From assembly GCA_024239055.1 (NCBI GenBank), contig JANBVJ010000002.1, positions 3,874 through 67,873 of the forward strand: a stretch of 64,000 nucleotides of DNA, written 5' to 3'. Of the stretch, positions 1-64,000 are shown one piece after another. This DNA is from Patescibacteria group bacterium. Its GTDB lineage: Bacteria > Patescibacteriota > Minisyncoccia > Minisyncoccales > UBA10102. How positions within the stretch are numbered: the first letter of the stretch is position 1; the number at the start of each line of letters is the position of its first letter. The notes beneath the pieces are model-generated. The model saw only the letters and a program-made list of their open reading frames with translations, made no database searches and was not told where the DNA came from. Position numbers and translations under genes: made by a program.

Positions 1-75
1 ATCTGGTACTTTGCCAGTCTTACCACACATGTAGCACTTTACTGACTGAACCCATTTTGCTTTATGTTTAGTCAT
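1..75 (-). CDS. partial CDS (5' end only, continues past left window edge), small Cys-containing protein
   Basis: ATG at 75..73 forms an ATGA overlap with the stop of 72..623; reads MTKHKAKWVQSVKCYMCGKTGKVPD to the edge. Confidence 0.35.
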   Translation of the reverse strand, partial: MTKHKAKWVQSVKCYMCGKTGKVPD

Positions 76-614
76 CCTCTTTTTGCGTTTCCTTGCTGTA
101 GGTATAATGCTACTGCTTTTTTATCTGGTGGTAATGAACTAAAACCTTGCCCAAATAGTCCAGAAGAAATTGAATCAATATCAGTTGTTTTGCTTTGTGC
201 TACTGCTTTGAGTGTACATGAATCTAACTTTACATTTTGACCACTTAGATTAATTCCTCCAACCTGACCAGTGTTCGGATTAACTGATACTGGATGGCAT
301 TGTCCTAGTTGTCCTTTTGCTTCTGTTTTAATATCTGATAATACTGCTCTGCCTGCAATCTTCGCACCTGACTTTGTTGCACTACCAAGTCCCCTAAGAA
401 TTCCTTTTCCTGCTCCTTCTACAAGTGGTGTACCGATTGATGATACAGTTTTTCCTGCTCCTACTGCAACACCTTTTGCAATTCCTGATGCAACTGCCTT
501 TGTTCCTAGTGCAAGTCCACCTGTTACAATTCCAATCTGCCTTCGTTCTTTGTGAACTAATCTTTTTTGTCTTATTGGATGAAAGTTTCCTTTTCTATCT
601 TTGAATCCTTTCAA
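72..614 (-). CDS. KGFKD-leader family protein, solitary distal member with Gly/Ala/Lys-rich C-terminal region
   Basis: ORF track 72..623 starts at GTG. TTG at 614 gives MKGFKDRKGNFHPIRQKR, matches the family and makes a TTGA overlap with ORF 611..781. AGGTGG lies about 6 nt upstream. Confidence 0.65.
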   Translation of the reverse strand: MKGFKDRKGNFHPIRQKRLVHKERRQIGIVTGGLALGTKAVASGIAKGVAVGAGKTVSSIGTPLVEGAGKGILRGLGSATKSGAKIAGRAVLSDIKTEAKGQLGQCHPVSVNPNTGQVGGINLSGQNVKLDSCTLKAVAQSKTTDIDSISSGLFGQGFSSLPPDKKAVALYLQQGNAKRG

Positions 615-781
615 TGAGTCCACCTAATGTTAGCACGATCTAATTTTTCTGCCATATCTTTTTTTATTGAATAACCATTTTCCAGAACCATTTTTAGTAA
701 AATTCTGATATTCCTTCTCAAAGTCATAGGATAAACATTTGCAATTTTAGCAATTTCATTCTGAGAAATAAAATCATTCAA
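611..781 (-). CDS. small helix-turn-helix protein (56 aa, below ORF-track cutoff)
   Basis: TTG start in TTGA overlap with stop of 778..966; MNDFISQNEIAKIANVYPMTLRRNIRILLKMVLENGYSIKKDMAEKLDRANIRWTH has an HTH-like core. Confidence 0.45.
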   Translation of the reverse strand: MNDFISQNEIAKIANVYPMTLRRNIRILLKMVLENGYSIKKDMAEKLDRANIRWTH

Positions 782-966
782 GCAGATAACCCTCTACAAT
801 TATGACAAAGTAACCAGCAAGTATCAGGACTTGCTTCATCAGCACACGTAGGGCATTTATGTTCAAGTTTTTTGAAATAAAGTACAAAGCCTAATTCTTT
901 TCCACATTTTTCACAGATTATGACTTCTTCCTCTTCAACTGTTGGTTGTTTTTGTAATCCACTCAT
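778..966 (-). CDS. small zinc-ribbon protein
   Basis: CEKCGK...CPTC...CHNC cysteine pairs; 4-nt overlap with upstream gene. Confidence 0.5.
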   Translation of the reverse strand: MSGLQKQPTVEEEEVIICEKCGKELGFVLYFKKLEHKCPTCADEASPDTCWLLCHNCRGLSA

Positions 967-1616
967 ACAAATCCTCTCAATCTAGAATTTTCATACATTT
1001 TTACTGCAATAAAGAATAGAAGTATAATGAATATGACTCCTAACGCAAAAGTAAATAACAAATCTGATTTTTCTACAGTAAGTGGATCATCTCCGAATGC
1101 TTTTGTATGCTCGAAAATTCCTACCATATTTAGCCATTCTAACTGATCTGGAATCTCTATACCTCTTCCTACATAGTAAAAAACATCTATAATTCCTGTA
1201 GATAGCAGAATCAGAGGCACTAATCCCCACAATATTATGATGAAGATTCTAAGTCCTGTGAATTTTCTTTTTCTAATTGCAATTGTTAGAAATCTAAATC
1301 CGGCAAATCCTAATGGAATTACAATGAATTGAACCATTAATAATTGCCAGTAAACGTTTCCAATCTCAATTTGTGCATCAGAATCAAGGTTCATCCTTTC
1401 TCTAATAATCTGACAAAAATTCTCTTGGTTTGATGGGAAGCAAGTTTCAATTGCTAATCCTACATAGGAATCAAAAATTTCTATATCTGTGTAAACTACA
1501 AGACCAGTAATTAATACTGTAATGAAAAATAATCCTACTAATTCAGCAAAGATTGAGGCATTTTCAGTAACAACTTGTGACATCTCATCTTCATTCTTTG
1601 TTGAAAAATCTTGCAA
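963..1616 (-). CDS. integral membrane protein
   Basis: 217-aa ORF with several long hydrophobic segments (e.g. LVGLFFITVLITGLVVY, IFIIILWGLVPLILLSTGII, FALGVIFIILLFFIAV). Confidence 0.6.
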   Translation of the reverse strand: MQDFSTKNEDEMSQVVTENASIFAELVGLFFITVLITGLVVYTDIEIFDSYVGLAIETCFPSNQENFCQIIRERMNLDSDAQIEIGNVYWQLLMVQFIVIPLGFAGFRFLTIAIRKRKFTGLRIFIIILWGLVPLILLSTGIIDVFYYVGRGIEIPDQLEWLNMVGIFEHTKAFGDDPLTVEKSDLLFTFALGVIFIILLFFIAVKMYENSRLRGFV

Positions 1617-2010
1617 AAATTACCTGTCTTGCATTAATGAAGATTATGAAAGTTCCAAAGAGTAGATAGTAACCTAGCCATGCATTAATATCTGAATTAT
1701 TAAAGTTGTAATCAAATAATACAATTTGTACTACAAAGTACATTCCTATGAGGAAAATTATAATTAGTAAAACAACAGGTATGGTTGATTCCTTATCTCT
1801 TTTACGTAATGCAAGTCCTTCTATCAATGCCAATAATGTTACAATCAAAGTCACGTAGAGAAATAGAATTTGTTCAGCACTAAAAAGTGCATTAATATCA
1901 TAAGGAAATGGTAATGATGATCTAATAAGTTGTAAACCTAGAAGTAATGCTAGAATTAAAGATGCAATCTTGAATAGGGCTATCGAATAGAACTTTACTG
2001 GTGTGGTCAT
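1591..2010 (-). CDS. integral membrane protein
   Basis: 139 aa with four hydrophobic stretches; start may lie downstream of the overlap with 963..1616. Confidence 0.55.
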   Translation of the reverse strand: MTTPVKFYSIALFKIASLILALLLGLQLIRSSLPFPYDINALFSAEQILFLYVTLIVTLLALIEGLALRKRDKESTIPVVLLIIIFLIGMYFVVQIVLFDYNFNNSDINAWLGYYLLFGTFIIFINARQVIFARFFNKE

Positions 2011-2035
2011 CTTACTACAATGTAAAATAGACTAA

Positions 2036-2218
2036 CTATAAGAGAGTATTTTGTTTAAAAAACAAGATTAATCTGACAAAAATTCCTTCTGGTTCTTCTG
2101 GTTCTTCGAATAAATCCGATACTGTGATTACCCATAATGTGATTACAACAAAAAGTAAAATTACTAAAATCCCAAGTCTTTTTGTGTTTGGTTTTTCAGG
2201 ATATTCTTCATCTTCCAT
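2036..2218 (-). CDS. small membrane protein
   Basis: Acidic N-terminus then hydrophobic helix LGILVILLFVVITLWVITV. Confidence 0.4.
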   Translation of the reverse strand: MEDEEYPEKPNTKRLGILVILLFVVITLWVITVSDLFEEPEEPEGIFVRLILFFKQNTLL

Positions 2219-2661
2219 TAGTAGTAGAAGAAAATTAAAAGTCCTATTATAAGTAATGATAATACTACAAAAATCATGATGTGAATTGCAATTCTTTTTA
2301 TCAATGAGATCGCAATTATTACTGCAATTGCTCCTGCAACAAGGAACAAAATAAATTCGTCAACATGAACAGGAGAAAGAAATTGTATCAAGTCCTCAGC
2401 AAAACCATGTGATGTTTTTAGAAGATCAATACCACTTCCCACCATATCAAGTCCACTATCTTTGAGGTTTTCTGTTTCTGTCTCAGTTGCATTTAGTAAA
2501 TTCGGATCTGAAAAATCTAATTCCTCTGTAAATTCATCTACAATTGTTTCTATTCCACCTTCGATGAATTCTTCGATCTGCTCTGACTGTGCGTAGGCAG
2601 AGGGAATCAATAGTGACACGTACACGATTGATAGAATCAGAATCGCTAGAACTTTCTCCAC
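2218..2661 (-). CDS. secreted or membrane-anchored acidic protein
   Basis: Signal-peptide-like MEKVLAILILSIVYVSLLIPSAYAQ, acidic middle, C-terminal hydrophobic helices. Confidence 0.55.
   Translation of the reverse strand: MEKVLAILILSIVYVSLLIPSAYAQSEQIEEFIEGGIETIVDEFTEELDFSDPNLLNATETETENLKDSGLDMVGSGIDLLKTSHGFAEDLIQFLSPVHVDEFILFLVAGAIAVIIAISLIKRIAIHIMIFVVLSLLIIGLLIFFYY
2615..2624 (-). promoter_or_regulatory. GACACGTACA motif copy (within 5' coding end of 2218..2661, next to the divergent junction)
   Basis: Exact 10-mer, flanked caatagt|GACACGTACA|cgattgatag. Confidence 0.45.
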
Positions 2662-2694
2662 AGTAAAAAATGCAAAGCGTTACTAATAAAAAGA

Positions 2695-3225
2695 TTGAAA
2701 AGTGTTATTTTCTTGAGAGAGTTTTGTGTTATACAGATGAAGGCTAGGAGAAGTGAGATTGACAGCATGATCAATCTATTACTGTATTCATTTCGTAATG
2801 GAAAAAATCTTCCATTCATAATTCCAACAAAAAGTTGCCCTGACCTCAAGCCTTCAAAGAAAGAAAAAAGAAAATCTTGTAAGAAAAGACACTCAGAGAT
2901 TATAATAGAGTCGTATCTATCGGAAGAAAAAAAATTTCATTTAAAGTATTATGGAATGCATACTTCAAAGGATGTGTATGAGTTTGATCAAGATCAATTG
3001 CTTGTAAAACAAATGATAAAAAATAGTCTTAAAAAGAAAAAATATGGTGGTAAAACACTATTGGAAATTAGAAATGTGAAAAAACTCTTGAAGAAAATCG
3101 ATACTGATAGGATAAAACAAATTAACTTTAGGCTTTCTGAGAAGGAAAAGAAGAGTATTACTGCTAAAGCCGAAAAAAGAAATCTAGAAATTTCAGACTA
3201 TATTAGAATGAAATTATTTTCTTAG
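2695..3225 (+). CDS. ribbon-helix-helix (MobC/CopG-like C-terminus) protein
   Basis: One of few plus-strand ORFs. C-terminus INFRLSEKEKKSITAKAEKRNLEISDYIRMKL fits the RHH pattern. True start may be ATG at 2737. Confidence 0.5.
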   Translation: MKSVIFLREFCVIQMKARRSEIDSMINLLLYSFRNGKNLPFIIPTKSCPDLKPSKKEKRKSCKKRHSEIIIESYLSEEKKFHLKYYGMHTSKDVYEFDQDQLLVKQMIKNSLKKKKYGGKTLLEIRNVKKLLKKIDTDRIKQINFRLSEKEKKSITAKAEKRNLEISDYIRMKLFS

Positions 3226-3457
3226 TATCGTTGATTCCTCTATTGTTTGTAAATTCAATTCCTTGAATATTTGTTCTAATGTATTCAATGTCTCCCTGTC
3301 TCCCTGTCTCCCTAAGAAATGTGATTACTAATATAGGTTCTCATAGACACACCATGATTGAAAAAATGCATTTCTAGATCGCTTTTGAGTTGAAAAGAAA
3401 AAGTGCAGTTGGGATATGGGCACATGTGCTTGCCTCCACAACATTTGCATTGTTTTT

Positions 3458-3679
3458 TCAAAGTGCTGGAATTGAAACTTCTTTAGTTACCTCTTGAGTT
3501 TGAGTTTGATTTTGAGATAATATTTCTAAGGAAGTCAACTCCAAACATTCATGTGCACATTGAGCATCATGATCTCTGATTGGTTTGTTACAATTTGTAC
3601 AGTTTATTTTATCTTCCCCAAAACCCATTGTTTTGACATCTATTACAGTTCTTTGATGAAGATTCATTGACCATACCAC
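3458..3679 (-). CDS. zinc-finger protein
   Basis: CTNCNKPIRDHDAQCAHEC cysteine/histidine cluster. Confidence 0.4.
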   Translation of the reverse strand: MVWSMNLHQRTVIDVKTMGFGEDKINCTNCNKPIRDHDAQCAHECLELTSLEILSQNQTQTQEVTKEVSIPAL

Positions 3680-3828
3680 AATTTTTACAAACCTTCATTT
3701 CCAATCAAATAGTTTTTAATTTTCCTCTGCCATGTTCATGATTATTTTTGATATGAAGTGATAATGCAATTACATTGTCTTTCATCTCACCTAAATTTTT
3801 TCCACAATAATCACAAATTGCATCAAAG

Positions 3829-4035
3829 TCAGACATCAATCTCACTTTGTAAAATTCTAACTTTTCTTAGCATCTCATCTCTCATATCTCTGAGAATTCT
3901 TCTAATTGTTGGTCTTGGAACTCCTGTTTCTTCTATTACTTTGTGAATAATTTCATCTTTGTTTGTCAGACCTGCATCAAGAAGTCTTTCAACTTCATGA
4001 ACTACTTTATCTGTTTGATTTGTTTTTCTCATCAT
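3829..4035 (-). CDS. small HTH DNA-binding protein (paralogue of 23408..23662)
   Basis: IIHKVIEETGVPRPTIRRILRDMRDEML aligns with VVNEIGIPRPTVRRIAKLLRDELL in 23408..23662. Confidence 0.55.
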   Translation of the reverse strand: MMRKTNQTDKVVHEVERLLDAGLTNKDEIIHKVIEETGVPRPTIRRILRDMRDEMLRKVRILQSEIDV

Positions 4036-4036
4036 T

Positions 4037-4192
4037 TTAGATACAGATCTTATCCCAACAATTCATACAGTAATGTTTACCAGATTGATTTCTTTGAACC
4101 ATTACTGTTTCCCCGACTAGAAGTTCCTTTCCACATTTTCTACATTCTCTATCTTCCATTCTGATTCTAGGAGTAATTGTAACTTGTTTCAA
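4037..4192 (-). CDS. small zinc-ribbon protein (51 aa, not in ORF track)
   Basis: Hand translation: TTG start in TTGA overlap; ...ECRKCGKELL...HYCMNCWDKICI; alternative ATG at 4159. Confidence 0.4.
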   Translation of the reverse strand: MKQVTITPRIRMEDRECRKCGKELLVGETVMVQRNQSGKHYCMNCWDKICI

Positions 4193-4305
4193 GTTATTCT
4201 TCTCCCACACCTATGACAAATTGTTACTGTTGGTTGTCCGTTCATATCATTAGCGATTATAACACAATGTTCCTCTGCATGACAGTTTACACAGTATTTT
4301 TTCAT
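4189..4305 (-). CDS. small zinc-ribbon protein (38 aa, not in ORF track)
   Basis: ATGA overlap; MKKYCVNCHAEEHCVIIANDMNGQPTVTICHRCGRRIT. Confidence 0.4.
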   Translation of the reverse strand: MKKYCVNCHAEEHCVIIANDMNGQPTVTICHRCGRRIT

Positions 4306-4421
4306 TTCTTTCTTAACTCCTTCAACTCCTTGCAATCATATCTAATATGATAAAGGAATTCTGTAAAATCAAATTTTTTTCTGTTTGTACAAAGTGGGCA
4401 ATGTTTCCTTCTCTGTGTCAT
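4302..4421 (-). CDS. small Cys/His protein (39 aa, not in ORF track)
   Basis: ATGA overlap; MTQRRKHCPLCTNRKKFDFTEFLYHIRYDCKELKELRKK. Confidence 0.4.
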   Translation of the reverse strand: MTQRRKHCPLCTNRKKFDFTEFLYHIRYDCKELKELRKK

Positions 4422-4582
4422 TTTTCCCATTTCCTTTTTAGATCATCTATTGTAGGTGGTGATTTGTTTTCTGCTGATCTTCCTTGATGCTTTCTCCCAA
4501 AACACTCAAAGCAAAGTATCTGTCCTTTTTCCTGAACCAATTCAACATCACTTGTTAAACAGGAATGGCAAAGTCCTTTCAT
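4418..4582 (-). CDS. small zinc-ribbon protein (54 aa, not in ORF track)
   Basis: TAATG overlap with 4582..4860; MKGLCHSCLTSDVELVQEKGQILCFECFGRKH... Confidence 0.45.
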   Translation of the reverse strand: MKGLCHSCLTSDVELVQEKGQILCFECFGRKHQGRSAENKSPPTIDDLKRKWEK

Positions 4583-4860
4583 TATACTTCTACTTCCTTA
4601 ATTGTTTTACATTGATATTCCCAATTTGTAGTTGGAATTGGTTTTTTTGCTTTCACAAATTTACCAGTTGAGATATTTTTATCGAACCTCGCTTGAATTT
4701 CATCAACTGTTTCACCATGACAGATGCAATTATGACATTGAGGACATTCTTTTGTTCCAATTTTTAATGTAATATAATGAATGCACCATTCGCTATCCTC
4801 AAGAAATGATGTAAACCCACAGTCTTTACAAGTTACTTGGTGCTTGATCATTTTCCCCAT
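4582..4860 (-). CDS. zinc-ribbon protein
   Basis: VTCKDCGF...CPQCHNCICHG; second ATG at 4851 would give an ATGA overlap with 4848..4946. Confidence 0.5.
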   Translation of the reverse strand: MGKMIKHQVTCKDCGFTSFLEDSEWCIHYITLKIGTKECPQCHNCICHGETVDEIQARFDKNISTGKFVKAKKPIPTTNWEYQCKTIKEVEV

Positions 4861-4946
4861 GCTTCATGACCTCCACATTGTCTACAAGTAATTGTTCTAT
4901 CACTGTTAATTATCATGTGATTAGAATTGCAGTCATGACAGTTCAT
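4848..4946 (-). CDS. mini zinc-ribbon protein (32 aa, not in ORF track)
   Basis: ATGA overlap with 4943..5248; MNCHDCNSNHMIINSDRTITCRQCGGHEAWGK. Confidence 0.35.
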   Translation of the reverse strand: MNCHDCNSNHMIINSDRTITCRQCGGHEAWGK

Positions 4947-5248
4947 GTTAGATCACCATATTTTATTTTCACAAGTCTTTCATATCTGGTACAACCTTCT
5001 TCCCCTAATGCCTCTACACATATTTTGTAGTCATCAATAGTTAATTTTTCCATTAATTTCCTATCTGCTGTACTCAGTTCTTCTACAACTAGAAGATCAA
5101 TTATTTTCTGTTGGTTCACTATAATTTCACTTACTTGAGTATTGATCATATAGAAATTGAATGTAGTTGTAGCCTGAAATACAATTAGAATTGCAACTAT
5201 TCCTGTGAAAAAAAGACCTCCTGAACTCATTCTCATTTTCAATGACAA
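4943..5248 (-). CDS. membrane-anchored protein
   Basis: N-terminal hydrophobic helix GGLFFTGIVAILIVFQATTTF; start probably TTG at 5242 (TTGA overlap). Confidence 0.45.
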   Translation of the reverse strand: MSLKMRMSSGGLFFTGIVAILIVFQATTTFNFYMINTQVSEIIVNQQKIIDLLVVEELSTADRKLMEKLTIDDYKICVEALGEEGCTRYERLVKIKYGDLT

Positions 5249-5587
5249 TTACACTCGCATTCACAATCTATTGGATCTCCATGATGTCTTATTCCTTGTA
5301 ATGTTCTATACTTGCATTCTTTACTATGAATCATTTTTTTTCTCCACGAGTGGACATTGTTCTAATATTTTGAAATAGATGAAAGCAACTTCTTTACATC
5401 TTTGATTAGTATGTTTTTCAAAAACTTCATTACAATATGGACAAGTATCTTTTTCAATGCCCATTTTTAATTTCTCCCCATGTTATTCTAATTCCTAGTA
5501 AATGTAAGATGTGATGTCCTCCCCAATTCCTATAGAAAATACTCCAACCACACTCACATGTCTGCTTTAGATTATGAATAAAAATTC

Positions 5588-5854
5588 TCATTTTGTATTC
5601 CTTAATTTAATGTACATCAATATTGTTAATCCGTTTATTGCTATTGCTGTAGCAATAAAAATTACAATTAAAATTACCATTCGTTCTGGATAAGGATGCC
5701 AAGTCATCATATCAAGATGATAATTTGTTGTGTAAATTGTAAAGAGATCTATAAACACTGCACCAAATATTGCAATTCCTAAAGCAATTTTTTTAAGAAA
5801 TTTTTGATCTTCTTCTAACCTCTGTAATTCATACTCATACCAATTCCAATTCAT
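5588..5854 (-). CDS. small membrane protein (two hydrophobic helices)
   Basis: IALGIAIFGAVFIDLFTIY and MVILIVIFIATAIAINGLTILMYI. Confidence 0.45.
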   Translation of the reverse strand: MNWNWYEYELQRLEEDQKFLKKIALGIAIFGAVFIDLFTIYTTNYHLDMMTWHPYPERMVILIVIFIATAIAINGLTILMYIKLRNTK

Positions 5855-5966
5855 TTATCATCTTTCTCCAATACTTTGCGAACACGATCAATTGTTTTTT
5901 TATCTGCTTTGATATGGATATTGAGTTTTTCACCAACAATATAATCAATCTTTAATTTTTTAATAG

Positions 5967-6197
5967 TCATTTCTTTAATGCCTCATTGACCTTAGCAAGT
6001 TCATTTCTAACCCACATTATTCCAGATACATATCCTGCATTTGAGGCTTCTACTAATCCATGAAGATCACTTGGAGAGTTTTCCATTTCTTTTAATGATC
6101 TTAGAACTTCTTTTTCCATCATAATCTCAATAACTTCTAATGCATCTTTGTTACTGTATAATTCTAAAATTTCTTCTACTGAATGATATTGTTTCAT
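5967..6197 (-). CDS. hypothetical protein
   Basis: 76-aa ORF in the co-directional chain, 4-nt overlap with upstream gene. Confidence 0.4.
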   Translation of the reverse strand: MKQYHSVEEILELYSNKDALEVIEIMMEKEVLRSLKEMENSPSDLHGLVEASNAGYVSGIMWVRNELAKVNEALKK

Positions 6198-6415
6198 TTA
6201 TCATCTTTCTCCCAAACTTTTTTTTCTGGAAATTCACCTCTGTAAAAGAACCAAAAATAAGAATTACCTCTATCAACAATTGGAATGATTTGCCCTATAC
6301 GAAATTTTTTTGGTGCATCGCTTTGTGCTTGTAAGACTTTGTTTAATTGCTCTTCATTAGTTCCATATTGACCTTGAAATGAAACAGATTTGGCTTTAAC
6401 ATCAATAAAATTCAT
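6194..6415 (-). CDS. hypothetical protein
   Basis: 73-aa ORF, overlaps neighbours by 4 nt on both sides. Confidence 0.4.
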   Translation of the reverse strand: MNFIDVKAKSVSFQGQYGTNEEQLNKVLQAQSDAPKKFRIGQIIPIVDRGNSYFWFFYRGEFPEKKVWEKDDK

Positions 6416-6735
6416 TTTCTAGTCATCTTTCCTCCTTCATTTGTTTTCTTTTTATTAACATAGTTTGATTCAATTTTTTTCAACATTGCAACATCAATGT
6501 CTGCCTTTGGTCTCATAGCCATTATTTGGAAAAAGAAATGTAAAAGATCTGCTCCTTCTTCTGAAACTTCCTCATCAGACTTTCCCTGCCAAATTGCATC
6601 TAACATTTCAGATCCTTCTTGAACCATCCTACTATGCAGATAGAATAATTCTTGATTGTATCCTTTTTCCTTTGCAAGTTTACCAACTTTCAGTTGATAG
6701 TCTTTCAGATTCATTTTATTTTTGAATAGATTCAT
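6412..6735 (-). CDS. MazG-like nucleoside triphosphate pyrophosphohydrolase
   Basis: LKDYQ...VQEGSEMLDA...EEGADLLHFFFQIMAM...KKIESNYVNK fits the four-helix MazG pattern with acidic metal-binding residues. Confidence 0.6.
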   Translation of the reverse strand: MNLFKNKMNLKDYQLKVGKLAKEKGYNQELFYLHSRMVQEGSEMLDAIWQGKSDEEVSEEGADLLHFFFQIMAMRPKADIDVAMLKKIESNYVNKKKTNEGGKMTRK

Positions 6736-6920
6736 TTCCCTTCCTGTTTTAATTCATAGAAAAATTGTTGGCATTTCATTCCTTCTGCAAGAGTAGGATG
6801 ATATTCCTTACAGTTTGCATCCCAATAACATCTCCTACAAATTTGATGTTTGATGCACCAACCACACTTGCAAAATTTGTGACCAAAAAGAATGCATTTC
6901 CAGTTCTTTGTCAAATCCAT
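6732..6920 (-). CDS. cysteine-rich small protein
   Basis: CILFGHKFCKCGWCIKHQICRRCYWDANC. Confidence 0.45.
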   Translation of the reverse strand: MDLTKNWKCILFGHKFCKCGWCIKHQICRRCYWDANCKEYHPTLAEGMKCQQFFYELKQEGK

Positions 6921-7086
6921 ATCATCCCTTGTTTTCTTGCACAGTCTCTACAAATTATTCCCATACCTGTAATTATTAATTTTTGATCTGTTCTAAGGCA
7001 ACCAATACATTGATTCTCTGGTCTGTGCTTATGGCATAAGTAATCAATTTCTGGATAACAATCCTCACAACCCACTTTATTTTCAT

Positions 7087-7410
7087 TCATTTCTTATTTT
7101 TTATCTCCTTGAGAATTATTCCATCATTACAGTCGTGATGAAAGTGAATTTTTATGTGTTCATAACAATATGATCCAGTGCAAATTGGACATTGGTTTTT
7201 AGGATTCTCTTGACAACCAAAAATTCCACATATAAGTCCATTCTTTGATTCATTAGACCATTTCTGAACCTTGTCATAGAGTTCTTTAGGATCAATTTCA
7301 TCAATGTTTACTTCCTCTCTTCCATGACCAACATAAATTTCAGCATCTTCTGGAATTTTTTTCATAATCTTTTTGAATTTTTTTAGAGTATCCGAATCTT
7401 TAATGATCAT
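7087..7410 (-). CDS. zinc-finger protein
   Basis: CGIFGCQENPKNQCPICTGSYCYEHIKIHFHHDC. Confidence 0.5.
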   Translation of the reverse strand: MIIKDSDTLKKFKKIMKKIPEDAEIYVGHGREEVNIDEIDPKELYDKVQKWSNESKNGLICGIFGCQENPKNQCPICTGSYCYEHIKIHFHHDCNDGIILKEIKNKK

Positions 7411-7646
7411 TTTTTTGGAATCTCCATTTTTCTTTTATGGGCTATCATTGCACTAGCCATTAAATGATGTAAAATATTACATTGATCACATTCAGAAGCG
7501 TGTTGTCCTGTTTCAATGCCTTTTTGCAATCCCATCATAGTAATTCCATCCTCAATTTTTAGTTCTTCTAAGACTTTAATTGCAAATCTTTTTGACTGTT
7601 CAAAATTTTTTCTTGTAATTACAATATGTTCTTCTTCTTCACTCAA
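7407..7646 (-). CDS. hypothetical protein
   Basis: 79-aa ORF, 4-nt overlap downstream. Confidence 0.4.
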   Translation of the reverse strand: MSEEEEHIVITRKNFEQSKRFAIKVLEELKIEDGITMMGLQKGIETGQHASECDQCNILHHLMASAMIAHKRKMEIPKK

Positions 7647-8313
7647 CTATTGTTACACCTCTATTGATATTGTCTGCACATGAATTGTACATTGGTGACT
7701 TTGGAAAATGTTTTAGTGCTCTTTGTAATGCCTTTCTATAACAATATTTTTGATGAAAAATTCTATCAACCTTTCCAGATACAAAAAAATCAGTTAGTTC
7801 TGGTTTCATTTTAATTATATTGCTCCTTTTTGTTTTTCCAAGTTTCCTTGTTTGCATATCTGGATTTTTGAATTTATTAGGCATGTACATTCTAATTGTA
7901 ACTTCATTAAGTAATCCAAGTTTTTCGAAATCTTTTGTTATTGAATTACATACATCAGGAATATGAATACCTTTGTGCAAATATGGAACTGATAACCAAC
8001 CAAAAAATTCTTTTTTTCCGAGATTAGTCAAACCTTTGAAATATAGTTCAAACTTCTCTTGATCTCTAATTACAACATTTTTTATCATTGGTTTTATAAA
8101 TTCGAAAATCTCTACATTTGGATTTATCTGTGGTTTTTCTTTAACTACTAAATTCTTATATTTTGATACAAATTTTCTTATTTTATTTGCATCCCAATTT
8201 TTCGGAAGGATTCTTCTAAATTCTAATTCTTTTAAAATTTCATTATAAGATAATTTTTTTATTCGTAATGATATTATTGTTTTAAGTAAAAAAATTCTTT
8301 CATCTAATCTCAC
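7639..8313 (-). CDS. hypothetical protein
   Basis: 224-aa ORF, basic, no motif recognised. Confidence 0.45.
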   Translation of the reverse strand: MRLDERIFLLKTIISLRIKKLSYNEILKELEFRRILPKNWDANKIRKFVSKYKNLVVKEKPQINPNVEIFEFIKPMIKNVVIRDQEKFELYFKGLTNLGKKEFFGWLSVPYLHKGIHIPDVCNSITKDFEKLGLLNEVTIRMYMPNKFKNPDMQTRKLGKTKRSNIIKMKPELTDFFVSGKVDRIFHQKYCYRKALQRALKHFPKSPMYNSCADNINRGVTIVE

Positions 8314-8471
8314 TTTACTAACTTCACCTCAACAATATCGTCATTTTTTAAATAATGATCAATTGTATCTAAAACGGTTTTATCCCAAACATAGTCTGAA
8401 TCAAATTTCATTACTGATACATCCTTTGTTCCATCTTTAGTTTTGATTTTAATGAATAACTCTCCCATTTT

Positions 8472-9011
8472 TTATGCCTCTATATCCATATCACATGTAA
8501 CTTCACAGTCTGGTTCTGCTTGATCTGCACATGCCTGACACCAGTATTCAGGATTTTGATCATCCATTTTTTTGTTAAACTCATCAGGCATTAGAATTAA
8601 AGTTAGTTCTTGTTCCTTGCTTGCTTCTTCTTCATTCTCATCATAATTTTCCAAGTGGGATTCACTCTGACACATTCCAAACTTTTTTGAAGGATTTTTA
8701 GAGTCATCAAAGTCACAGATGTAATTTTCTCTGTCAAATGCAACCTTCAACATTTTTTTAATTGCTTTGAAACTATTCCTGTTAATGTACATCATATCAA
8801 GACCATCAAGTGCATCTATGTTTGGTTCCATCTCATCAAAGGTTTCATCTAATCCTCTTGTTACTTCCTGTTGGATTCGTTTGAGATATGTATAGGCATA
8901 CAACTTTGGAATAATATCGTATTTTTCAATTGTATCTGCAAGAACATCACTACCTCCTGTTCTTAGAATATCACATGCTTCGGTAATCATTTTTCTAGAA
9001 ATTCCTTCCAT
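8472..9011 (-). CDS. acidic protein with C-terminal Cys cluster
   Basis: 179 aa; ...YWCQACADQAEPDCEVTCD. Confidence 0.45.
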   Translation of the reverse strand: MEGISRKMITEACDILRTGGSDVLADTIEKYDIIPKLYAYTYLKRIQQEVTRGLDETFDEMEPNIDALDGLDMMYINRNSFKAIKKMLKVAFDRENYICDFDDSKNPSKKFGMCQSESHLENYDENEEEASKEQELTLILMPDEFNKKMDDQNPEYWCQACADQAEPDCEVTCDMDIEA

Positions 9012-9241
9012 TATTCCAATCTCTTTTTATTTTGAAAATATCTATCAATTCTTTTTTCATAAATTGCTGTAATCAATCCTATGAATACAATTACAATAGC
9101 AATTAACAATAAAATTGAATCTAAGTTAAAAATAAACCTAATTGCTCCAAGTGAAAATCCAGAAATCATAAGTAGTAACCAAATTCTTGTTGCATAACTT
9201 CTCATATCCAACTGTTTTCTAATGTTATCTTTAGGATTCAT
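9011..9241 (-). CDS. small membrane protein
   Basis: Two hydrophobic helices IWLLLMISGFSLGAIRFIF and ILLLIAIVIVFIGLITAIY. Confidence 0.45.
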   Translation of the reverse strand: MNPKDNIRKQLDMRSYATRIWLLLMISGFSLGAIRFIFNLDSILLLIAIVIVFIGLITAIYEKRIDRYFQNKKRLE

Positions 9242-9423
9242 CGAATTCCATCCCTCTTTACAATTTTTACTACTTGTTCATAGATGAAAATTTTGGGAAT
9301 ATCATCAAGAAGTTTTGCCATGCTTAATTCCCTGTGACACTTTTTGTAAAACTTCCACCAATCTACTATGCACTTGTAACTTCCATCGTACAAAGGAGTA
9401 GGTTCATCAAATTTGTACTTCAT
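9238..9423 (-). CDS. hypothetical protein
   Basis: 61-aa ORF with 4-nt overlaps. Confidence 0.35.
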   Translation of the reverse strand: MKYKFDEPTPLYDGSYKCIVDWWKFYKKCHRELSMAKLLDDIPKIFIYEQVVKIVKRDGIR

Positions 9424-9653
9424 TTCTTTTTCTCCTTTAGTATTTCAATTTCCAGTTCCTTCTTTGCTTCCTCAATAACCTTTTCAATAATTGGATTGAA
9501 GTTCTTAACGCCTAATCCAATTGAACTCACAAGTGTTATTGTTTTGCTGAAACTCCAACTTGATTGAGTTTCTTTGATTAAATTTGCTTGAACCTCTCTT
9601 AATTTTAACAGTATTTTATCATCAATGATTACTGTAATTCTGGTTCCTACCAT
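9420..9653 (-). CDS. ribbon-helix-helix (CopG-like) DNA-binding protein
   Basis: N-terminus MVGTRITVIIDDKILLKLREVQANL fits the RHH beta-strand plus helix pattern. Confidence 0.55.
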   Translation of the reverse strand: MVGTRITVIIDDKILLKLREVQANLIKETQSSWSFSKTITLVSSIGLGVKNFNPIIEKVIEEAKKELEIEILKEKKK

Positions 9654-9969
9654 TTGGGTTTAAACACCTTCCCACAAACTGATCTTAAACACCTGTACTT
9701 TGTATTTTTTTTAGTTGCATCAACTGGAACTGATCTTGATTCGCACTTTGGACAGAAGATCATTTACAATCTCCCTTTGACATGTGTTTTTTTAGATGAA
9801 AAGTACAGAACATTTCCTTGCAATTTTGACAAGATAAATCTCCCACTCTAATACATCCTTCTCTGACACAACTAACGAAACTCATTGATCATCACTACAG
9901 TCTAAAACTCCCTTGCAATCTGGACATCTGTACTCGCAAGCAACAGTTTTTTCCATTACAACATCGCAT

Positions 9970-10395
9970 CTAGGACACCTTATTTCCTTCATTTTTAATC
10001 ACCAAAGAATGGTCTGTATTCCAATCAATAATTTTTAGATTTACTAAAGCATTAATTAACTGACTTACTTCTGGACTACTCATCTTAGTTTTTGCCTTGA
10101 TGAAATCTCTTTGACTCCAATTGTGCATTCCTTCTAATTGAATAATTAATGTTAAAACTTCATCAAGTCTTTCTACATTAATTCTACAAAATGATTCGTA
10201 CCTTCCGTTGATTATTCTTCTTAGGAAAAATTTTACATCCAAGAGAAAACTGCTTAGTTCATGTTTTCTATACATTCTTGATCTATCTGAACCAAAATAT
10301 TTGTAGACCATGAATCCTGCAACAAATAAAAGAACTGCTTCCATTGGATTATTTACTATTGCATCAATGATTTCAAAACTCAAAGGTATAACCAC
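9970..10395 (-). CDS. hypothetical protein with N-terminal hydrophobic helix
   Basis: 141-aa ORF; AVLLFVAGFMVYKYF. Confidence 0.4.
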   Translation of the reverse strand: MVIPLSFEIIDAIVNNPMEAVLLFVAGFMVYKYFGSDRSRMYRKHELSSFLLDVKFFLRRIINGRYESFCRINVERLDEVLTLIIQLEGMHNWSQRDFIKAKTKMSSPEVSQLINALVNLKIIDWNTDHSLVIKNEGNKVS

Positions 10396-10670
10396 CTGAA
10401 AACCATTTCTCTTTCATCTTTTGAAAGTGCTTTCCAATCACAAAGAGTATCTACTTTAAAGTCTGCATTATGAAGAATTACATCTCTGTCTCTAGGATCT
10501 AATTTGTCCCACAACTCCTTAACATGTTCAAGTTTTTTTACTACTTCATTCAATTCTCTTCTAACCTCTTTGCTCCGTAAAATGCTAAACCAATTGCAAC
10601 TACTGTTAATACTACCAATGCACCAATTCCAAATTCAGAAGTGAGTAAATCAAAGAACTCTTTAACTTGA

Positions 10671-10895
10671 TCAAACAAGTCCTAACATCTCCCTGAATTT
10701 TTTTGACATTTCTTTCTGGTCATCTGGAATTTTTTCATCCATACTTTTTGCAAGATAAAATAAAATTCTGGTCTCGTTTATTCCACAGTCAGAGCAAATG
10801 TAGGTCTTTTTATCCTCACTTGAAATAGAATTTGTTTCTATAGGTTCTTTTAATCTGATTCTGCCACATCTTGGACACTCCTTCCCCATTCTCAA
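10671..10895 (-). CDS. zinc-ribbon protein
   Basis: CPRCG...CSDCG; likely true start ATG at 10889, about 25 nt after TATA-like CTTAATTATTT. Confidence 0.5.
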   Translation of the reverse strand: MRMGKECPRCGRIRLKEPIETNSISSEDKKTYICSDCGINETRILFYLAKSMDEKIPDDQKEMSKKFREMLGLV

Positions 10896-10946
10896 AACCT
10901 TACACTCGTAAATAATTAAGTGCTCTGTTGATCGGCTTTCCGTTGC

Positions 10947-10956
10947 GACACGTACA
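10947..10956 (-). promoter_or_regulatory. GACACGTACA motif copy (intergenic, upstream of 10671..10895)
   Basis: Exact 10-mer followed by tctttaattgg; about 30 nt upstream of the TATA-like box on the coding strand. Confidence 0.6.
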
Positions 10957-11117
10957 TCTTTAATTGGAATCGAGATAACACCTGTTACAGATCTGATCCT
11001 TTTTTATCCAAAGTCGTGTGCCACAGATTGAACAGGTTGGTTCCAAGAAAAATTATCCATTTTTAGTTGGATTTGAATCTTTAGTGTAAAAAAAATTGAT
11101 TGATCTCTAAATTGAGA

Positions 11118-11432
11118 TCAATTTTCGTGCTCATAACCATCATCTTCGTTGAGATGCCTTTCAATCATTGATAGAACTTCCTTTTTATCAAGTCTGTCCT
11201 TCTCAAAACTGAAACTAAATACATCGAATTCCTTCCCATCTTGGGAATATTCGTGTACGTAATGGCTATGACCACCAAACCAGATGTAAAATATCATTCT
11301 ATTTTCATCTGGTACTATGACTTCGGGAGAATCAGAAAAAGCATCTACCCAATTAACGGTTTCTTCGTAATTAGGATGCTCTCTAAGTTCTTGCATAGTG
11401 ATGTTTTTTGCTTTAATTCGTAATTTACTCAT
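11118..11432 (-). CDS. hypothetical protein
   Basis: 104-aa ORF. Confidence 0.45.
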   Translation of the reverse strand: MSKLRIKAKNITMQELREHPNYEETVNWVDAFSDSPEVIVPDENRMIFYIWFGGHSHYVHEYSQDGKEFDVFSFSFEKDRLDKKEVLSMIERHLNEDDGYEHEN

Positions 11433-11437
11433 TCATT

Positions 11438-12472
11438 TCACCTCCCTTTTGGTTTTTGTGGTTCGTGATCTGCACAATAAAACTGACCTGCTCCCCAAAT
11501 GTTACTTGTTCTAGTAGACTGACTGTAAGTAATTGGTGTACCACATTTTAAACAAAGTTCTAATCCATCTTTTGCTCTATCTGCAACTGTTCCAAGTTCT
11601 TTCTGTTCTCTTTTATCAAGTTGTTTCTCTCTGTTAATCAGTTGTTGATCCTTCATTGCATGGGCTTTTTGTCTTTTGAATTCATCAAAGACAAGTAAAT
11701 TGTATTCGTTAACACTAAGGTTTGATTTTGAATTGCATGATGGACAACTGCTAAAATGTATTTTCATTTTTGTATCACTGTGTTTTTTTCTAAGTCTGTC
11801 TTTTCTCTTCTGCTCACTCTCATCCTTCTCTTTAACCTGTAAGAGTTTTGCAGTGTTGACTCTGTTGATGTTGTTTCTTCTCTTCTGATCTTTGAAATTC
11901 ACTTCTGTTGCTACTGATTGTGGTGGGTTTGCACCTTGCCAGTAATTGGGATCTGATTGATGTTCAACCCAATACTTTTCTTTTGAGATGATTTGTTGAA
12001 GTTTCTCGTTATCAGTTTCGGTATGTGGTGCTTGCTCTGTTGGTTTTTGTTGTTGAGTTTGTTTTTGTTTTGTTGACTTTGCTTTTTTCTTTAGTTTTTT
12101 TAATCGTTTCTTCTCTCTCTTCTCTTCTGCAACTCTAACTCTTTCAACTCTCTCTACATCTGCAACCTTCCTTCCTCTCTTTGCTTTCCAGATTGCAAGT
12201 ACAACACTTTCCTTTTGTTCAAGCCAGTATTGACAAACTGCTTCTGTTACATTAACTATCTTTGCAATTTCATTAACTGTTAAATTTGGATACTGTTTTT
12301 TCTTTTCAAACATTTTTAAAACTTGATCTTCCGTAGTTGTTTGATAGGTTCTCTTTTGTTTTGGAGGTAGTTCAATTGTTTTTGAAGTGTAGAATACATT
12401 CTTGAATTTTCCAAACCACGAGTTACCTTCTGCCTCCGATTTTACGGACTTGCTTTTAGATCGTATTGACAT
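11438..12472 (-). CDS. HTH, Lys-rich coiled-coil and C-terminal zinc-ribbon protein
   Basis: LTVNEIAKIVNVTEAVCQYWL (HTH-like), long K/E/R-rich middle, CPSC...CLKCG...C; TATA-like TTTATAAATA about 25 nt before the ATG. Confidence 0.55.
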   Translation of the reverse strand: MSIRSKSKSVKSEAEGNSWFGKFKNVFYTSKTIELPPKQKRTYQTTTEDQVLKMFEKKKQYPNLTVNEIAKIVNVTEAVCQYWLEQKESVVLAIWKAKRGRKVADVERVERVRVAEEKREKKRLKKLKKKAKSTKQKQTQQQKPTEQAPHTETDNEKLQQIISKEKYWVEHQSDPNYWQGANPPQSVATEVNFKDQKRRNNINRVNTAKLLQVKEKDESEQKRKDRLRKKHSDTKMKIHFSSCPSCNSKSNLSVNEYNLLVFDEFKRQKAHAMKDQQLINREKQLDKREQKELGTVADRAKDGLELCLKCGTPITYSQSTRTSNIWGAGQFYCADHEPQKPKGR

Positions 12473-12558
12473 AGCATAGGAAATGTTCTCATTATTTATA
12501 AAGTTGTTTGTTTTTAAAACAAAGAAATGTGTGCCTAAATTACCTGTCTTTCCAGTGT

Positions 12559-12568
12559 GATACGTACA
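12559..12568 (-). promoter_or_regulatory. GACACGTACA motif variant (GATACGTACA) in divergent intergenic region
   Basis: ccagtgt|GATACGTACA|tctttgatttg; shares flanks with other copies. Confidence 0.55.
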
Positions 12569-12659
12569 TCTTTGATTTGTTTACATTGTCCGTATTGGAA
12601 CCTGTCTGTTCACATTAAGTGTAATAAGTGTTAAATACTAAATCCATACCTAGAATAAT

Positions 12660-13079
12660 ATGTCACAAACAGTAGAACCCTCAAGGGATGGCATGATGGA
12701 CAAAATTAATGTAGACTTCAAGTTTCAAGCACTCAGACCTTACTTTGATGAGGATGAAGAACCAAGAAACTGTTATGCTGTAACTGTAAGTTACAAAGAC
12801 AAAAGTACAAAATTCACCTATGGTGATTCACTTGCAGACACACATGACAATCTCAAACCAAAGAAACGAGATATTTTAGAAATCATAACGAGTGATTTCT
12901 TCTACACCAAACATAACTATCCAACATTTGGTGACTTTGCAAAAGAAATGGGTTTGAGTGAAGATTCAATCAAAGGACTTGAGACATACAAGAAGTGTCT
13001 TTTACAAGGTAAGAAACTTCACGATGTCTTTACGGAAGATGAAATCTACAATCTTAGTGAGGAATTAGACGATGCATGA
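12660..13079 (+). CDS. hypothetical protein (plus-strand island)
   Basis: 139-aa ORF with ATG start; no competing minus-strand ORF. Confidence 0.5.
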   Translation: MSQTVEPSRDGMMDKINVDFKFQALRPYFDEDEEPRNCYAVTVSYKDKSTKFTYGDSLADTHDNLKPKKRDILEIITSDFFYTKHNYPTFGDFAKEMGLSEDSIKGLETYKKCLLQGKKLHDVFTEDEIYNLSEELDDA

Positions 13080-13356
13080 ATGTCCCCACTGTGGTAGTAA
13101 AACCATAACTTGCAGACATTGTAGTTGGACTTGGAATCCAAGAGATCCAGAAAATCTTCCAGATACATGTCCACGATGCAGAAATAAATGGAGTGTTCCT
13201 TTCAAATGGACTATCAAATCAAAGTACGGACATGGTACACTTGATCCATCATTGAAGCAAGACAAGGAAATGAAAGACTACAGAGAGTACATGGAGAAAA
13301 AAGCCAAATGTCTAGATAAGTTGACTGATGCTGAGAAATATGAAATCAGTGTTTAA
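13072..13356 (+). CDS. zinc-ribbon protein (plus-strand island)
   Basis: CPHCGSKTITCRHC...CPRC; 8-nt overlap with 12660..13079. Confidence 0.5.
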   Translation: MHECPHCGSKTITCRHCSWTWNPRDPENLPDTCPRCRNKWSVPFKWTIKSKYGHGTLDPSLKQDKEMKDYREYMEKKAKCLDKLTDAEKYEISV

Positions 13357-13477
13357 CCCATTTTTTCATTTTATTTTTTATTATCCACCAAGTACGCTTG
13401 TTGACTGCAATACGGAATTTGTGTTTTCTTTTAGAATATCTTAGATAACCAAAGCCATTGCAGTAGGCTTCGTACAT
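13346..13477 (-). CDS. possible small basic protein (43 aa)
   Basis: Trimmed from ORF 13346..13570, whose 5' part reads through a motif copy. MYEAYCNGFGYLRYSKRKHKFRIAVNKRTWWIIKNKMKKWVKH follows an A/T-rich TATA-like box. Confidence 0.3.
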   Translation of the reverse strand: MYEAYCNGFGYLRYSKRKHKFRIAVNKRTWWIIKNKMKKWVKH

Positions 13478-13521
13478 TAGAAGTTGTCTCTTGAATTTTT
13501 TTAATTCTTTGTTTCCAATCA

Positions 13522-13531
13522 GACACGTACA
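13522..13531 (-). promoter_or_regulatory. GACACGTACA motif copy
   Basis: Exact 10-mer followed by cctgtgattcaacg; lies between the plus-strand island and 13710..13982. Confidence 0.55.
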
Positions 13532-13709
13532 CCTGTGATTCAACGAATACGAAAAAAAGACCGTAGCCAAGTTTTCTTTGATTTCTTTCTTTCTCCCATC
13601 GTGTAAAATTTATGATAACAAGAAAAGCAGACCAAACTATCATCCACTAACTGAATTTCCGGTATTCTTCCACAATCATGACACTTGTGAAGTTTCCAGT
13701 TTATTTTGG

Positions 13710-13982
13710 TCATGAATTCAAGTCGTAAATCTCTGATAGTTGGTCTTTGATAATTTCTTGATTCTCGATAATCTTATCAAGTTTTTTTAAATCTCCATCA
13801 AAACAAACCATATACTCTATTTCCGTTCCATTATCATCAACGTAAACATTCAATTCACAACCTCCTGTAGCCCAAATTTGTTCTTCTGACTGTGAATCTG
13901 CAATTTCAGGTATTATTACTAAGCCACTAATCAATGCTAGACCAAGAACTACCATTACTGGAATTAGAATTGAATTATTCAT
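13710..13982 (-). CDS. small secreted or membrane-anchored protein
   Basis: N-terminal hydrophobic helix ILIPVMVVLGLALISGLVIIP. Confidence 0.45.
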   Translation of the reverse strand: MNNSILIPVMVVLGLALISGLVIIPEIADSQSEEQIWATGGCELNVYVDDNGTEIEYMVCFDGDLKKLDKIIENQEIIKDQLSEIYDLNS

Positions 13983-14069
13983 TCTACATCACAACAACCT
14001 GATATATTACAAATGAAATTACTGAAATCGCAGAAATTGTTACTATAAAAAAACACTTGTCGAATCCAC

Positions 14070-14279
14070 TCATTTCTTTGAACACCTCATACAAACATCA
14101 CCTGTGAATTTTGGCATTACCGTTTTGCTATACGCATTTGGTTTTGTCATGTCTACAGATTCTATGTTTCTTATTCCCTTGAATAGTGGAAGTCCCTGTA
14201 GATCCTGTGGTAGATTTTTTTCAAATCCATGAGCAAGGAATAATTCTCCACAATCATCACAGCATAAAATTCCGGTCAT
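14070..14279 (-). CDS. zinc-ribbon protein
   Basis: CCDDCGE...CMRC. Confidence 0.4.
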   Translation of the reverse strand: MTGILCCDDCGELFLAHGFEKNLPQDLQGLPLFKGIRNIESVDMTKPNAYSKTVMPKFTGDVCMRCSKK

Positions 14280-14644
14280 TCTATGATTCTCCTTATTGCA
14301 TCTCTGATTGATTGCTGATAGTTAGTTTCAAGTGATGACCATGCAGGAAATACATGTGTATCTGGATTTATTTTTATTATATGATCCACTCTTGCTTCGT
14401 TTACAAATTTTATTTTCTGGTGTATTGTAGATTTCTCATCCCAAATTTTTTTAAAATCTGGTATGTAGTCTGATAACTTTATTCTCCAATCCTTAATCTC
14501 AAAATCCCCTTTCATTTTTTCTAGGAGTTTTCTTTTTCGTGCCTCTAATTTTGCATCAGTTAACTTTGGCATTTTGATTCTCCTGATTTCTTTTTCTATC
14601 CTCTTCTTTTTCGTTGTAGAACTTGATTGAATCATCTTTTTCAT
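14276..14644 (-). CDS. hypothetical basic protein
   Basis: ORF track start overlaps 14556..14855 by 89 nt; likelier start is ATG at 14572 (MPKLTDAK). Confidence 0.4.
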   Translation of the reverse strand: MKKMIQSSSTTKKKRIEKEIRRIKMPKLTDAKLEARKRKLLEKMKGDFEIKDWRIKLSDYIPDFKKIWDEKSTIHQKIKFVNEARVDHIIKINPDTHVFPAWSSLETNYQQSIRDAIRRIIE

Positions 14645-14855
14645 ACTGAATGAATTGTGTTAATGGCTTGTTTGGATCATGAATCTTTGCATGACATTGG
14701 TAATGAACAAATGCAATTACTTGAGGAAAATATGAAACATGATGTTTGATTAAGTCAACGTTTTGTCCGTTCTCCCATTTTTCAGGTTTGCCAAAACAGA
14801 TTAGGCATTTATCTTTTGAATTAAGATATGTAGTCGGTTCTTCTGAATGCATCAT
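14556..14855 (-). CDS. HNH endonuclease-like protein
   Basis: CLICFG...DLIKHHVSY...VHYQCHAKIHD resembles the HNH Cys/His and H-N-H arrangement. Confidence 0.5.
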   Translation of the reverse strand: MMHSEEPTTYLNSKDKCLICFGKPEKWENGQNVDLIKHHVSYFPQVIAFVHYQCHAKIHDPNKPLTQFIQYEKDDSIKFYNEKEEDRKRNQENQNAKVN

Positions 14856-14857
14856 TG

Positions 14858-15739
14858 TTAATTCCCCTTTAGATATTTTTTTGCAAAGTCCGTAATACCC
14901 ATATCATCAGCACAGTCCATACATAATCCACCAAAGTCGAATCTTGTTGTCTTTCCACAGGAACCACATGGTTCTCCATTTATAATCATCCCTTTGCTTT
15001 GTAGCGTACCATTTTTGATACCTTTTTTGATTTTTTTCTTAACATTTTCGTGATTCTCTTCAAGCCAGCAAGAAATAATTCCTTTAGGTTTTAGTTTCTT
15101 TCTTGCAATTTTTAACACCTTATCTATTTCCAAATATGGTGTAGTAACTGATGCCCAAATATCAATATGGATAAAATCAAATTTTCTGTCTGTATTTTTA
15201 AGAAATTCTATTGCATCTCCGATAATGGTGTTTGTTTTTTTGTTTTTTACAACTGGATAAACCAAATCAAGAACATCTTTTTCTCGTTCAACAATGGTAA
15301 TGCTTTTGACCTCATCTCTTTTACTTGCATAATGAACAAACATTCCAATACCGATTCCACACTCTAAAACATCACCTTTTGAATTGTTAACTGCATTTTT
15401 AGTAGTTTCAAATTCCATTGGAGTGTCACTCATCCAAACTCCATCTTGTACATCGAGGACTCTTCCATCTTGTTCTATTTGATGAAGTTGAACAGTTGAA
15501 AATGGTGTCTTGAATCTACATCTGCACATTCCTGCTTTTGTGTAGTGTTGAAGTATTGTCCCAACTGGTATTGTTAATTTTCTAATCTCAAAGTCCCCAA
15601 CTCTTCTTACTTTATGTAAGTTATACAAGTCGTGAGGATAATCTTTGTATCTTATCGGAATTGCATTTGGATCAAGTCTTACATGAGAAGGAACTTGAAT
15701 TACAGGTATCTGAAAACTATACCCATCATTATTTGTCAT
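14858..15739 (-). CDS. class I SAM-dependent methyltransferase-like protein with C-terminal zinc ribbon
   Basis: VLECGIGIGMF (motif I), IVEREKDV (acidic loop), FDFIHIDIW (motif IV-like); C-terminal CGSCG...CMDC. Confidence 0.6.
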   Translation of the reverse strand: MTNNDGYSFQIPVIQVPSHVRLDPNAIPIRYKDYPHDLYNLHKVRRVGDFEIRKLTIPVGTILQHYTKAGMCRCRFKTPFSTVQLHQIEQDGRVLDVQDGVWMSDTPMEFETTKNAVNNSKGDVLECGIGIGMFVHYASKRDEVKSITIVEREKDVLDLVYPVVKNKKTNTIIGDAIEFLKNTDRKFDFIHIDIWASVTTPYLEIDKVLKIARKKLKPKGIISCWLEENHENVKKKIKKGIKNGTLQSKGMIINGEPCGSCGKTTRFDFGGLCMDCADDMGITDFAKKYLKGN

Positions 15740-16010
15740 TTAACCAACTCCACTCGACTCATTCAAAATCTTCCTTTATTATCATTGATAGTTTTTCTGG
15801 TTTGTTTTGAGAAATTTCTATAGATTGTCTGAGTTCGTTGATAAAAGATTCATCCAATGTTGGATAATCCCCTCTTTTGAATTCAATAGTAATTACAGTC
15901 ATTTTATCTTGCACTCCTTTTGTGGAATCTTATTCAGACAGTTTGTACATGTTACTTTGTCTTTAACTGAATTTGTAATCCAAATATTGCCACAGAATTT
16001 ACACTTTAGT

Positions 16011-16220
16011 TTATTCCCCATTTGTTTTCAACTCCTTTAGTGTTTGGCAGATTAAACATTCTCCTTTCCGTAGAACAAATTCCATTGGAACCATTTCTTT
16101 ATGACAAGTTTTACACTCAGTATCTTTGCCTTTGGTTAGTCTGTCTACCATTCTGTTGAAATGTTTTCTTTCTCTTTTATCCATCGTCATTAGTTTAGCC
16201 CTCCTAGATCTTTGTACCAT
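16011..16220 (-). CDS. zinc-finger protein
   Basis: CKTCHKEMV...CLIC. Confidence 0.4.
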   Translation of the reverse strand: MVQRSRRAKLMTMDKRERKHFNRMVDRLTKGKDTECKTCHKEMVPMEFVLRKGECLICQTLKELKTNGE

Positions 16221-16519
16221 GCTTCGTATTCTTGTGTAAGATCTGGATGTCTTTGAGTTTCAAGAACATAGCCCTGCTTTCCTTTTGTGTATTTGTCGAG
16301 TGGAATGATTTGTGATTTGATTCCAAATTTGTAGAACTCCTTTGCAATTGACTGTAACACATCCTTGCGTTCATGAAATGCAAAGAAGAATGCATCCATG
16401 TTTTCAGAATCAATTCTTTTTGAAATTCTTCTGTTATCAAATGAAAGACCGGATCTATCTCTACTCCATAACATTACGCCTTGAAAGAATGGTTGTTTTC
16501 CTACCTTACTCATCCTCAT
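16190..16519 (-). CDS. hypothetical protein
   Basis: 109-aa ORF; preferred over the same-strand alternative-frame ORF 16204..16440. Confidence 0.4.
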   Translation of the reverse strand: MRMSKVGKQPFFQGVMLWSRDRSGLSFDNRRISKRIDSENMDAFFFAFHERKDVLQSIAKEFYKFGIKSQIIPLDKYTKGKQGYVLETQRHPDLTQEYEAWYKDLGGLN

Positions 16520-16742
16520 TCACCTTGAAGTCCTTAACTTTTAGATCTTCATTCATATATAGTCGTTGAAAATCTTCTGATGTTTTTTCACTACGCTTCT
16601 TAATCTCATCAATGTGTTTCTTCCTTTCAACATCTACTTTCTTTTTTTCTTGAAAATAATCTGCGATCCAACCGTTTACAACGTCTTGAGTGTACACGTA
16701 CACCTTTGATTGATCCTTTGGCAGAGGTTTTCGTTTGATCAT
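16506..16742 (-). CDS. hypothetical Lys-rich protein
   Basis: 78-aa ORF; contains a motif variant near its 5' end. Confidence 0.4.
   Translation of the reverse strand: MIKRKPLPKDQSKVYVYTQDVVNGWIADYFQEKKKVDVERKKHIDEIKKRSEKTSEDFQRLYMNEDLKVKDFKVNEDE
16693..16702 (-). promoter_or_regulatory. GACACGTACA motif variant (TACACGTACA), intragenic
   Basis: TACACGTACA followed by cctttgattgatcc; the conserved downstream flank supports a true copy. Confidence 0.4.
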
Positions 16743-16925
16743 TTAGTAATCTTCTCCTTTGATCCAGTATTTGTCTTGGTAACATTCAGTACAAAGATTA
16801 TCTGTATTAGGATTATAACCACGAATTGTTTTTCCAGTCTCATCACTTCTTTGTGGAGGTTGTGGTTCATCTGGTAAATGTTCTGGATCTGCTTTTCCAC
16901 CACAAACATCACATTCTTTTTTCAT
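16743..16925 (-). CDS. zinc-ribbon protein
   Basis: CDVCGG...CTEC. Confidence 0.45.
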   Translation of the reverse strand: MKKECDVCGGKADPEHLPDEPQPPQRSDETGKTIRGYNPNTDNLCTECYQDKYWIKGEDY

Positions 16926-17131
16926 TAGATAGATCTCCCTGCAAAGTAATCTTCTGCTTTTGATACTGCTTGCTTCAATTCTTGTAATACCTGTTTGGTA
17001 ACTGATTGTTCAATTCTGATTGTTGCACAGAGAACTCTAAGTTGAAAGTCTCCTTCGTCATCCTTCCATAATTGAACATATTCTCCATTGAAGATGTCTG
17101 ATATGTCACTCATTTTAGATTCTCCTTCCAA
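16925..17131 (-). CDS. hypothetical protein
   Basis: 68-aa ORF, 1-nt overlap downstream. Confidence 0.4.
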   Translation of the reverse strand: MEGESKMSDISDIFNGEYVQLWKDDEGDFQLRVLCATIRIEQSVTKQVLQELKQAVSKAEDYFAGRSI

Positions 17132-17355
17132 GTGTAATACATTCCTGTACGATCTGAAAAGTAACCGTTCCTTGTTGTACCATAACCTTTAGGTGCTCTT
17201 TTTGTTACTTGATAATCTTCAACCAACTTGACTCACCTTTCCACATTTTGGACAATGGTAATGATGTTTTGCAATTCCACAACTACATGCATTGTCGGGC
17301 ATGTAGATTGTTTCTGCTGTTAAGTCGTGTTTGTCACACCAATCTGCTTGTAGTT

Positions 17356-17802
17356 CTAGAGGCATTTGGTAAAACCTCCATTTGATTTCTTTATTACTTG
17401 GTCTTTTTGCAAAACTTTTAATCCTGTTCTAATCTGTTTGTCTGTTGCATCGGTTTGTAACCAATCAATTTTTTTCTTTATTGCGTTAAACTTTATGTCT
17501 GGATTTTCTTCAATAATATCTTCTACAGAAGTTGTTACCCAATGATAATAGAATGACTTGTCTGGTCTTACTCTTTCAGCACTAACAACTCTTCTTAACC
17601 AAGTTTGGAAAAATGTAACATCTTGATTATTCTTTTGTCCATCTTCTATTGCATTATAGAACATATCCATCATTTGTTCATAATTACCATTGGTTCTTTT
17701 TGCATCCTTGAATCTACTTTCTAGTGCTTTGTTTTCATCCCCACCATAAACAAATAATGCTTCAACAGAAGGATCAATCGATGATGGTGTTTTTAGAGGC
17801 AT
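17356..17802 (-). CDS. hypothetical protein
   Basis: 148-aa ORF. Confidence 0.45.
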   Translation of the reverse strand: MPLKTPSSIDPSVEALFVYGGDENKALESRFKDAKRTNGNYEQMMDMFYNAIEDGQKNNQDVTFFQTWLRRVVSAERVRPDKSFYYHWVTTSVEDIIEENPDIKFNAIKKKIDWLQTDATDKQIRTGLKVLQKDQVIKKSNGGFTKCL

Positions 17803-18170
17803 TATTTTACCAACCTCTTGTTAACAAGTTCTTTACTACATCGCAAACACATAGTTCCCATTATTTCCCCTCCAAGTCTGTATCCGTATGAAGGTGAATT
17901 AGATATTATAGGACTTGATCTCCAACTACGTTCTTCTTTCACATCAAAACCACAAAGAGAATACTTTTTGTTTCCGAAAACAATATGCATTCTTCTTACA
18001 TTATCTGTATCACCAGTTTTGTGTAGTGAAAAGAATTTCATTTTTAGATCAACTACAAACTTTCTTGGTTTGTATGAATCTGTTTTTCTATCGAAATAAC
18101 ATAGACATTCTGTATCTATTCTACCTGCATCGAATGCAGTATCCTGTGGAAATATTGTTAGTTTACTCAT
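17802..18170 (-). CDS. hypothetical protein
   Basis: 122-aa ORF; C-terminal CLRC. Confidence 0.45.
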   Translation of the reverse strand: MSKLTIFPQDTAFDAGRIDTECLCYFDRKTDSYKPRKFVVDLKMKFFSLHKTGDTDNVRRMHIVFGNKKYSLCGFDVKEERSWRSSPIISNSPSYGYRLGGEIMGTMCLRCSKELVNKRLVK

Positions 18171-18445
18171 TTTACCAACCTCTCTATGAAGTAGTCAACC
18201 TTGATTCTCTTTCCTTCTTTGTATTTTTCAGAACCAACAACTCCCAAGTCTATAAGTCGATTGATTGTTCTGTTTGCAGAATGAGAATCAAAATCATAAT
18301 CTGTTTTTAATTCGTACAAAGTCACTCTATCTTTTTTCTTTAGAATGTTGATCATGTCTCTATCCTTTTGAGTCATCTCTGATTCTAGTATCTGTGTAAT
18401 CAGTTGTTCCTTTGATTTGGTTTTTAGTTGTTCTAACAAAGTCAT
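18167..18445 (-). CDS. winged-helix DNA-binding protein
   Basis: DRVTLYELKTDYDFDSHSANRTINRLIDLGVVGSEKYKEGKRIKVDYF fits an HTH plus beta-wing pattern. Confidence 0.5.
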   Translation of the reverse strand: MTLLEQLKTKSKEQLITQILESEMTQKDRDMINILKKKDRVTLYELKTDYDFDSHSANRTINRLIDLGVVGSEKYKEGKRIKVDYFIERLVK

Positions 18446-18702
18446 TTTGTAATCCTCAAACTCTCTTCTAGTGCTTTTCTGTCTAGAACATCTTCAAGTG
18501 TGCTTAGAACTAATTTCTTATTAAGAAAATAATTAGTTCCAGAACAATAGGCTTTGAATACTGTTAAACAAAGATCAAGTAGTTCTTGACTATCTGCATT
18601 AGTTTTTTCATGAATTGGTGCTTCTTCATCTGTAAGCATCCAAGCAGATTTATTGCTTAGATCTTTCAATGCATTTAGTACATCATTTCTGTACAAAGTC
18701 AT
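18442..18702 (-). CDS. hypothetical protein
   Basis: 86-aa ORF, 4-nt overlaps. Confidence 0.4.
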   Translation of the reverse strand: MTLYRNDVLNALKDLSNKSAWMLTDEEAPIHEKTNADSQELLDLCLTVFKAYCSGTNYFLNKKLVLSTLEDVLDRKALEESLRITK

Positions 18703-19739
18703 TTCAATAACCTCTCAAATCTGCCTTTTTCTTTCCATTGTGTTTCTGATTTTAGGAAACCATCGTTGTATGCATGTGCTGTTTTTATCTTCTGGTCTGC
18801 AAGTTGTTTCTCCAAGTCTGCAATTTTATTCTGTAGAATTTCTACAAGATTCTGGTCATTCTTGTTTTCAACTGCCTTTTCAAACAAGTCCTCTTCTGCT
18901 GAGAGTTTTGTTTGAATCTGCTCTAGTTTTTTGAGTTCTTCATCTGCAACTCCGGCTTGCTTTCTCGTGATGTTTGATTCTTCAACATAGATTCTAGATA
19001 CGCCTTGTTTGAATATCTCACCTCTAACAAAGAAGTTTCCTGCTTTAAGATCAAATAATTCATCTGCAACCTTTGGTTCACCTAAGAGTTCTGCAACAAT
19101 TTTTCTGTCTCGAAGTTCTGTAGTCTTACCACAAATTCTATTTGCACATTCTCTTCGTGCCCTTATCTCAACTTCTGAAAGATATTGTGTTGATAATATC
19201 ACTGAGATGTTTAGTTTTCTTGCTCTCTTCGTCAAGTTGATTATTGGATACCTTGAAGGTATGTTTGATCTGTTTGACTTTGTTGGAATGTAGACATCTG
19301 CTTCATCAATTACAATTATTGCTGGATTACCAACTTCTTTACCAAGTGATGAAAATCCTCTGAGGAATTCTCCTACGAATGCTTCTCTGTCATATTGTTC
19401 TTCAAAGTCGTGCAAGTTAACAACTACAGATTTTCCAAGTCTCCTTGTCTGGATTCCTATCTGCTTTGCATGATCTATTGAGAAGATCTTTGGTGTTGCA
19501 TCCTTTGATATTATTTTGAACTTTGGATACTGTAACGGAATCTCAGTGAACTCTTCTTGGTCATCTAAGAAAACCATTTGTACATCAGGTCTTTCCTTCT
19601 GAACTTGTTCTACTATTTTGAGAATCAATGAAGTCTTACCTCCACCTGTCATTGACTGAATGAACGTATGCGTTTTCAATAGTGTTTTTAGATCCAACTC
19701 AAAGACTGAGTTATCTTCTAGATTAGTTCCGAACTTCAA
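18699..19739 (-). CDS. P-loop NTPase, HerA/FtsK-like (DUF87-type)
   Basis: Walker A SMTGGGKTSL; Walker B PAIIVIDEADVYIP; ISVILSTQ sensor-like segment; C-terminal coiled coil. Confidence 0.65.
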   Translation of the reverse strand: MKFGTNLEDNSVFELDLKTLLKTHTFIQSMTGGGKTSLILKIVEQVQKERPDVQMVFLDDQEEFTEIPLQYPKFKIISKDATPKIFSIDHAKQIGIQTRRLGKSVVVNLHDFEEQYDREAFVGEFLRGFSSLGKEVGNPAIIVIDEADVYIPTKSNRSNIPSRYPIINLTKRARKLNISVILSTQYLSEVEIRARRECANRICGKTTELRDRKIVAELLGEPKVADELFDLKAGNFFVRGEIFKQGVSRIYVEESNITRKQAGVADEELKKLEQIQTKLSAEEDLFEKAVENKNDQNLVEILQNKIADLEKQLADQKIKTAHAYNDGFLKSETQWKEKGRFERLLK

Positions 19740-19952
19740 CTAAAATTTCACTCCTTCGATTTGTTTTTTGATCTGTTTTTCTGTATAAGATTTTCCAAAA
19801 CCAGAATCAGTTTGAATTCTCAAACATTCAACTTTTGGGTTTTTTGCTAATCTTCCATCAAGATGTAATGCCCAAAATATTGCATGGTGTTGGTTTTTGA
19901 ATGCTCTAAATACCGTTCCACGATCTCTTACTATCCAAACATAATCAGTCAA
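19740..19952 (-). CDS. hypothetical protein
   Basis: 70-aa ORF. Confidence 0.4.
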   Translation of the reverse strand: MTDYVWIVRDRGTVFRAFKNQHHAIFWALHLDGRLAKNPKVECLRIQTDSGFGKSYTEKQIKKQIEGVKF

Positions 19953-20740
19953 TCTTTATCACTCCTGTCTAACTTTGTGATGTCATCTTTGTGTTTTACA
20001 ACAAGTCTTTTGAAAGCCCATGACAACTCGTTAATCTCATCTTTTGTGTATGAGACTTCGATGCTGTCTGTTTCTTTACCAAGTATGAATGATGGTTCTA
20101 CTTCGTTCTTACTGCACTTTTCACAAACGCATGGAGACCTGTAGTTTATGTTCCAACCTTTTTCAGAAAATACTGCATCTTCATCAAGTCTTGATTCTAA
20201 TGTTTTATCAATCACTTTGATGACTCTCTCTATATCTGTAAGAGTTACTAACATCTCAGTCCTTATTGGATCTAAGAAACCTGCAAACGAGATGATCTCG
20301 TGTTCGTCAATATTATCTATCTTTGCATGTTTGATTACATGAGTCCTTTCTTCAATAATCTTATCAACGTCAAAGTCTGTAACTGCAACACTTACGTTTG
20401 ATCCAACATTAACATCAATAACTGATGCCAAGTGTTTTCCATCTTTTGAAACAGCGAGTACAGTAAACTTGTTTGTCTGTTTGTCTCTGATTTCGTATTC
20501 CTCGTATTCCTTCTTGAATGGTTTTGATTCAAGTCTGTGTAACTTTGCAAGTGCTGACTTTAACAGTCTTACCTGTAATTTACTTTCAGGAATATTCCAA
20601 TAGGTGAGTACGTTTCTTCCTTCTGACTTGTTGTGTTCAAACGTTACTGCAAAGTACAACTCTTTCTTATCACTGTTGAAAACATCTATCCAAATGTTTT
20701 CACTGATGTAGTCCATCTGTGCTTCGTATTGTTTTGTCAA
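19949..20740 (-). CDS. hypothetical protein
   Basis: 263-aa ORF, no motif recognised. Confidence 0.45.
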   Translation of the reverse strand: MTKQYEAQMDYISENIWIDVFNSDKKELYFAVTFEHNKSEGRNVLTYWNIPESKLQVRLLKSALAKLHRLESKPFKKEYEEYEIRDKQTNKFTVLAVSKDGKHLASVIDVNVGSNVSVAVTDFDVDKIIEERTHVIKHAKIDNIDEHEIISFAGFLDPIRTEMLVTLTDIERVIKVIDKTLESRLDEDAVFSEKGWNINYRSPCVCEKCSKNEVEPSFILGKETDSIEVSYTKDEINELSWAFKRLVVKHKDDITKLDRSDKD

Positions 20741-20943
20741 TCTTCTGCATCCACCTTTGCTTGTGCTATTGCAATTTGTCGGTTAATTTTTGGTAATTCT
20801 TCCTCACATTCTTTCCATTCACCAAGCGAAAGTCCTTTGTGTCTTATCATTTGTTCGCATTCTTCTTTTTCTGCTAGTAATTCGTCAAGATCTCTTCTTG
20901 CTCCGACTAATGCACTAATACCTAATGCTCTTTTCCATCCCAT
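20737..20943 (-). CDS. hypothetical protein
   Basis: 68-aa ORF. Confidence 0.4.
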   Translation of the reverse strand: MGWKRALGISALVGARRDLDELLAEKEECEQMIRHKGLSLGEWKECEEELPKINRQIAIAQAKVDAED

Positions 20944-21105
20944 TTAGATTACACCTCCTATAGAGTCAGTTACAATTGGTGTGAACTGTCCAAACCAACT
21001 TGTAACACCTTGTATGAAGGATTTTGGATCTGCAAGTGCTGGATACACTGCAAACGTTGTGATAACTGATCCTGCTAGGAATTTGTAAAAGAATCCAAGT
21101 ACCAT
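20944..21105 (-). CDS. small hydrophobic protein (53 aa, not in ORF track), paralogue of 21728..21892
   Basis: Hand translation MVLGFFYKFLAGSVITTFAVYPALADPKSFIQGVTSWFGQFTPIVTDSIGGVI; TAAATG junctions on both sides. Confidence 0.45.
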   Translation of the reverse strand: MVLGFFYKFLAGSVITTFAVYPALADPKSFIQGVTSWFGQFTPIVTDSIGGVI

Positions 21106-21513
21106 TTAGATTCCCACCTCAATGTAGCCTGCTGGATACGATCTTAGAAGTTCACCAGTTTCACTTTGTTGTTCTTCAATAATCACATTACCCGATGTGT
21201 CTTTCAAGTCTTTGATTCCATCTTCGATTTTACAATATTTGTACAATGAAACATCATAATATCCTCCAAAGTCATTAATTCTCCAACCATTTTGAACTAA
21301 GATGTCAACATCATCTGCAATTTCTTGAAGTCTTTCATACAGTTCAACAGACTTTGCTCTAATCTGTCTTAGAACACTTTTAGTTTGTGTTGCTGATTTG
21401 AACTCCCATTCTGGTTTTCCAAACAATTGAATTGAAATTCTACAGTCAACTTGTGTATCTGGATTGAACTTTGTGTGTATGTCTATTCCGTTTACTGTCT
21501 TTGTTTTACTCAT
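21106..21513 (-). CDS. hypothetical protein
   Basis: 135-aa ORF. Confidence 0.45.
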   Translation of the reverse strand: MSKTKTVNGIDIHTKFNPDTQVDCRISIQLFGKPEWEFKSATQTKSVLRQIRAKSVELYERLQEIADDVDILVQNGWRINDFGGYYDVSLYKYCKIEDGIKDLKDTSGNVIIEEQQSETGELLRSYPAGYIEVGI

Positions 21514-21731
21514 TAGTATCCCATCTCCTTGTACTCTGCTTGTTTGTCATGGTAGAACTCTAAGTCTTGTTTTGAAGGCTTTGATGTTTTCAAGTATTTG
21601 ATATAGTCTGTATTTTGAATGAATATTGGATCAACTTCAAAGTCTAATGACAATTCTTCTTTTGCCTCTCTGAGAGTTCTTGCAGTTATTTCTATTGGAT
21701 AATAGAATACAAAGTTCTTTATCGGTTTCAA
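21513..21731 (-). CDS. hypothetical protein
   Basis: 72-aa ORF, TTG start in TTGA overlap. Confidence 0.4.
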   Translation of the reverse strand: MKPIKNFVFYYPIEITARTLREAKEELSLDFEVDPIFIQNTDYIKYLKTSKPSKQDLEFYHDKQAEYKEMGY

Positions 21732-21892
21732 TTTGTAACTACCTCTGCTACTCCACCAATGTAAGTGAATACTTCGAAGATTTTTCCTCCAATCTCTTTT
21801 GCTGTTTCGAATGTTGCTACTGGATCTATAATCATTGCTGGAACTACGAAGAATCCAACTAGAATTCCTAGAATGAATTTTGCTCCGATCAT
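21728..21892 (-). CDS. small hydrophobic protein (54 aa, not in ORF track)
   Basis: ATGA overlap; MIGAKFILGILVGFFVVPAMIIDPVATFETAKEIGGKIFEVFTYIGGVAEVVTN. Confidence 0.45.
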   Translation of the reverse strand: MIGAKFILGILVGFFVVPAMIIDPVATFETAKEIGGKIFEVFTYIGGVAEVVTN

Positions 21893-22050
21893 TGAACTAG
21901 ACCTCCTTCAATTGCAATTACATGTCTGTCACTTTCTGTCTGTGTTTTGTTTAGACAATATCTGCTAAGTCTGTAATCGTCATTTGTACAAATAGGACAA
22001 TCACATTTTTCTTCCTCCGATTGGTTACGGACATCTTGTTTTTGGTTCAT
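21889..22050 (-). CDS. small zinc-finger protein (53 aa; trimmed from ORF 21889..22272)
   Basis: ATG at 22050 follows the conserved promoter module directly; MNQKQDVRNQSEEEKCDCPICTND... The upstream 74 codons of the tracked ORF read through two regulatory motif copies. Confidence 0.5.
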   Translation of the reverse strand: MNQKQDVRNQSEEEKCDCPICTNDDYRLSRYCLNKTQTESDRHVIAIEGGLVQ

Positions 22051-22058
22051 ACTAAAAT

Positions 22059-22074
22059 GACAGTAGTAGTAGTT
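22059..22074 (-). promoter_or_regulatory. conserved promoter-proximal module AACTACTACTACTGTC (copy 1) with adjacent TATA-like TTTATTAA
   Basis: Identical 16-mer at 22059, 32759 and 38163, each 3-8 nt upstream of an ATG and just downstream of an A/T box. Confidence 0.6.
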
Positions 22075-22163
22075 AATAAAACCGATCACTCTATGTGCGA
22101 AGAAGTGCACAAACAGTTTTTTATATTCAAAATTTTCAAAATTGTGCGTAATGTTTCCAGTGT

Positions 22164-22173
22164 GACACGTACA
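22164..22173 (-). promoter_or_regulatory. GACACGTACA motif copy (intergenic)
   Basis: ttccagtgt|GACACGTACA|catcttaatca; one of two copies 60 bp apart. Confidence 0.6.
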
Positions 22174-22223
22174 CATCTTAATCAAACAAAAAACCTTTCT
22201 TTGCAAAAAAACGTTTCCAACAT

Positions 22224-22233
22224 GACACGTACA
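22224..22233 (-). promoter_or_regulatory. GACACGTACA motif copy (intergenic)
   Basis: ttccaacat|GACACGTACA|catctgcgtg. Confidence 0.6.
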
Positions 22234-22290
22234 CATCTGCGTGAAAAAAATAAAAAATAACGAAGAACTCACTGGAATTTTTACCCTGAC

Positions 22291-22590
22291 TTACCCTAAC
22301 ACATTCACATAGTATTTTCTTGAAACATGCAAAGATGAATCAGCAGTAGCATAAGTTTTAGCAGGGCTACTTGGCATCCCTTTTGGTAATTTACCAGAAG
22401 AATAATACCTATAATATTCTGCTTCGCTTTCAATTCCTAATTTTTTTACAACCTTTTGGGCTTTGTCATAAGGAAATAATTTGATAGGTTCTTTGAGTTC
22501 TCCACTTTCTTTTTGTCTTTTTTTAAGACATCTTCTACATAAATGAACTCCATAATTCCTTCCACAATACATACAACATGTTTCGGTCAT
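22291..22590 (-). CDS. zinc-ribbon protein with one copy of the LPKGxPxxP repeat unit
   Basis: CMYCG...CRRC, then YDKAQKVVKKLGIESEAEYYRYYSSGKLPKGMPSSPAKTY, matching repeats in 23659..24951. Confidence 0.5.
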   Translation of the reverse strand: MTETCCMYCGRNYGVHLCRRCLKKRQKESGELKEPIKLFPYDKAQKVVKKLGIESEAEYYRYYSSGKLPKGMPSSPAKTYATADSSLHVSRKYYVNVLG

Positions 22591-23411
22591 TTTTCTCTTA
22601 ACTCCTTTAGAACTGGTTGTCGAAGTTTGCCCTGTGACTTCATATATTCTACAACTGCTGTCATACCTTTGAGTTTCTTTTTCATTTTTTCTGATTGAGG
22701 ATAGCCAGTGTAGTTGACTTTGCCAACATAGTTTCCTTTCTTATCTTTTAGTTCAAGTGCTGTAATATCCCTCTTCTCAGAAGTAAAACTATCAACAATG
22801 AAATCTCTCTCAAGTTTTTTCTTGAATTTCCTCCAAGTCTCCTGCCTTACTGAATCATAAGTTGATGTTGGTTCTTTTACTACAATTCCTTCCAAGTCCA
22901 ATTTCTCAACTACCTTCAATAGATCTTTTGACTTCCATTGTGATATTAGAGTAAAAGGACTCTTTGGAATTTGTTCTAGTATTTTTCTTCTTTCTGTAAA
23001 TGGTTTTTTAGTTAGATCTTTTCCTTCAAATTTTAAAATATCAAATGCCACGAATGTAGCCGGATTTTTGTTTGATAGTAATGAAATCTTCATTTGGTTT
23101 AGTAGGTGCATTCTCTTTTGAATTGCTGGAAAGTTTGCAATTAAAGGAGTATCCAATATGCAGATCTCACCATCAATTATTGTGTCTGGTTCTAATGCCA
23201 TTGATTCTACTGCTTTACTAATGACCTCTGGAAATTGTACTGACTTTGGTTTTCCATCATCTCTAATTAGGGTAATGTCTTTAATTCCTCGTTCTTGATA
23301 GCCTACTGACATGAAACAACGCATCCCATCCATTTTTGGTTCTGCAATCCAGTCATTGAATGACCCAATCTTATCCCAATAATCTAGAAATGGTTTTGAA
23401 AAATTAGTCAA
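22587..23411 (-). CDS. lig: ATP-dependent DNA ligase (minimal, 274 aa)
   Basis: Motif I EPKMDGMR (KxDG), motif III IIDGEI, IIIa FVAFDIL, IV EGIVVK, V WRKFKKK; C-terminal OB-like region ending LRQPVLKELR. Confidence 0.85.
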   Translation of the reverse strand: MTNFSKPFLDYWDKIGSFNDWIAEPKMDGMRCFMSVGYQERGIKDITLIRDDGKPKSVQFPEVISKAVESMALEPDTIIDGEICILDTPLIANFPAIQKRMHLLNQMKISLLSNKNPATFVAFDILKFEGKDLTKKPFTERRKILEQIPKSPFTLISQWKSKDLLKVVEKLDLEGIVVKEPTSTYDSVRQETWRKFKKKLERDFIVDSFTSEKRDITALELKDKKGNYVGKVNYTGYPQSEKMKKKLKGMTAVVEYMKSQGKLRQPVLKELREK

Positions 23412-23662
23412 TTGTAACCTTCTCCTATCTTTGGTTTTTCTACTTGCTGTTCTAAAATTGAAACTGCACTCAATAACTCATCTCTAAGTAGTTTTGCAAT
23501 TCTTCTTACAGTCGGTCTTGGAATACCTATCTCGTTAACTACTTTGCTGTATAGTTCTTGTTTGTCAGTTACACCTTTTTTGATATAACTCATAATAATT
23601 TCTTTTACTATTTTTTGTTGGTTAGGAGTTCCCAAATAACCTGTCTTACTATCAAAAGTCAT
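23408..23662 (-). CDS. small HTH DNA-binding protein (paralogue of 3829..4035)
   Basis: VVNEIGIPRPTVRRIAKLLRDELL. Confidence 0.55.
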   Translation of the reverse strand: MTFDSKTGYLGTPNQQKIVKEIIMSYIKKGVTDKQELYSKVVNEIGIPRPTVRRIAKLLRDELLSAVSILEQQVEKPKIGEGYN

Positions 23663-24951
23663 TTTGTTCCTCTCCTATAGCAACTCATTGTTTCTCTTTC
23701 ATTCTGATTTTTTGAGAAGTATTTATCTGGATTTCTTGGCATATTCGATGGTAATTTTCCTTTTCTTCTTAATTCAGAAAATTGCAGTGCTGTTTTTATC
23801 CCAATTTTTTTACAGTAATCACTTGCTTCTTCAAATGTCATAAGTTCTTCTCTTTGAAGAAAACTATGCCAACCTTTCCATTCTTTTTTGAAAAAGATTC
23901 TTGGGTTTCTTGTTAGACCTTTTGGTTTATTTTTAAATGCATGAAATTCCCCACTTGTCTGAATATCATTTTGTCTGCACCAATCACTTGCCTGTTTGTA
24001 TGTAAATTCGTCTTTGTATAGCAATTCTGACCAATGTTTTTTATATTGTTTAAGTGGACTTGATGGCATTGTTTTTGGTAGTATTCCTTTTCCCTTTAAT
24101 TCAAAGAATTGAATCTGTGATGTTACTTTGTGTTTTATAATTAATTTTCTTGCTTGTTCAAATGTCAGGAATTTTATTTTCTTAGTTCCGAAGAAATCAT
24201 AATAAGTTCTCCATTCTTTTTTGTACATTCTTCGTACATTGACTGAAAAAGATTTTGGTAATAATCCACTTTTCTTTGCTTCTAACAATTGTTTAAATGA
24301 TGTAATTTTATATCTCCTAACTGTTTTTTTATGTTCTTCAAAACTCATAATTTCTCTTTTCTTTACTTTCTTTACAATTATTTTCTTTACAATTCCAGAA
24401 TCCCATTTGCTGTTCTTATTTCCTGTTAAGAAATGATTCCAGTTTATCCATCCTTTGTTTTTGTAATATCTTTGTGGTTGTTTTAGTAATTTGTTTAATT
24501 CTTTATACTTTCTTACATTTTTAGTATAATCACTATATGATTTGAATTTGTATGGTATTACTAATTTTTGAGATTCTTTGTATGAAAGTGGGTTAGTGTT
24601 TAAAAAAATTTCCCAACCTTCCCATTGATCTCTATATTGAAAACAACAATCAGGTGATTTAGGAAAACCTTTTGGTTTTGGCGTTCTTACATATTCTCTC
24701 ATACTTTTAATTTTGTTATCTTGTGCCCATTGCTTGACAATATCATATTCTATGAATTTTTTTGCTTTTGAACCACCTCTTCCCACTCTTCCCTTTCTTG
24801 AATAGAAACTACTTGGATCACTTGGTAATCCTTTTGGTAATTTTTTTGCACTAAATAGTTTATTGTAATGTGTATAACTTTCAATTCCTAATTCTTGAAC
24901 TACAGTTTGAGCATCATTATACGATAAGATTGTAGAGGATCTACCTTTCAA
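23659..24951 (-). CDS. tandem-repeat protein (about seven 55-60-aa repeats)
   Basis: Recurring units such as YNDAQTVVQELGIESYTHYNKLFSAKKLPKGLPSDPSSFY and FEEASDYCKKIGIKTALQFSELRRKGKLPSNMPRNPDKYF, several ending W.GW..FL. Confidence 0.6.
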   Translation of the reverse strand: MKGRSSTILSYNDAQTVVQELGIESYTHYNKLFSAKKLPKGLPSDPSSFYSRKGRVGRGGSKAKKFIEYDIVKQWAQDNKIKSMREYVRTPKPKGFPKSPDCCFQYRDQWEGWEIFLNTNPLSYKESQKLVIPYKFKSYSDYTKNVRKYKELNKLLKQPQRYYKNKGWINWNHFLTGNKNSKWDSGIVKKIIVKKVKKREIMSFEEHKKTVRRYKITSFKQLLEAKKSGLLPKSFSVNVRRMYKKEWRTYYDFFGTKKIKFLTFEQARKLIIKHKVTSQIQFFELKGKGILPKTMPSSPLKQYKKHWSELLYKDEFTYKQASDWCRQNDIQTSGEFHAFKNKPKGLTRNPRIFFKKEWKGWHSFLQREELMTFEEASDYCKKIGIKTALQFSELRRKGKLPSNMPRNPDKYFSKNQNERETMSCYRRGTK

Positions 24952-25226
24952 TTTCTATTCCCCTTCTCTGTTTTGATCTCCATGAAAATATCATTATGCT
25001 TTTTTATTATATCTCCTGCAAATTTTACTGCGTTGAAATGTTCTTCAAGTCTTAATCTCATTTGAAAATCATAGATGGGATCATCTTCTAACAATGCGAA
25101 CTTAGTAAATCCAAAGGATTCTAGAATTTCTCTTGCTTTACTGTTAGTTGTCTTTGCTTTGTAAATAGAAAATTTATAGATAAATGGTATTTTTGGTTCT
25201 GATTTACCCTCTATGAAAGGTGTCAT
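24948..25226 (-). CDS. hypothetical protein
   Basis: 92-aa ORF. Confidence 0.4.
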   Translation of the reverse strand: MTPFIEGKSEPKIPFIYKFSIYKAKTTNSKAREILESFGFTKFALLEDDPIYDFQMRLRLEEHFNAVKFAGDIIKKHNDIFMEIKTEKGNRN

Positions 25227-27694
25227 TAAATTTCCTCTCCACTCTTCTTCTTGATCACTGGAACTTTTAATTTTCTAGCCTCTTTTCTAGTTGGTAATAG
25301 TGAACTTTCTTTTACTACCATTAGTTCTAACATTGATTTTCTTATTTCTGCTTTCTTTGGCAGTTTTATTTTTTCTGGATTTTCACCATCTGTAACACAT
25401 CGACTTTGTTGATTCTTGTACAGTAATCTATTCCATTTGACCTTTAAATCATATTCAAATACTTTTGTACCACCACGTTGTTTGATTTTTGCCATTATCA
25501 AATGAACCCGAACTCTTGCTTTCTTTGCTCCTTTGCTTTTGCTTCTTCCTTTTCTTATCAATCTTCCAATTACTTGTTCAAACTTTGCATAAGTGAAAGG
25601 ATATACAGCAAAGATTATGTTACCAGATACTTTTTGTAAACCATCAAAACCTTCTGAAAGTGCTGATGAACAAATTAAAACATCTCTACCATTATTGAGG
25701 AATGGATCTTTACCACTTTTTTCTTTTCCTGTATAGATACCTACTGAGTATCCTTTTTCTTCAAGTCTTTGTTGTAACTTTTCTACTATTCCTGTAACAT
25801 ACTCACAATAAATTATGGTTTTTCCTTTTATCCTTTTGATTATTTCAGGGATTTTTCCTTCTAATGCTATCTGTTCATAGTTTAACCAATGCATTTTTTC
25901 TAGGTCTTTTAATGTACAACCTTCTGGTAAGTAAGATGTAACTTCAATCAGATCTTTTTCATTTAATCCAATTACTTCTATATTCAGATTTCCCATAAAT
26001 CTCATACAGTAAGGCAAAAATAGAGTATGAAGGCTTGATGCGTTTCTAACTGTACTTGTTTCTCCAACATTTTCTAATGCTTTCAATAATTCTTTATCAT
26101 TATGAGCACATAACTCTAACATTGATTTGCCTTCTTTGATGTTATTGATTACAGGTGTTGCTGAAAGACATAATACTTTGATATTTTTTAACTTTGCAAG
26201 TTTTCTAATCAAATGATCTACTGAATATCTTCTCAGAGATTTTGTCTCATCATCTCTAACTTTGATGTTTTGTGCTTCATCAAGAATTAGAAAGTCTATT
26301 GGTTCTTGTTTTATTTTTGAAATTGTTGTTCTAACATCTTTGATACTGAATTTTTCATAGTTGATTATATGGTAGTTTGCTACTCCTTTGACAAACTTGT
26401 GTGGTATCTTACCTACTGATATTACTGAATTTGGAAAACACTCCAATAGTTGTTCTCTCCATTGTTCTAAAATCGAATTTGAGCATACTATCAATGTATA
26501 TTTTGAATTTACTACCCTTGTAGATAGAATTCCTGCAATTGTTTTTCCTCTACCTGAACCTGACATGTTAAAGAATCCATCTATCTGTGTCATTATCCAA
26601 GCGTTGAAAAATTGCATTAGTGTTGGCTTGATCTTTGGATTCCAACCATCAGGAACTTTTATGTTTTTTACTTCATCATATTCAGATAAGAAAGTCTTTA
26701 CCACAGTATCATGGAATTTATTTCCATTTAGTTTTTCTTTTTTGATTTTTGCTACTACTGAATTTCTTATTTTATTTTCTTTGCCAACTGCTGATTTCCA
26801 AAAAAACTGACAAGTAATTACTACATGTTGATCAAAGGTTTTTGGATTAAGTGCACTATAATCTATATTTCTAATATCTTTTAGAAGTTTTCTAGCATCT
26901 ATATTATCTTCATCTATTATTTTTGATCTATCTTTTGATTTTGTGATTAAAGTCTGTGTATCTATTTTCTTCCCTTCTGGATTTACAACAATACCTCCAT
27001 CTGTTAATGCCATATTACCATAGGGTTTGTCAAATCTCTCGGTTCTAGCCCAATATAATAACGCCTTTCTACCTTGTGGAGTTTTTCTTAAATCCATAAA
27101 GTTGTTGAAATATGATCTTCTGAATAGATTTTTGTCTTTGAAACAACCCTCTGCATCAAACCATCGATACAAACTCCCATCTGTCCATATCTTGTAAAAT
27201 GACCAGTGTTCTCTTAATCTTATAATTACATCTCTAATTCTTTTTTTATCTACCTCATTTTTATTTTCTGTTCCAAGAAAACCATACCATCCTCCCCTAC
27301 CCTTCCAATCTTCATCAAATACATCTGGTTCCTTAACTCTGGACTTTGATGTTTTAGTTAATTCCTTTGTAAATAATTTTAAGAATTTTTTATCTTCTTT
27401 AGTGGTAACGAATAATTTTCTTTCATTAAAGAATTTTTCCAACTGTTTACTTGTATATTTTGAATATTTTTTACTCCAATTTTTTTGTACTTCGTTTAAT
27501 GCCTTTGTTATTGCTGTTCCTCGTTTCTTTTTTAGGATTCCTGTATAGTGTTTTTCCCACCAAAGTTCTTCAAGGTACTGAGTTCTTTCAACCTTCTTTG
27601 TTTTACCAGTGACACGTACATCATTGAAACCTTTTGGTAATACCTGCCCTGTGCTTAAATCAATTTTATTGTCTAAATCATTTGCCATTGCCAT
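25226..27694 (-). CDS. SNF2/SF2-family helicase (822 aa)
   Basis: Walker A MSGSGRGKTIAG; motif II LILDEAQNIK; motif III LSATPV; motif VI QVIGRLIRKG. The N-terminal region carries W.GW..FLG repeat-like elements. Confidence 0.85.
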   Translation of the reverse strand: MAMANDLDNKIDLSTGQVLPKGFNDVRVTGKTKKVERTQYLEELWWEKHYTGILKKKRGTAITKALNEVQKNWSKKYSKYTSKQLEKFFNERKLFVTTKEDKKFLKLFTKELTKTSKSRVKEPDVFDEDWKGRGGWYGFLGTENKNEVDKKRIRDVIIRLREHWSFYKIWTDGSLYRWFDAEGCFKDKNLFRRSYFNNFMDLRKTPQGRKALLYWARTERFDKPYGNMALTDGGIVVNPEGKKIDTQTLITKSKDRSKIIDEDNIDARKLLKDIRNIDYSALNPKTFDQHVVITCQFFWKSAVGKENKIRNSVVAKIKKEKLNGNKFHDTVVKTFLSEYDEVKNIKVPDGWNPKIKPTLMQFFNAWIMTQIDGFFNMSGSGRGKTIAGILSTRVVNSKYTLIVCSNSILEQWREQLLECFPNSVISVGKIPHKFVKGVANYHIINYEKFSIKDVRTTISKIKQEPIDFLILDEAQNIKVRDDETKSLRRYSVDHLIRKLAKLKNIKVLCLSATPVINNIKEGKSMLELCAHNDKELLKALENVGETSTVRNASSLHTLFLPYCMRFMGNLNIEVIGLNEKDLIEVTSYLPEGCTLKDLEKMHWLNYEQIALEGKIPEIIKRIKGKTIIYCEYVTGIVEKLQQRLEEKGYSVGIYTGKEKSGKDPFLNNGRDVLICSSALSEGFDGLQKVSGNIIFAVYPFTYAKFEQVIGRLIRKGRSKSKGAKKARVRVHLIMAKIKQRGGTKVFEYDLKVKWNRLLYKNQQSRCVTDGENPEKIKLPKKAEIRKSMLELMVVKESSLLPTRKEARKLKVPVIKKKSGEEI
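27611..27620 (-). promoter_or_regulatory. GACACGTACA motif copy, intragenic (5' part of the SNF2 gene)
   Basis: accagt|GACACGTACA|tcattgaaacc, 75-84 nt into the ORF. Confidence 0.4.
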
Positions 27695-27885
27695 TAATCA
27701 TCACTCCAAGTATAGTCATTAACTGAATCAGGATGATCTTCCTTCATGTGGGAATACAAATTTTGTTCATAGAACATTTTATCGCATTCTGGACATGATT
27801 CAAAACCTAATTCTTCTGATGTTGGATTTGGATCGATTATTCTTTTCAATTTTTTATATCCTCCTTTGATATACAATCTCCACAA
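27694..27885 (-). CDS. C2H2-type zinc-finger protein
   Basis: CPECDKMFYEQNLYSHMKEDH. Confidence 0.5.
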   Translation of the reverse strand: MWRLYIKGGYKKLKRIIDPNPTSEELGFESCPECDKMFYEQNLYSHMKEDHPDSVNDYTWSDD

Positions 27886-28006
27886 ATGTAATCCTCAGTC
27901 TTTGTGGACTTGAAAGCCATTGTAATGTGAGCATTACAAAGAGGACATTCTTCTCCATCTGTACTCCAAAATTCTTTGAAGTCACCAAAGTCACCAAAGT
28001 CATCAG

Positions 28007-28258
28007 TCATTTTTTCTTGCCTCCTTTTTTGAAAATTCTTACTGCTTCACAGTGGGAACAATCCTGTTTATTGAATTTCCAACCATCACATTCGCAGTAA
28101 AGATCGTACTTGTATTTTTTATCTGCAACTTTAACAGTGTAGTGTCCACCACTTGAGGATTGTACATAGAATATTTCTTTTGAATCTTCATCACGTTTTA
28201 CAAGTCCCTTTTTTACTAAAGACCTTGCTTTTTGAATTACACCTATTGATAGACTCAA
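28007..28258 (-). CDS. SWIM zinc-finger protein
   Basis: YCECDGWKFNKQDCSHCEAV matches the CxCx(n)CxH SWIM signature. Confidence 0.65.
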   Translation of the reverse strand: MSLSIGVIQKARSLVKKGLVKRDEDSKEIFYVQSSSGGHYTVKVADKKYKYDLYCECDGWKFNKQDCSHCEAVRIFKKGGKKK

Positions 28259-28512
28259 TTTGATCTCTCCTTTGATTCATATTCTAGAAATAGAATATCT
28301 TCTAATTCACCATCTTCAACTTCAAAACTTCTAAGTTTTTTCTTCAATAGACTTTCTACTGCAAGAATTCTTGAACCTTCTCTGTTGAATCTTCTTGATT
28401 CACGATCAATCTCTTCTTGAGTTAGTTCTTGATTAGCATGACCTGTCCAAGAATTACGTTCTCCATCGTGATTCTTATCATAAATAATTTCATACCAAGT
28501 CATTTTTACCAA
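28255..28512 (-). CDS. hypothetical protein
   Basis: 85-aa ORF. Confidence 0.4.
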   Translation of the reverse strand: MVKMTWYEIIYDKNHDGERNSWTGHANQELTQEEIDRESRRFNREGSRILAVESLLKKKLRSFEVEDGELEDILFLEYESKERSN

Positions 28513-28880
28513 GTCCTATACTTTGTTACCCTTTGAGGGTAGATTTCTGGATTATCAGGGTCACTCAAATTTCCTAAGACATCTTCAATCCATCTTACAG
28601 GTGGATTCATTTTCAGTCTTGGAATTGCAAACTTTGTAATGTCATCAATGTGAATGTAAAAGAACACATCGGATCTTCCTCCTGTTCCTTCAACGTTGTT
28701 TCCACTTTCATCTCTGTCAGGGAAAGTATGGATCACTTCGATGAATTTTACTCTGATCTTGTATTCTTTGAGCATGAATTCTTCGAACACTTTTTCCTCA
28801 CCTTTGTTTATGATTGTGCTTTGCCAAACGCAAACTTGTGTGAATGGATTGTCTTGTTTTGTTTTACTCAATTTTACCAA
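28506..28880 (-). CDS. hypothetical protein
   Basis: 124-aa ORF. Confidence 0.45.
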   Translation of the reverse strand: MVKLSKTKQDNPFTQVCVWQSTIINKGEEKVFEEFMLKEYKIRVKFIEVIHTFPDRDESGNNVEGTGGRSDVFFYIHIDDITKFAIPRLKMNPPVRWIEDVLGNLSDPDNPEIYPQRVTKYRTW

Positions 28881-29059
28881 CCTCTCTTATCAAGATGTAA
28901 TTCCTTGATTGTATTTTCTGCTTCTGTATCTCCGAACTTTTCTGCAATCTGACCCAAGACTATACCAATTATGTTATGTGAATACGGTTTGATGTCTATG
29001 TAAGGCATTTCCGTTCTGATTTGTGCTATGAGTTCTTCTTTTGTTTCACCTAAAGTCAA
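28874..29059 (-). CDS. hypothetical protein
   Basis: 61-aa ORF. Confidence 0.4.
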   Translation of the reverse strand: MTLGETKEELIAQIRTEMPYIDIKPYSHNIIGIVLGQIAEKFGDTEAENTIKELHLDKRGW

Positions 29060-29427
29060 TTTCTATTCCTCCATTCATGTCTAAAGTCTCCCCAAATATC
29101 ACAAATGTAATCAAATTCTTTTTCTGAGAAAAAGTGATTACCACCAAAAGATGATATGTTATACCAAACTTGCGATTCTATGAACTCTCGATAATACTTG
29201 TGAGGTTTTTCAAACAAGTACAATAGTTCCTTTGATTCTTGTAACTCATATTCTTCCCAAACCAAGTAACTTGCTACTTGTAAGACATTACCGTAATCTC
29301 CAAACCATTCCTTTTCTGGAAACTTTTCTTGCAACTCTTCTGCTACTGAAATTAATCCTTCAACAGAAAGATATTGAGATTTAGGATCATGTTCATCTGG
29401 ATGCTCATCTAATTCGTATTGACTCAA
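29056..29427 (-). CDS. hypothetical acidic protein
   Basis: 123-aa ORF. Confidence 0.45.
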   Translation of the reverse strand: MSQYELDEHPDEHDPKSQYLSVEGLISVAEELQEKFPEKEWFGDYGNVLQVASYLVWEEYELQESKELLYLFEKPHKYYREFIESQVWYNISSFGGNHFFSEKEFDYICDIWGDFRHEWRNRN

Positions 29428-29711
29428 TTTTCTGCCTCCCTTTTTGCTATATCTGCAAGAACTATTCTCTGGTTTAGTGCTCTTGTTCTGATTAAGTCAA
29501 CTTCTCTTCGCAAAACATTAATTGCTTCTGACAAGTGACCTATAGTGCTATCAATTTTAGCAAGACTTACTAATGTTTCTTGAGGACTCCTTTTTGGATT
29601 ACTACATAATCGCATTGCTTTGAATTCTGGATCTTTACAAACATCACAATCACAATCGGTTTGTCCATAAACTTCTTTAACACTTTCTGATCTTTCATCT
29701 TGTTGACTCAT
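29424..29711 (-). CDS. hypothetical protein
   Basis: 95-aa ORF with CDCDVC. Confidence 0.4.
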   Translation of the reverse strand: MSQQDERSESVKEVYGQTDCDCDVCKDPEFKAMRLCSNPKRSPQETLVSLAKIDSTIGHLSEAINVLRREVDLIRTRALNQRIVLADIAKREAEN

Positions 29712-30475
29712 TTCAATCTCTCCAATAGTTCTCTGACAGCAGTTGCATTCAGTTTTGCAAATCTAAGATTAAAGTCACCATCTGCTCTTTGTTGTAGTTC
29801 TATCTCTGTTCCATTGGGAATTGATTCCTTTTTGATGTTAAGATAGTTTCCTTCTCCCAATGAACTATAATGTGTTGTTTCTTTTCTACCGAACCCAAGT
29901 TTTTCTGCAAAGTCTGGAAATGATTTTGATAGTTTTTCTTGACTCTCCCTCTCCTTTACACCAATCAAATGATTTTCTCTATTTATTTTGAATCTTCTTT
30001 GGAGTTCTGTTACAAGTTCATTGAGGATTTCATCAAGTCTGTCAATATTTGTTGGTGTAACTCGTTTTTCAAGTTTCCTTGTTAGTCCCTCTTTACTGTA
30101 ATCGCTTCTTGAATTACCTACACTTAGTTTGATTGAAAGGAAACCATATTTGTAATCATAACCTCCCCTAATAGGAACAACATCTAATTTTTCAGATGTT
30201 GTAGAATATCCATCGGGAGAAACAGCACTTGTTTTACAAAAATTGAATTGTCCATTTCTGATTTTTTTCTTTGTATGACTACCATACATATCCTTAACTG
30301 TATAGATGTCAAAGTTAAACTCTATTTTTTCTTTTTTGTCGTTAAACAAATCTCTTACTTCAAGAGATAACTTTGGATCTAGTTGCAGGACTTTTTTCTT
30401 TATTTTTAGTAATACTGAACGAGTTTCGTCAATAGTCCAAGTCTGCAATTTTCTTTGTGTGTACAATCCAGTCAA
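29708..30475 (-). CDS. hypothetical protein
   Basis: 255-aa ORF. Confidence 0.45.
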   Translation of the reverse strand: MTGLYTQRKLQTWTIDETRSVLLKIKKKVLQLDPKLSLEVRDLFNDKKEKIEFNFDIYTVKDMYGSHTKKKIRNGQFNFCKTSAVSPDGYSTTSEKLDVVPIRGGYDYKYGFLSIKLSVGNSRSDYSKEGLTRKLEKRVTPTNIDRLDEILNELVTELQRRFKINRENHLIGVKERESQEKLSKSFPDFAEKLGFGRKETTHYSSLGEGNYLNIKKESIPNGTEIELQQRADGDFNLRFAKLNATAVRELLERLK

Positions 30476-30996
30476 TTTCTATCTCTCCTTTTTACTTCTG
30501 CATTTATGTCAAAAATAGATGTGTACGTTTCACTTTTTAGTACGTTTTCAATACTTTGAACTATACTATCGATTTCGTATGGCTTGAAGATAACTGCATT
30601 GACTTTTAATCTCACCAATTCTTTTTCTTCTTCAACACTGAATAATTCATCTCCTATCACTATGATTATCTTGGATTGTTGATCAAATTTTCTTATTGCT
30701 TTCAGAGCATCAAGTCCTTCAAAATACTTGTTATCAGGATCAGGCATGTGTAGATCAATAAGGATTACATCAGGTTTGTGTTCTTTGTATAACTCGACTG
30801 CTGTTCTTCCATCGAATCCTCTTGCAACAATATCAAAATCGTGGATAGATAGATATTCACAGAATACTCCAACGGTATCACGATCATCATCTATTACAAC
30901 TACTCTTGTATCAGTCAAAGTAACACCTTTAGATTTTTTTCTGCTTTGTCTAGAAGTTCGGTTAAGAGTGAGTTGTTTGAATTTACTTTCTTCCAA
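30472..30996 (-). CDS. stand-alone response-regulator receiver (CheY-like REC) domain protein
   Basis: VVVIDDD (acidic pocket), DVILIDLHMPD (phospho-acceptor Asp), IIIVIGD, AVIFKPY (conserved Lys). An alternative TTG start at 30918 would make a TTGA overlap with 30915..31139. Confidence 0.8.
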   Translation of the reverse strand: MEESKFKQLTLNRTSRQSRKKSKGVTLTDTRVVVIDDDRDTVGVFCEYLSIHDFDIVARGFDGRTAVELYKEHKPDVILIDLHMPDPDNKYFEGLDALKAIRKFDQQSKIIIVIGDELFSVEEEKELVRLKVNAVIFKPYEIDSIVQSIENVLKSETYTSIFDINAEVKRRDRN

Positions 30997-31139
30997 GTTG
31001 CTTTACAACTTGGGCTTCTGCATACACTAAGTCTGAATCCTGACATTGCTGTTTGACCCTTTGCTGTTGCTTGTTTTAGTTTATTTTCTGCAAGGCAGGG
31101 TTCACAAAGATTAATTTTCAATCCCACCAAAACCTCCAA
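30915..31139 (-). CDS. possible zinc-ribbon protein
   Basis: CEPC...CRSPSC; overlaps the tracked REC start by 82 nt, but only 4 nt if REC starts at TTG 30918. Confidence 0.35.
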   Translation of the reverse strand: MEVLVGLKINLCEPCLAENKLKQATAKGQTAMSGFRLSVCRSPSCKATWKKVNSNNSLLTELLDKAEKNLKVLL

Positions 31140-31597
31140 GTTCCATCTTCTTCTTGATGAAACTCATCAGGATGAATTTTGTCTCTTAATTTTTCTGCTT
31201 GTTCTTTTGTTGTTTTTAGATATATTGATTCCAGAGTAATTCTCTGATCATCTCTTCGTTCATCATCTTCGTTAATGAAATATCCACCAACAGTGCCTTT
31301 GTATTTTTTTGCCAAAGTCACCAATTTTTTTGCAGTTGGAGAATAATTCTGTGTGTCTTTTGGAGCAATATTTGGATAACCAGTCAATAGTTTCTCAGCA
31401 ATTTTTGTTGGAAGTCTTTCAAAGGTTCCATAGTCTGACTTGATTCCTAATGGATACTTTGCTCCAAATAGTGGTTTCAAAGCATGTTTACTGATGTAAA
31501 CGAATGGTGCAATCAAGTCTAGTCTTTGTTTTCCTATCTTACGGAATTTCTCTTCAAGATACTTTCCGTTTTCTAAACGACCTATTACAACACTCAT
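31118..31597 (-). CDS. hypothetical protein
   Basis: 159-aa ORF immediately downstream of the Ku-like gene. Confidence 0.45.
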   Translation of the reverse strand: MSVVIGRLENGKYLEEKFRKIGKQRLDLIAPFVYISKHALKPLFGAKYPLGIKSDYGTFERLPTKIAEKLLTGYPNIAPKDTQNYSPTAKKLVTLAKKYKGTVGGYFINEDDERRDDQRITLESIYLKTTKEQAEKLRDKIHPDEFHQEEDGTWRFWWD

Positions 31598-32367
31598 TAT
31601 TTTTTGCCTCCTACATCAAAGAATGAAGATTTTTTGGTTGCTTTCTTAACAAAGTCTTTTACTAACTTTCCTTCAATAGCCTTTTGAATATTTTTTGCAT
31701 ATTCATCTTGAATTGAAGCAACATCAACTATTTTTAATGAATCAATCCATTTCTTTGCTAATGCTTTTTCTTCTTTGCTGACTTTAACATCTACTTCTTC
31801 ATCAAGTTCGTTGATTACTTCCTGATATGGAATATCAAGTAATGCAATTGCGTGTCCTTCTGGTCTGAGTATTCCTAGTTTTTCTCTGCCTGACTTTGAT
31901 GTAGTATATTTTACAACTATGTCCTTTCCGTTTGATACTGCACTGTACAATATTTTGAATGCTTGTAATCCATCATCTTCATTCTCTGCAAGTGCTAATT
32001 CATCTTTGTTGAATTCTCTAGGTAGAATGTAACTGCCACCAATTGTAACTCTTGTATCTTCTTTTGGTCTTGCTCCAAGAATTTCTATTTTACTTACTTG
32101 TTTTTTTATGCTTTTCAATAATTCCTTATCGATAACTTTTCTTTCATCTGCTGAGTAAACAAATGCAGATAAAACTTCACCTGATGGAATTACTTTGCCA
32201 CAGTCAACATTTTTACAAACATCTTGTCTGCCTACATCGGATTCACAATGAGGGCATGTATTTGTGAATGGTGACTTGCTATAAGATGTCTTTACAAAAC
32301 TACAAAGTCTAATTGGAATATTCTTAGTTCCTAACTTGATTAACAGATTGAAATTTGTATGTACCAT
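31597..32367 (-). CDS. ku: Ku-like DNA end-binding protein
   Basis: Collinear with bacterial Ku as I recall it: LGTKNIPIRLCSF (cf. FGLVNVPVKVYSA), Cys-containing insert, KIEILGARP...GGSYILPRE (cf. IEVLEFV...RSYFLEPD), DIVVKYT...REKLGILRP, then a helical tail. Confidence 0.65.
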   Translation of the reverse strand: MVHTNFNLLIKLGTKNIPIRLCSFVKTSYSKSPFTNTCPHCESDVGRQDVCKNVDCGKVIPSGEVLSAFVYSADERKVIDKELLKSIKKQVSKIEILGARPKEDTRVTIGGSYILPREFNKDELALAENEDDGLQAFKILYSAVSNGKDIVVKYTTSKSGREKLGILRPEGHAIALLDIPYQEVINELDEEVDVKVSKEEKALAKKWIDSLKIVDVASIQDEYAKNIQKAIEGKLVKDFVKKATKKSSFFDVGGKK

Positions 32368-32705
32368 TATGAAAATACACCTCTTCGTGTTTGATAGTTT
32401 ACGTTACTTGCTAGTTCTTCTGTGATTTCATCATCTGCACCTGATTGGTCTTGGCTAATTCCACCTGACAATTTATTGATCAAGTCTGAAACGAGTAATT
32501 TGATTTGCTCAGTTTCAAGTGTGACACTTGTTTGAGTAGATTTTCCAAAAACGTCAGTTCCCTTTATGTGAAAGTTTACACCTTGTTTTTGAACACCAAC
32601 TTTGTTACTTCCTCTGCCAACTTGAGTGATTGATAAGAAACCGATTTTTTCTCCTGAATCATCATCTGTGTACTCATTTGCGAATGTGCGAATACCTGAT
32701 GACAT
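32367..32705 (-). CDS. hypothetical protein
   Basis: 112-aa ORF; GGAGG about 12 nt upstream of the ATG, inside the mini-uORF. Confidence 0.5.
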   Translation of the reverse strand: MSSGIRTFANEYTDDDSGEKIGFLSITQVGRGSNKVGVQKQGVNFHIKGTDVFGKSTQTSVTLETEQIKLLVSDLINKLSGGISQDQSGADDEITEELASNVNYQTRRGVFS

Positions 32706-32753
32706 TTAGATTTCTGCCTCCGATTGATTACGGACTTCATTATTGTGGTTCAT
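32706..32753 (-). CDS. mini upstream ORF (15 codons)
   Basis: MNHNNEVRNQSEAEI then TAA abutting the ATG of 32367..32705. Homologous in DNA and peptide to the N-terminus MNQKQDVRNQSEEEK of 21889..22050. Confidence 0.35.
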   Translation of the reverse strand: MNHNNEVRNQSEAEI

Positions 32754-32758
32754 GAAAA

Positions 32759-32774
32759 GACAGTAGTAGTAGTT
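32759..32774 (-). promoter_or_regulatory. conserved promoter-proximal module AACTACTACTACTGTC (copy 2) with TATA-like TTAAATGC
   Basis: Identical 16-mer; the first ATG is 5 nt downstream. Confidence 0.6.
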
Positions 32775-32889
32775 GCATTTAAGTCTGATCGCAATTTGAT
32801 TATGAATATAATGGACTGTTTGTGCATTTGCTCGCACAAATCAGGTCTTTAACGCTGGCACAGTCGTGGAGCAAGCAGGTCTCAAGTGA

Positions 32890-32899
32890 GACACGTACA
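32890..32899 (-). promoter_or_regulatory. GACACGTACA motif copy (intergenic)
   Basis: Exact 10-mer followed by cctctgattcaatgag; 9 nt past the stop of 32908..33165. Confidence 0.6.
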
Positions 32900-32907
32900 C
32901 CTCTGAT

Positions 32908-33165
32908 TCAATGAGAAAAAAACGGTATTACGCCTAAGTCCGAATCCTTGAATTGATACTCATATTTTATGTCAGTTGAAAACTTAATTCTTTTTGAATT
33001 TGATGGTTTGAATGGATATGTAGGACTGCCATATTTTTCCAAGTCTGAAAAATATTTTGAATCTAAATTGTGTTCAAATTTTTCGTGTATAGCAATAGAT
33101 AGTGATCCTTTACGGATTGCCTTACAGTAGGCACATTGAAACTTCCTTTTCCTTGAGTATTGCAT
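32908..33165 (-). CDS. C2H2-type zinc-finger protein
   Basis: FQCAYCKAIRKGSLSIAIHEKFEH. Confidence 0.5.
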   Translation of the reverse strand: MQYSRKRKFQCAYCKAIRKGSLSIAIHEKFEHNLDSKYFSDLEKYGSPTYPFKPSNSKRIKFSTDIKYEYQFKDSDLGVIPFFSH

Positions 33166-33221
33166 ATACCGTTCATCATAATTCGATTAACACCTGAATT
33201 CTTAAACTTTGTTTCACTTGT

Positions 33222-33231
33222 GACACGTACA
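33222..33231 (-). promoter_or_regulatory. GACACGTACA motif copy (intergenic, upstream of 32908..33165)
   Basis: cacttgt|GACACGTACA|tatcttaatca; about 15 nt upstream of TATA-like AAGTTTAAGAA on the coding strand. Confidence 0.6.
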
Positions 33232-33362
33232 TATCTTAATCAAAAATTTGGTATTTTCTAGCATCGACTTTGTGCTTACATTCACGATTTGAGCAAGTAA
33301 CATAAGTGTCACGTTTGGATTTTGTAATCCAAACACGATCACATTCAGGGCATTTGAGTTTC

Positions 33363-33599
33363 CTAGTGTCCAAATGTTGCTCCATATTTTCCATCTCCTG
33401 TAACAATTACTTTATTATTTTGGTGATCAAGTTTCTTGTAGAATTCATCAGCAAAACTCAGAATTTCACCATCTATTAGTTTGATCTCGTTTTCCTGTAG
33501 GTACTCAAAGATTCTGATACAGCATTCTTCTAATGCTAGATCTATCTCACTTAGAACTTCTTCCTTAGTTTTTTTCTCAGTCAATCTTGCATCTCCCAT
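33363..33599 (-). CDS. hypothetical acidic protein
   Basis: 78-aa ORF. Confidence 0.4.
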   Translation of the reverse strand: MGDARLTEKKTKEEVLSEIDLALEECCIRIFEYLQENEIKLIDGEILSFADEFYKKLDHQNNKVIVTGDGKYGATFGH

Positions 33600-33997
33600 T
33601 TTGCTTCTGAAACAATTTCTTGACAGTCACCACAAACATTTCCTTTGTCTCCATAATTTTCAAATGGAAGGCTACATACTCTACAAGTTATTTCTGTCAA
33701 AGTCCCACATCCTTTCCACCAAATAATGCATCAGTGAATTCCTTTGAATGTTCCTTTGTAAGATGTTCTGTAGAACCAACTCCATCTATTTTGAAATTTT
33801 CCATTATCTTATCACAGAAGGGACATTTTTCTCCGTTACCGATTGCGATCAATTTTTGATTACCTCTTTTATTTTCTTTGTGTATTTCTTACTGTAGTAT
33901 TCGCAACTACAAGTTCTAACGCTACACATGTAACCATGAGCACCATAATCCTTTCCATATTCATGTTCACTTCTCATGTGACCACATTTACAGACCA

Positions 33998-34198
33998 TTA
34001 CTTCTTCACCTCTTCAAAAAATCCCTTGATTACATTGTCTGGATTTGCTCTCAATGCTGGATCTTTATTACCAAATGATTTGTATATTATATCCATCATT
34101 CTAGGATGGAACTCATTCAAGTGATCATCAATTTCACTTTTCTTTATCACTTTACCACATGGTTTGTTTTTGCATCTTACTAACGTGTCTTTACTCAT
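33998..34198 (-). CDS. zinc-finger protein
   Basis: CKNKPCGK...H..FH. Confidence 0.4.
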   Translation of the reverse strand: MSKDTLVRCKNKPCGKVIKKSEIDDHLNEFHPRMMDIIYKSFGNKDPALRANPDNVIKGFFEEVKK

Positions 34199-34397
34199 TC
34201 TTTATCACTCCATAACTTTTAACGCCTTTATTATTGCAATATTTACATCCATTTCCTTCACATTCAAGACATCTATTTTGATTTTCTGAATCCCATCTCA
34301 TATCAGTACAAACACAATCAATAGGATCTGTTGGTTCATCACCATCATAGAAAATGTTCTGTTTTGCACCATTACAGATTTTACATGGAGTAGTCAA
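34191..34397 (-). CDS. cysteine-rich protein
   Basis: CKICNG...CVC...CLECEGNGCKYC. Confidence 0.45.
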   Translation of the reverse strand: MTTPCKICNGAKQNIFYDGDEPTDPIDCVCTDMRWDSENQNRCLECEGNGCKYCNNKGVKSYGVIKNE

Positions 34398-34825
34398 TTT
34401 CTACTCTCCTGTGGTTTGGTTTTTTCAATCCATTGATTGATTGCCTCAGTGATTGCAAATGATTCTTTACTTTGATATTTGATTCGTATTGACTTCATGA
34501 TTTTTGCATGTAAAACTTTACGTTTTTCAAGTGATTTCTGAATCCTTAATGGATTTTTTCTTGCATAAGAAAATTCTAGTGCTCTTCTTGTTTCTTCAAC
34601 TTCATCTGCATATTCCAATAACAACTTCAAATCAATTTTATGATTCTTAATAGTAATTTTTTCTGGTTTCATGGTGACGTTCTTTTCGTTTTTATGAACC
34701 CATCTTACTGTTCTTTGGTCTTTGTCACCACAGTCATCGCACTTTATTCCATCAGGAAAATTGTAGCAACCATCCTCTGGTTTGAATACATATCCACATA
34801 CTGAGCAGTTTGGATCTTTGCTCAA
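34394..34825 (-). CDS. zinc-ribbon protein
   Basis: CSVCGY...CDDCG at the N-terminus. Confidence 0.45.
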   Translation of the reverse strand: MSKDPNCSVCGYVFKPEDGCYNFPDGIKCDDCGDKDQRTVRWVHKNEKNVTMKPEKITIKNHKIDLKLLLEYADEVEETRRALEFSYARKNPLRIQKSLEKRKVLHAKIMKSIRIKYQSKESFAITEAINQWIEKTKPQESRN

Positions 34826-34907
34826 ATGAAAGTCACTCCTAGTCTTGCTACTTCTAATGAACCGTATGTGATTACAGTTATTGCAGTTAGAAAAAAAGAT
34901 GTGAGAA

Positions 34908-35225
34908 TCATTTTGTTTTTACCTCACTTATTGAGTGTATGACAAAGACCTCATTGAATTTTTCAATAATCTCTTCTATGTCTGTGCTTCGGAACTGAGA
35001 ATAGAAGTCAACATCAAAGTTGAAACTATCTCTTCCGTTCTTATTACTGATTTTTTCAGTAACAGATGAAACTTTGAATTCACCTTTTTGAAAAAGTCTG
35101 ATGACTTCAAGGTTGCGAGCATTGGTTGTAGCATCTTCAACGTTCTGCTTTACTTCTTTGCCTTCGAGTTTTATCGGTATCAACACACCATTGAAGGAAA
35201 TGGTTGCTTTGAATTTGGTTGTCAT
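34908..35225 (-). CDS. hypothetical protein
   Basis: 105-aa ORF. Confidence 0.4.
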   Translation of the reverse strand: MTTKFKATISFNGVLIPIKLEGKEVKQNVEDATTNARNLEVIRLFQKGEFKVSSVTEKISNKNGRDSFNFDVDFYSQFRSTDIEEIIEKFNEVFVIHSISEVKTK

Positions 35226-35977
35226 TGTTTTTGTCTCTCCTTCATCTCAACTATTGTTTTGTAAGTCCCTGCAATTTTGTCTTTGAGTGCCAAGATTTTA
35301 TCCAAGTTGAATTGGTATTTTCTTGCCTCATCTTCGTCATCTGAATACCTGTTGATTAATTCTGTAGCATCGACTGATTGTTTGTCTATTGCCTCAACGA
35401 TTCTGTGAATTCCTCTGATAGTCTTTTTAGGATCTTCTGCAACATCATCTGCCAAGTCCAACAATTTTCTGTGTGCACTTTCAAGATGTATTTCCATATC
35501 TTCGAATCTGTCAGTTAGAACCTTCTTGAATGCCTTTGAGACACCTTCGATTGATCTTGGACTTTCAAGATTGAATCCCATTACATGACAGTTGACATCT
35601 TCATCTTCTCCCCATGCTTTAAGAAATTCTTCTGCACCAGTAATATCCAAGTCCTTACCATCATTGTCTTTTACAACCTTTAGTGGCAAAAGATACAATG
35701 AATCGCTAAGATACATTGCTCCCATTCTCAGTAGTTTTTCTCTGAAACGGTTTCTTTTTGCGTTGCTTCTTTCTGAACTACTGTAGCCTCTTTGTTCTGC
35801 TATCTGTGCTTCTGTTCTGTTATGTTGATTTATGTATCTGATGTGTCTTGACCAGTTTCTTCCATGAATGTCGTATCCTACAAGTAGATACTTTGTAAGA
35901 AACTCACTCTTTGATAGTGAGATGGATTTGTCTTTCTCCATCTGTTCTATCAATTTTTCTACGGATTTAAGAGGCAA
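35222..35977 (-). CDS. hypothetical protein
   Basis: 251-aa ORF. Confidence 0.45.
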   Translation of the reverse strand: MPLKSVEKLIEQMEKDKSISLSKSEFLTKYLLVGYDIHGRNWSRHIRYINQHNRTEAQIAEQRGYSSSERSNAKRNRFREKLLRMGAMYLSDSLYLLPLKVVKDNDGKDLDITGAEEFLKAWGEDEDVNCHVMGFNLESPRSIEGVSKAFKKVLTDRFEDMEIHLESAHRKLLDLADDVAEDPKKTIRGIHRIVEAIDKQSVDATELINRYSDDEDEARKYQFNLDKILALKDKIAGTYKTIVEMKERQKQ

Positions 35978-35978
35978 T

Positions 35979-36425
35979 TTAGAGATGCTCCTTTGGATTA
36001 AATTCTTGTGCTTTGTTTATTGCACCTGTCTGTGTACAGAGTCTTTCAATCTCTTGTTTTGCAGAGTCGATTAACTGATGATAGTGTTTGTTTTCTGCTG
36101 TAAAGTCGCTGAACATTGCGTTGAAAATTTGACTTCCATTACCAAGTTTTGTGACCTTTAGATCGTACTTGGTTTGTTTCTCAAGTTTTTTCTTCTCTGT
36201 TTCACTGAGTTTCTTTCCTCTCTGTGCTTCTTCTCTTTCTACTGCTTTGAGATAAACTTCCTGACCTGCTGGTTTTTCAAGTTTCAATAATGCTTGTTGT
36301 TCTGCTCTTGTTCTTGCAAGTTTGTTTGGATAGTCAATGTAGACTGCAAGTTGTTTTTGAATTGCAGTTAATTCTTCTGACATTACGCTACCATCAAGGA
36401 ATGGATTGTCTTTCAATGCTCTCAT
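35979..36425 (-). CDS. hypothetical coiled-coil protein
   Basis: 148-aa ORF, K/E/Q-rich. Confidence 0.45.
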   Translation of the reverse strand: MRALKDNPFLDGSVMSEELTAIQKQLAVYIDYPNKLARTRAEQQALLKLEKPAGQEVYLKAVEREEAQRGKKLSETEKKKLEKQTKYDLKVTKLGNGSQIFNAMFSDFTAENKHYHQLIDSAKQEIERLCTQTGAINKAQEFNPKEHL

Positions 36426-36829
36426 TTGTTCTCAACCTCAACTGCTTCTTTCTGTTCTTCTGCATCTTCAACAACTTCTTCTGAGTCCTCTTCGGTCTCA
36501 GTTTCTTCTTCCTCAGTTTGTTTTCGTTTAGCCTTTTTCTTTGGTTTCTTTTTGATTTCGTAACCAAGTGCATCTAGAACTTCTGTGATAATGTCTCTAG
36601 TCATCTCATCGAATTCTGATTCATACATCTCTTCAACGAGTTTGTCAACTTCTTCCTGAGTGAGAGGTCTGCCTTCTGATTCAAGGACTGCTCTAATTTG
36701 CTCATCAGACTTTGAACAAAATGCTCCTATATTTTCCTGAATGAACTCCCAATCTGCTTCTTGGAGTTCTAGTTGCTCCATTAGGCGTTTCTTTGCCCTT
36801 CGAAGTCGTTCTCTCCATGAAAGACTCAA
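36422..36829 (-). CDS. hypothetical acidic protein
   Basis: 135 aa; C-terminal KKKPKKKAKRK then an E-rich tail. Confidence 0.45.
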   Translation of the reverse strand: MSLSWRERLRRAKKRLMEQLELQEADWEFIQENIGAFCSKSDEQIRAVLESEGRPLTQEEVDKLVEEMYESEFDEMTRDIITEVLDALGYEIKKKPKKKAKRKQTEEEETETEEDSEEVVEDAEEQKEAVEVENK

Positions 36830-37161
36830 TTTAGAATACCTCCTTCAAAAATTTTGGTACTGATGTTTTCTAATTCAACATCTGGTGAATGTCTACCATG
36901 AACATACACATTTTTACCGTTTTTGTCTAGGTATGAATACTGTGTAGAAGTTTGGTATCTATGTTGAAAACCATAGGTACAGTCAATTTTTCTTCTTCTA
37001 CCAAGTCTAAGTTTTCCAACTTGAACGTTGATAGATTTGAAGTGGTCATAATCTTTTTGTGCATCTTCTTTAGTGCCAAAACACATGACACCAAAGTTTT
37101 TTGCGTTGAAATTCCATTGTTGGGCTTTGTCAAATACCCAATCTATGCTTGATTTACTCAA
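36826..37161 (-). CDS. hypothetical protein
   Basis: 111-aa ORF; preferred over the alternative-frame ORF 36927..37133. Confidence 0.45.
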   Translation of the reverse strand: MSKSSIDWVFDKAQQWNFNAKNFGVMCFGTKEDAQKDYDHFKSINVQVGKLRLGRRRKIDCTYGFQHRYQTSTQYSYLDKNGKNVYVHGRHSPDVELENISTKIFEGGILN

Positions 37162-37862
37162 GAGGCATCTACCTCCTGAATAATTGCTTTCTTGTCAACA
37201 GTGATTGTTGAAGCGTTCTTGTACAATGCAAGTTCAGTTCTGTCACCAAAACCATAACTACTTCCATAGTATTGCTGACCGTTTTTGATGTATCCATTTC
37301 TGATTGTTATAGAGTCACCTTCATTGACTGAATCTGTCTGACCATTCCACAAAGTAATTACGATGTGATCTTCTCTTTCATCTTGAAGAGTTACTTCACA
37401 GACTTTGTAATTCTGACCAGTTTTCTTTGATGTTACATCTCTGACTTTGGTTTTTTTGATGATAGTTCCACGAACATTGATTCCTTTTGTTATTTGGTAT
37501 CCTTGAATCACTTGCAAGTGGGTTGTTGTTAATAGTTCATACAATTCCTTGTTTCGTTTGATATTTGCATCACTCTCGAACATTTGTTCAATTGTTACAA
37601 ATTCAGGTAAAACAAAGGTTTGCTCAACTACTGTAGGTTGACAGTCTTTGTATTTTTTTGTCTCTGTATGTTTTGCAACTTGTTGTAATGCTCTGTCCTG
37701 ACCTGATGCTCTGAATTCTTTTCCACATTCACATGTTGGTTTGAATCCCAATGTGAGATATGCACCACGCAAATGTTTTCCTTCTAGATCCTCAAAAAGA
37801 GTTTCAGGTGAACCAATAAAAGTTAGTTCAGTATCCATTGCTTGGTTGTAGTAGCCTGTCAA
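37158..37862 (-). CDS. OB-fold (RPA-like) single-stranded DNA-binding protein
   Basis: VRGTIIKKTKVRDVTSKKTGQNYKVCEVTLQDEREDHIVITLWNGQTDSVNEGDSITIRNGYIK fits the archaeal/eukaryal RPA OB-fold pattern. Confidence 0.55.
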   Translation of the reverse strand: MTGYYNQAMDTELTFIGSPETLFEDLEGKHLRGAYLTLGFKPTCECGKEFRASGQDRALQQVAKHTETKKYKDCQPTVVEQTFVLPEFVTIEQMFESDANIKRNKELYELLTTTHLQVIQGYQITKGINVRGTIIKKTKVRDVTSKKTGQNYKVCEVTLQDEREDHIVITLWNGQTDSVNEGDSITIRNGYIKNGQQYYGSSYGFGDRTELALYKNASTITVDKKAIIQEVDAS

Positions 37863-38158
37863 TTGTGACTACCTCCAATTGGTTTTGTGAAGCCGAAGTT
37901 ATTCTCAATTCCGTTGAAGTGATCAACGATGAGCAATTCTGCTTCAAGTTTGAAATTTCTATGTCTGAGATTTAACTGTCGTTTTACAACTACAGGTCTG
38001 TCAGATACAGACTTTGTGCCAAAAAAATTTGAGGCTTGAATATGTTCTGAATCAAGTGCGAGAACTGATAAGTGCTCATCTTGATTCATGCCGGAATCTC
38101 TTACAAGTAGATCTCCTAATGTGAAAGATTCCAAGTTGGTACTATTCTTGTGAGTCAT
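37859..38158 (-). CDS. hypothetical protein (first gene after promoter module copy 3)
   Basis: MTHKNSTN...; shares the MTHKN start with 41764..42600. Confidence 0.45.
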   Translation of the reverse strand: MTHKNSTNLESFTLGDLLVRDSGMNQDEHLSVLALDSEHIQASNFFGTKSVSDRPVVVKRQLNLRHRNFKLEAELLIVDHFNGIENNFGFTKPIGGSHN

Positions 38159-38162
38159 AAAA

Positions 38163-38178
38163 GACAGTAGTAGTAGTT
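38163..38178 (-). promoter_or_regulatory. conserved promoter-proximal module AACTACTACTACTGTC (copy 3) with TATA-like TTTAATAG
   Basis: Identical 16-mer; ATG 4 nt downstream; GACACGTACA copy 27 nt further upstream. Confidence 0.6.
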
Positions 38179-38204
38179 GCTATTAAACCTGTCGAATCGA
38201 CCCT

Positions 38205-38214
38205 GACACGTACA
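38205..38214 (-). promoter_or_regulatory. GACACGTACA motif copy (intergenic)
   Basis: Exact 10-mer about 50 nt upstream of ATG 38158. Confidence 0.6.
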
Positions 38215-38364
38215 CAGTTGAGTTGTCCGTTAAATCGCACATACACTTACTCATATAGAAAAAATCTCCTTCCTAAGTCATGGTTAGTTTGGTCATATCA
38301 AGATGGAGAAATCCCTGAAAAATCGACACCAGAGGGTTAAGAGTTATCAGGGAAAATCTCATCT

Positions 38365-38550
38365 CTATAATTTCAATTTCAAGTAAACGTATCTGCTTTC
38401 CAATTCTTCTTTGAACTTTTCTTTGGTAATTCTGCCTGATGAGAATACCAGATTTTCAATAGTAATTTTTTTTATTTTATCCTTTAATTCGTATTCATTT
38501 TCTGCTTCGATTATAAGATCTCTTGGCACTAACGAAATCTGGAAATACAA
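38365..38550 (-). CDS. hypothetical protein
   Basis: 61-aa ORF, weak support. Confidence 0.3.
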   Translation of the reverse strand: MYFQISLVPRDLIIEAENEYELKDKIKKITIENLVFSSGRITKEKFKEELESRYVYLKLKL

Positions 38551-38715
38551 TTAGTCATAACCACCAAGTTTCCACTTCTTGATGTACTTCCATAGAACTT
38601 TTGTCATTTCAGGTGGAGTTAACTTGTTTTTTCCAAAAAGTTGTTCTACTGTTTCAGTGCATCCTTCAAAAGCGATGTTGAAACCACCAAAAGGTACTTT
38701 TTTAGCCAAAGTCTA

Positions 38716-39705
38716 CTACTCCTTGTTTGCTTTCTTTATGATTTGAATTTTGTGTTCATGTAATTCAGTATTTGGTACTAGGAATACTTCTTCTTTAATT
38801 TTGACTGTGGTGTGAGTAATACCTATGTGCGTTACTTCTCCTTCCTTTCCTTCATATTTTATTTGATCACCATTACCTAATCCACTGTGTTTAAGTCCTT
38901 CACCATAAGACCAACTTCTGAAAACTTCTCTGAATCCGGTTCCACCTGCAATCAACAGTCCCATAATACCTGCAATGATAACCCAATAAAGAATTGGAAT
39001 AATCTCTTCACCAACACCAAGTTGTGTGATTCCTATTCCGAATATCAGTGCATAAATGATTACTGTTACAAGTGTTTTTACCATTGGCATACTTCCATCG
39101 TCACCGAAAAGATCAGAGTTGAATTTAGCCATCCACTGCAAAATTACTCTTGTACCAATAATTCCTACAACAATTAGAATTATGAATGCAATAATGTTTG
39201 GAATGTAAGTCCATAATACTCCAAGCCATGAAGATGCTTCTGTAAATCCTAACAAGTCAATTGCAATTACAAATGCGTAAATCCATGCAAACCACTTTGC
39301 AGTCATTGGAATTAGATCAGAGATTTGTCCCCAACCTGCTTTCTCATAAGTTTCTCCTGCTTTAATTCCACCTTTCTCTACGAGAAGTTTGTTTGAGAAA
39401 AGTTTCTTTAGGAATTTTCGTAATGCAAACTCTACAGCACGACCAATAAAGTAACCAATACCTAAAACTATGATTGCTGATAATACTCCTACACTGTTAA
39501 CTGCAATTGTATCTCCCCAACTTGAGAAGAGTTTTATCCAGAACTGAAAAAATGGATTTGATTCCTCAACTCCTAAAAACTCGGATACTGGTTGTTTTTC
39601 TTCAATTGCCTCTTGAGCAAATGCCAATGGAGCAAATAGAGTGCCCGACAGCATGATTGATACCGTTGATAACAGTAGAATGATTCCCCATTTGCCCTTG
39701 ATCAT
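38716..39705 (-). CDS. MscS-family mechanosensitive channel-like membrane protein
   Basis: Signal-like N-terminus and several TM helices, then GLLIAGGTGFREVF...GLGNGDQIKYEGKEGEVTHIGITHTTVKIKEEVFLVPNTEL, matching the MscS pore helix plus beta-domain pattern. Confidence 0.65.
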   Translation of the reverse strand: MIKGKWGIILLLSTVSIMLSGTLFAPLAFAQEAIEEKQPVSEFLGVEESNPFFQFWIKLFSSWGDTIAVNSVGVLSAIIVLGIGYFIGRAVEFALRKFLKKLFSNKLLVEKGGIKAGETYEKAGWGQISDLIPMTAKWFAWIYAFVIAIDLLGFTEASSWLGVLWTYIPNIIAFIILIVVGIIGTRVILQWMAKFNSDLFGDDGSMPMVKTLVTVIIYALIFGIGITQLGVGEEIIPILYWVIIAGIMGLLIAGGTGFREVFRSWSYGEGLKHSGLGNGDQIKYEGKEGEVTHIGITHTTVKIKEEVFLVPNTELHEHKIQIIKKANKE

Positions 39706-39768
39706 TGGTATCCTATCATTCCAATAAGGGCTTTAAAAGAATTTCTGTGATCGCTTCATATCGTATGC

Positions 39769-39778
39769 GACACGTACA
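39769..39778 (-). promoter_or_regulatory. GACACGTACA motif copy (intergenic, upstream of the MscS-like gene)
   Basis: Exact 10-mer followed by catctgattctacg; TATA-like TTTTAAAG at 39731-39738. Confidence 0.6.
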
Positions 39779-39838
39779 CATCTGATTCTACGAGGTAGAG
39801 GTAAAATTGGAATTTCTAGAGGTAGAGGTAAAAAAAAA

Positions 39839-41386
39839 TTAGTTGGATGACTTTACTTTGTCGATCCAGTATTGGATTCCTTTGAGTCCAACTTCTCCTG
39901 CTGTTCTTCCAAACTCTGTAAGAAACTCATGTGAGAAGTGACCGTATCCTTCATTCTGTCCCCACTTGTCATGTGCAATTTCGTGGCAAAGTGTACCAAC
40001 TGCAAATGCTGAGAACTTGTCAAAGAATCTTTTTCCACCACATCTCCTGACATTCCATACAAGTGAATGTGGTTTTCTAAGACTCAAGATGTCGCCTTCT
40101 TTTGAGTAATCAGCGAATTCCTCAGTTTCCTTTGTTGTTACAAAGTCTATATCGATGTCCTCTTTGATTACATCCTTTGCAACTGCTTTGCAGACTTTGG
40201 CAAAGAACTTCATTCCTTCTGTTGGTTCAACTCTTACTGCATGTTCCCATCCCGAAGAAGAATGCTCCTTTGATGCATACGTTAGAGTGCCTTGTTCTTT
40301 CAAGTGGTCAACAACATCTGAGTCAAGTGTTCCCTGTGGGATCAAGTATGCTCCTGCCATCTTTGCTCTCTCGTTTTCAGCAGAGTCCGATGATTCTATC
40401 ATCACGTTATCTGTTCCGTATCTTTTTACAAAGATCTCCTTTGTTGTTTCTACTTCGGTTCTCTTGAGTGCTTCGTTGATCCAGTTAGCACCACAGTTTT
40501 CCTTGTCTATAAGGTCAAGTGTGTTCTCAGTGATCTCTGCATAGAGTTTTTGCAGATAAGCATCTGAGATTACATTTCTGTCAGTTGTCTGTGGAATCTT
40601 TTGTTGGATGTCTACATGCCATCTTAGATCTTGTTCAATCTCCTGAACTACACATCCTAGTTCAAAGATGATTGGATCTTCATGCTCTTCCTTTTCATAA
40701 AGGAATACTTTGGTATCCTCAACTCTCTTGACTAACTTTTGGTTTGCTCCTAGAGCAATTACTGTTGGTAGTCTTGCTGTGAACGTTTTGATCAAAGTCT
40801 TTTGTTCGATGTAGGTTCCATTGACTTTGAGTTTCTTGTTCTCTGGAACTGCAACCTTTTCTACAGAAGTGATTACTGAACCTAGTGATTCATCCTCATC
40901 GTTTTCAAAGACTGCATGGACTTGAGCACCTTGAATTTCTGGAATTTCAGAAACCCTTCTGGTATCCTCTTGGAATTCGATTAAGATTTTTCCTGTCTTT
41001 ACCCATCCTGAGACTGCTCTTGCAAAGAACTGTTTTTCTCCCAAGTTGTACCTTCCCCTCTGGTTCTTGTTGACTCGCTTATAGGAGTCCTTGAAGAGAG
41101 TGTAGATGTCTTTTTCATCTCTGAATCCGTTTCCGTTGTCTACTATATCGACTACTATTCTGCCCTTCTTATCCTGTGATACGTCACATGATATGACAGT
41201 TACAGGCTTCTCATCAAACGAGTTTGAGATGATCTCTTGGATTAATCTCCAAAGTTTCATCTCAGACATCTGAGTTGCGAAACCCTTTGTGTCGATTTCA
41301 AATCGCCTTTCAACGATTGTTTCTTTCTTCATTGTTTCTTCCACCGATTTTGAAGTGTTACGGTCTTTGTGATCCTTGTGGGACAT
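39839..41386 (-). CDS. GHKL-type ATPase (HATPase_c/MORC-like N-terminus) with C-terminal HExxH region
   Basis: N box EIISNSFDE, G1 box VDNGNGF, G2-like GRYNLGEK; C-terminal GTLCHEIAHDKWG (HExxH). Confidence 0.6.
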   Translation of the reverse strand: MSHKDHKDRNTSKSVEETMKKETIVERRFEIDTKGFATQMSEMKLWRLIQEIISNSFDEKPVTVISCDVSQDKKGRIVVDIVDNGNGFRDEKDIYTLFKDSYKRVNKNQRGRYNLGEKQFFARAVSGWVKTGKILIEFQEDTRRVSEIPEIQGAQVHAVFENDEDESLGSVITSVEKVAVPENKKLKVNGTYIEQKTLIKTFTARLPTVIALGANQKLVKRVEDTKVFLYEKEEHEDPIIFELGCVVQEIEQDLRWHVDIQQKIPQTTDRNVISDAYLQKLYAEITENTLDLIDKENCGANWINEALKRTEVETTKEIFVKRYGTDNVMIESSDSAENERAKMAGAYLIPQGTLDSDVVDHLKEQGTLTYASKEHSSSGWEHAVRVEPTEGMKFFAKVCKAVAKDVIKEDIDIDFVTTKETEEFADYSKEGDILSLRKPHSLVWNVRRCGGKRFFDKFSAFAVGTLCHEIAHDKWGQNEGYGHFSHEFLTEFGRTAGEVGLKGIQYWIDKVKSSN

Positions 41387-41575
41387 ACTAGATCTGAATT
41401 ATGAGAGTAGTTATAGTTTTCAAGGCTACGCAAAAAATTTATCTAAGTCAACAAAAGTTTTTACACACAAAACTTTTTGGAAAATTCTGCCATCGCCACA
41501 CGAAACTCGAAAAAATAAAGATTGAATTTCTGCTTAACGTACAAACAGAGTTCAAAATTTACTTTTTCAAAATAA

Positions 41576-41782
41576 TTATTCAGTCACCTCCCAAACTACT
41601 TTTCCATAATTGAGATTTCCAAATGGTTTTGCTGAAATTGATCCATCTCTCTGATTAATTACTGTGTGATGTGTATGCCTCCCTAATTCATGTCGTTTTT
41701 TTCTTTGTTCAATTAACGGATCATTACCATCAAATTCTTGTTCACATAGATTACATTGGTGAATCAAATTAAAATCCCCCAT
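41576..41782 (-). CDS. C2H2-like zinc-finger protein
   Basis: CNLCEQEFDGNDPLIEQRKKRHELGRH. Confidence 0.45.
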   Translation of the reverse strand: MGDFNLIHQCNLCEQEFDGNDPLIEQRKKRHELGRHTHHTVINQRDGSISAKPFGNLNYGKVVWEVTE

Positions 41783-42600
41783 AATACTTCACCTGCAACT
41801 ACGTTTTCAGTTGCGACTTTGTGAAACTCTTCATGTTGCTTTTTTGTTTGTTCTGCATTGACATTGTTATCGTATTCAATTTTACAAATACTACATATCC
41901 ATTTCTTTTTCTTCTCAACTGTGACCTGATATTCTTCTATGCAGTCAACCAGTCTTTTACATAAAGCCTTCATGTGTTTTTTAGAAGTAATTTGATATTC
42001 AGTTCGTTTCAAATACTTTTGTTTCTCTTTATTGAAGAATTGTTCCCATGATATGTAACTGAAAATTTGCATTCCAATAAAGTCATCTAATCCAATCTTA
42101 TCTCCGTACCACCATAATCCTAATTCAAAATTTTCTACTCCGAATCTGGAACTAGATGTTTGATAATCAAATTCAAAATTACTAGCATTGAATTCTAAAA
42201 AGTCCTGTGGATGTGGCTTTACATAGATTCTCCATTTTCCTGAATCATCTAGTTCTATTGCACATAAACGATCTTTGTATTCGAATCTTTCAAACCAACC
42301 TCTTTCCTTGATTTGAGAGATGATGATTTTCATTACCTTTTTCTGGTATGGAAGCCATTTACAGAAACTTAGATTTAACAAGGATTCTGTTTTCTCATCG
42401 AATTCTTCTTCGGTCATACAATTGAGATACATGTCAGTATTAGTCATGTTTTCAGTAGCATTCAATTCGATTTGTTTTTGAATTTGTAGACTACATAGTT
42501 TTTTTGTAGTCATTGGAATATTACGACTGAGGCACTCTGCTGAGTTTACAGAGTTCTCAGAAACCTCAGTCCTTTTTTTGGTTTGATTCTTGTGAGTCAT
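41764..42600 (-). CDS. hypothetical protein with C-terminal C2H2-like finger
   Basis: MTHKNQTKK...; CSICKIEYDNNVNAEQTKKQHEEFH; TATA-like TGCTATATCATT about 25 nt upstream. Confidence 0.5.
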   Translation of the reverse strand: MTHKNQTKKRTEVSENSVNSAECLSRNIPMTTKKLCSLQIQKQIELNATENMTNTDMYLNCMTEEEFDEKTESLLNLSFCKWLPYQKKVMKIIISQIKERGWFERFEYKDRLCAIELDDSGKWRIYVKPHPQDFLEFNASNFEFDYQTSSSRFGVENFELGLWWYGDKIGLDDFIGMQIFSYISWEQFFNKEKQKYLKRTEYQITSKKHMKALCKRLVDCIEEYQVTVEKKKKWICSICKIEYDNNVNAEQTKKQHEEFHKVATENVVAGEVLWGILI

Positions 42601-42794
42601 AAGAAAACTACTGTGCCGAATGATATAGCAATTTAACAGTATTATACAAAAAAGATTTGTATAAAACGGTCAGATTAGGCACGAAATTAGTTTGAACTAA
42701 TATCTTTTTTTTTCGGCACAAAGTCTGCATGTTTTAAATTTACGTTTATGCATTTTGTGATTTTTTTCTGTTGCTAAATCGTAATGAAATGGCA

Positions 42795-43433
42795 TTACTT
42801 TCTATGCAGACTATCTACAAGCCTCTTTGCCTTCTCAAACTCTTCTTCATTGAAAACATTTGTTGGAAGTCCTAGTTGTTTTCTAGTTTCAATCTCTTTT
42901 ATCACTGAGTTTATTTCATCTGGATATTCCAATCTTTTGTCAGGTAAGATACCAAAGTTTCCTTCAATGAATGCTTCTTCTTGTTCTTGCAAAGTCAGCA
43001 TCAAGTCTGGTGTGAATGGATCTATTCTGTTTCCATCCTTGATGAACTGCTCGTACTTTCTGTTACCACTTTCTAACTTGTCGTTAAAGTCTATGTGTTC
43101 AAACTCATGATCTCCTAATGCTTTGTAGTCTCCTTCTGTCATGTTTGGTTTCTTGTTGAATGTTGCTTCTCCATCTGTTGTATCTACTTTGGCAATCCAA
43201 TCCTCACTTTGTTTTTTATTCTTGAAAGTAATTTTATGAATTTGTTTTCTAACACTCTTTGGTTGCTGTGCAAAAGATTCTGTTACTCCCTTTATCATTC
43301 CGTTGCTTTGAGACTTTTTTAATTTATTTACTATCTTTATTCCTTCAAGTGTTGCAGGAGATCTTCTCTTTCTTACTTTCTTGTAAGATTTGATTGGATG
43401 GAACTTGTTGTTAGAGTCTTTGTAGCCTTTCAT
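42795..43433 (-). CDS. KGFKD-leader family protein (last gene of operon 48653->42795)
   Basis: MKGYKDSNNKFHPIKSYKKVRKRRSP...GIKI; 4-nt overlap upstream; body unlike neighbours. Confidence 0.7.
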   Translation of the reverse strand: MKGYKDSNNKFHPIKSYKKVRKRRSPATLEGIKIVNKLKKSQSNGMIKGVTESFAQQPKSVRKQIHKITFKNKKQSEDWIAKVDTTDGEATFNKKPNMTEGDYKALGDHEFEHIDFNDKLESGNRKYEQFIKDGNRIDPFTPDLMLTLQEQEEAFIEGNFGILPDKRLEYPDEINSVIKEIETRKQLGLPTNVFNEEEFEKAKRLVDSLHRK

Positions 43434-44467
43434 TCTCCCTTCATTGCCTTTTCAATTATTGGAATTACTTCTTCTTTGTGTCTTTCTTCTCCAATTCCAA
43501 TCAAGTCTGTGTCTTTGTCTCCTACAAGTCCTTTGACATCTTCATCTCTGATAATGAAACCATCTTTTGCACTTCCATCCTCTGGAATAACTTCGTAGTG
43601 GTAATCATCAATTACTTGTTTAATCACTCCCCACGTATTATGAAAATCACTCAATTCTGGATCTTCACTTGCAATTTTTACAACTAAACCTGCATAGTAA
43701 CCGGAAGCCTTTGCATCATCTCTTTGTTCTACACCAAATGTTTTTCCTAGAACTGCATTAAGAAAACCTCCTTCTGGTCTAAGACCTTGAACTTGTGCAG
43801 TGGATAATTTTAGTCCGTTCTTATCAGTGATTTTACCTTCTTCTACATCCTGAATGAATTGATTTAATGGTGATAATAGATCTGAAACTGCATATCCATC
43901 TTTTACCTTTACAACTTTGTTGTCAGAAAATCTTCCGTATTTTAGATAACTTCTTTTTGAGTCATCTGCTTCCATCTGAGTCCATTTCTTTAGAAAATCT
44001 TCTATTCTTGACTTTTCTGATTTAGGATCGAAGGTCTGCATTAAGTTCCATGCATCTTTAACTTCCTTTGGTACTTCTTCCCTCTGTTCAATCATTTGTG
44101 GATGGAATCTTGTTTTTGATTTATCACCAATTGTAATTCTTTCTAACTGTCTCGGTCTAAGAATTATTGTTGGCATACCATCATCGTTCTTTCTAATTCT
44201 GAAATATCCTGTAGGCTTTGACCATTTTCCTTTAGGATAATTTTCTCTAATGAAATCTTCCCATTCTGCTGTAACTTTAATTCCTTCTCTAGTTCTTTCA
44301 TCTTTTTTCAAAGTCGTTGCAAACTGAGATGTTGGTCTTGCCTGAAATGAAGTCATCTTCACTCCCTTTGTTTTTTTCAAAGTCCTTATTGGATCTAATG
44401 CTTTTCTAACTTTCTTGTATCGCTGAATTGGATGGAACTTGTTGTTAGAGTCTTTGAAGCCCTTCAC
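43430..44467 (-). CDS. KGFKD-leader family protein
   Basis: MKGFKDSNNKFHPIQRYKKVRKALDPIRTLKKTKGVKM; 345 aa; unique body. Confidence 0.7.
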   Translation of the reverse strand: MKGFKDSNNKFHPIQRYKKVRKALDPIRTLKKTKGVKMTSFQARPTSQFATTLKKDERTREGIKVTAEWEDFIRENYPKGKWSKPTGYFRIRKNDDGMPTIILRPRQLERITIGDKSKTRFHPQMIEQREEVPKEVKDAWNLMQTFDPKSEKSRIEDFLKKWTQMEADDSKRSYLKYGRFSDNKVVKVKDGYAVSDLLSPLNQFIQDVEEGKITDKNGLKLSTAQVQGLRPEGGFLNAVLGKTFGVEQRDDAKASGYYAGLVVKIASEDPELSDFHNTWGVIKQVIDDYHYEVIPEDGSAKDGFIIRDEDVKGLVGDKDTDLIGIGEERHKEEVIPIIEKAMKGE

Positions 44468-45513
44468 TTAAATTCCTCCATAAATCTCATTCTGCTTTCA
44501 AAATCAATTAGAATTTTTCCATCACCAAAGTCTCCTAACTTCTTTTTTAATGCATTTGCTATCTCAGTTTTGTTAAGCATTATCCATGCTTTGTCATTAA
44601 CTGTCTTGGCTTTAAAATCTCTAGTTAATTTAGGATCTTCAATATATCTTATGAAAGTTGAATATCCAATCTTATCTGGATAGTAAGTTATTCGTGTAAT
44701 GTCTTTTGGTGTTATCTGCATGTCCTTGTCAACTCTAATCTCTTGCTCATCAACAAACAATGCGTTTTGTTTTCCACGAATAGGTTCTAGACTCCCTAAA
44801 TCTGAACCACGTTCAAAATCTACTGCTAATACCGGAAAAAAATCCATAGAATAATTTACTTTATTAGCATCCCCTGAATTTCTAATAGAATCTGCATTAT
44901 ACATGATTGAAACTCCTTCATTGAATGTTGCTTTTGCTTGAGATGGATTCATAGTTAATGATACAAAGTCAAAATCTGAATCAAAGTCTGAACCTAAAAT
45001 GCCTTCATCTATGTAGTTATCAATTTCATACATATCTGTCCCACGATAAAATACATTCGTTTTTTTGTACTTCTCATCTGTTAATTTGTTGTAAGCATCA
45101 ACTTCTATCTGCATTTTATTGATAATATCCTTAATCGGTTTATTTTCAGGTTTTTCTATCCAAACTTTCCATATTCTAAGTGAACCATGAAAAACTTCTT
45201 CATCAGTGTATTCTGTAATGGTCATATCAAGCCCATCTAATCCAGAGTTTGAATAATCTATTTGGCTTTGTGGATGTTCGGCATTATACTTGTCAATTAT
45301 ATTAAAAAATCCTGTACTGTGTGTTCCTCTCCCAAATCTTCTTGATATTTTTTCTGAAACGTCAGTTGCAAACTTTGGTGTAATTGTAGTTTGGCTTTGT
45401 CTTTGTAATCTTACTCCCTGAGTTTTTGTAGATGTATCCCTTCGACTACGTACACCTTTGTATTGAGTTATCGGATGAAACTTTCCTTTGGAGTCTTTGA
45501 ATCCACGAGTCAA
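44464..45513 (-). CDS. KGFKD-leader family protein with ADP-ribosyltransferase-like (R-S-ExE) body
   Basis: ORF track 44464..45531. TTG at 45513 (TTGA overlap) gives MTRGFKDSKGKFHPITQYKGVRSRRDTSTKTQGV. Body has VFYRG, FVSLTMN and FVDEQEIRV in ART order. Confidence 0.6.
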   Translation of the reverse strand: MTRGFKDSKGKFHPITQYKGVRSRRDTSTKTQGVRLQRQSQTTITPKFATDVSEKISRRFGRGTHSTGFFNIIDKYNAEHPQSQIDYSNSGLDGLDMTITEYTDEEVFHGSLRIWKVWIEKPENKPIKDIINKMQIEVDAYNKLTDEKYKKTNVFYRGTDMYEIDNYIDEGILGSDFDSDFDFVSLTMNPSQAKATFNEGVSIMYNADSIRNSGDANKVNYSMDFFPVLAVDFERGSDLGSLEPIRGKQNALFVDEQEIRVDKDMQITPKDITRITYYPDKIGYSTFIRYIEDPKLTRDFKAKTVNDKAWIMLNKTEIANALKKKLGDFGDGKILIDFESRMRFMEEFK

Positions 45514-46307
45514 TAGTGTAGTTTCTCCCATAAGTTTACGAGTTTGCTCAAGTTCAAATCATCTATCAGTTTTTTATGATAAGAGTATCCATAAACAATT
45601 TCTGCTACAGCACTGTGTTGTTCATTTGCATACCTTGTCATTGTATCATGACCGTTTTCTTTTAGTTTCTCTTCCATCTCTTGATATGCTTCTGTTGCTT
45701 GATCACTTTCATTATATTCTCCATATTTTTTCTTGTAGTTTTTCCAATCTTCATCATCATCATTCCATTTTCTCCATTTCTCTTCATTATCACGTACATA
45801 ATCATTTACTGGTGGCATTTCGTTAGCAAGTCTATTGAATTCCACAAGTTCTACCCTTCTCCATTTTGTAGATTGATGCCAAAATGTATGACCAATAACT
45901 TCGTGAACAATAAGAGATTTGAAATCATTTGGTGTCATCCTACCATCATCAAAAATTGTTAATTTTTTCTTATCATCATCCCATATACCAACATGTTTTA
46001 CGTGTTCAGAATATTGAATTGTTAGATAATCAATGTGTTTCTTCATTCTCTTTATTGTAAGATCATTATTCCACATTTCTTTAAGTGTCTCAACAATTTC
46101 TTTTCTAGGTGCAGGTTTGCTTCCATGACTCCAACCTCCTGCTGTTGATTCAGCGATGTAAATTCTATTAACGCCTCTAAAACCATAGGTTTGTCTTTTT
46201 CTTTTCAGTCGGATTCCTTGTTGTTCTGGTTCTTCAACTCTTGATTTTCTAACTCCCTTTAACTGAGTTATCGGATGAAATTTTCCATCTCTAGTAAATC
46301 CTTTCAA
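45510..46307 (-). CDS. KGFKD-leader family protein with HExxH (zincin-like) motif
   Basis: TTG start in TTGA overlap; MKGFTRDGKFHPITQLKGVRKSR...GIRLKRK; LIVHEVIGHTFWH. Confidence 0.6.
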   Translation of the reverse strand: MKGFTRDGKFHPITQLKGVRKSRVEEPEQQGIRLKRKRQTYGFRGVNRIYIAESTAGGWSHGSKPAPRKEIVETLKEMWNNDLTIKRMKKHIDYLTIQYSEHVKHVGIWDDDKKKLTIFDDGRMTPNDFKSLIVHEVIGHTFWHQSTKWRRVELVEFNRLANEMPPVNDYVRDNEEKWRKWNDDDEDWKNYKKKYGEYNESDQATEAYQEMEEKLKENGHDTMTRYANEQHSAVAEIVYGYSYHKKLIDDLNLSKLVNLWEKLHY

Positions 46308-47056
46308 TTGAAAATTACCTTGTCAGGAAATATACCTGCTTTTTGTTTTGGAAAATCTAATTGATTAAAGTCACCTATTTTCTGTGCATGTCGATTTTTC
46401 TTTCCAGATTTTTTGTTAAAGTTAACCCACATACCTTGTCCCTGTGTTTCAGTAAACAATGCTCTGGTAGCATCTTTACTATACAATTTTTTATGTTCAA
46501 TGTATGAATTCAGTTCTCCTTCTGGTGTAAATTTTGATTTAGAATTGTAATGTCCGTTGATGTCATGAATTGCACGAAAAACATCATTTACTCTCATTCT
46601 ATCTCCATTTGTGTTTTTGATGTTCGTTAATTGGAACATTGGATGATCCTCTGTACCTTTGTAATCATTATCTGATGGTCTGTATAACAAATTTTTGTTA
46701 TCTTTAACATCTTTGAACATGGCATTAGCATCTTTGTATCCCTCCATCTGGAATTTCATACCTTTCTTTTGTAATTTTCTTGCTTGTTCCAAAGTTTCAT
46801 TGACAAATATCTTATAGGCTTTTTTCACTTGTGGATTATTTGGACTATGTTTTAGATTCTCGTAACCGTTTGCAATGTTTAGACCATAAGCAGGATCTAC
46901 TGTTGGATGTTGTTCAAAGTCCTCAAACTCGTGACTTGCTATCTCCTTTCTTATCCTAACTCCCATTGTTTTTTCTTTCTGATCTCGTGACTTTCTTACT
47001 CCCTTGTGAATTGTTATAGGATGGAACTTGTTGTTTGAATCCTTGAAGCCCTTCAT
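46304..47056 (-). CDS. KGFKD-leader family protein
   Basis: MKGFKDSNNKFHPITIHKGVRKSRDQKEKTMGVRIRK; unique body. Confidence 0.7.
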   Translation of the reverse strand: MKGFKDSNNKFHPITIHKGVRKSRDQKEKTMGVRIRKEIASHEFEDFEQHPTVDPAYGLNIANGYENLKHSPNNPQVKKAYKIFVNETLEQARKLQKKGMKFQMEGYKDANAMFKDVKDNKNLLYRPSDNDYKGTEDHPMFQLTNIKNTNGDRMRVNDVFRAIHDINGHYNSKSKFTPEGELNSYIEHKKLYSKDATRALFTETQGQGMWVNFNKKSGKKNRHAQKIGDFNQLDFPKQKAGIFPDKVIFN

Positions 47057-47748
47057 TTATCCTTACTCCTGTCTCTTGTTTTAAAATCTGTGTTAACTGT
47101 TCCATCTTCGTTGTAACCAATGAATCTACCTTCATCAACTAATTCATTCCAATGTTCAGGACTTGTTATAGGAAAAGAAGCGTAATAATTTCCATGCTTA
47201 TCAGTGTAATCACCAAGCATCCAAATTCCTCTCACTTTTGTATCGTTGAAACGTAACTTTTCTACAGTGAAATAATTTTGTTCTTCTGGATCAATGTAAA
47301 ACATTAGTGGCTTACCAACTTTCTTTACTAAGGAAACTGCTTGGTCTTTTGTTAATGATGCCTCCTTTCTATATTTTTTAAAATTTGTTACTCTTTCCAT
47401 TACATAATCAATATCTTTTTGTTTACCTTCTTTAGAATGATAATGTAAAACAAGATCCTTTTCTCCTTTTACTTTTTCATAACTTGCTTTTGCACCTGAT
47501 GGAAGTGTGAATATTTTTCCTGCCACATGCCTTTGAGGTTTTTCTTTAATTATAGATTCAATTGGTTCACCTTTTTTTGTTGCATCAATTATGTGGGTAA
47601 TTCTTTCAACTAACTGTTCTTCTGGTTCTCTTGCTTTTCTTATCCTAACTCCCCTTGTTTTTTCTTCCTGATCTCGTGACTTTCTTGTTCCCTTCTTGTA
47701 GTCTGTTATCGGATGGAACTTGTTGTTAGAATCTTTGAATCCCTTCAT
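47053..47748 (-). CDS. KGFKD-leader family protein
   Basis: ORF track 47053..47835. Internal ATG at 47748 makes an ATGA overlap with 47745..48653 and gives MKGFKDSNNKFHPITDYKKGTRKSRDQEEKTRGVRIRK. Confidence 0.7.
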   Translation of the reverse strand: MKGFKDSNNKFHPITDYKKGTRKSRDQEEKTRGVRIRKAREPEEQLVERITHIIDATKKGEPIESIIKEKPQRHVAGKIFTLPSGAKASYEKVKGEKDLVLHYHSKEGKQKDIDYVMERVTNFKKYRKEASLTKDQAVSLVKKVGKPLMFYIDPEEQNYFTVEKLRFNDTKVRGIWMLGDYTDKHGNYYASFPITSPEHWNELVDEGRFIGYNEDGTVNTDFKTRDRSKDK

Positions 47749-48653
47749 CTTAGTCCAACTCTTCTTCTCGCTTCCTGTGCTGGTACTCCTTGTTTCACTA
47801 ATTCCATTGCTCTGTGTACATCCGTACTTGGACACTTGCCTCTAGTTAATCCACCAGCACAAATTGGACATAACTTAATTTTAGTTTCTAATTTTCCTTT
47901 ACCAACTGCCTCATAAGGTTCATACCATTTCTGTCTTGGATCATCACATGTAATTATTCTAAGTCTATCTTCATTTCTTACTGTTCTTCTTTCATCAACA
48001 AACTGTCCACCTGCTCCATCAATTATTGTTCCATCTGCAAGTCTGAACCATTCATGAGTCACCTCTTTGTTTACTTTATCATAATCAACACTATTTTCTA
48101 CACCTTCCCCTGTGTAATGTCCTTGTTCTGCAACACCTACACTTTTACCATATTTTTTAAAGATTAAATTTTCTATTTCCTCTGTTACTGCTCCACAAAA
48201 TTCTTCAACCTGACCACTTCTTTGTCCAGTTCTTTCTGCAAAGCCTTCCGGTCTATTCAGATTTCCATCTCCACCTAAGAAACATCCCTTGCGTTTTGCA
48301 GTTCTTTTTAGGATCTTCTGGAAATTATCTTCTACATCTGCAATAATCTCAAATGATTGCAGTTCAGTAGGTGTCATCTCTAGAAGTTTTTTTCTATATC
48401 TTTTCATCCTTGCCTTTGTAACCATTCCTTCAAGTCGCTTTGGATAATTTTTCATGTGCTTTTGGCACATATACTCTCCACACATTCCACAGTATTGTGT
48501 ATCTTTTGAATTGCAGAAATAACATTTGTGACCGGATCTTTCTTTTCTTAGAACTCCCTGAGTTTTTTGAGATGTATCCCTTCGACTACGTACACCTTTG
48601 GTTTGAGAAATTGGATGAAACTTACCAGTGCCATCTTTGAAGCCTTTGACCAT
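47745..48653 (-). CDS. KGFKD-leader family protein with Cys-cluster body (operon-leading MVKGFKD type)
   Basis: MVKGFKDGTGKFHPISQTKGVRSRRDTSQKTQGV; CYFCNSKDTQYCGMCGEYMCQKH and CPICAGGLTRGKC; conserved promoter upstream. Confidence 0.7.
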   Translation of the reverse strand: MVKGFKDGTGKFHPISQTKGVRSRRDTSQKTQGVLRKERSGHKCYFCNSKDTQYCGMCGEYMCQKHMKNYPKRLEGMVTKARMKRYRKKLLEMTPTELQSFEIIADVEDNFQKILKRTAKRKGCFLGGDGNLNRPEGFAERTGQRSGQVEEFCGAVTEEIENLIFKKYGKSVGVAEQGHYTGEGVENSVDYDKVNKEVTHEWFRLADGTIIDGAGGQFVDERRTVRNEDRLRIITCDDPRQKWYEPYEAVGKGKLETKIKLCPICAGGLTRGKCPSTDVHRAMELVKQGVPAQEARRRVGLR

Positions 48654-48690
48654 TCTACTCTAAAATAGAATCGATCTAATATGCATTAAA
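48654..48690 (-). promoter_or_regulatory. conserved promoter of MVKGFKD-type operon-leading gene
   Basis: Coding strand reads CTTTAATGCATATTAG-N7-CTATTTTAGAGTAGA-ATG. The last 15 nt are identical to those at 58903-58917. Confidence 0.55.
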
Positions 48691-48706
48691 GCCGATTGAC
48701 TTATAA

Positions 48707-48934
48707 TTATGCAGAAATTGGTTTGGTTTTATTTATCTGAGAATCTATGAATTCGTTCTCAGCATTTACCCTTTTTAATACATCAGCAGGAACGCAATCT
48801 CTTTTCATGAATCCTTTGTCAAGAAGATAGATTATCACTGGAATGCTGAAAATCTTATTCTCAATCAAATCTGGTGCAAAATTATTAGGAATATTTTGTT
48901 CTGTATCCCTGTGTTTGTACCTGTATTCGTACAT
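48707..48934 (-). CDS. hypothetical protein (non-family gene between the two array operons)
   Basis: 75-aa ORF; TATA-like CCTTTAATAACTAC about 25 nt upstream of the ATG. Confidence 0.4.
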   Translation of the reverse strand: MYEYRYKHRDTEQNIPNNFAPDLIENKIFSIPVIIYLLDKGFMKRDCVPADVLKRVNAENEFIDSQINKTKPISA

Positions 48935-48980
48935 GAAAAATCTACTTTTTTGTAGTTATTAAAGGATTGTAAGGTAAGTT

Positions 48981-49585
48981 TTACAAAACAGGTTTAGAAC
49001 CCTGCTTTGGAATTTTTACATCTGGTAATCGTACTGGTTTGATACCTCCTTTTTGAGAAATACCAATAATTATTTCTTGAACTTGATTTTTTGCTCTTCT
49101 TATTGCATCTTCTTCTGTAGTAGAAATTGGATATGAAACGTCAAGAAATTGTTTTCCATCTTTTGATTTGTATCCACCAAAAAATGGATGTCTGCCTTTG
49201 TTATCTTGATCAATGTAATTTGATTCTAGTAGTCTAATTCCTATAGCATCAAGTGACTTTGTAGTATTATTAGAGGAACCTATTACCCAAACTCTCTCTG
49301 TATTCTTTTTTGGTTCAAAGAATTTTTTGAAAAATCTTTTGTTTTGTTCCCTTTCTTTGAATAGATAAGCAATATTATCTTCTGGATCATAAGTAAAATC
49401 AGTTTCAGTATTTGTTTCTAAAAAATCTTGAAACCTTTCTATTGCAACTCCAAAATCTAATGCTTTTCTAATTCGTTTCTTTCTTAGAATTATTCCAGTA
49501 GTTGTAACACTACTTCGTTTTTTTTTATTCCTTTGTAATTTCTTATCGGATGAAACTTGTTGTTAGAGTCCTTGAAGCCCTTCAT
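48981..49585 (-). pseudogene. KGFKD-leader family member interrupted by a frameshift at an A9 (plus-strand T9) run
   Basis: ATG 49585 (ATGA overlap) gives MKGFKDSNNKFHPIRNYKGIKK, then stops after 28 codons. Adding one A in the run 49518-49526 opens a frame with no ATG (...KRSSVTTTGIILRKKR... to TAA at 48981-48983), so it is absent from the ORF track. Confidence 0.6.
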
Positions 49586-50271
49586 CGTGATTTACCGAAT
49601 GCTGGAAGTGGTTTATTTTTTGTTAACATTTTAAGTGAATCCCAACCAGTGTTACCCATTCCATTCCAAGCAGAGTCTAAGAAGAATCCAATCATACCTG
49701 CATAAGCAGGTGCTTTATCTGCAAGTCTTTGTACAAGTTCTTTTGGATCTGCACCTGATTCATCACTTCCTAATCTTATCCCACCATAACTTGACATCAC
49801 ATCTGCTACCCAACTAAATCCATCTTTGCCTGCACCAGTATTCTCTTCTAACTCTTTAACAGTCCATGCGTTTTGACTTGCTACATCTTCTTTAATTTTT
49901 GGATGAATGTATCTCCATTGTGGCATTAGAATTACTTCTGCAACATATTTTTTATCTGGTTCAAAGTCGTCACCTGTAGCCTCTTCCATATTGATTAGGT
50001 TGACGTAAATATTACTTGGAATTCTTCTTGTAATCATTGGTTCAGCAACTACATCTATTACTCTGTGAAGTGATCCATCATCTGCATTTCCACTAGGATT
50101 TGAAACAATTTCAGTTGGAGTTTTCAATCCTTTTGGACTACTTGCAACTGTTAATCTTTGTTTTCTGATTTTAGTTCCTTGAGTTTTTGCATTCTGGTCT
50201 CTGGACATTCTTGTTCCCTTTTTGTAGTCTGTGTGAGGATGAAATTTCCCCTTTTCCATGTGACCTTTCAT
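49582..50271 (-). CDS. KGFKD-leader family protein (KGHMEKGKFHPHT variant)
   Basis: MKGHMEKGKFHPHTDYKKGTRMSRDQNAKTQGTKIRKQR. Confidence 0.7.
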   Translation of the reverse strand: MKGHMEKGKFHPHTDYKKGTRMSRDQNAKTQGTKIRKQRLTVASSPKGLKTPTEIVSNPSGNADDGSLHRVIDVVAEPMITRRIPSNIYVNLINMEEATGDDFEPDKKYVAEVILMPQWRYIHPKIKEDVASQNAWTVKELEENTGAGKDGFSWVADVMSSYGGIRLGSDESGADPKELVQRLADKAPAYAGMIGFFLDSAWNGMGNTGWDSLKMLTKNKPLPAFGKSR

Positions 50272-51020
50272 GCTATTGAACCATCCTCATTAAAGTCGTA
50301 TTCATTTGAAATCAAAGTTTCTTTCACTGCTTCATCTGAAAATTGATAATCATAAGAATCACTTAATGATCTCAAAGCATCGTTCATCATATCATCCCAT
50401 TTTTCTGAGGCTTTAATGAGAATATTGAATTCTTTTTCAGTTAATGGTTTTGCTTCTCCTGAATATTGTGCTTCTGCATACAATGGTTCTTTGTAATCAC
50501 TATAACTTTCATCTATGTCTATTTCTCCATTCCATTCATAATCTAGAAACTCTATCTTTGTGGTGTTTTCTCTTTCACTTTTGAATCTAAAGTCAATTTT
50601 TCTTCTTAAAGATTCAGGAATACCAAGCATTTTAGCAAGTTTTTTATCATCTTTGATTTCTAATTCTGGAAACTGAATGAAATGTCCTCTGTCAAAATCA
50701 TAATATTTTTTGCTATATTTTGAGAAAACATCATAATCTGCTAACTTTGTTTTTTTGTCATAGATTAATCCATCATACTCTGCCCAAAAATTATCAAAGT
50801 CTACATTTATGTCACGATTTTCTTCAAGAATTTTTTCCTGTAAATCTTCTGGTGCATCCTCAAATTTCCAAACTTTGAATTCAAGTTTTTTTATTCTAGA
50901 ACCATCAGTTCTTTTCATTCTTACTCCTTCTAACTTTGCAGATTGATCTCGTGACTTTCTTGTTCCCTTCTTGTATTGTGTGTGTGGATGAAAACCATCC
51001 TTTTCCATGTGACCTTTCAA
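50268..51020 (-). CDS. KGFKD-leader family protein (KGH variant), acidic body
   Basis: MKGHMEKDGFHPHTQYKKGTRKSRDQSAKLEGVRMKR; D/E-rich C-terminal body. Confidence 0.7.
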   Translation of the reverse strand: MKGHMEKDGFHPHTQYKKGTRKSRDQSAKLEGVRMKRTDGSRIKKLEFKVWKFEDAPEDLQEKILEENRDINVDFDNFWAEYDGLIYDKKTKLADYDVFSKYSKKYYDFDRGHFIQFPELEIKDDKKLAKMLGIPESLRRKIDFRFKSERENTTKIEFLDYEWNGEIDIDESYSDYKEPLYAEAQYSGEAKPLTEKEFNILIKASEKWDDMMNDALRSLSDSYDYQFSDEAVKETLISNEYDFNEDGSIA

Positions 51021-51895
51021 TTGAATTTCCTCACTACAGTATCACCAACTTTTACATCTCTTGCTAATCTCTGTTGACTTCCCTCAGTAACTTGCTTTTC
51101 CATTCTTTGTTCTCTGGTTGGCTTTAATTCTCCTTCCTTCTTTAGTTTCTCCACTGCATTAACAATTGCATCACGTACCTTTGCTTCTGCTCCTAAGACA
51201 TAATACTCTGCAATATTATAAGTGAAGGTTTCATCTTTCATCTTATCGAAGAATTCTTGGTATGTATTGCTGTCATTGATAAATTCCTTCATTTCTTTTT
51301 TTATCTCTTCACCATGCTCTTCTTCAAAGTCCTCAAACTCGTATCTGTAATCACTATTCCATAGTTCATCAGAAATTTTTTCTATTTGTTCTTCGTTATA
51401 CTCATCTTCCATTTCTTCTAACTCTTCATTTGCTATTGCTCCCTCATCAATGTCTTGATTGAAATGCCATCTAGTGTTGTCACCAGAAATTTCATACAAC
51501 CAACTTCCACCACTCTTTATTTTGCTCATGAGTAGTGGTTTTAATTTATTGAATGTGATTCCTAGACCTTCCATAGATTCAATGAACTCTTCATCGATTT
51601 GACTTTTGTTTACTCTAACCAAGTATCCAATGATGTCATTCTCATCTCCATCCCAATGCCAACCTGCATCAGACCAGTTACCAAGTCTTAACCTACTAAT
51701 CTTACCACCTGTAGTTTCAAATCCCCAATAGTTTTCTGATACACTAACATCCTTTAGTTTTGAACCTGTGATTACTCTTGCTTTTCTTTCAACTTTAACT
51801 CCCTGTATCTTTGCTTGCTGATCTCTTGACTTTCTTACTCCCTTCTTGTAGTCAGTGTGAGGATGGAACTTTCCATCTTGCATGTGTCCTTTCAT
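51017..51895 (-). CDS. KGFKD-leader family protein (KGH variant), highly acidic body
   Basis: MKGHMQDGKFHPHTDYKKGVRKSRDQQAKIQGVKVERKAR; stretches such as EELEEMEDEYNEEQ and EFEDFEEEHGEE. Confidence 0.7.
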   Translation of the reverse strand: MKGHMQDGKFHPHTDYKKGVRKSRDQQAKIQGVKVERKARVITGSKLKDVSVSENYWGFETTGGKISRLRLGNWSDAGWHWDGDENDIIGYLVRVNKSQIDEEFIESMEGLGITFNKLKPLLMSKIKSGGSWLYEISGDNTRWHFNQDIDEGAIANEELEEMEDEYNEEQIEKISDELWNSDYRYEFEDFEEEHGEEIKKEMKEFINDSNTYQEFFDKMKDETFTYNIAEYYVLGAEAKVRDAIVNAVEKLKKEGELKPTREQRMEKQVTEGSQQRLARDVKVGDTVVRKFN

Positions 51896-52425
51896 TCTCT
51901 ATATGTAGCCTCTATTGTTGCAATCAGTCCTTCAAACATAGAATCTTCATACAAGTCAAGTAAACCAATTAACCATTCATCATATTCTTTTTCTGCAAAG
52001 TCAGAGTCAGTTTCAATTCTTTTTGTAAGTTTTTTATCGCTTGTATCAAACCAATCGTCATTAGAAAATGCTTCTTGATATTCAACACTACCAACTCCTT
52101 TGTAAAATGCAGTTATTGTAAAGTATTCTGAATCAGATGTTCCATGTGATCCTGAATATGTTACATCAACATCCCATGTTACATTCTTTAATCTCTGTAA
52201 GTCTGGACTCCATTGATTTTCATTTAATCCTTCAAGTAGGGATTTTTTCAATCTGTCTATTGCCATGTCAAAATTAGTTTCTTCTGCAATTGCTGATTTC
52301 TTTCTTATTCTACTTTCAATCTTAACTCCTGTTGACTTTGTAGATTGATCTCTTGACTTTCTTGTTCCCTTCTTGTTATTTGATATTGGATGGAACTTGT
52401 TGTTGGAATCCTTGAAGCCTTTCAT
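51892..52425 (-). CDS. KGFKD-leader family protein
   Basis: MKGFKDSNNKFHPISNNKKGTRKSRDQSTKSTGVKIESRIRK. Confidence 0.7.
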   Translation of the reverse strand: MKGFKDSNNKFHPISNNKKGTRKSRDQSTKSTGVKIESRIRKKSAIAEETNFDMAIDRLKKSLLEGLNENQWSPDLQRLKNVTWDVDVTYSGSHGTSDSEYFTITAFYKGVGSVEYQEAFSNDDWFDTSDKKLTKRIETDSDFAEKEYDEWLIGLLDLYEDSMFEGLIATIEATYRE

Positions 52426-53057
52426 GATCGTTTATCTTCCCATTCCCATTGTTTAGTCCAGTAAACTTTCTTTGCTTCATCTAAATTATTTGCTTCAATA
52501 GTAACAAATTCATCTGAATTATTGAAAGCATCAGTGGTGTTTTTAAAATGTTTTATCTTATCATCTCTTGAACTATATCCCAAAACAAAACTTTTTTTAT
52601 CTTTTTTGTATCTGAAATCTTTCATAGCAGTTCCCTGAACAACAGGATAACCAATCTGGTTTTGCATTCTGTTTGGATCTTTATTCCATACTATGATAAA
52701 GTCATCAACTGCCTGACCATAACTATCTGCCATTACAACTGTATCTGATCCTTTTACTTTTTTGTGTTTTTTCATATCAGTTACATGCATGATGTATGGT
52801 TTTCTTCTATTGTTAGTGTTCACATGTGTATCGTATGTTGGTATTCCATTTCGCTTTGCTCGCAATACAACTTGGTTTAATGCCTTTGAGAATGTGGCAG
52901 GGACACCTCTGTTAAGGAGTTTGATCTGTTCTTTGTTTACTTTGGCAATAGAACTTGGTTGAAGTGATACAGACCTAACTGAAACTCCCCTCTTTGGTTT
53001 TATTGGAAATGATTTTCTATTCTTACCTTTGCCTTTTGAAATATATCTAACTGCCAT
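52422..53057 (-). CDS. degenerate KGFKD-leader family member
   Basis: MAVRYISKGKGKNRKSFPIKPKRGVSVRS keeps the KG...K.F(H)PI..K.GV spacing only. Confidence 0.55.
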   Translation of the reverse strand: MAVRYISKGKGKNRKSFPIKPKRGVSVRSVSLQPSSIAKVNKEQIKLLNRGVPATFSKALNQVVLRAKRNGIPTYDTHVNTNNRRKPYIMHVTDMKKHKKVKGSDTVVMADSYGQAVDDFIIVWNKDPNRMQNQIGYPVVQGTAMKDFRYKKDKKSFVLGYSSRDDKIKHFKNTTDAFNNSDEFVTIEANNLDEAKKVYWTKQWEWEDKRS

Positions 53058-53926
53058 TATGATCTCCTATGAATTTTCTTGTGTTTACTTAATTCCTCAG
53101 CAGATCTATAAAACTTTCCACAATTATCGCATAGCCCAAAGTCTATACTTGCAGGATTTTTGTTTGGATCATCAAAGTATTTGTCTTTGATAAGGTCTTG
53201 GGAAAGAACTATTCCTTGTTTCCGTAATTCGTCAAAGAATAATGTAGCATCTCTATCCTCTTCTAAAAATACACTATCACCTTCTCTCTTTGAAGAACCA
53301 GAAATTTTATCTTCAATTCCTAAATCTTTTAACATTTCTTTGCTTACTTCGTAATATCCATGAGAAGGATCTTCGTAGAATGTTATTGGTGATGCTAATA
53401 CATTTTTAGTAAGTTCTCTTTTCTTTCTTGTATCTTCCTTTTCTCCAAATGCAACCTTGCCTGATGCCATTGTAATGTAACCTGAAATCATTGGATGATC
53501 TACTTCTACAAACTCTCCTGTTACTTCATCATCAACTTCGATTTTGTTTTCTTTGATGAATTCTTCTTGGTGATCAATGCTATCAAACTCAAACCATTCT
53601 TCTCCGTTTGCAAACCTTACTGATGTAACTGGTCTGCCATCCATCATTTCATGTTTTACTTTAACAATTTCTGAACCAACTGCATTTTCCCACTCCATTT
53701 GTTCCGTAACTGACATGTCGATTGGCATCTCATGATGTGGCATTTCCATTTCCTGTTCTTTTCTATCTCTAACTTTTACATCCCTTTGCATCTGGATTAA
53801 TTTTGCTTGAGGAATTTTTACTCCATCTCTTTTTACATCAAATGGTTCTTCTCGTTTTTTTCTAGGCTTTGCTTTGTAAGTTGTAATTGGATGGAACTTG
53901 TTGTTTGAATCTTTGAAACCTTTCAT
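53057..53926 (-). CDS. KGFKD-leader family protein with C-terminal C2H2 finger
   Basis: MKGFKDSNNKFHPITTYKAKPRKKRE; CDNCGKFYRSAEELSKHKKIH. Confidence 0.7.
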   Translation of the reverse strand: MKGFKDSNNKFHPITTYKAKPRKKREEPFDVKRDGVKIPQAKLIQMQRDVKVRDRKEQEMEMPHHEMPIDMSVTEQMEWENAVGSEIVKVKHEMMDGRPVTSVRFANGEEWFEFDSIDHQEEFIKENKIEVDDEVTGEFVEVDHPMISGYITMASGKVAFGEKEDTRKKRELTKNVLASPITFYEDPSHGYYEVSKEMLKDLGIEDKISGSSKREGDSVFLEEDRDATLFFDELRKQGIVLSQDLIKDKYFDDPNKNPASIDFGLCDNCGKFYRSAEELSKHKKIHRRS

Positions 53927-53928
53927 TT

Positions 53929-54636
53929 TTACTCTCCCCTGTAGTCTTTAGCCCACTCGTATCTGCCAATAAAAGTATCATATTCTGATGGATCACTAGG
54001 ATGACGTTGTACTTTACTTAGAAAGTGTTCAAGTCCAATATCATGTAACATTACCAGATTTTTTGAATCTGCTCTATACATCGCATCGGCATACCTTCCT
54101 TCAAATAATGCTTCACCAAAATGTCCATGACCTAAAGAACCTCTTCTATATTCTTCTGCAATTTGTGAGTTAGGGAATTTTTCTACATAAATTTGGTAAA
54201 GGTCACTTGCTTTTGATTTTTGCCAGTCTGTGAATTTTCTATCATCTTCTTTGGAAACACCTTCCTTGAAATATCCTTTACGAATTTCCTTTGCTTCTTC
54301 ATCTGAAATAACATTTTCAAGTCTTGCTTTTCTTACACTATTTTCAAGTCTTGCTTTTCTTACACCAACATAGTTTCCTCCACAATCACAAACTCCTGAA
54401 TGATGTGAATGTGCATCCATTTCTAGATGATCTTTGATGTGTTGTTTTACTTCTTGTTGAGTATCTCTCGTAATTTCAGAGTTACAAACTGGACAGAAGC
54501 CAGTTGAACCACTCCACAACCTTTCTTTTCTAATCTTAACTCCCTCAGTCTTTGTAGACTGGTCTCTTGACATTCTTGTTCCCTTTTCGTATTTTGTGTG
54601 AGGATGAAATTTCCCCTTTTCCATGTGACCTTTCAT
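53929..54636 (-). CDS. KGFKD-leader family protein (KGH variant) with zinc-finger-like segment
   Basis: MKGHMEKGKFHPHTKYEKGTRMSRDQSTKTEGVKIRKER; CPVCNSE...H..DH; internal 9-aa duplication VRKARLENS/VRKARLENV. Confidence 0.7.
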   Translation of the reverse strand: MKGHMEKGKFHPHTKYEKGTRMSRDQSTKTEGVKIRKERLWSGSTGFCPVCNSEITRDTQQEVKQHIKDHLEMDAHSHHSGVCDCGGNYVGVRKARLENSVRKARLENVISDEEAKEIRKGYFKEGVSKEDDRKFTDWQKSKASDLYQIYVEKFPNSQIAEEYRRGSLGHGHFGEALFEGRYADAMYRADSKNLVMLHDIGLEHFLSKVQRHPSDPSEYDTFIGRYEWAKDYRGE

Positions 54637-55109
54637 TTCTTTATATCATCACACAACATACACCACTGACTTTCTGGATGATGAATATCTACACCAGAAG
54701 AAGCAACGTGGAATACTTTTCCACCTCTAAATTCGGTTCTTATCGGTTTATTTTTAGATACATGTCTGTACCTTGCAGATCTTTTGAACCTGTCTGGTAC
54801 TTCACATAAAACTGCCTTTACTCCACTTCCACCTAACTGAAATGTTCTGCACTCTCCACCTTTCTTAATTTTATTTGGATCGAACTGCCTAATCCTCAAA
54901 GTGTTTTTCTGAGTATCTACCTTCGTTGATTTAAACTCGTGATCACTTGCCCACTTCTTAGCCTTTGACATGTTGAATTTTTTCTTATCAAATATCAAAG
55001 TCTGAATTTTTGATTTTTCAAACTTTTTTGTTCTTGATGCTTTTGTTACTCCCCTCTTCATTCTTGAGATGGGATGGAACTTGTTGTTAGAATCTTTAAA
55101 GCCCTTCAT
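54633..55109 (-). CDS. KGFKD-leader family protein
   Basis: MKGFKDSNNKFHPISRMKRGVTKASRTKK. Confidence 0.7.
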   Translation of the reverse strand: MKGFKDSNNKFHPISRMKRGVTKASRTKKFEKSKIQTLIFDKKKFNMSKAKKWASDHEFKSTKVDTQKNTLRIRQFDPNKIKKGGECRTFQLGGSGVKAVLCEVPDRFKRSARYRHVSKNKPIRTEFRGGKVFHVASSGVDIHHPESQWCMLCDDIKK

Positions 55110-55486
55110 TATAGGAACCTAATCTCATTTTTTACTTCATCCGGTAATGTTCTTCTTTCCTCTTTGGTTAGTTTTCTTAGATCTTTCTTTAGATCATTTC
55201 TTAATGCTTTTATTACTTGATTATTTTGTTTAATCTGATCTCTTCTCGAAACTGCAAACGCTGAATCTGGACTTGATTCTATCTTATCTGCTATTGCTTC
55301 ATTTCTATCTGTTAATTTTTCTTTTAATGCTACATCTCTGTTAATGTCCTTTTTTATCATTCCAAAAGATTCTTCTCGCTTTGGAAGTCTTAATTCTAAC
55401 TTTGGAACTAATGACTTTCTGGTTTTGCTGTATCTCTTATTCCTTATCGGATGGAACTTTCCCCTCTTATCGGTAAAGCCTTTCAT
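55109..55486 (-). CDS. KGFKD-leader family protein, short coiled-coil body
   Basis: MKGFTDKRGKFHPIRNKRYSKTRKS. Confidence 0.65.
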   Translation of the reverse strand: MKGFTDKRGKFHPIRNKRYSKTRKSLVPKLELRLPKREESFGMIKKDINRDVALKEKLTDRNEAIADKIESSPDSAFAVSRRDQIKQNNQVIKALRNDLKKDLRKLTKEERRTLPDEVKNEIRFL

Positions 55487-56101
55487 CTAAAACACATCCA
55501 CATCGCTAAGGAAAGATTTTACAAATACATTTTCACTTAATCGTTTCAATTTATCCATTGGTGCTTTTTTGAGTACATCTTTTAATTGATCTGATGCTTC
55601 TTGTGAGTAATCATAAGAAGTTGCCAAGAAATTCCCTGCAACATAAAACTCAGTTCCACCTTCAATGTCATTCATAATATCAAAACCTAAAACAGAATCT
55701 ATTTCATTTCTTGCATTTTGTAGAATGTGTTCATATAGAACAGCAACTACATCTACATCTGATAATGATGTTCCTGTGTCATCTGCAAATTCTCTAGCCA
55801 AGTCTGCTACTTCACCACCATCCAAACCAACTTCTTCTCCTTTATCAACTGCTGATGCTATATCACCTGAACCAAAATCTGTAATACTCGAAGTGAATCT
55901 GTCAAACTCTCTAGCCCTTATTTCTGCTGATACAGGTTCAGATTTAAGTTCAAACATTTTTTCAATACTTTTTTCTGGAACTCTTGCTTTTCTTTCAATC
56001 TTAATTCCTGTAATCTTTGCAGATTGATCTCTTGACTTTCTAACTCCCTTTGATTGAGTTATGGGATGGAACTTGTTGTTAGAATCCTTGAAGCCCTTCA
56101 T
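55487..56101 (-). CDS. KGFKD-leader family protein, acidic body
   Basis: MKGFKDSNNKFHPITQSKGVRKSRDQSAKITGIKIERKAR. Confidence 0.7.
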   Translation of the reverse strand: MKGFKDSNNKFHPITQSKGVRKSRDQSAKITGIKIERKARVPEKSIEKMFELKSEPVSAEIRAREFDRFTSSITDFGSGDIASAVDKGEEVGLDGGEVADLAREFADDTGTSLSDVDVVAVLYEHILQNARNEIDSVLGFDIMNDIEGGTEFYVAGNFLATSYDYSQEASDQLKDVLKKAPMDKLKRLSENVFVKSFLSDVDVF

Positions 56102-56823
56102 CTTTTATCATCCTTATGCATAACTTTCTTGAAAGATTTGTCAGATGGATCATACAAAGTCAGATTACCACGATTGTTTAGATTGTAATCATTGTCTGTA
56201 TTACCACTTTCGAATCCTTGACCAGAACCTATACCAAAGAATGCCTTGTCTGCTCCACCTGCTTTTTTTACTGCATCCTCAGTTGTGAATCCATGCTGTT
56301 CGCCTTTTGGTTTTGTAAGATCGTAAAAGTCATTGCCACCATAAATTGTATGAAAATTATCTTCTTCTTCATCATCTTGTTGAATCTCAAATCCTTCTGT
56401 AACCCAATTTACTGCTTCCTCTCCCTCCTTCTCTTGTATTGTTTCTATTTCATTTTGTGATAACTCGTTTCCTTCTTCGTCAGTTGCATAACTTGTAGTG
56501 ACGTATGCTGTCTCTTCATCACTACCATCTACATCCAAGTCGTTCTGAACTCTTTTTTGGAAAAAGTCTTTCTTTATGAAATCAATTACCTCATCGAGAT
56601 TTTTTGCCCTGATATGTGCTGTTTCTTGTCTGTCCCCATCATACTCAGTTGACCTTGTTGAATAAATTACAAAGAGATGTGATTTTACTTTTACTCCATC
56701 TTTTTTGAATCGTTCTTTCATTCTTACTCCCTGAGTCTTTGCAGATTGATCTCTTGACTTTCTTGTACCCTTCTTGTAGTCAGTTATCGGATGGAACTTT
56801 CCATCTTTAGTGAATCCTTTCAA
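56098..56823 (-). CDS. KGFKD-leader family protein, acidic body
   Basis: MKGFTKDGKFHPITDYKKGTRKSRDQSAKTQGVRMKER; EIQQDDEEEDNF. Confidence 0.7.
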   Translation of the reverse strand: MKGFTKDGKFHPITDYKKGTRKSRDQSAKTQGVRMKERFKKDGVKVKSHLFVIYSTRSTEYDGDRQETAHIRAKNLDEVIDFIKKDFFQKRVQNDLDVDGSDEETAYVTTSYATDEEGNELSQNEIETIQEKEGEEAVNWVTEGFEIQQDDEEEDNFHTIYGGNDFYDLTKPKGEQHGFTTEDAVKKAGGADKAFFGIGSGQGFESGNTDNDYNLNNRGNLTLYDPSDKSFKKVMHKDDKR

Positions 56824-56862
56824 CGGAATTTTCCCTCATTGAATGCTCTCTGAACTTTATCT

Positions 56863-57318
56863 TTATCTGATTGCATCTTTTATTGCCCTTCTTGCTTCAC
56901 CTAATGTTGAAAATCCTTGAAATTTACCAAGTGCATTAATGTCACCATCAACATCAATTATTCTAACTGTAAATGCCCTTGCTGAACCTGCATGTTTGAC
57001 AGTTCCTTTATCTGCTTCACTTGTAATAAAATAAATATTTGATTTTTGATAATCTTTCAACTCACCTTCTGACCACATTAATTCTGATAATCTACTTGAA
57101 AAAAATCTCATTGTATCTTTATCAAAGAAATGTGGTGAACCTTTTTCTGCTCTACGTTTTATTTCATCTCCCAAATATCTACCTCTATCAAGAAACTGTT
57201 TCATAGATGTAGTTTTCAGTAAAACTCCTTCTTGTTTTACGTTCTGGTCTCTGGATTTTCTAACGCCTTTGTAATCTGTTATCGGATGGAACTTTCCATC
57301 TCTAGTAAATCCTTTCAT
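56863..57318 (-). CDS. KGFKD-leader family protein
   Basis: MKGFTRDGKFHPITDYKGVRKSRDQNVKQEGVLLK. Confidence 0.7.
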   Translation of the reverse strand: MKGFTRDGKFHPITDYKGVRKSRDQNVKQEGVLLKTTSMKQFLDRGRYLGDEIKRRAEKGSPHFFDKDTMRFFSSRLSELMWSEGELKDYQKSNIYFITSEADKGTVKHAGSARAFTVRIIDVDGDINALGKFQGFSTLGEARRAIKDAIR

Positions 57319-57947
57319 GCGTGTTTTCGAGACTCCATTATTTGTTCAATGACTTGATCCATTAAAGTATCCATTTCATTTTGTGCTCCTTCAAAGTATT
57401 TGTCACGATCACCTATCAATTCATTGTTATCATCTATCTTGTTTAGTTCTTCTATCAGAAGATTGGTTATTGGTAAATCGAACCCTTCATTTTCAAATCT
57501 TCTTACTTCAAAGTCATTACCTTCTCCTTCTAAGTTATCTCCACCATTGTTGAAGATTTCATAATAAAGATTTGATGCTCTTCTATAAAGATCTACATTT
57601 CGATCAGGTGATTCTCCTTCATTTGGAACTAATTTATTTAATACATCTGCTTCATTTTGATATTTTCCTTTTTGACTCCAATAGGATCTTTCAATATCTC
57701 TTGCTTTTCTTTCACCATGAATTAATTCTACATTTGCTAAATTCTTTCTACAACTTGGACATTTATTTGATACAGGACTATAATGATGTGTCAAATCGGT
57801 TTTACAGAAAGGACAATGTAAAGAATCTCTTGCTTTTCTTTCAACCTTAACTCCTGTTGACTTTGTAGATTGATCTCTAGATTTTCTAGTTCCCTTCTTG
57901 TAGTCAGTTATTGGATGGAAAGTTCCATCTCTTGTAAAGCCTCTCAT
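57315..57947 (-). CDS. KGFKD-leader family protein with zinc ribbon
   Basis: ORF track 57315..57962. ATG at 57947 (ATGA overlap) gives MRGFTRDGTFHPITDYKKGTRKSRDQSTKSTGVKVERKAR; CPFC...CPSC. Confidence 0.7.
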   Translation of the reverse strand: MRGFTRDGTFHPITDYKKGTRKSRDQSTKSTGVKVERKARDSLHCPFCKTDLTHHYSPVSNKCPSCRKNLANVELIHGERKARDIERSYWSQKGKYQNEADVLNKLVPNEGESPDRNVDLYRRASNLYYEIFNNGGDNLEGEGNDFEVRRFENEGFDLPITNLLIEELNKIDDNNELIGDRDKYFEGAQNEMDTLMDQVIEQIMESRKHA

Positions 57948-58282
57948 ACTATTAACTTCCAATCCTTTGTATCTGGAATTTTTTTTACTTCTCTTTTAAC
58001 TTCTGGATATTGTTTTGGACTTTTTTCAACTACTTCATATAATCTTCCCCATTTCACATCACCAGCAAAAGTAGAATTCTTTGCAAGAATTATACCTCTC
58101 TTTCCATTTGTTGTTCTTGCTACGAGTGTGCCTCTAAGTCCCTCTCCTTTTTTTGCAATAAACTTGTTGATGTTTGCTTTTCCTTCTGGATTGTCACCTA
58201 CGTTAATTTTTCTTCTAGTCTTACTTGGACTTCTTTTGTTTCTAATCGGATGGAACTTGCCTTTTTTAGTAAAGCCTTTCAT
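57944..58282 (-). CDS. KGFKD-leader family protein (short, basic)
   Basis: ORF track 57944..58309. ATG at 58282 (TAATG overlap) gives MKGFTKKGKFHPIRNKRSPSKTRRK. Confidence 0.65.
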   Translation of the reverse strand: MKGFTKKGKFHPIRNKRSPSKTRRKINVGDNPEGKANINKFIAKKGEGLRGTLVARTTNGKRGIILAKNSTFAGDVKWGRLYEVVEKSPKQYPEVKREVKKIPDTKDWKLIV

Positions 58283-58902
58283 TATAGTTCTGCTCCACAA
58301 TCTTTGCAAATCCCTGTAGAAGTTCCTGTCTTGTAACCCTTATGACATCTCCAACAATATTGTATAGCAGGTCTAGCAAAAACATCTAAGTTTCTAACTG
58401 TACCATCAGGAAACATTGCATGTTTGTAACTTCCATGTCCAGCACCATCTGGTTCTGTCCATGTTTCAACTCTTATGTTACTTCCTCTGTAATCAACAAA
58501 CTCTGGTTCACCAAACTTTATTCCCATCTCCATTAATCTTTTTTTGTTGTCACCATCTGCACGTTCTAATGCTCTATACATATCTCCTGATGCTAAAGCC
58601 TGAACAAAACTACCTCCCATTTTTAGAAATAGATCCCCATGACCCTCTTTAACACTACGAGAATATTCTTTTGAGATAGGTGCATCAGGAAATGCTCTTA
58701 CATAATGCATCCAGTTGTAAGATGGTTTATTTTCTACAATTGTTCTCTTTAGTCTGTACCCTTCATTATCATATTTGGAAGTGTGAAAAACTTTGACTCC
58801 ACCAGTTGGAGTCACCATGTCTTTTGATGGCATCCTTTTTTTTCTTGAAGATTGAGTAATAGGATGAAAAGTACCTTTACTATCCTTGAATCCTTTGACC
58901 AT
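58282..58902 (-). CDS. KGFKD-leader family protein (operon-leading MVKGFKD type) with C-terminal zinc ribbon
   Basis: MVKGFKDSKGTFHPITQSSRKKRMPSKD...GGVKV; CWRC...CKDCG; conserved promoter upstream. Confidence 0.7.
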   Translation of the reverse strand: MVKGFKDSKGTFHPITQSSRKKRMPSKDMVTPTGGVKVFHTSKYDNEGYRLKRTIVENKPSYNWMHYVRAFPDAPISKEYSRSVKEGHGDLFLKMGGSFVQALASGDMYRALERADGDNKKRLMEMGIKFGEPEFVDYRGSNIRVETWTEPDGAGHGSYKHAMFPDGTVRNLDVFARPAIQYCWRCHKGYKTGTSTGICKDCGAEL

Positions 58903-58940
58903 TCTACTCTAAAATAGTCACAATCTATTATCTTTTAAAG
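58903..58940 (-). promoter_or_regulatory. conserved promoter of MVKGFKD-type operon-leading gene
   Basis: Coding strand reads CTTTAAAAGATAATAG-N7-CTATTTTAGAGTAGA-ATG, a near-duplicate of 48654-48690. Confidence 0.55.
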
Positions 58941-59056
58941 CGATTTGCTGAACAAATTTGAACTTGAGAGTGGATTTCCACAACTCAAGCCAGTCACGAT
59001 TCATTCACATATCTCCCTCCCCAATAGAGTTTAATTGAATCAGACATCTAAGGCTA

Positions 59057-59160
59057 AGAAAAATTGTTTAAAAAATGTTTTGTAATTCGTCAATTAAAGG
59101 AGACATTAAAGAAAAATTGTTTGAAAATGTTTTGTAATTCGTCAATTAAAGGAGACATTA
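59057..59160. repeat. tandem direct repeat, 2 x about 52 bp
   Basis: agaaaaattgttt(a)aaaaatgttttgtaattcgtcaattaaaggagacatta occurs at 59057-59108 and 59110-59160, with one substitution and one 1-nt indel, in the divergent intergenic region. Confidence 0.8.
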
Positions 59161-59195
59161 TACTAATTTGTACTAAGTGAACCTGCATTTTTTAC

Positions 59196-59318
59196 ATGGC
59201 TAAACAATCTCATGCCTCAAGAGTGAAGGCAGGAAAAAAAGGTGCTAGAACTCGAAAAGCGAAAAAGGCTAAACGAAAAGCATCAGCACGTAAAAGTGCA
59301 AGAAGAAGAAAACGCTAG
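59196..59318 (+). CDS. possible 40-aa Arg/Lys-rich peptide
   Basis: Hand translation MAKQSHASRVKAGKKGARTRKAKKAKRKASARKSARRRKR; plus strand, just downstream of the tandem repeat; below ORF-track cutoff. Confidence 0.35.
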   Translation: MAKQSHASRVKAGKKGARTRKAKKAKRKASARKSARRRKR

Positions 59319-59791
59319 TCTGATTCAGTAGTAATGATGATGACAGCAATTATTTTTTTATTTATCTCTACTTCCAGTTCACCATGATGTATTCTTACAA
59401 AGTGTTCCTTGTGACCTGAACCTTTGAAGTTTCCTTTGCACTTGTAAATATCAACCTTTGACATGTTTAGATCTCCTGTTGCCTTTCTTTGTAAGTTCAT
59501 GTAGACTTTGCCAATAGGACATCTTAATTGTGGTTGCCTTTCAAACAATCTTTTTCCTAAGACTTTGCCATCAGGTTTTTTAAAAATATCTGAAACATTA
59601 TTGAGTAGGAAATATTTTTTTGCTTTCTTAATTATAATCAGATGTTCATTGTGTGCCTTGTCTCCCTTGCAGTGACCAATCCAAACTCCTAACTTTCTAC
59701 TTGATATTGGTTGCAGATAGTTGAGTCTGTTTGGTCTTGATTGAATCTCACCAATGACACACCTGTAGTTTTTTGCTTGTGCCTCTTTCAT
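59315..59791 (-). CDS. hypothetical basic protein
   Basis: 158-aa ORF. Confidence 0.45.
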   Translation of the reverse strand: MKEAQAKNYRCVIGEIQSRPNRLNYLQPISSRKLGVWIGHCKGDKAHNEHLIIIKKAKKYFLLNNVSDIFKKPDGKVLGKRLFERQPQLRCPIGKVYMNLQRKATGDLNMSKVDIYKCKGNFKGSGHKEHFVRIHHGELEVEINKKIIAVIIITTESD

Positions 59792-60447
59792 TTTAGTTCT
59801 TCCAGAGATTGCATTAGTGTCAACTGCTTTTCCTTTGATGGCATAAGATCAATGCCAAACATTCCAATGAAAACTCTTCCACATACAACATGAAAATTGA
59901 AAGTTTCTCTTCTGTAAAGTTTTTGTGAGAACAAAGTTACTGATGAAATTGTTTCTCCCCAATGTCTAGGATTGTCAAGTGTATTGCACTGCTCTTGGCA
60001 AGTGCATGTTAACTCATGTAAACAAAGCCTGCAAACTTTGTTTCTATGATCACGAAGAATTTGTCCCATGTGTTTTATTCTTCTCCAAACTTCATTCTGC
60101 ATTTCAGTCTTGATTTGTCTTTGTCTTTCAATCGGACTGTTTAAAGATACAAGTTTGTCTTGTTCTTGAAGTGCTCTAGTAATCTCCCTTTCAAGATCTC
60201 TTACTTTTTCATCGTATGCTTTTTCTGGTTTCCATATTTTCTGCCTTAATCCCTGCAAATTATTCATTCTAGTCTTGATATTTTGAGACTGAACTAGCAA
60301 TCTCCCAAAAACTTGATCGGAATGAGACTGACAAACTTCTCTTTCACCATTCCACATTCCATGTGCATCTCTGTAGTAGATGTAATTAATTCCAGTTATC
60401 GATCCACATCTTAAACCGTTTTCTTTTATGTGCTGACAACTTCCCAT
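59788..60447 (-). CDS. hypothetical Cys/His-rich protein
   Basis: 219-aa ORF with several C/H clusters (CQH...C, CRLCLHELTCTCQEQC). Confidence 0.45.
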   Translation of the reverse strand: MGSCQHIKENGLRCGSITGINYIYYRDAHGMWNGEREVCQSHSDQVFGRLLVQSQNIKTRMNNLQGLRQKIWKPEKAYDEKVRDLEREITRALQEQDKLVSLNSPIERQRQIKTEMQNEVWRRIKHMGQILRDHRNKVCRLCLHELTCTCQEQCNTLDNPRHWGETISSVTLFSQKLYRRETFNFHVVCGRVFIGMFGIDLMPSKEKQLTLMQSLEELK

Positions 60448-60612
60448 TCACTTCACTTTCTTTTTGAGATGATCTGCACGACACTTTAATGAACAGAAAA
60501 AAAGATCATGGAAAAAAGTTGGGTTCTCCCTGAAATAAAGTCCACAATACTTTTCACACTCTGCACATTCTAGAGTTGTGTACTTTAATTTGTCATCATC
60601 ATACATTGTCAT
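60448..60612 (-). CDS. small FCS/TRASH-like zinc-finger protein (54 aa, not in ORF track)
   Basis: Hand translation MTMYDDDKLKYTTLECAECEKYCGLYFRENPTFFHDLFFCSLKCRADHLKKKVK; TGAATG junction with 59788..60447. Confidence 0.4.
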   Translation of the reverse strand: MTMYDDDKLKYTTLECAECEKYCGLYFRENPTFFHDLFFCSLKCRADHLKKKVK

Positions 60613-60663
60613 TGGGTACTCTGTTTCCGTAAATTCTCAGGAATAAAAGAATTTCTATGATCT

Positions 60664-61329
60664 TTATCCGAACCTAATTTTATAGATAAATGGTTCGTTG
60701 TTGGCAAGATTGTTTATCTTTGTACAATCTCCACCACATGTAACCTCTACATCATACCTAGTCAGTTCAACATCAGCAAATACCCTTATACCTGTATCAA
60801 AAGTAAATGGTAAATCTGATAATGATCTTTCTTTGACTACCATTGTCTTTGTGCCAATTGATCTTCCATCATCTGTCCTGATGAACTCCATTGTAATTGT
60901 GAATTCTAGATCTGTGATGTTTGTAAATGCAAGTTGGGTTACAAGTGCATCAAAATTTTCTGTAGTTATTACTGGTAGCAATTGCAAGAATGTCCCACTT
61001 CCTTCTGTATAACATCTATCAAAGTCTGCTACAGCAACTTCTGGATGGAATACCTGTCCACCAGAATTTGGTGAAGATCTTCCCAAGTACAACCGTTGAT
61101 CAGTCTCCAAGTCTAAACCAAAACCTGCTTCATCAAATGCTCCCCACAATTTAAATCGCAAATCACAAACTGTAGAACCATCTCTGTTTTTTGCTTTGTT
61201 TGCTTGTTGTTCAAAGAAATCTTCAATGAATGCAAAAACATTTGTAAAAAATGCTGAAAAGAATGTTATTGCAAAGACAATTACAATAAGAAAAAAGGCT
61301 ACACCAATTAGCGAACCTGCTAATCCCAA
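60664..61329 (-). CDS. membrane-anchored protein
   Basis: N-terminal long hydrophobic segment GLAGSLIGVAFFLIVIVFAITFFSAFFTNVFAFI; abuts 61330..62163. Confidence 0.5.
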   Translation of the reverse strand: MGLAGSLIGVAFFLIVIVFAITFFSAFFTNVFAFIEDFFEQQANKAKNRDGSTVCDLRFKLWGAFDEAGFGLDLETDQRLYLGRSSPNSGGQVFHPEVAVADFDRCYTEGSGTFLQLLPVITTENFDALVTQLAFTNITDLEFTITMEFIRTDDGRSIGTKTMVVKERSLSDLPFTFDTGIRVFADVELTRYDVEVTCGGDCTKINNLANNEPFIYKIRFG

Positions 61330-62163
61330 TTAAACTATCTCCGATGGAAAGCCAAACTTAAAGTCCTTGTTCTCACTTTTCTCTTGATCTTTTGCCATCT
61401 CATCAAAGACATCCTGTGCAAATGTTGTTTCTTGTTTCTGTTCTGTATCGGCTTTCTTTTCTGACTGTTCTGCCTTTGCTTTTGATTCTTTTACATCTTC
61501 TTTTGGAGCACCTTGATTCATTCGTTTATTCAGTTCATCAATGTCTTTTTGATGCTGTTTTTCTGCTTCTTTGTGTTGTTTTGCTTCATTTTGTAATTTT
61601 TCTATCTTGTTAAGCCATTTTTTATGATCTTGTTTCTCTTGCTGTGCAAACTTGTCATCTCTTTCTGCTTCAATCTTCTTGAAAACTGCTTCTGACTCTG
61701 TTAGTGCCATTTCAAATGCATCGTTAAGTTGTTTCTGTTCTGCTTCACTCTTTCCTTTAATTTTTTCCTTGAACCTTTTTTCTTCCCTGATAAATTCTCC
61801 AAGAACTTTTTCAACAAATCTGTTTGTCTTTTTTCCTTGTGGAAGGTCAGGAATGTTTTGTCTGATAAACTTCTCAAGTTCTTTTGGTCTTGTAATTTCC
61901 TGTGCTCTTGCTAATCTAAATGACCTTATCAATGCAACTCTGAATTTTCTACGAAGATCTAAATCTTCTTGGAATTTTTGATTCTGAGTTGATTTCCAAT
62001 CATTGTATCTGTCTCGATTTAATCTTGCAAAGTCCTTTGCTCCCTGACTCAGAATTTCAGATAGACCGGAATCATTTGCATATCTAACTCTAGACTTTCT
62101 TACTCCCTTTGATTGAGAAATCGGATGGAATTTGCCATCCCGATCTTTAAATCCTTTAACCAT
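61330..62163 (-). CDS. KGFKD-leader family protein (MVKGFKD type), K/E-rich coiled-coil body
   Basis: MVKGFKDRDGKFHPISQSKGVRKSRVRY; separated from the main array by three unrelated genes. Confidence 0.7.
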   Translation of the reverse strand: MVKGFKDRDGKFHPISQSKGVRKSRVRYANDSGLSEILSQGAKDFARLNRDRYNDWKSTQNQKFQEDLDLRRKFRVALIRSFRLARAQEITRPKELEKFIRQNIPDLPQGKKTNRFVEKVLGEFIREEKRFKEKIKGKSEAEQKQLNDAFEMALTESEAVFKKIEAERDDKFAQQEKQDHKKWLNKIEKLQNEAKQHKEAEKQHQKDIDELNKRMNQGAPKEDVKESKAKAEQSEKKADTEQKQETTFAQDVFDEMAKDQEKSENKDFKFGFPSEIV

Positions 62164-62205
62164 TCTACTTTACAATTTTTTCAATTGTTTTCTGCATATT
62201 AAACA
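62164..62205 (-). promoter_or_regulatory. promoter of 61330..62163 (diverged version of the MVKGFKD promoter)
   Basis: Coding strand reads GTTTAATATGCAG-N20-TTGTAAAGTAGA-ATGGTTAAAGGA; shares TTTAAT..GCA and GTAGAATGGT with the other two. Confidence 0.4.
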
Positions 62206-62220
62206 GATCTGAGTAAAACT

Positions 62221-63009
62221 CTATTCTCTCTTTGGTGGATTTTGTTGGTCTCCACCTTGACCAGTCATGAGTCTTGCAGTCTCTAACTCCTTCTCCATCG
62301 CTAGTGTTCCTGTGTAAATTCTTTCTATCTTGTCAGTTTCCTTCTCTTCTCTAATGTCTAATGCTCTCATAACAATATTAGATATTGCAGGTTCAATTCG
62401 TGTATTCAAGAATGTAACCTCATTGTTTCTGTAGTTAATCATACCAAAACCATCAAACTCATTTTGCCATTGAACTCCATAATGATGATAGAGTATCAAT
62501 TTTTTCCAGATTTGAGGAATGTTTCTAATCTCTGCCTTCCAATCTTCTGACCTTACCCAAGCATCCTCTAATGACTTTGGGAGATTCGTTTCTTCTTTTT
62601 TTCCTAGCATTTTATGAAATATGCTTGGCTTTGCAGTATTCACATTGATTACTTGTCTTTCTGGTTGCTGTGGATCTCCCTCCTTTTTTATGTAATTTGA
62701 TTTTTGATATGACTCTGTATCACTTCCGGCAATCTCAGATACATCTTTTACAACTAGATAGACTGCCTTTGTTATGCCTGAGAGTTCTGTTTGAAATTTG
62801 ATAAATTCAGACTGAGTTGATTCTAGATACTGGTAAATGTATTCAGGTTTGTCTTTGTCTTTTTTATTCTCAAGAATAGTTTTGTAATACCAAGTGTTTA
62901 CCTTCACGAAGAAATCTGTTAACTGTTTTTGCTCTCTTGGTATCCTATCATAAGATTCCTGAAATATCTCAGCGAAATCTGATATTGCTTCTTTTTCTAC
63001 GCTACTCAT
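62221..63009 (-). CDS. hypothetical protein
   Basis: 262-aa ORF. Confidence 0.45.
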   Translation of the reverse strand: MSSVEKEAISDFAEIFQESYDRIPREQKQLTDFFVKVNTWYYKTILENKKDKDKPEYIYQYLESTQSEFIKFQTELSGITKAVYLVVKDVSEIAGSDTESYQKSNYIKKEGDPQQPERQVINVNTAKPSIFHKMLGKKEETNLPKSLEDAWVRSEDWKAEIRNIPQIWKKLILYHHYGVQWQNEFDGFGMINYRNNEVTFLNTRIEPAISNIVMRALDIREEKETDKIERIYTGTLAMEKELETARLMTGQGGDQQNPPKRE

Positions 63010-63021
63010 GTTTCATCATAC

Positions 63022-63990
63022 CTACAAATTTGCATTCACATCAACTCCCTCTTCTTCCATCAAGTCCTGATCCTGTTGGCTTCGAGATTTTCTAGTCATC
63101 ATATAGATTGCCATCGTTGCAACGCCTCCCATTGCCTGTAAGAACTGTGGAGGTATGCCACTCAATGATGGAATCATTACTGGTAGATAACCTGCAACTA
63201 TAATTGCGAAAATTGTAAGTGCAATCCATTGAATAATGTCCTTTGGCTTGTAAAATCCTGCTGGTAAGTCCGTACCAATTAGTTTTTTCTGTCCAAGTAG
63301 TAATTTTAACGTGTTAATCTTTTGCCTGTACTTGTTTAGCAACTGGTCTCTTGTCTGTAATTCTTCTTGCTGTACTTGGATGTGCTCATCTAAGCCTTCA
63401 ATGTATTCTACCTGCTTTGATGCCTGTACCATTGATGATGCTACCTTTGCTAAATCTTCTGAATAAGGTAAGATGTTGATGTTCATTTCTACTTCTTCTG
63501 GTTTCCTATCTTTCCAGACATTGAATATTACTTCGTTTTCTTCTGCTTCGTTTTTCTTATCATAGGTAGATCTTAGTTTTGCGTTTGGAATTGGTGACAT
63601 TAGCCATACATCCATCCATTGTTTGTTTGAAACTTCAACTTCAAACCTTTCAGTTGAATTGTGGCATACACATGTTTTCATATATTCCCAACCGAATGTA
63701 GCCCAAGAGAACTTTGATTCTGATTGTGAGAATGAAATCTCTGGTTCATCTAGTGGAGCAGTTGAAATTAACATTGGTGGTATTCCCCTTCTCTTTACAG
63801 TTGATGTAATCAATTCCTTTGTGTCCCTGTAGTAAGCCTGATAGAAGAACAACTGTTCATTATCTCTAAGTCTAAGAATCTCATTTATTGCCTTTGTGAA
63901 TTTTTTGTTTGATTTTAATGCACGAATGATTGATGCCCTTACAGGAGCATCATATTTGTTTACAAACATTTCGACCAGACCTTGACCCAT
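63022..63990 (-). CDS. hypothetical protein with coiled coil and C-terminal transmembrane helices
   Basis: 322 aa; IQWIALTIFAIIVAGYLPVMIP and AMGGVATMAIYMM. Confidence 0.5.
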   Translation of the reverse strand: MGQGLVEMFVNKYDAPVRASIIRALKSNKKFTKAINEILRLRDNEQLFFYQAYYRDTKELITSTVKRRGIPPMLISTAPLDEPEISFSQSESKFSWATFGWEYMKTCVCHNSTERFEVEVSNKQWMDVWLMSPIPNAKLRSTYDKKNEAEENEVIFNVWKDRKPEEVEMNINILPYSEDLAKVASSMVQASKQVEYIEGLDEHIQVQQEELQTRDQLLNKYRQKINTLKLLLGQKKLIGTDLPAGFYKPKDIIQWIALTIFAIIVAGYLPVMIPSLSGIPPQFLQAMGGVATMAIYMMTRKSRSQQDQDLMEEEGVDVNANL

Positions 63991-64000
63991 AATTACGAAC

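Follow-up and report, generated by a model that had tools for sequence, protein, structure and literature searches.

What does a short motif do that recurs, always in the same direction, between the genes of an uncultured genetic element? The question is raised by a window of 64,000 nucleotides (the whole stretch of DNA analysed here), which covers about half of a ~135-kb metagenomic contig labelled Patescibacteria. In a first-pass annotation, a 10-mer repeated in this window had been read as the operator or upstream activating sequence (UAS) of a regulator.

Identification of the repeated element

The 10-mer GACACGTACA was found ten times in the window, always on the plus strand and at the coordinates listed earlier, while dinucleotide-preserving shuffles of the window averaged 0.01 copies and never exceeded 1, which confirms the proposed k-mer enrichment. 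With up to one mismatch allowed, 13 matches were counted where 1.48 were expected (maximum 5). These include the two one-mismatch copies already recorded, at 12559 (GATACGTACA) and 16693 (TACACGTACA), on the same strand as the ten exact ones. One further match, at 30522 on the opposite strand (GAAACGTACA), was absent from the earlier list; it lies within a coding region, lacks the flanks, is at chance level and was rejected as a true copy. Among 21 related contigs (229 kb), 68 copies were present and none was reversed. The sequence data support the interpretation of the repeat as a real, selected cis-element associated with promoters.

The 10-mer forms the invariant core of a one-directional element of ~34 nt, of which only these 10 nt had been recognized before. 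On the gene (minus) strand the consensus reads 5'-TTGAATCA-RA-GG-TGTACGTGTC-aCa-yTkGAAAC-3', and across 25 distinct loci the information (~34 bits) is limited to positions -12 to +22. The flanks described earlier were recovered: on the plus strand, GTTTCCAGTGT stands ahead of the core and CCTCTGATTC or CATCTTAATC comes after it. Conservation is strongest in the core and weakest in the right flank. The element has no dyad symmetry; in the best copies, inverted arms of 6 bp enclose a 7-bp spacer (AGGTGT-ACGTGTC-ACACCT), and these arms are not conserved. In the search for RNA structure, 61% of cells were paired, equal to shuffles, RNAalifold predicted none, and no Rfam match was found for the element. 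By our own calculation, ~12 sites in 135 kb require ~13-14 bits; because ~34 bits exceeds this need, such an element with its invariant 7-10-nt core is unusual for a transcription-factor regulon.

Promoter context and location of the copies

At nine of 11 unit starts, TATA boxes begin 26-33 nt before the ATG, which is the archaeal leaderless geometry, while neither sigma-70-like sites (55 versus 68.9 +/- 8.1) nor hairpin terminators (9 versus 7.7 +/- 3.4) were enriched. The DNA that carries the repeats, ~135 kb long, is an uncultured archaeal-type virus or other mobile element such as a plasmid. In its replication/repair region, between 2.6 and 41.5 kb of the window, most transcription units have the repeated element at their upstream edge. 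All element copies given below are on the minus strand and are described in the direction of transcription.

A degenerate 13th copy (41522..41555; core TGTACGTTAA, 41534..41543; left flank TGAACTCTGTT) lies in the gap upstream of a HATPase-like gene (39839..41386). Between this gene and an MscS-like gene (38716..39705), a copy at 39757..39790 (core 39769..39778) precedes a TATA box at 39731..39738 by 30 nt. The copy upstream of the SSB operon (38193..38226, core 38205..38214) is followed after 17 nt by a TATA box (38180..38187), by CTACTACTACTGTC and by the leaderless ATG at 38158; the operon consists of a 99-aa gene (37859..38158) and an RPA-like SSB gene (37158..37862). The copy at 33210..33243 (core 33222..33231) starts at the stop codons of a small Zn-ribbon ORF (TGA at -11, TAA at -7), with a TATA box (33200..33207) 14 nt past the core and an 85-aa C2H2-like gene (32908..33165) next. 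The stop of this 85-aa gene is the TGA of TGAATCA in the following copy (32878..32911, core 32890..32899), after which come an inverted repeat (32819..32840), a TATA box (32776..32783), CTACTACTACTGTC (32759..32772) and a unit of a 112-aa gene, Ku, helicase and ligase.

In codons 25-28 of the SNF2 helicase gene, within a variable linker, lies a core-only copy (27599..27632, core 27611..27620). It has poor flanks and the lowest score among the exact-core copies, is absent from the helicases of the relatives L002, L003 and L004, and is probably non-functional. After the ligase unit a tandem pair 60 nt apart is found, at 22212..22245 (core 22224..22233) and 22152..22185 (core 22164..22173). The pair recurs in L002 (13494/13598) and L027, and the first copy is intergenic by the independent gene calls in L001. 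The second is followed by an inverted repeat (22094..22113), a TATA box (22074..22081), CTACTACTACTGTC (22059..22072) and a unit that holds a HerA/DUF87-like ATPase.

The variant copy at 16681..16714 (core TGTACGTGTA, 16693..16702) lies at codons 14-17 in the 5' part of a small conserved ORF (16506..16742). Its core and flanks, a block of ~31 nt, are kept in L002 with one substitution, and the core with its left flank also occurs in L027, L030 and L050. The copy at 13510..13543 (core 13522..13531), whose TGA (-11) closes a short upstream ORF, is found at the 5' edge of a small gene (13346..13570); orthologues of this copy are present in L027, L030, L033 and L046. A second variant copy (12547..12580; core TGTACGTATC, 12559..12568) is situated in a divergent promoter region between a plus-strand gene (12660..13079) and a 344-aa gene (11438..12472), with its TATA box (12496..12503) 55 nt downstream. 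The copy at 10935..10968 (core 10947..10956), where a small Zn-ribbon ORF ends at a TAA (-6), has a TATA box (10913..10920) 26 nt past the core and is followed by a 74-aa gene (10671..10895) with a GGAGG ribosome-binding site. The last copy (2603..2636, core 2615..2624) falls in the part of 2218..2661 that encodes a signal peptide, and 71 nt separate it from the start of a divergent NikA-like RHH gene (2695..3225). In agreement with the first-pass annotation, the leader-family array at 42-64 kb contains no true copy; two look-alikes in coding sequence (TGTACGTAGT, at 45445 and at 48585) have much lower scores.

The short core-to-TATA distances at 10947, 33222, 38205 and 39769 had already been noted; over all copies the distance ranges from 13 to 120 nt. 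Nine of the 12 copies had also been placed in non-coding gaps. For eight (39769, 38205, 33222, 32890, 22224, 22164, 12559 and 10947) an intergenic position is clear, while the ninth, 13522, lies between the stop of a short ORF and a small gene; the remaining three (2615, 16693 and 27611) are within coding sequence, as reported. When every gene-strand ORF of at least 50 aa was counted as coding, six of the 12 copies fell in the 8.6% non-coding remainder (P = 2e-4). Independent gene calls placed 23 of 24 copies in intergenic DNA, at a pooled intergenic fraction of 0.141 (P = 6e-19).

A feature missed before is the relation to the preceding gene. Copies are placed between the end of this gene and the BRE/TATA box that belongs to the next unit. 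Most copies sit just past its stop, often the TGA within TGAATCA, and the element usually begins 6-11 nt from this codon. At least six unrelated preceding genes have their stop codon within the element, which could mean that it is part of the preceding gene's 3' end.

Comparison with related contigs

Between the window and L002, orthologous intergenic sequences have diverged while the element stayed intact: its position and orientation are kept as the surrounding non-coding DNA changes, as had been expected of a genuine motif. The element is conserved beyond neutral expectation. The mosaic relatives L050, L052, L054 and L055 carry it at the same junctions, and the junction of copy 39769 recurs with its element in L018, L044, L050, L052 and L054. 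In the SSB-operon promoter the core is placed 16-18 nt upstream of TATA in three lineages (window, L002, L050), and even beside a divergent cassette on the left (L050, L054, L055) the operon retains its copy. Because the SSB copy persists beside divergent cassettes and copy 12559 lies in a divergent promoter region, the element appears tied to the downstream promoter.

Entire transcription-unit cassettes that some relatives have and others lack are likewise flanked by the element, a fact that had escaped the earlier reading. Where L002 has a single copy (21869, orthologous to copy 10947), L028 has, at precisely that point, a two-gene unit of 1.97 kb between two copies, and the crossover could be mapped inside the core. 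Before the Ku unit, one, two or three copies are found in five cassette configurations with zero, one or two small cassettes, each bounded by copies. Left and right flanks combine many-to-many, and every cassette has its own TATA box. Of the 48 structural differences between relatives, nine (~5 unique events) fall no further than 45 nt from a copy; because only these do, most of the mosaicism needs no element.

Possible functions of the element

The explanation we favour, to which we give about an even chance, is a putative site, upstream of a set of co-regulated promoters, to which a sequence-specific DNA-binding protein would bind and which would double as a recombination substrate. A protein encoded by the mobile element or by its host would bind the double-stranded repeat, and the bound site would act as an upstream activator or operator site co-regulating the promoters. 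Because identity over ~34 nt is repeated in direct orientation, the copies would also serve as recombination substrates, at which whole units (element, promoter and genes) may be inserted, deleted or exchanged. What the sequences show directly is the over-representation, the single orientation, the intergenic and promoter-upstream position, the conservation, the lack of RNA structure and the junction events described above; that a protein binds, that it regulates the promoters and how the copies recombine are inferences.

The operator/UAS reading of the first-pass annotation holds as far as a real cis-element upstream of the TATA boxes of a subset of units in the replication/repair region is concerned. 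Beyond that, a bound regulator, its encoding by the element and a temporal gene class are putative; no binder was identified among the candidate proteins, the best of which are weak. Of the proteins proposed before, the RHH candidate 2695..3225 gave a significant but short NikA/MbpA-like match (residues 139-171) and is weak as a binder, the wHTH candidate 18167..18445 gave a wHTH match that is weak only, and nothing was found for the RHH candidate 9420..9653. A candidate three-helix HTH in the 344-aa protein 11438..12472 is likewise weak. A 251-aa protein with a weak PaaX_M match was rejected, as it gave no DNA-binding fold. The missing dyad symmetry and the tight link to the preceding gene through embedded stop codons count against a binding site, and an activator contacting TBP or TFB fits poorly because the core-to-TATA spacing varies from 13 to 120 nt.

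An unlikely alternative is a dedicated site for site-specific recombination, an integron-like cassette junction where an element-encoded recombinase would cross over in the asymmetric core and units would be captured or excised between direct sites. The L028 cassette with its crossover inside the core, the five copy-bounded configurations of one locus, the many-to-many flanks, the direct orientation of every copy, a core as invariant as an overlap region should be, and the arms and spacer of the best copies would all suit such a site. However, no integrase, recombinase or transposase was found with Pfam and NCBIfam among the window ORFs tested, the arms are not conserved, and most mosaicism does not require a copy, with only 9 of 48 differences close to one; core-operon copies keep their position and TATA spacing across lineages, and the cassettes bring their own TATA boxes.

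That the element is a terminator or roadblock at transcription-unit boundaries, where a bound protein or the sequence itself would stop the RNA polymerase from the preceding unit, seems quite unlikely. Its start 6-11 nt past the stop of at least six unrelated genes, with a variable distance to the next promoter, points in this direction, as do T-runs ahead of ~11 of 25 loci and tandem pairs after long units; orientation dependence would suit the function. Yet at 12559, L050 7425, L054 9519 and L055 2608 the gene on the upstream side is divergent, so nothing is left to terminate, and the T-runs, where present, often fall in the last codons of the upstream ORF, before the stop, and would yield mRNAs without a stop codon. 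No hairpin is present, and one exact core lies within the helicase gene.

We consider it similarly improbable that the element is itself a promoter or start site for a dedicated polymerase or initiation factor, with transcripts beginning in or just past the core. The 23-bp promoters of T7-type phages form sets with high information, a single orientation, a position at unit starts, a variable distance to the start codon, tandem pairs and occasional coding copies, all of which the present element shares, and many cores have a T-rich or TGATTAA stretch 10-25 nt ahead of them. This stretch, however, holds only 0.1-0.3 bit per position at variable spacing, canonical TATA boxes stand downstream of the copies at the right distance for leaderless mRNAs, and no RNA polymerase gene was found among the large ORFs of the window.

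An RNA-level signal (3'-UTR, processing site or small-RNA pairing target) is very unlikely: the element may be transcribed as a 3' UTR directly after stop codons and its invariant core would suit base pairing, but it shows no conserved structure or covariation and no Rfam family, the window holds no complementary sequence elsewhere (the sole reverse match being mismatched and in coding sequence), and copies between divergent promoters are not necessarily transcribed in this sense. A replication role (origin recognition boxes, iterons or priming sites), suggested earlier, is the least credible and unsupported: the right flank (CACTGGAAAC or CTTGAAAC) bears a loose likeness to the GGAA(A) half of archaeal mini-ORBs and the strict strand bias parallels a uniform GC skew, but in Pyrococcus conserved TTCC and GAA motifs are required in ORB/mini-ORB repeats, which are clustered at oriC (PMC1904270), whereas the element lacks TTCC, its right flank is its least conserved part, its copies are spread unclustered over 39 kb, and the cumulative GC skew is monotonic, with no switch. 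Packaging, the other role suggested, is unlikely for 12 dispersed copies.

Comparison with known systems

By analogy, the element appears to resemble the intergenic repeats of halovirus HF2 and the promoter-early stem-loops (PeSLs) of T4-type phages. HF2 and other haloferacalesviruses have intergenic repeats (class I, 58 bp; class II, 29 bp) that carry promoters (PMC8707807). The likeness lies in their location at transcription-unit starts and, in class I, in a conserved alpha block upstream of a TATA-bearing beta block. HF2 repeats, however, contain a TATA box and start site at fixed positions, whereas the window element contains neither and its TATA box follows 13-120 nt downstream; the sequences are unrelated, and HF2 is a haloarchaeal tailed virus while the host here is an unclassified low-GC sediment element.

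PeSLs are mobile regulatory cassettes (PMC2839356, PMC4122927). Like the window element, they are short repeated regulatory motifs that begin at the stop codon of the upstream gene, precede small and often unknown genes, and lie at insertion, deletion or replacement junctions of close relatives; recombination between PeSL copies shuffles modules, as it would between copies of the element. They consist of a bacterial sigma-70 promoter with a terminator stem-loop, whereas the window element has no stem-loop and a separate archaeal-type promoter. Unlike PeSLs, it has one invariant 10-nt core, and most indels among its relatives do not involve it.

For the putative activator role, the GvpE-responsive UAS of haloarchaeal gas-vesicle promoters offers a comparison, with 20 nt and two conserved 8-nt portions upstream of the BRE (PMC2241852). 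Both are blocks just upstream of BRE/TATA in a single orientation, which the GvpE UAS requires; the SSB core ends 16-18 nt before TATA. The GvpE UAS adjoins the BRE directly, whereas the window element has spacings of up to 120 nt, is longer and is far more invariant.

Integron attC/attI sites likewise bound cassettes as direct sites starting at the end of the cassette gene, with a variable number of cassettes per locus. Unlike integrons, however, no integrase was found in the window ORFs tested, and the integron site is a folded imperfect palindrome whereas the element is conserved in sequence. The cassettes of the window carry their own promoters, and copies of the element also head conserved core operons.

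Sequence and extent of the element

The over-represented 10-mer GACACGTACA was found ten times in the window, always on the + strand as reported in the first-pass annotation, against a mean of 0.01 exact copies in dinucleotide-preserving shuffles. The two one-mismatch copies described there were also recovered; with up to one mismatch 13 matches are present versus 1.48 expected, the third additional match (30522) lying on the reverse strand, inside coding sequence and lacking the flanks. A degenerate 13th copy with the core TGTACGTTAA could be located at 41534..41543. As the genes of the window lie nearly all on the minus strand, the core in the sense of transcription is TGTACGTGTC; copies are named here by its start coordinate.

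Alignment of 25 distinct loci from the window and related genomes showed a conserved block from -12 to +22 of the core start, TTGAATCA-RA-GG-TGTACGTGTC-aCa-yTkGAAAC, with conservation ending at those bounds. The block carries about 34 bits, far above the 13-14 bits needed according to our own calculation. The core is invariant, the information profile of the element is asymmetric, and all 68 copies counted on 21 contigs of the family (229 kb) share the orientation of the genes. Judged from the sequence comparisons, the element is a real, selected and oriented cis-element. The T-run was rejected both as belonging to the element and as a terminator, since it carries only 0.1-0.3 bit per position, stands at a variable distance and often falls within the last codons of the upstream ORF.

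The core was also considered as a leftover of the leader-family N-terminus (KGVR codons). This was rejected, as GGTGTACGT is present in only 2 of 13 paralogues and the rest of the element is absent. At least 13 such paralogous genes (43391..58258, minus strand) share the N-terminus MKGF(K/T)DSNNKFHPI..KGVRKSRD, encoded by the over-represented AACAACAAGTTCCATCCGATAA (13 copies vs 0.06 expected), and further members lie beyond the window start, in the related contig L009. Two leader-family genes carry CAAAGGTGTACGTAGTCGAAGG at 45445 and 48585 on the minus strand (codons K-G-V-R-S-R-R), of which the likeness to the left half of the element plus 7 nt of the core is probably coincidental.

Position of the copies relative to genes

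The mostly non-coding placement noted in the first-pass annotation holds, with eight window copies plainly intergenic and three coding, while copy 13522 is flanked by the stop codon of a short ORF and a small gene. With independent gene calls for five related loci, 23 of 24 copies were intergenic where the intergenic fraction is 14.1% (P = 6e-19). Most other apparent gaps between 2 and 42 kb contain zinc-ribbon ORFs of less than 50 aa, so that nearly every true unit boundary from 2.6 to 41.5 kb bears the element. The boundaries within the leader-family array (42-64 kb) are without it, as had been stated. From 3.2 to 34 kb, many apparent gaps of 80-340 nt hold tiny CxxC...CxxC zinc-ribbon and AN1/HIT-like zinc-finger ORFs (<50 aa), mostly missed by gene callers.

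The preceding ORF very often terminates within the element. For copies with a long open frame upstream, the stop is the TGA of TGAATCA (-11) in 14 cases and a TAA (-7) in five. Stop codons of at least six unrelated upstream genes are embedded in this way, among them that of an 85-aa C2H2-like gene at 32908..33165 with a clearly coding substitution pattern. An alternative code with TGA as a sense codon was rejected on the basis of the long ORFs and of the 4-nt overlaps between adjacent genes, as at ATGA start/stop junctions.

Conservation in related genomes

Motif positions are conserved in related genomes, together with the orientation of the element. The mosaic relatives L050, L052, L054 and L055 (31-98% protein identity for L050 and L052) carry copies at the same junctions, i.e. 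between the HATPase and MscS genes (copy 39769 of the window), upstream of the SSB operon and before the Ku/helicase/ligase unit. In pairwise alignments with L002, of which the helicase is 77% identical to that of the window, orthologous intergenic regions are barely alignable and the element is intact save for single-base flank changes. The HATPase-MscS copy is closely preceded on its upstream side by a direct repeat, ACCTCTACCTC(TAG), at window 39792..39829, which is kept in distant mosaic relatives (L050 ~3165..3205, L054 ~1135..1150).

Scanning metagenomes with GAATCANNGGTGTACGTGTC gave 29 stretches, of which 16 are low-GC contigs of the family with 1-5 copies each. A scan of GTDB genomes with a 20-nt pattern gave seven single chance matches, all in high-GC bacteria. 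The element is absent from the sampled loci of L003, L004 and L005; a single CGCTACGTACT follows a T-run in L003. It is also absent from L007/L008 (helicase 41% identical), where the 8-bp palindrome GTACGTAC occurs three times, each time intergenic (L007 1950, 15278, 19634). This lineage further shows AACTTG-N3-CAAGTT palindromes and a conserved CTTTATAAGA..ACGTTATAAC..ATG promoter.

Promoters downstream of the element

TATA boxes were found 13-120 nt downstream of nine window copies, outside the repeat, and also after copies in L002, L028, L050 and L052. The core-to-TATA spacing is variable over this range; at the SSB operon it is 16-18 nt in three lineages. At nine of eleven readable unit starts an A/T-rich TATA-like octamer begins 26-33 nt ahead of the ATG, and the stretch separating the two lacks a Shine-Dalgarno sequence. 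Archaeal promoters have the TATA box centred near -26/-27, and the octamer position thus has the geometry of leaderless archaeal mRNAs. Neither sigma-70-like sites (55 vs 68.9 +/- 8.1) nor hairpin terminators (9 vs 7.7 +/- 3.4) are enriched in the window. A bacterial promoter reading was rejected, given the lack of sigma-70-like enrichment and a 17-nt core-to-TATA spacing at one locus only.

A strongly conserved promoter consisting of TATA, CTACTACTACTGTC and ATG comes after three of the copies. The identical CTACTACTACTGTC lies between TATA and the leaderless ATG at 38163..38176, 32759..32772 and 22059..22072 (minus strand), and its position is taken by CCACCACCACTAAT in L002 and by CCACGACTACGACTAC in L050. 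The block is promoter-proximal and specific to the lineage. At two of the three promoters, and in some relatives, an inverted repeat TTTGTGC-N7-9-GCACAAA stands between element and TATA (32819..32840, 22094..22113, L002 ~8535..8560), which looks like a putative palindromic operator of a second regulator.

Proposed function

We propose that a sequence-specific DNA-binding protein would dock on the element upstream of co-regulated archaeal-type promoters. The 34-nt identity in direct orientation would in addition make the copies a recombination substrate, at which self-contained units could be exchanged. To this predicted double role, docking site and recombination substrate, we give about an even chance. 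The operator or UAS of an element-encoded regulator, suggested in the first-pass annotation, is partly supported, by the location upstream of TATA at several promoters and by retention of the element while its flanks diverge; the dyad or direct-repeat half-sites typical of dimeric archaeal regulators are missing (the inverted arms at columns 10-15 and 23-28 are paired in 61% of cells, equal to shuffles). The excess information, invariant core, absence of dyad symmetry, variable TATA spacing and coupling to upstream stop codons all speak against a plain regulator site and keep three rivals alive, namely a recombination site, a terminator or roadblock, and a special promoter.

Searches with Pfam, PHROGs and NCBIfam yielded no recombinase and no clear transcription factor among ~60 scanned window ORFs. 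As a candidate binder, a 344-aa protein (11438..12472) directly downstream of copy 12559 showed a weak homeodomain/TetR-like match (residues 35-90, E = 0.007) and, in a single-sequence model, a segment of three helices predicted with confidence (residues 48-85, pLDDT about 87-92); this model gave only local, non-significant HTH-domain matches in Foldseek. Other candidates are a NikA/MbpA-like RHH protein (2695..3225), 71 nt from copy 2615, and a weak wHTH protein (18167..18445). The 251-aa protein conserved in the SSB operon (weak PaaX_M match) was rejected as a regulator; its AlphaFold2 model has a pLDDT of 71.6 and matched no PDB fold at E <= 0.001.

Mosaic junctions

Several structural differences between relatives coincide with copies. 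In L028, a 1.97-kb two-gene unit is inserted exactly at the single copy L002 21869 (window 10947). The unit lies between two copies, of which the left one shares its left flank with L002 and the right one its right flank, which places the crossover within the core. The two encoded proteins (L028 598..2587; 226 aa and 413 aa) resemble, by eye, a ParB-like and a PAPS-reductase-like protein (SGGKDS motif). The locus between the zinc-ribbon gene and the Ku unit is present in five states, with every cassette bounded by copies: one copy in L002; two copies around a small zinc-finger ORF of ~185 nt in L039, L041 and L055; two around a different small zinc-finger ORF in L034; two around the 85-aa gene in the window, L025, L038, L042 and L045; and three copies around two cassettes in L054. 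Clustering of the flanks showed that left and right flanks pair many-to-many.

Such cassettes, bounded by directly oriented copies, could also be explained by a dedicated integron-like capture site, where strand exchange by an as-yet-unrecognised recombinase would take place inside the invariant, asymmetric core TGTACGTGTC. Units complete with site, TATA promoter and gene would then be inserted and excised at many places of the genome, the most active locus being the array before the Ku unit, which holds 0, 1 or 2 small zinc-finger cassettes. We consider this unlikely, as no recombinase family was matched among ~60 scanned window ORFs. Among structural differences of at least 60 nt between family contigs, a copy lies within 45 nt of the boundary in only 9 of 48 (about five unique events), which indicates that the family is mosaic everywhere and that the element is dispensable for most of the mosaicism.

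Action on DNA or RNA

Copies 12559, L050 7425, L054 9519 and L055 2608 lie in divergent promoter regions, where, from the gene layout, no co-directional transcript reaches them. This ties the element to the downstream promoter and not to the 3' end of the upstream gene. A boundary terminator or roadblock, which the stop-codon coupling keeps in play, is weakened by these copies, and also by the T-runs falling inside ORFs; we rate it as quite improbable. The same low rating applies to a special promoter, against which stand the canonical TATA boxes and the lack of a polymerase gene, such as that of a T7-type single-subunit RNA polymerase, among the large ORFs of the window, which covers about half of its parent contig.

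An RNA hairpin (GGTGT-ACGTGTC-ACACC) was rejected: 61% of cells are paired, as in shuffles, covariation is lacking, and RNAalifold yields no structure and Rfam no match. The window holds no sequence complementary to the element. Together with the copies in divergent regions, these results point to action as duplex DNA, and an RNA-level role is poorly supported and very improbable. Least probable of all, and likewise poorly supported, is an origin-type role. Archaeal ORB/mini-ORB sites are defined by conserved TTCC ... GAA core motifs (PMC1904270); the element has no TTCC and its GAAAC (+17..+21) is weakly conserved, contrary to the replication role offered as an alternative in the first-pass annotation. 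Such boxes also cluster at a skew switch, around an unwinding region rich in AT. An ORB or iteron was rejected on the missing TTCC, the unclustered copies (spread over 2.6-41.5 kb) and a monotonic cumulative GC skew without a switch.

Comparison with known systems

The intergenic repeats of halovirus HF2 and the PeSL promoter-terminator cassettes of T4-type phages are the closest in kind. The HF2 repeats bear promoters, and their location and orientation are conserved (PMC8707807). The element likewise keeps position and orientation among related genomes; however, HF2 repeats contain TATA and start site at fixed positions, whereas the element has no TATA inside and a spacing of 13-120 nt. PeSL cassettes begin at the stop codon of the upstream gene and bring about the shuffling of modules (PMC2839356, PMC4122927). 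The element shares with them the presence of copies at indel and replacement junctions (L028, Ku locus), although few of the surveyed differences lie near a copy. PeSL cassettes contain a promoter and a terminator stem-loop, while the element has no conserved positions beyond +22 and no consensus structure, in a window without enrichment of hairpin terminators. Membership in either kind thus fails on the defining features, a TATA or start site within the repeat and a stem-loop. The nearest archaeal activator site is the GvpE UAS, which has 20 nt and lies upstream of the BRE, directly adjoining it (PMC2241852). With integron attC/attI sites the element shares cassettes bounded by directly oriented sites, but those sites are imperfect palindromes whose folded strand is recognised, and the element has no such fold; no adjacent integron integrase (tyrosine recombinase) was present among the ~60 scanned window ORFs.

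The kind of thing is already known, while sequence, architecture and host family are new. The family comprises large mobile elements of low GC content that come from sediments, deep-sea and other; hardly any of their genes can be annotated, and they are missing from the phage and IMG/VR collections. The 34-nt element offers a first look at how they are regulated. It delimits transcription units, with a putative regulon of SSB, Ku, ligase, SNF2 helicase, HerA-like ATPase and methyltransferase, and is directly usable as bait in DNA-affinity or DAP-seq experiments. The core also serves as a specific search tag, the 20-nt pattern having pulled the 16 further family contigs from metagenomes. If confirmed, gain and loss of units at the element would extend the 'mobile regulatory cassette' evolution of T4-type phages to archaeal-type elements.

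Host sequence and gene content

An identical copy of the window helicase is encoded on a 134.9-kb contig from an NCBI MAG labelled 'Patescibacteria group bacterium', and fragments of the same genome are present in Logan SRR8799001 and ENA ERZ23499938. INPHARED phages gave no nucleotide or protein match, and neither a protein search nor three DNA patterns brought up relatives in IMG/VR. Among the homologue names, one distant helicase homologue bears the label Nitrososphaeraceae; the Patescibacteria label of the helicase itself is the only other one. Searches with the SSB and the 251-aa protein returned family members only, with no informative or taxon-bearing names. Based on the promoter geometry and the RPA-like SSB, the window is probably an archaeal-type virus or plasmid, which makes the Patescibacteria bin label doubtful, probably a binning artefact.

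Most ORFs are without a family, and neither tRNA genes nor Rfam matches were detected in the window. The proteins that could be recognised comprise an SNF2 helicase, Ku, an ATP-dependent ligase, an SSB with RPA-like OB-fold, a HerA/DUF87-like ATPase, a methyltransferase, a HATPase protein, an MscS-like protein, a NikA-like RHH protein and a receiver-only response regulator. The HATPase-domain protein (39839..41386, 515 aa) and the receiver-only protein (30472..30996, 174 aa, Response_reg E = 1e-15) may possibly form a two-component-like signalling pair on a mobile element. Three copies of TGTCTCCC at 3289..3313 adjoin the NikA-like gene, and a 52-bp tandem repeat (two copies, 96% matches) is present at 59056..59160 in a 412-nt gap.

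Follow-up and report, generated by a model that had tools for sequence, protein, structure and literature searches.

Modular TATA-type promoters with a lineage-specific ACN box and a leader mini-ORF in an uncultured virus-like element

Three long gene blocks in the window studied here (the whole stretch of DNA analyzed, 64,000 nucleotides) begin with the same 16-nt sequence, set between an A/T box and an ATG, and one of these ATGs opens a free-standing mini-ORF. The locus raises the question of what the shared sequence contributes to expression of the three blocks and how a mini-ORF came to head one of them. An earlier note, made from the sequence, had proposed a reused initiation cassette with leaderless entry at the mini-ORF and coupled re-initiation behind it.

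Results

The element and its expression signals

The window is part of an uncultured virus-like mobile element whose length is about 108 kb or more and whose G+C content is about 33%. Identical sequence was found in ENA ERZ23499938, scaffold_78 and scaffold_1394; the sample source is deep-sea sediment of the Arctic Mid-Ocean Ridge (PRJNA529480). Eight related metagenomic contig lineages served as the comparison set, and the family has no match in IMG/VR or in GTDB representative genomes. Neither sigma-70-like sites (55 seen, 70 expected) nor intrinsic terminators (10 seen, 7.7 expected) are enriched, none of the cassette promoters passes a sigma-70 scan, a PHROGs search gave almost no matches, and the phage collection searched gave none. 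Judged from the DNA, the expression signals of the element are of archaeal type and, going by these signals, its host is probably archaeal.

Architecture of the three cassettes

The 16-mer AACTACTACTACTGTC occurs exactly three times in the window, at 22059–22074, 32759–32774 and 38163–38178, always on the minus strand, which is the coding strand, as had been claimed. Three copies were reached in none of 100 shuffles, and 0.06 matches with up to two mismatches are expected by chance. The A/T box said to precede each copy is also present on the minus strand: TTTTATTA at 22074–22081, CTTAAATG at 32776–32783 and GTTTAATA at 38181–38188, with 31, 30 and 30 nt, respectively, from its first base to the ATG, which in copy 2 is that of the mini-ORF. 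The interval between 16-mer and ATG, given earlier as 3–8 nt, measures 8, 5 and 4 nt in copies 1, 2 and 3.

Copy 1 heads a unit of roughly 8 kb that encodes a 53-aa Cys-rich protein, small membrane proteins and a HerA-like ATPase, and copy 2 one of roughly 10.5 kb with the mini-ORF, a 112-aa gene, Ku, a receiver-domain (REC) protein, SNF2 and a DNA ligase. The unit of roughly 3.3 kb behind copy 3 comprises a 99-aa gene, an RPA-like OB-fold protein and further genes. This 99-aa first gene (37859–38158, minus strand), which the public gene caller missed, has no Shine–Dalgarno sequence (SD) and is 69% identical to its orthologue in contig L055; the box is present at the orthologous promoter in every relative examined. 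Allowing three mismatches reveals a degenerate fourth box, AACTATAACTACTCTC, at 41403–41418 (minus strand), overlapping the TATA box of a GHKL-ATPase promoter at which relatives of the ACC type described below carry ACTACCACTAAT.

The cassette is larger than the TATA–16-mer–ATG unit originally described, comprising two upstream motifs, M2 and M3, the TATA box, the box and a 5′ module, and its parts recur in other combinations elsewhere in the window. Motif M2 (GTGTACGTGTC; in full GAATCAGAG-GTGTACGTGTC-N5-GGAAAC) has 11 minus-strand copies in the window and is found in each cassette, twice in cassette 1 (22164–22174 and 22224–22234, minus strand) and once each in cassette 2 (32890–32900, minus strand) and cassette 3 (38205–38215, minus strand). 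The palindrome M3, TGTGC-N8-GCACA, likewise lies in each cassette, at 22094–22111, at 32821–32838 (no strand assigned) and, with one mismatch, at 38224–38241; the one further match in the window, at 11017 with one mismatch, is probably due to chance. In copies 1 and 2 the order is oligo-T run, M2, M3, TATA, box, ATG; it differs in copy 3, where M3 precedes M2. About 34 nt further upstream, cassette 2 has another A/T-rich stretch, which could yield a leadered RNA containing the box if it served as a promoter.

TATA–ATG spacing and first genes

In 13 direct-orientation promoters from seven related contigs, the first base of the TATA box lies 29–31 nt from the ATG, and the base before the first-gene ATG is C or T in all cases. 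All nine first genes at this spacing start with ATG and lack an SD. Nearly all internal genes, in contrast, have a GGAG or AGGAG SD 9–16 nt upstream, and ATG starts only 17 of the 35 SD-led internal genes, TTG or GTG the other 18 (9/9 versus 17/35, Fisher p = 0.0044). The spacing argument rests on orthologous promoters, because a genome-wide scan for a TATA box, 30 nt and an ATG is unspecific (41 matches on the coding strand versus 32 on the other). The constant spacing, the pyrimidine at −1 and the exclusive use of ATG by first genes support the proposal that the A/T boxes behave as archaeal-type TATA boxes of near-leaderless transcription units.

The box as a separable module

The 16-mer does not share this fixed geometry. 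In direct-orientation promoters the gap from the end of the TATA box to the box ranges from −1 to +7 nt and that from the box to the ATG from 1 to 8 nt, while the TATA–ATG distance stays constant. An inverted box lies directly behind the TATA box in L047 (2550–2564) and in L083/84; these are the two cases on which orientation independence rests, and the one in L047 could be a recombination scar. At 18668 in L055 the box still adjoins the TATA box, but the ATG, 22 nt away, is preceded by an SD. In L083 the orthologue of the copy-2 promoter lacks the box, yet keeps the 29–30-nt spacing.

Within each genome, all copies of the box are of the same type. Four ACT triplets followed by GTC characterize the window, L046, L052, L054 and L081/82; three ACC triplets followed by ACT and AAT characterize L047, L048, L053, L055 (four copies) and L085; and L083/84 carry a third type, ACCACGACTACGACTACT. 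Across all five variants AC is invariant and variation is confined to triplet position 3. In 281 kb of family DNA, 29 of 35 (ACN)≥4 runs lie just downstream of a TATA box. Across the relatives the TATA–ATG spacing and the mini-ORF junction are kept, but the 16-mer varies in position, orientation and presence and does not belong to a fixed initiation cassette. Because it is separable, orientation-tolerant, lineage-specific, sliding and sometimes absent, the 16-mer looks like an operator rather than a core-promoter or leader element.

A search for a cognate DNA-binding protein considered one candidate, a 251-aa protein of the copy-3 operon, and did not find one: the candidate matches Pfam PaaX_M at E = 6e-4, which misses the cut-off, and has a weak Foldseek match to PaaX (E = 0.1). 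A 3-bp periodic recognition code would be unusual for a double-stranded DNA operator.

The mini-ORF and the reused 5′ module

Copies 1 and 2 remain alike beyond the ATG, as noted before (33 of 40 positions identical), whereas copy 3 is unlike either (14–17 of 40). The shared 5′ module, of roughly 45 nt, reads ATG A(A/C)(C/T) CA(A/C) AA.. G(A/T)CCGTAA..AATCGG(A/T)GG(A/C)AGAA, carries an SD and heads otherwise unrelated proteins. It supplies the first 15 codons of the 53-aa Cys-rich ORF (21889–22050, minus strand), which in L046 has shrunk to a 23-codon mini-ORF. It is also fused in frame to the GHKL-ATPase gene (41333–41386, minus strand), where a predicted leaderless ATG is followed by 18 codons, GGTGG and an internal ATG. 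A partial module, AAGTCCGTAAAATCGGAGGCAGAA, occurs at 12428–12451 (minus strand) in the 5′ end of gene 11438–12472, as reported; part of it is read in another frame, so that the resemblance is one of nucleotide sequence. That gene lacks an ACN box and has, 30 nt ahead of its ATG, a TTTATAAA box of its own.

In copy 2 the module forms a predicted leaderless mini-ORF of 15 codons, MNHNNEVRNQSEAEI* (32706–32753, minus strand). Its homology to real N-termini holds, as does the account of its 3′ end: the TAA directly abuts the ATG at 32705 of the 112-aa gene (32367–32705, minus strand), and GGAGG within the mini-ORF (32717–32721) leaves 11 nt to that ATG, the usual SD spacing of this genome. The junction is conserved. 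The mini-ORF is again 15 codons long in five other contigs, where the junction reads TAAATG, TAAAATG or TAATG; in L047 its length is 27 codons and the junction is TAATTG. Orthologues of the 112-aa gene start with ATG or TTG. Codon differences within the mini-ORF are all nonsynonymous, whereas about half of those in the downstream gene are synonymous, and the mini-ORF is conserved in length and stop/start junction, not in peptide. In L055 the same ATG begins an ORF of 151 aa, and the TGA of this ORF overlaps the TTG with which the orthologue of the 112-aa gene starts. The best explanation of the mini-ORF is therefore an in-frame deletion that left it as the remnant of a first gene of 151 aa, which L055 still has, and the reading as a purpose-built uORF was rejected on account of this counterpart. 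Leaderless entry at the mini-ORF followed by SD-assisted coupling is plausible.

Discussion

We propose that each cassette is a modular promoter region in which the box, (ACN)4 plus a 3-nt tail, is dispensable for initiation. Transcription would start at the ATG, 29–31 nt from the first TATA base, so that the first cistron would be leaderless. The 16-mer would be a double-stranded DNA operator located where TFB and RNA polymerase sit on the promoter, bound by a trans-acting regulator encoded by the element, most simply a repressor. Such a regulator would co-control three or four operons (RPA-like/recombination, Ku–SNF2–ligase, HerA-like ATPase and, weakly, the GHKL gene), and regulator and operators would have changed specificity together between lineages, giving the ACT, ACC and mixed ACN types. 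At copy 2 an in-frame deletion would have left 15 codons of the original first gene; ribosomes would enter at the 5′-terminal AUG and terminate at the TAA abutting the next start codon, and translation of the 112-aa gene would then begin either by re-initiation with the help of the SD or by initiation directly from it. Taken as a whole, the combination of leaderless archaeal-type promoters, ACN operator and deletion-remnant mini-ORF has a probability of roughly 0.58.

The box might instead be a trinucleotide microsatellite without function, hitch-hiking in a cassette spread by duplication, recombination and gene conversion, its identical copies reflecting recent homogenisation. Cassettes 1 and 2 do resemble each other over about 150 nt and have their 5′ module in common, L083 lacks the box at one promoter, and relatives differ by exchange or loss of the first gene behind a cassette, so that these sites evidently recombine often. 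We nevertheless regard this reading as unlikely: copy-3-type flanks have little in common with those of the copy-1 and copy-2 types, yet the same box type and tail appear in every genome; the box persists across relatives whose flanking proteins are only 70–88% identical; runs outside promoters are rare (6 of 35); and substitutions on triplet position 3 only, with nearly constant repeat number, argue for constraint on the box. It is likewise unlikely that the box works as RNA, in transcripts that begin upstream of it, either near M2 or at a second A/T box, so that the (ACN)n would form a 5′ leader without an SD to which ribosomes or an RNA-binding protein are drawn. In favour of this reading, the coding strand of the box contains little G, a 3-nt period in which the third position is free is reminiscent of the recognition of RNA or single strands (Hfq A-R-N and TRAP triplet sites are comparable), first genes lack an SD, and cassette 2 offers the extra A/T-rich stretch. 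These points are countered by the sliding of the box by 1–8 nt relative to the ATG at a fixed TATA–ATG distance, the inverted copies behind TATA boxes, the normal SD after the box at 18668 in L055, the presence of M2 but no A/T box upstream in copy-3-type cassettes, and the ATG-only first genes with a pyrimidine at −1, as expected for 5′-terminal AUGs.

The box might also act positively, as a core-promoter element that sets apart a temporal class of promoters and is read by a specialised TFB/TBP paralogue or an element-encoded initiation factor, with no repressor involved. This would fit its invariable place immediately behind the TATA box, inside the footprint of TFB and RNA polymerase, and its restriction to some of the operons. 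We consider this reading very unlikely, as strand- and position-specific contacts of the initiation machinery are hard to reconcile with a position that varies by 8 nt relative to TATA and presumed start and with inversion, and an orthologous promoter, going by its conserved architecture, works without the box. Less probable still is a bacteriophage, with GTGTCA (the 3′ half of M2) as −35, the A/T box as −10 and the box as a short untranslated leader. In five lineages copy-3-type promoters have GTGTC(A/T) 15–17 nt upstream of TTTAAT, TATATT or TATAAG, and the element encodes Ku and an ATP-dependent ligase, a typical bacterial or phage pair. M2, however, sits 90–115 nt from the A/T box in the copy-1 and copy-2 types, the absence of an SD from first genes would be an oddity in a genome in which almost all other genes have one, and the sigma-70, terminator, PHROGs and phage-collection searches all point the other way.

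The proposed operator resembles the SSV1 F55 operators, tandem ATAGATAG repeats at the T5, T6, Tind and Tlys promoters that overlap the TSS or BRE, and the SvtR and AvtR sites of rudi- and lipothrixviruses (PMC5569661), in that a short repeated sequence over the BRE/TSS region is common to several promoters of one virus; there a small virus-encoded regulator switches the operon set together, as proposed here. Those sites are 11-bp tandem repeats or imperfect palindromes, whereas the present one is a 3-nt-periodic (ACN)4–6 with a free third position, its host is uncultured and mesophilic, and its type switches between close relatives. Archaeal viruses, SIRV2 among them, have virus-specific regulatory sequence around strong early promoters (PMC11065993); there as here a conserved BRE/TATA core has flanks common to a gene set within a genome and different between viruses, and a virus-specific "GTC" motif of SIRV, as cited in PMC5569661, shares with our box a place directly downstream of the TATA box. 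The SIRV2-type promoters, however, head single small early or anti-defence genes, not long replication/repair operons and an ATPase module, and the present element has no relationship to the viruses of Sulfolobales.

Archaea are known to combine leaderless first cistrons with distal cistrons led by an SD and to use termination–reinitiation (PMC7531240). Termination–reinitiation reportedly couples the translation of overlapping genes in both archaea and bacteria (Huber et al. 2019, cited in PMC7531240 and PMC12548453). As in such pairs, the upstream stop of the present element abuts or overlaps the next start (TAAATG, TAATG, ATTGA) and an SD lies within the upstream ORF; the upstream partner here has only 15–27 codons and coupling is putative. 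In mycobacteria, leaderless short ORFs form the first cistron of polycistronic mRNAs and their translation can influence the operon (PMC4633059; bioRxiv 10.1101/834739). In both cases a 5′-terminal AUG, predicted in ours, opens an unannotated mini-ORF before the annotated first gene. The mycobacterial system is bacterial and some of its mini-ORFs sense amino-acid supply through codon runs, whereas the present peptide is not conserved, has no codon run and is a probable deletion remnant. The synthetic "bicistronic design" cassettes of Mutalik et al. 2013, reportedly engineered for E. coli and using a leader ORF that itself has an SD in front, likewise combine a promoter, a short leader ORF holding the SD of the next gene and a stop/start overlap. 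They are said to make expression independent of the cargo gene, a benefit that is putative here, where the arrangement is natural and entry is predicted to be leaderless.

The repeated 16-mer and the element that carries it

The 16-mer AACTACTACTACTGTC, a run of four ACN triplets followed by a short tail, lies at 22059–22074 (copy 1), 32759–32774 (copy 2), and 38163–38178 (copy 3), all on the minus strand, and no other site in the window matches it with two or fewer mismatches. Chance would yield a mean of 0.06 matches, and none of 100 shuffles contained three. With three mismatches allowed, a degenerate fourth copy appears at 41403–41418. Read on the coding strand, each of the three copies has an A/T box adjoining its upstream side and an ATG 8, 5, and 4 nt to its 3′ side in copies 1, 2, and 3, respectively. 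The exact search and the coding-strand reading confirm the claim of the earlier note that three identical 16-mers each follow an A/T box; the 3–8 nt that it gave as the distance to the ATG stands as to closeness, with measured gaps of 8, 5, and 4 nt. Its estimate that copies 1 and 2 stay about 80% identical for 40 nt into the coding part agrees with the 33 of 40 identical positions after the ATG, where copy 3 is unrelated. The related AAGTCCGTAAAATCGGAGGCAGAA that it placed in the 5′ end of 11438–12472 is present at 12428–12451, partly in another reading frame.

Nearly all ORFs of the window are on the minus strand, and its G+C content is ~33%. Recognizable genes encode an ATP-dependent DNA ligase, an SNF2 helicase, a receiver-domain protein, Ku, an RPA-like OB-fold protein, a GHKL ATPase, an MscS-like channel, and a HerA/terminase-like ATPase; nine of 10 large proteins have no PHROGs family, and no tRNA gene was found in the window. 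Identical sequence is present in ENA ERZ23499938 as scaffold_78 (107.8 kb; from ~14150) and scaffold_1394 (1–14149), from Arctic Mid-Ocean Ridge sediment (PRJNA529480). As it spans two ENA scaffolds, the window must have been taken from some longer assembly of this element. The protein at the high-coordinate end had no record, and the element was extended at the low end only; the 8.4 kb added there, past window position 1, contain no further box.

In IMG/VR, the 16-mer has 43 matches, single on each contig as expected by chance, an extended pattern of the upstream motif M2 (see below) has 24, one per contig, of unrelated G+C content and with no box, and a Ku search gave no relative. Profiles of the RPA-like and MscS-like proteins matched nothing among GTDB representative genomes. 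Against a phage collection, the DNA gave no match and the proteins gave a single weak terminase-like one. The family is absent from IMG/VR, the phage collection, and the GTDB representatives. Relatives were obtained from JGI, ENA, and NCBI sediment metagenomes by homology to the RPA-like, 112-aa, and MscS-like proteins (contigs L046, L047, L048, L052–L056, and L081–L086); contigs L049–L051 and the more distant L087–L088 have neither M2 nor the box. Public data sets that contain the family are SRR8799001, SAMN10404973, SAMN29179945, and JGI 3300023223 and 3300022690.

Probable TATA boxes and leaderless first genes

In 13 promoters with a box in direct orientation, drawn from seven contigs, the A/T box begins 29–31 nt from the ATG, and in one inverted case it begins 27 nt away. 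In the same 13 promoters, the box itself is offset by −1 to +7 nt from the end of the A/T box and by 1 to 8 nt from the ATG. The spacing recurs at the box-free promoters at 12472 and 41386 and in L083. Because the box moves while the spacing holds, the TATA-to-ATG distance, and not the position of the 16-mer, is the conserved quantity; it agrees with an archaeal TATA box, which is centered ~26–27 nt before the start site. The base at −1 is C or T at every box promoter, in line with the pyrimidine at −1 and purine at +1 of an archaeal leaderless start. Genes with an A/T box at 30 nt all begin with ATG (nine of nine) and have no Shine–Dalgarno (SD) sequence, whereas internal genes, surveyed over 20 kb with public gene calls, are preceded almost throughout by GGAG or AGGAG at 9–16 nt and begin with ATG in 17 of 35 cases and with TTG or GTG in the other 18 (Fisher p = 0.0044). 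Just 5′ of the TATA box, where a purine-rich BRE would lie, is a conserved GATCA(N1–3) or CGACA(A/G)G, which may be such an element. Oligo-T runs without hairpins bound the transcription units.

Archaea are known to combine leaderless first cistrons with SD-led distal cistrons (PMC7531240). From the spacing, the −1 base, the ATG/SD split, and this archaeal likeness, we consider it likely that the A/T boxes are TATA boxes from which transcripts begin at or beside the ATG, at 22050, 32753, and 38158 for the three copies. The near-leaderless transcripts proposed earlier are thus well supported by the comparative data. A generic genome-wide scan for a TATA box, 30 nt, and an ATG was not specific and was dropped as evidence.

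Two first genes with no other resemblance (38144–38158 and 42586–42600) open with the same five codons, ATGACTCACAAGAAT (MTHKN), and the gene at 41386 begins with the similar ATGTCCCACAAGGAT; such sharing suggests that the opening sequence of leaderless mRNAs, as transcribed or as translated, is under selection. Among SD-led internal genes between 21000 and 41000 (gene calls of contig L001), about half start with TTG, commonly in a 4-nt overlap, TTGA or ATGA, with the stop codon before it. Public gene calls lack the 99-aa first gene (37859–38158), which has no SD, and all mini-ORFs (see below), so public gene callers overlook SD-less first genes of this kind.

The 16-mer as a predicted operator

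The alignment of the three regions among relatives, which the earlier note had proposed as a check, showed fixed TATA–ATG spacing, a sliding box, and one box type per genome. All copies within a genome are of the same type: the ACT type, AACTACTACTACTGTC, in the window, L046, L052, L054, and L081/82; the ACC type, ACCACCACCACTAAT or ACCACCACCACTAAA, at the orthologous promoters of L047, L048, L053, L055, and L085; and a third type, ACCACGACTACGACTACT, at the RPA-like promoter of L083/84. The five variants all keep the AC of every triplet and differ at its third position alone. Even the degenerate box of the GHKL promoter follows the genome type, reading ACTACTCTC in ACT-type genomes and ACTACCACTAAT in ACC-type ones. 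The window holds three exact copies and one degenerate copy, related contigs hold two to four (L055 has four in 20 kb), and 29 of 35 (ACN)≥4 runs in 281 kb of family DNA lie just 3′ of a TATA box.

Neither position nor orientation of the box is fixed. The box slides by 8 nt, and in the two inverted cases known, in L047 and L083/84, it lies directly behind the TATA box before a divergent gene. At 18668 in L055, the box still adjoins the TATA box, and the ATG follows 22 nt on with a normal SD before it. At the promoter of L083 that is orthologous to that of copy 2, the TATA–ATG spacing is kept and the box is missing. A box that slides, inverts, and is dispensable, yet evolves in concert amid dissimilar flanks, is best read as an operator for a trans-acting regulator. 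With a probability of roughly 0.55, we take the 16-mer to be an operator-like regulatory box and not part of the initiation signal. The earlier idea of an initiation cassette is accordingly well supported for the TATA boxes and for leaderless entry; the 16-mer itself, judged from the promoters of relatives, would be operator-like.

The position of the box inside the TFB/RNA polymerase footprint suggests that the predicted operator acts in repression, by analogy with SSV1 F55 and other archaeal repressors (PMC5569661). As with F55/SvtR-type operators, several promoters of a single genome share one site, and that site overlaps the footprint of the pre-initiation complex. Viruses of the Sulfolobales carry virus-specific sequence around the TATA boxes of co-regulated genes (PMC11065993, PMC5569661). 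The system is in these terms a variation on known archaeal-virus promoter regulation; two of its traits are unusual, namely the triplet periodicity of a predicted operator whose type changes from one sister lineage to another and the reusable leaderless 5′ modules. Almost nothing is known of how mobile elements of uncultured mesophilic archaea control their genes, and the natural ACT, ACC, and mixed ACN operator variants could help to identify the cognate regulator and the code by which it recognizes DNA.

The ACN run could also be read as coding sequence, either as threonine codons in a poly-Thr tract or leader-peptide attenuator or as NYYYC. No upstream start codon exists in the ACN frame, and the other copies and types have in-frame stops: the frame of copy 3 meets TAG seven codons later, and at the ACC-type copies 1 and 2 the frame continuous with the downstream ORF reads AAC CAC CAC CAC TAA. 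Coding readings were rejected on these grounds. A bacterial reading, in which a sigma-70 promoter with −35 and −10 hexamers spaced by 16–18 nt precedes an untranslated leader, was also rejected, as no cassette promoter passed a sigma-70 scan (sites were rarer than in shuffles), intrinsic hairpin terminators stood at background level, and the first genes have no SD.

Upstream motifs of the promoter cassettes

Each of the three cassettes also contains the ~32-nt motif M2 (consensus ttGAATCAGAkGTGTACGTGTCaCAcTtGAAAC), which is on the coding strand in 36 of 37 non-redundant family copies and usually follows an oligo-T run and lies 15–115 nt upstream of a TATA box. Its 5′ ends in the window are at 39779, 38215, 33232, 32900, 27621, 22234, 22174, 16703, 13532, 10957, and 2625, with a degenerate copy near 12568. 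Some copies fall within ORFs, for example at the SNF2 N-terminus. M2 also precedes promoters that have no box (39779, 33232, 13532, and 12568), and the promoter modules therefore combine freely; M2 may be an upstream activating site. A palindrome, M3 (TGTGC-N8-GCACA), lies at 22094–22111, 32821–32838, and 38224–38241. Within the window it is confined to the three cassettes except for a single one-mismatch match at 11017, which is probably due to chance, and it is conserved in relatives. M3 looks like a putative site for a dimeric regulator, separate from the ACN box. The locus thus presents an explicit promoter grammar of upstream motif, palindrome, TATA box, sliding operator, and leaderless AUG that can be tested in vitro.

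In L083 (5920–6084) and L084 (4870–5025), an inverted box (GGTGGTAGTAGT) comes after TATAAGTAAAA, ~130 nt ahead of the ATG of a GmrSD_N-like gene. Such an arrangement would correspond to a long leader or else to a gene for a small RNA that the box controls.

The 5′ module and the mini-ORF

Downstream of the ATG, the initial ~45 nt form a 5′ module that is found at copies 1 and 2, as an in-frame GHKL fusion at 41386, and in part at 12472, ahead of proteins that are otherwise unrelated. The GHKL-ATPase gene has two in-frame starts (41333–41386, minus strand), the leaderless ATG and an internal ATG 18 codons on behind GGTGG, and two isoforms are possible. Gene callers favor the internal ATG, and calls disagree between relatives. 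A hairpin of CCG and CGG arms over the SD of the module (four pairs, −4 kcal/mol, one compensatory change) was judged too weak to claim.

At copy 2, the module is a 15-codon mini-ORF, MNHNNEVRNQSEAEI* (32706–32753, minus strand), whose TAA abuts the ATG of the 112-aa gene (32367–32705) and which contains GGAGG 11 nt before that ATG. Its homology to a real N-terminus, its TAA/ATG junction, and its GGAGG, all proposed earlier, are borne out, with the gap corrected from 12 to 11 nt and the origin revised to a deletion remnant. The mini-ORF has 15 codons in L046, L052, L053, L054, and L081, with TAAATG, TAAAATG, or TAATG junctions, and 27 codons in L047, with a TAATTG junction; across seven contigs, the stop-to-start offset is −1, 0, or +1, and GGAGG or AAGGAGG lies 11–12 nt before the start. 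Among the 15-codon versions, all codon differences are nonsynonymous and none is synonymous, and in the downstream gene about half are synonymous. By this codon comparison, the peptide appears free of selection, which acts instead on mini-ORF length and junction.

The same leaderless ATG opens a 151-aa ORF in L055, the TGA of which overlaps the TTG of the 112-aa orthologue, an internal cistron in both L055 and L056. From this ORF, the mini-ORF is, with high confidence, the remnant of a former first gene after an in-frame internal deletion. The copy-1 first gene of L046, a 23-codon ORF with an ATTGA overlap in place of the 53-aa Cys-rich gene of the window, is likewise reduced by deletion. The series of 151, 27, and 15 codons indicates that a first gene can be lost and its leaderless start and coupling junction nonetheless retained, a point of relevance to the translation of distal cistrons in archaea.

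In the proposed mechanism, the leaderless ORF would deliver ribosomes at its 5′-terminal AUG, and SD-assisted re-initiation would follow at the next start. Termination-reinitiation is a known mechanism (PMC7531240, PMC12548453), and it fits here because the AUG, the frame, and the stop/start junction survive independent deletions. The 112-aa gene may instead be initiated from its SD independently of the mini-ORF, and we give functional coupling of the two even odds.

Candidate regulator

Pfam and NCBIfam searches revealed no clear DNA-binding domain in 18 nearby proteins. One candidate regulator is a 251-aa protein of the copy-3 operon (35222–35977, minus strand), which is well conserved save for an indel-rich segment after GRNWSRHI. 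That segment differs among ACT-, ACC-, and mixed-type genomes, a correlation that is confounded with phylogeny. The structural model of the protein has a pLDDT of 74, and its PaaX-like hints are weak.

A more far-reaching but unlikely reading is that a novel kind of archaeal mobile-element regulator reads (ACN)n one triplet at a time, the AC being constant and the third base determining specificity, and that regulator and operators were re-programmed together in sister lineages (ACT, ACC, and mixed) to give mutually insulated regulons, with the mini-ORF and its embedded SD serving as a natural “bicistronic adaptor”. Such a triplet reader could be a protein of tandem zinc-finger-like build, one that forms filaments, or a factor that reads the melted strand. 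If this were true, any cargo gene could be plugged in behind a leaderless promoter through the mini-ORF adaptor in a family of ~100-kb elements.

Other repeated features of the window

A paralogous family whose products start with MVKGFKD or KGFTKDG is encoded at 62163, 58902, and 48653 (ATG) and at 56823, 46307, and 44467 (internal TTG/GTG). A second repeated promoter and leader, “...tattttagagtagaATGGTCAAAGG”, is common to three members and has an A/T box ~37–40 nt upstream, which suggests another promoter class with a short leader. Tandem repeats of ~55 aa, GKLPKG(L/M)PSxPxxxY (weak Pfam INT_rpt match), occur in the products of 23659–24951 and 22291–22590 and at the N-terminus of 25226–27694, with about seven copies in the 430-aa protein and one each in the two neighboring proteins.

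Follow-up and report, generated by a model that had tools for sequence, protein, structure and literature searches.

A remodelled copy of a Nitrosopumilaceae orphan receiver on a presumed virus-like element, and its possible action as a decoy in host two-component signalling

The 64-kb stretch of DNA analysed here (termed the window) carries a stand-alone receiver (REC) gene whose product is, judging from its sequence, a diverged xenologue, not an orthologue, of an orphan receiver present in ammonia-oxidising archaea of the family Nitrosopumilaceae. The copy has kept the surface and the chemistry by which a receiver would accept a phosphoryl group from a host kinase, and has changed at the residues that would turn this event into an output. 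We tentatively propose that it serves as a host-kinase-docking decoy or as a phosphate sink, a reading that we hold with somewhat less than even confidence and weigh below against three others.

Results

An intact, single-domain receiver gene

The REC gene (30472..30918, minus strand) encodes 148 aa between a TTG start and a TGA stop, and the minus-strand ORF that ends at 30472 is intact. Mechanical ORF calling had placed its start at 30996, giving a product of 174 aa, which we rejected: the in-frame upstream extension (30919..30996, minus strand) adds 26 codons that lie outside the protein, all of them inside a conserved gene read in another frame, and homologues begin at the position of TTG 30918. 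The suspicion in the original prediction that TTG 30918 is the true start is thereby confirmed: this codon is in frame, overlaps the stop of the upstream 4-Cys zinc-ribbon-like ORF (30915..31127, minus strand; 70 aa in the public call) within the sequence TTGA, and yields an N-terminus (MTDTRVVVIDDD) to which the MTSVIVVDDD of homologues can be aligned, and the same 148-aa product appears in public gene calls. The gene is translationally coupled to its neighbours. All 447 nt are identical across the seven public loci compared, including three separate Loki's Castle assemblies, which excludes an assembly error.

The identity of the domain is clear from both sequence and predicted structure. Pfam Response_reg (PF00072) matches at E=1.1e-15 with 58.1 bits (cut-off 30.2) over profile positions 1-110 of 111, a PDB sequence search recovered the receiver structures of Spo0A and CheY at E of about 1e-11 to 1e-12, and the AlphaFold2 model (pLDDT 84, pTM 0.80) shows five strands and five helices in the order of a (beta-alpha)5 fold, which Foldseek aligned to Thermotoga maritima CheY with a TM of 0.90. 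The protein had been described as a stand-alone receiver lacking an output domain, and a single REC domain is indeed all that its 148 residues hold. Two more specific assignments were considered and discarded: a chemotaxis CheY, since no Che family occurs in the window and NCBIfam CheY_Halo reaches 51.7 bits, below its cut-off of 200, and a cREC of the type found in jumbo phages, since no NAD+/ADP-ribose or cyclic-phosphate processing family was detected among the 134 minus-strand ORFs and the two-component ancestry of the protein is clear.

The active site lacks its Thr/Ser and retains its Asp

The original prediction held that all hallmark REC residues are present, and for most of them this is so. 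The acidic metal-binding pocket D10-D11-D12 (30883..30891, minus strand; CheY D12/D13) is invariant in the alignments across 170 host and 7 element-borne sequences, D55 (30754..30756, minus strand; CheY D57), in the motif LIDLHMPD, aligns as the predicted phospho-acceptor, and K112 (30583..30585, minus strand; CheY K109), in FKPY, is followed by Pro113 (CheY P110). The exception is the conserved Thr/Ser position (CheY T87), which is occupied by I88 (30655..30657, minus strand) and is Thr in 170/170 host sequences. Ile88 faces CheY T87, the Spo0A Thr and the host Thr in three independent alignments (HMMER to Spo0A, MAFFT with hosts, and MAFFT with CheY/Spo0F), strand beta4 ends at residue 88 in the AlphaFold2 model, and the segment IIIVIGD contains neither Thr nor Ser, the nearest Ser being S94, six residues off at the start of alpha4.

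The surroundings of the active site are altered as well. Gly89 occupies the T+1 position opposite CheY A88, the beta4-alpha4 loop has a 2-residue insertion, and the D+2 residue is His57, where all 170 host sequences have Met. In the beta3-alpha3 loop, the alignments place an insertion, PDNKY (residues 61-65; 30724..30738, minus strand), that occurs in the window allele only and is modelled at lower confidence by AlphaFold2; lying beside the acceptor Asp, it could block kinase access.

A receiver missing one residue of the five that define the active site counts as a pseudo-receiver (PMC12632262). Because the Thr/Ser of this quintet is replaced by Ile, the window protein classifies, by alignment, as a pseudo-receiver in which Asp is retained and only Thr/Ser is missing; with D55 present, it falls outside the aspartate-less receiver (ALR) subset. 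Placement among non-phosphorylatable pseudo-receivers, or loss of the acceptor Asp, had been named in advance as evidence against the original prediction: the protein does reach the pseudo-receiver class through its Ile, but the acceptor Asp is still there. The same change has been characterised in Escherichia coli, where CheY T87I is phosphorylatable, unable to signal, about 5-fold slower in autodephosphorylation and CheZ-resistant (PMC3774744); by analogy, these are the properties that would be expected of a phosphate trap.

A host receiver as the source of the gene

The closest relatives of the window REC are 130-aa orphan receivers of Nitrosopumilaceae, termed here REC130, at about 57% identity (52-58%), examples being P0004 / MEE9535202.1 and P0188 of Nitrosopumilus sp. 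b1; relatives of this type are labelled Nitrosopumilaceae, Nitrososphaerota or Nitrosopumilus sp. b1. In the host loci (L003-L008), the synteny is conserved and of a housekeeping kind, with REC130 standing between argS and a second REC, which is followed by a PCMT-type methyltransferase, whereas the order in the window is Ku-like gene, 4-Cys ORF, REC and a 255-aa ORF. The 170 host sequences show no variation at any of the five active-site residues, nor at D+2, T, T+1 and T+2 in the motifs LLDVMMP and IIMVTAD (170/170); the window protein reads LIDLHMP and IIIVIGD, and because these invariant motifs are not matched, it lies outside the REC130 orthologous group. It shares with REC130 the single-domain architecture, the DDD pocket, the acceptor Asp, the KPYE loop and nearly all of alpha1 and alpha2, and it differs in having Ile-Gly-Asp in place of Thr-Ala-Asp after beta4, His in place of Met at D+2, insertions of five residues (beta3-alpha3) and two residues (beta4-alpha4), a C-terminal tail, and a location on a mobile element in place of the argS neighbourhood.

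The NCBI label 'Patescibacteria' was rejected as evidence of the host, given that the nearest homologues and several Pfam families in the window are archaeal. A scan of a genome collection proved uninformative, with overly generic patterns swamped by bacterial receivers and a sole relevant match, from Nitrosotalea, at 39%, so that source labels and synteny form the basis of the host assignment.

Similarity to the host protein is unevenly distributed: the residue of the host consensus is present at 21 of the 24 positions in alpha1 and alpha2, compared with 17 of 44 in the two active-site loops and the alpha4-beta5-alpha5 face (Fisher p=1e-4). All alleles conserve positions 14, 15, 18, 21 and 22 of alpha1, apart from one conservative change (D14E in P0067), and the KPYE loop is identical to that of the host at 4/4 positions. 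These alpha1 positions are those that make the contact with the kinase or Hpt protein, as established by the Spo0F-Spo0B and HK853-RR468 structures and by covariation studies. Change in the window REC is greatest on the alpha4-beta5-alpha5 face, where the output surface of receivers usually lies, and this could equally reflect a new, element-encoded partner. The idea of a hijacked host phosphorelay finds genuine support in these alignments, in which a diverged copy of a host orphan receiver has kept its alpha1 surface and its Asp/Lys chemistry.

One clade of diversifying, element-borne alleles

Related elements carry this captured gene in further alleles. The seven element-borne sequences form one clade beside REC130 (neighbour-joining bootstraps of 469/500 and 268/300), share pairwise identities of 55-70%, and have in common the His at D+2. 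Their DD, D and K, along with the Pro that follows K, are invariant (7/7), but the residues at the Thr position are I, L, S, S, T, T and T; a variable Thr against a fixed D and K would fit a function that needs phosphoryl acceptance, as opposed to a canonical switch. As the clade is single and occurs across five or more element variants, REC has been kept since one old capture.

Between elements, REC is 53-57% identical, whereas the Ku-like protein, ligase, ATPase and small ORFs there are 88-96% identical, and such fast divergence against the backbone is a pattern typical of host-interaction genes. There were 0 nucleotide differences among the contigs of each allele, so that analysis of selection met with no polymorphism within alleles, and with a divergence between alleles too great for dN/dS. 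One further locus (L013) is a 1.9-kb fragment in which only the neighbours on the SNF2 side are visible. The element family is absent from the IMG/VR collection, scans of which with the protein, the family alignment and the Ku-like neighbour returned no relatives and a single unrelated REC match at 25%; a metagenome scan recovered host-type copies and known contigs, with no new element alleles.

A DNA-metabolism neighbourhood that encodes no kinase

The region around REC is bounded upstream by a gene for a Ku-like protein (31597..32367, minus strand; Pfam Ku, E=3.6e-7), 88% identical in two related elements (L009 and L105), that forms the edge of a conserved stretch running from Ku through REC to an ATP-dependent DNA ligase (22587..23411, minus strand; Pfam DNA_ligase_A_M, E=2.3e-23). 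In related elements (L100, L104 and L105), the ligase sits directly or nearly directly downstream of REC. The 4-Cys ORF is 96% identical in L009, and because that copy does not adjoin REC, its linkage to REC is unspecific. Immediately downstream of REC, the 255-aa ORF (29708..30475, minus strand) begins at a TTG that overlaps the REC stop (TTGA). It has no recognised fold (its model, at pLDDT 77, found no match among PDB folds), and its eight homologues are all on related elements; it adjoins REC in the window and, in reversed order, in L104, and does not do so in L101 or L103. The product is a possible REC partner.

The absence of a histidine kinase from the window, which the original prediction had asserted, was upheld when the whole window was scanned with Pfam: among 134 minus-strand ORFs covering 91% of its length, Response_reg matched exactly once, and HisKA, HisKA_3, Hpt and Che families did not score. 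The search for kinases extended over the 64-kb window and, in its relatives, about 20 kb of flanking sequence, on contigs that are themselves 108-135 kb. The one GHKL-type ATPase (39839..41386, minus strand) was rejected as a hidden kinase, its HATPase_c match being below threshold and located at the N-terminus (residues 42-109 of 515), which is not the architecture of a kinase; it matched neither HisKA in Pfam, as had been remarked earlier, nor any sequence in the PDB. Potential partners exist in the hosts: 16 genomes of Thaumarchaeota contain 175 histidine kinases and 224 response regulators, 77% of the latter being stand-alone (PMC5847659).

Searches with PHROGs and Pfam, of the larger ORFs and then of all 134, detected no capsid, portal or terminase families in the window and yielded almost nothing besides replication and repair genes. 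We infer that the element is virus-like and use this term in what follows.

Discussion

A host receiver turned against its pathway?

Our preferred, though tentative, explanation is that an ancestor of the element family captured REC130 from a host among the ammonia-oxidising Nitrosopumilaceae, such that an extrachromosomal, virus-like element would now carry a host-derived single-domain receiver. The copy would still dock onto the phosphodonor of the host (a histidine kinase or a phosphotransfer protein), having retained what docking and chemistry would require: helix alpha1, the KPYE loop between beta5 and alpha5, the Mg-binding DD, the acceptor Asp and the Lys. What has been remodelled would be the residues that link phosphorylation to output and determine how long the phosphoryl group persists, i.e., the Thr (now Ile), T+1, D+2, the beta3-alpha3 and beta4-alpha4 loops, and the alpha4-beta5-alpha5 face. 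By competing with the host receiver, the copy would divert phosphoryl groups or retain them and would keep the kinase engaged, the normal signal would not be relayed, and the host pathway would be silenced or re-tuned for as long as the element resides in the cell. The analysis itself shows what the domain is, that it came from the host, its pattern of residues, the diversity of its alleles and the lack of a kinase in the window; docking to the host kinase, phosphorylation, and the effect as sink or decoy are each steps that we infer. Phosphorylation may even be irrelevant, as the loops that differ most from those of the host are the ones that separate pseudo-receivers from true receivers (PMC12632262).

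A bolder version, which we regard as doubtful, would have a diversifying mimic of REC130 spread over large virus-like elements, where it would dock on the host kinase, trap phosphate and shut down a central pathway. The Thr-less alleles might then represent an extreme form of phosphate trapping, a suggestion that we likewise hold to be somewhat unlikely.

Alternative readings

The kept docking face and Asp/Lys chemistry are also what one would expect if the host kinase phosphorylated the element receiver for the benefit of the element, the signal passing to an element-encoded target (e.g., the 255-aa neighbour, or the Ku, ligase and replication machinery) and tying replication, repair or lifestyle to the state of the host. 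The placement of REC in the Ku-to-ligase DNA-metabolism region in all five sufficiently flanked variants (window, L009/L100, L104, L105) speaks for such an input sensor, as do the 4-nt overlap of REC with the ligase start in L104, the adjoining of REC and the 255-aa family in two gene orders, with both far more diverged than the backbone, and the extent of change in alpha4-beta5-alpha5, which a new target would produce. However, a phosphorylation switch normally needs Thr or Ser, and two alleles have Ile or Leu; the corresponding T87I change leaves CheY unable to signal (PMC3774744). Moreover, the 255-aa gene is not beside REC in L100, L105 or L013 and occurs without REC in L101 and L103, and no DNA-binding or enzymatic partner was recognised. 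On balance, we rate a role in sensing host state as unlikely.

If phosphorylation played no part at all, the protein would be a binding module whose state is set by its level of expression, for example by forming a heterodimer with host REC130 or its neighbouring receiver, or by blocking the kinase. One of the five defining residues is missing, and the differences in the beta3-alpha3 and beta4-alpha4 loops, together with extra acidic residues, match the reported signature of pseudo-receivers (PMC12632262); a canonical receiver model (Spo0A) scores the window REC at 55 bits and the host protein at 87, and the WhiI/BldM heterodimer and CmrT provide precedents. Yet DD, D, K and Pro are invariant in the element alleles, whereas pseudo-receivers generally conserve D, T and K at about 65% each, and with Thr in three alleles and Ser in two, degeneracy does not extend to the whole clade. 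CheY T87I, furthermore, is phosphorylatable (PMC3774744), and we judge a purely phosphorylation-independent role to be decidedly unlikely. Least probable, and in our view improbable, is that the gene is ordinary cargo or a decaying copy, i.e., a host-derived passenger that has no role for the element or benefits the host only. The mixed cargo described for thaumarchaeal integrated elements does include receiver domains (PMC6563490), phage V22 has a CheY-like auxiliary gene (PMC7289586), and decay might account for the missing Thr and the inserted loop residues, but the gene is intact and coupled in translation to its neighbours, it has been retained since one old capture as a single clade in at least five element variants, and the conservation of its catalytic residues and of alpha1 greatly exceeds the protein average.

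Implications

Nitrosopumilaceae, as ammonia oxidisers, are among the most abundant archaea of ocean and sediments, and they carry unusually many orphan receivers; almost nothing is known of how viruses or plasmids control them. With the docking helix and the acceptor Asp kept and the switch residue varied, the alleles amount to a natural experiment on which parts matter to the element, and they point to one universally conserved host receiver, that beside argS, as a pathway worth targeting. Were the decoy proposal correct, two-component signalling would join the host systems that archaeal mobile elements subvert; were the diversifying REC130 mimic real, it would be the first archaeal receiver decoy deployed by a virus or mobile element against two-component signalling and would give an archaeal pseudo-receiver its first functional context. 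Even if the protein is no decoy, it would be the first pseudo-receiver from archaea whose evolutionary origin is defined; according to a review, no archaeal pseudo-receiver has been studied so far (PMC12632262).

Comparison with known systems

E. coli CheY T87I has the identical change at the identical site, likewise within a single-domain receiver whose DD, D and K are intact. It is, however, a chemotaxis protein mutated in the laboratory and about 30% identical to the window REC; as the latter has no aromatic residue where CheY has Y106, and its loops contain insertions, the behaviour of the mutant may not transfer. From the pseudo-receivers already described (PMC12632262), the window REC differs in keeping Asp, both acidic residues and Lys, in having Ile instead of the common Ala, and in being archaeal and element-borne. 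Phosphate-sink receivers (extra CheY proteins; modelled in PMC4214558) are likewise stand-alone receivers competing for one kinase, a likeness that concerns proposed function only; the sinks described so far are encoded on chromosomes and their active sites are canonical, whereas here a mobile element would supply the competitor.

Receivers on viruses and mobile elements have been found before, including the CheY-like gene of Alteromonas phage V22 (PMC7289586), the hybrid kinases of phaeoviruses and giant viruses, the REC-matching PHROG families (phrog_731, 5982, 37855, 8810, 20458 and 22245) and the CheY receivers on thaumarchaeal integrated elements (PMC6563490). None of those compared comes from an archaeal virus, and most are multi-domain or accompanied by a kinase. 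The cREC of jumbo phages (PMC7824862) resembles the window REC as a divergent, virus-encoded receiver fold without an attached kinase, but is defined by linkage to NAD+/ADP-ribose-processing genes, whereas the window REC derives from a host receiver of the two-component type. When its model was compared by Foldseek with BFVD, 27 REC-fold matches were obtained at E<=1e-3.

A receiver gene without the conserved Thr/Ser

On its minus strand the window has an unbroken series of closely packed genes, including the ORF ending at 30472 (30472..30918, 148 aa; REC), whose product is a receiver domain by all tests applied. It matches Pfam Response_reg across the whole profile (E=1.1e-15, 58.1 bits, threshold 30.2), finds Spo0A, CheY and Spo0F receivers among PDB sequences (E down to 7e-12), and gives an AlphaFold2 model (pLDDT 84, pTM 0.80) whose five strands and five helices follow the expected order and superpose on T. 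maritima CheY with a TM of 0.90. The original prediction suspected that the true start may be TTG 30918, and this start holds up: it is in frame, overlaps as TTGA with the TGA that ends the 4-Cys ORF upstream, and gives MTDTRVVVIDDD, which aligns with the MTSVIVVDDD N-terminus of homologues. All public gene calls yield the identical 148-aa protein, and TTG is the start in both alleles examined at the DNA level (window; L009/L010/L100). The next gene likewise begins with a TTG that overlaps the REC stop, both flanking junctions in the window being TTGA. Because the protein and all 447 nucleotides are identical across the seven public loci compared, three of which belong to separate assemblies of Loki's Castle sediment (SDBT, SDBU and SDBV; PMC6401483), the sequence is not an assembly artefact.

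The gene had been described as retaining all hallmark receiver residues. D10/D11 (plus D12), D55 and K112-P113 do align with CheY D12/D13, D57 and K109/P110, but the Thr/Ser position is Ile88, which, followed by Gly89, falls opposite CheY T87 in a HMMER alignment to Spo0A and in MAFFT alignments both with close homologues and with CheY and Spo0F; in agreement with this placement, strand beta4 ends at residue 88 in the AlphaFold2 model. The receiver gene is real, with one key residue mis-scored. Since a receiver without any one of the five active-site residues (acidic pair, acceptor Asp, Thr/Ser, Lys) is a pseudo-receiver under the current field definition (PMC12632262), REC belongs to the Asp-retaining class of pseudo-receivers. 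The exact same substitution in E. coli CheY, T87I, leaves a protein that is still phosphorylated but does not switch the motor, loses phosphate ~5x more slowly and is CheZ-resistant (PMC3774744).

Relationship to a conserved thaumarchaeal receiver

The closest kin of REC (52-58% identity) are single-domain receivers of 128-130 aa with source labels of Nitrosopumilaceae, Nitrososphaerota or Nitrosopumilus sp. b1. In 170 of 170 host sequences there is no variation at the five active-site residues, nor at T+1 (Ala), T+2 (Asp) and D+2 (Met). A published survey counted 175 kinases in 16 thaumarchaeal genomes, together with 224 regulators, of which some three quarters are stand-alone receivers without known function (PMC5847659). 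In six host contigs the neighbourhood of this orphan receiver (REC130) is constant, running from arginyl-tRNA synthetase through REC130 and a second receiver (173-181 aa) to a PCMT-type methyltransferase, with no kinase found within 6 kb of REC130. The receiver pair lies at ~6001-6972 of these contigs (L003-L008), between argS and the methyltransferase gene and always with the 130-aa receiver first; the best NCBIfam similarity of the second orphan receiver is to CpdR/CckA-type receivers.

In receivers generally, kinases and phosphotransferases recognise a surface made up of helix alpha1 and the beta5-alpha5 loop, as known from the Spo0F-Spo0B and HK853-RR468 structures and from covariation studies, and output usually passes through the alpha4-beta5-alpha5 face. 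When the window allele was compared with the host consensus region by region, helices alpha1 and alpha2 were identical at 21 of 24 positions and the KPYE loop at 4/4, against 17/44 for the beta3-alpha3 loop, beta4-alpha4 loop, alpha4, beta5 and alpha5 together (Fisher p=1e-4). All element-borne alleles keep positions 14, 15, 18, 21 and 22 of alpha1, the one exception being a conservative D14E change in P0067. The window allele has a unique PDNKY insertion in the beta3-alpha3 loop and a 2-residue insertion in the beta4-alpha4 loop; these, its two most changed loops, are the ones reported to separate pseudo-receivers from true receivers (PMC12632262).

Divergence of REC among related elements

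The seven element-borne REC sequences group in a single clade next to those of the hosts (neighbour-joining bootstraps 469/500 and 268/300) and all share His at D+2 (7/7), where every host sequence has Met, which indicates a single old capture and not repeated pick-ups. Throughout this clade (n=7) DD, D, K and Pro are unchanged. At the Thr position the seven residues are I, L, S, S, T, T and T, with Ser in P0067/P0107 (120-124 aa; loci L009, L100), Thr in P0016 (124 aa; L013) and in P0141 and the L104 copy (125 aa; L104), and Leu in P0142 (134 aa; L105); T+1 and T+2 vary too.

REC is among the fastest-changing backbone genes of the family: it reaches only 53-57% identity between elements that are ~90% identical in the neighbouring genes (relative to the window, Ku 88%, ligase 93-96%, ATPase 96%, small ORFs 80-100%). 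It lies between the Ku-like gene (31597-32367) and the ATP-dependent DNA ligase gene (22587-23411) in the window, L100, L104 and L105, the loci with enough flank. In the latter three, at most one small ORF separates REC from the ligase; in the window the gap is ~7 kb (~23408-30475) and contains a 255-aa ORF (29708..30475, minus strand), nine small ORFs, a large SNF2 helicase (25226-27694) and a 430-aa ORF. This marks the region as a hotspot for the gain and loss of genes. With 60% identity to its counterpart at L104:587-1336, where the ligase reaches 93%, the 255-aa ORF is hyper-divergent, like REC. Its homologues are confined to this element family, and its AlphaFold2 model (pLDDT 77), a long central helix between flanking beta-sheets, had no match in the PDB.

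Possible roles of REC

When 134 non-nested ORFs of the minus strand, together spanning 91% of the window, were scanned, Response_reg was matched by one protein only, and the Pfam matches listed included no HisKA, HisKA_3, Hpt or Che family, in line with the original expectation that the window encodes no histidine kinase. The GHKL ATPase (39839..41386), already described as lacking an obvious HisKA/H-box, matches HATPase_c below threshold, at residues 42-109 of its 515; an N-terminal ATPase domain is typical of MutL, Hsp90 and topoisomerase-type ATPases, whereas histidine kinases have theirs at the C-terminus. No sequence relative of this protein was found in the PDB. The adjoining gene (38716-39705) encodes an MscS-like mechanosensitive channel, and both genes are conserved in the related element L100.

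We tentatively favour REC as a competitor of the host's own receiver, a decoy that would dock onto the phosphodonor of the host and accept or retain phosphate without producing the usual output. This reading fits a docking helix that is kept, Asp and Lys residues that never vary, a switch residue that is free to change, the fast evolution and the lack of a kinase in the window. The proposal that REC hijacks a host phosphorelay or acts as a phospho-sink survives in part: it shares the support of docking helix, Asp/Lys and missing kinase, but without the Thr/Ser REC is not a canonical receiver. It is rather unlikely that REC instead reads host kinase activity for the element and acts on an element-encoded target: its place in the DNA-metabolism region is constant, and in two different gene arrangements it adjoins the 255-aa ORF, which evolves equally fast, but the switch residue is lost and that neighbour is often absent. 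We consider a pseudo-receiver working independently of phosphorylation slightly more doubtful still. Idle cargo is improbable, being contradicted by the long retention of REC and the selective conservation of its active site.

Receivers in viruses and mobile elements are already known, and REC is another such receiver or pseudo-receiver. A Foldseek search of BFVD returned 27 viral proteins with the REC fold at E<=1e-3. Most are hybrid kinases from phaeoviruses and giant viruses; a few are phage proteins, among them the product of a CheY-like gene in Alteromonas phage V22 (PMC7289586). Six PHROG families match REC (phrog_731, 5982, 37855, 8810, 20458 and 22245), and receiver domains are among the listed cargo of thaumarchaeal integrated elements (PMC6563490). 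The jumbo-phage "cREC" is of a different, non-two-component type (PMC7824862), and we rejected this identity for REC, which comes from a conserved host receiver. Specific to the present case are demonstrable descent from one conserved host receiver, asymmetric conservation (input face kept, but switch and output altered), the series of alleles that differ at the Thr position, and the archaeal setting; according to the review that defines pseudo-receivers, no archaeal one has ever been investigated (PMC12632262). The decoy hypothesis is attractive and open to test.

Nature of the element

The window (33.8% GC) has nearly all its ORFs on one strand, with many 4-nt start/stop overlaps, and almost all are ORFans. 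No tRNA genes were found in the window. Since ~90% of its ORFs match neither Pfam nor PHROGs and IMG/VR lacks the family, the window seems to represent a lineage of large elements (contigs of 108-135 kb) not yet described. We only infer that the element is virus-like, since Pfam and PHROGs revealed no capsid, portal or canonical terminase family in the window and IMG/VR holds no kin. A HerA/FtsK-type ATPase (18699-19739; Pfam DUF87/Zot) weakly matches phrog_2666, "terminase large subunit" (7e-13). The 263-aa ORF just upstream (19949-20740), 91% conserved between elements, is a candidate capsid protein because it adjoins this ATPase, as capsid and packaging ATPase genes adjoin in double-jelly-roll-capsid viruses.

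The 134,924-bp contig of the public record (P0001 = MCP6727082.1) is labelled a "Patescibacteria group bacterium" MAG at NCBI. This label is probably a binning artefact, since REC is thaumarchaeal and the RPA-like OB-fold ssDNA-binding protein (37158-37862) and several DUF matches belong to families that we take to be archaeal. The window also encodes a SAM methyltransferase. The Ku-like protein and ATP-dependent ligase form an NHEJ-like pair that is, to our knowledge, unusual on an archaeal mobile element and may serve linear-genome end protection or repair.
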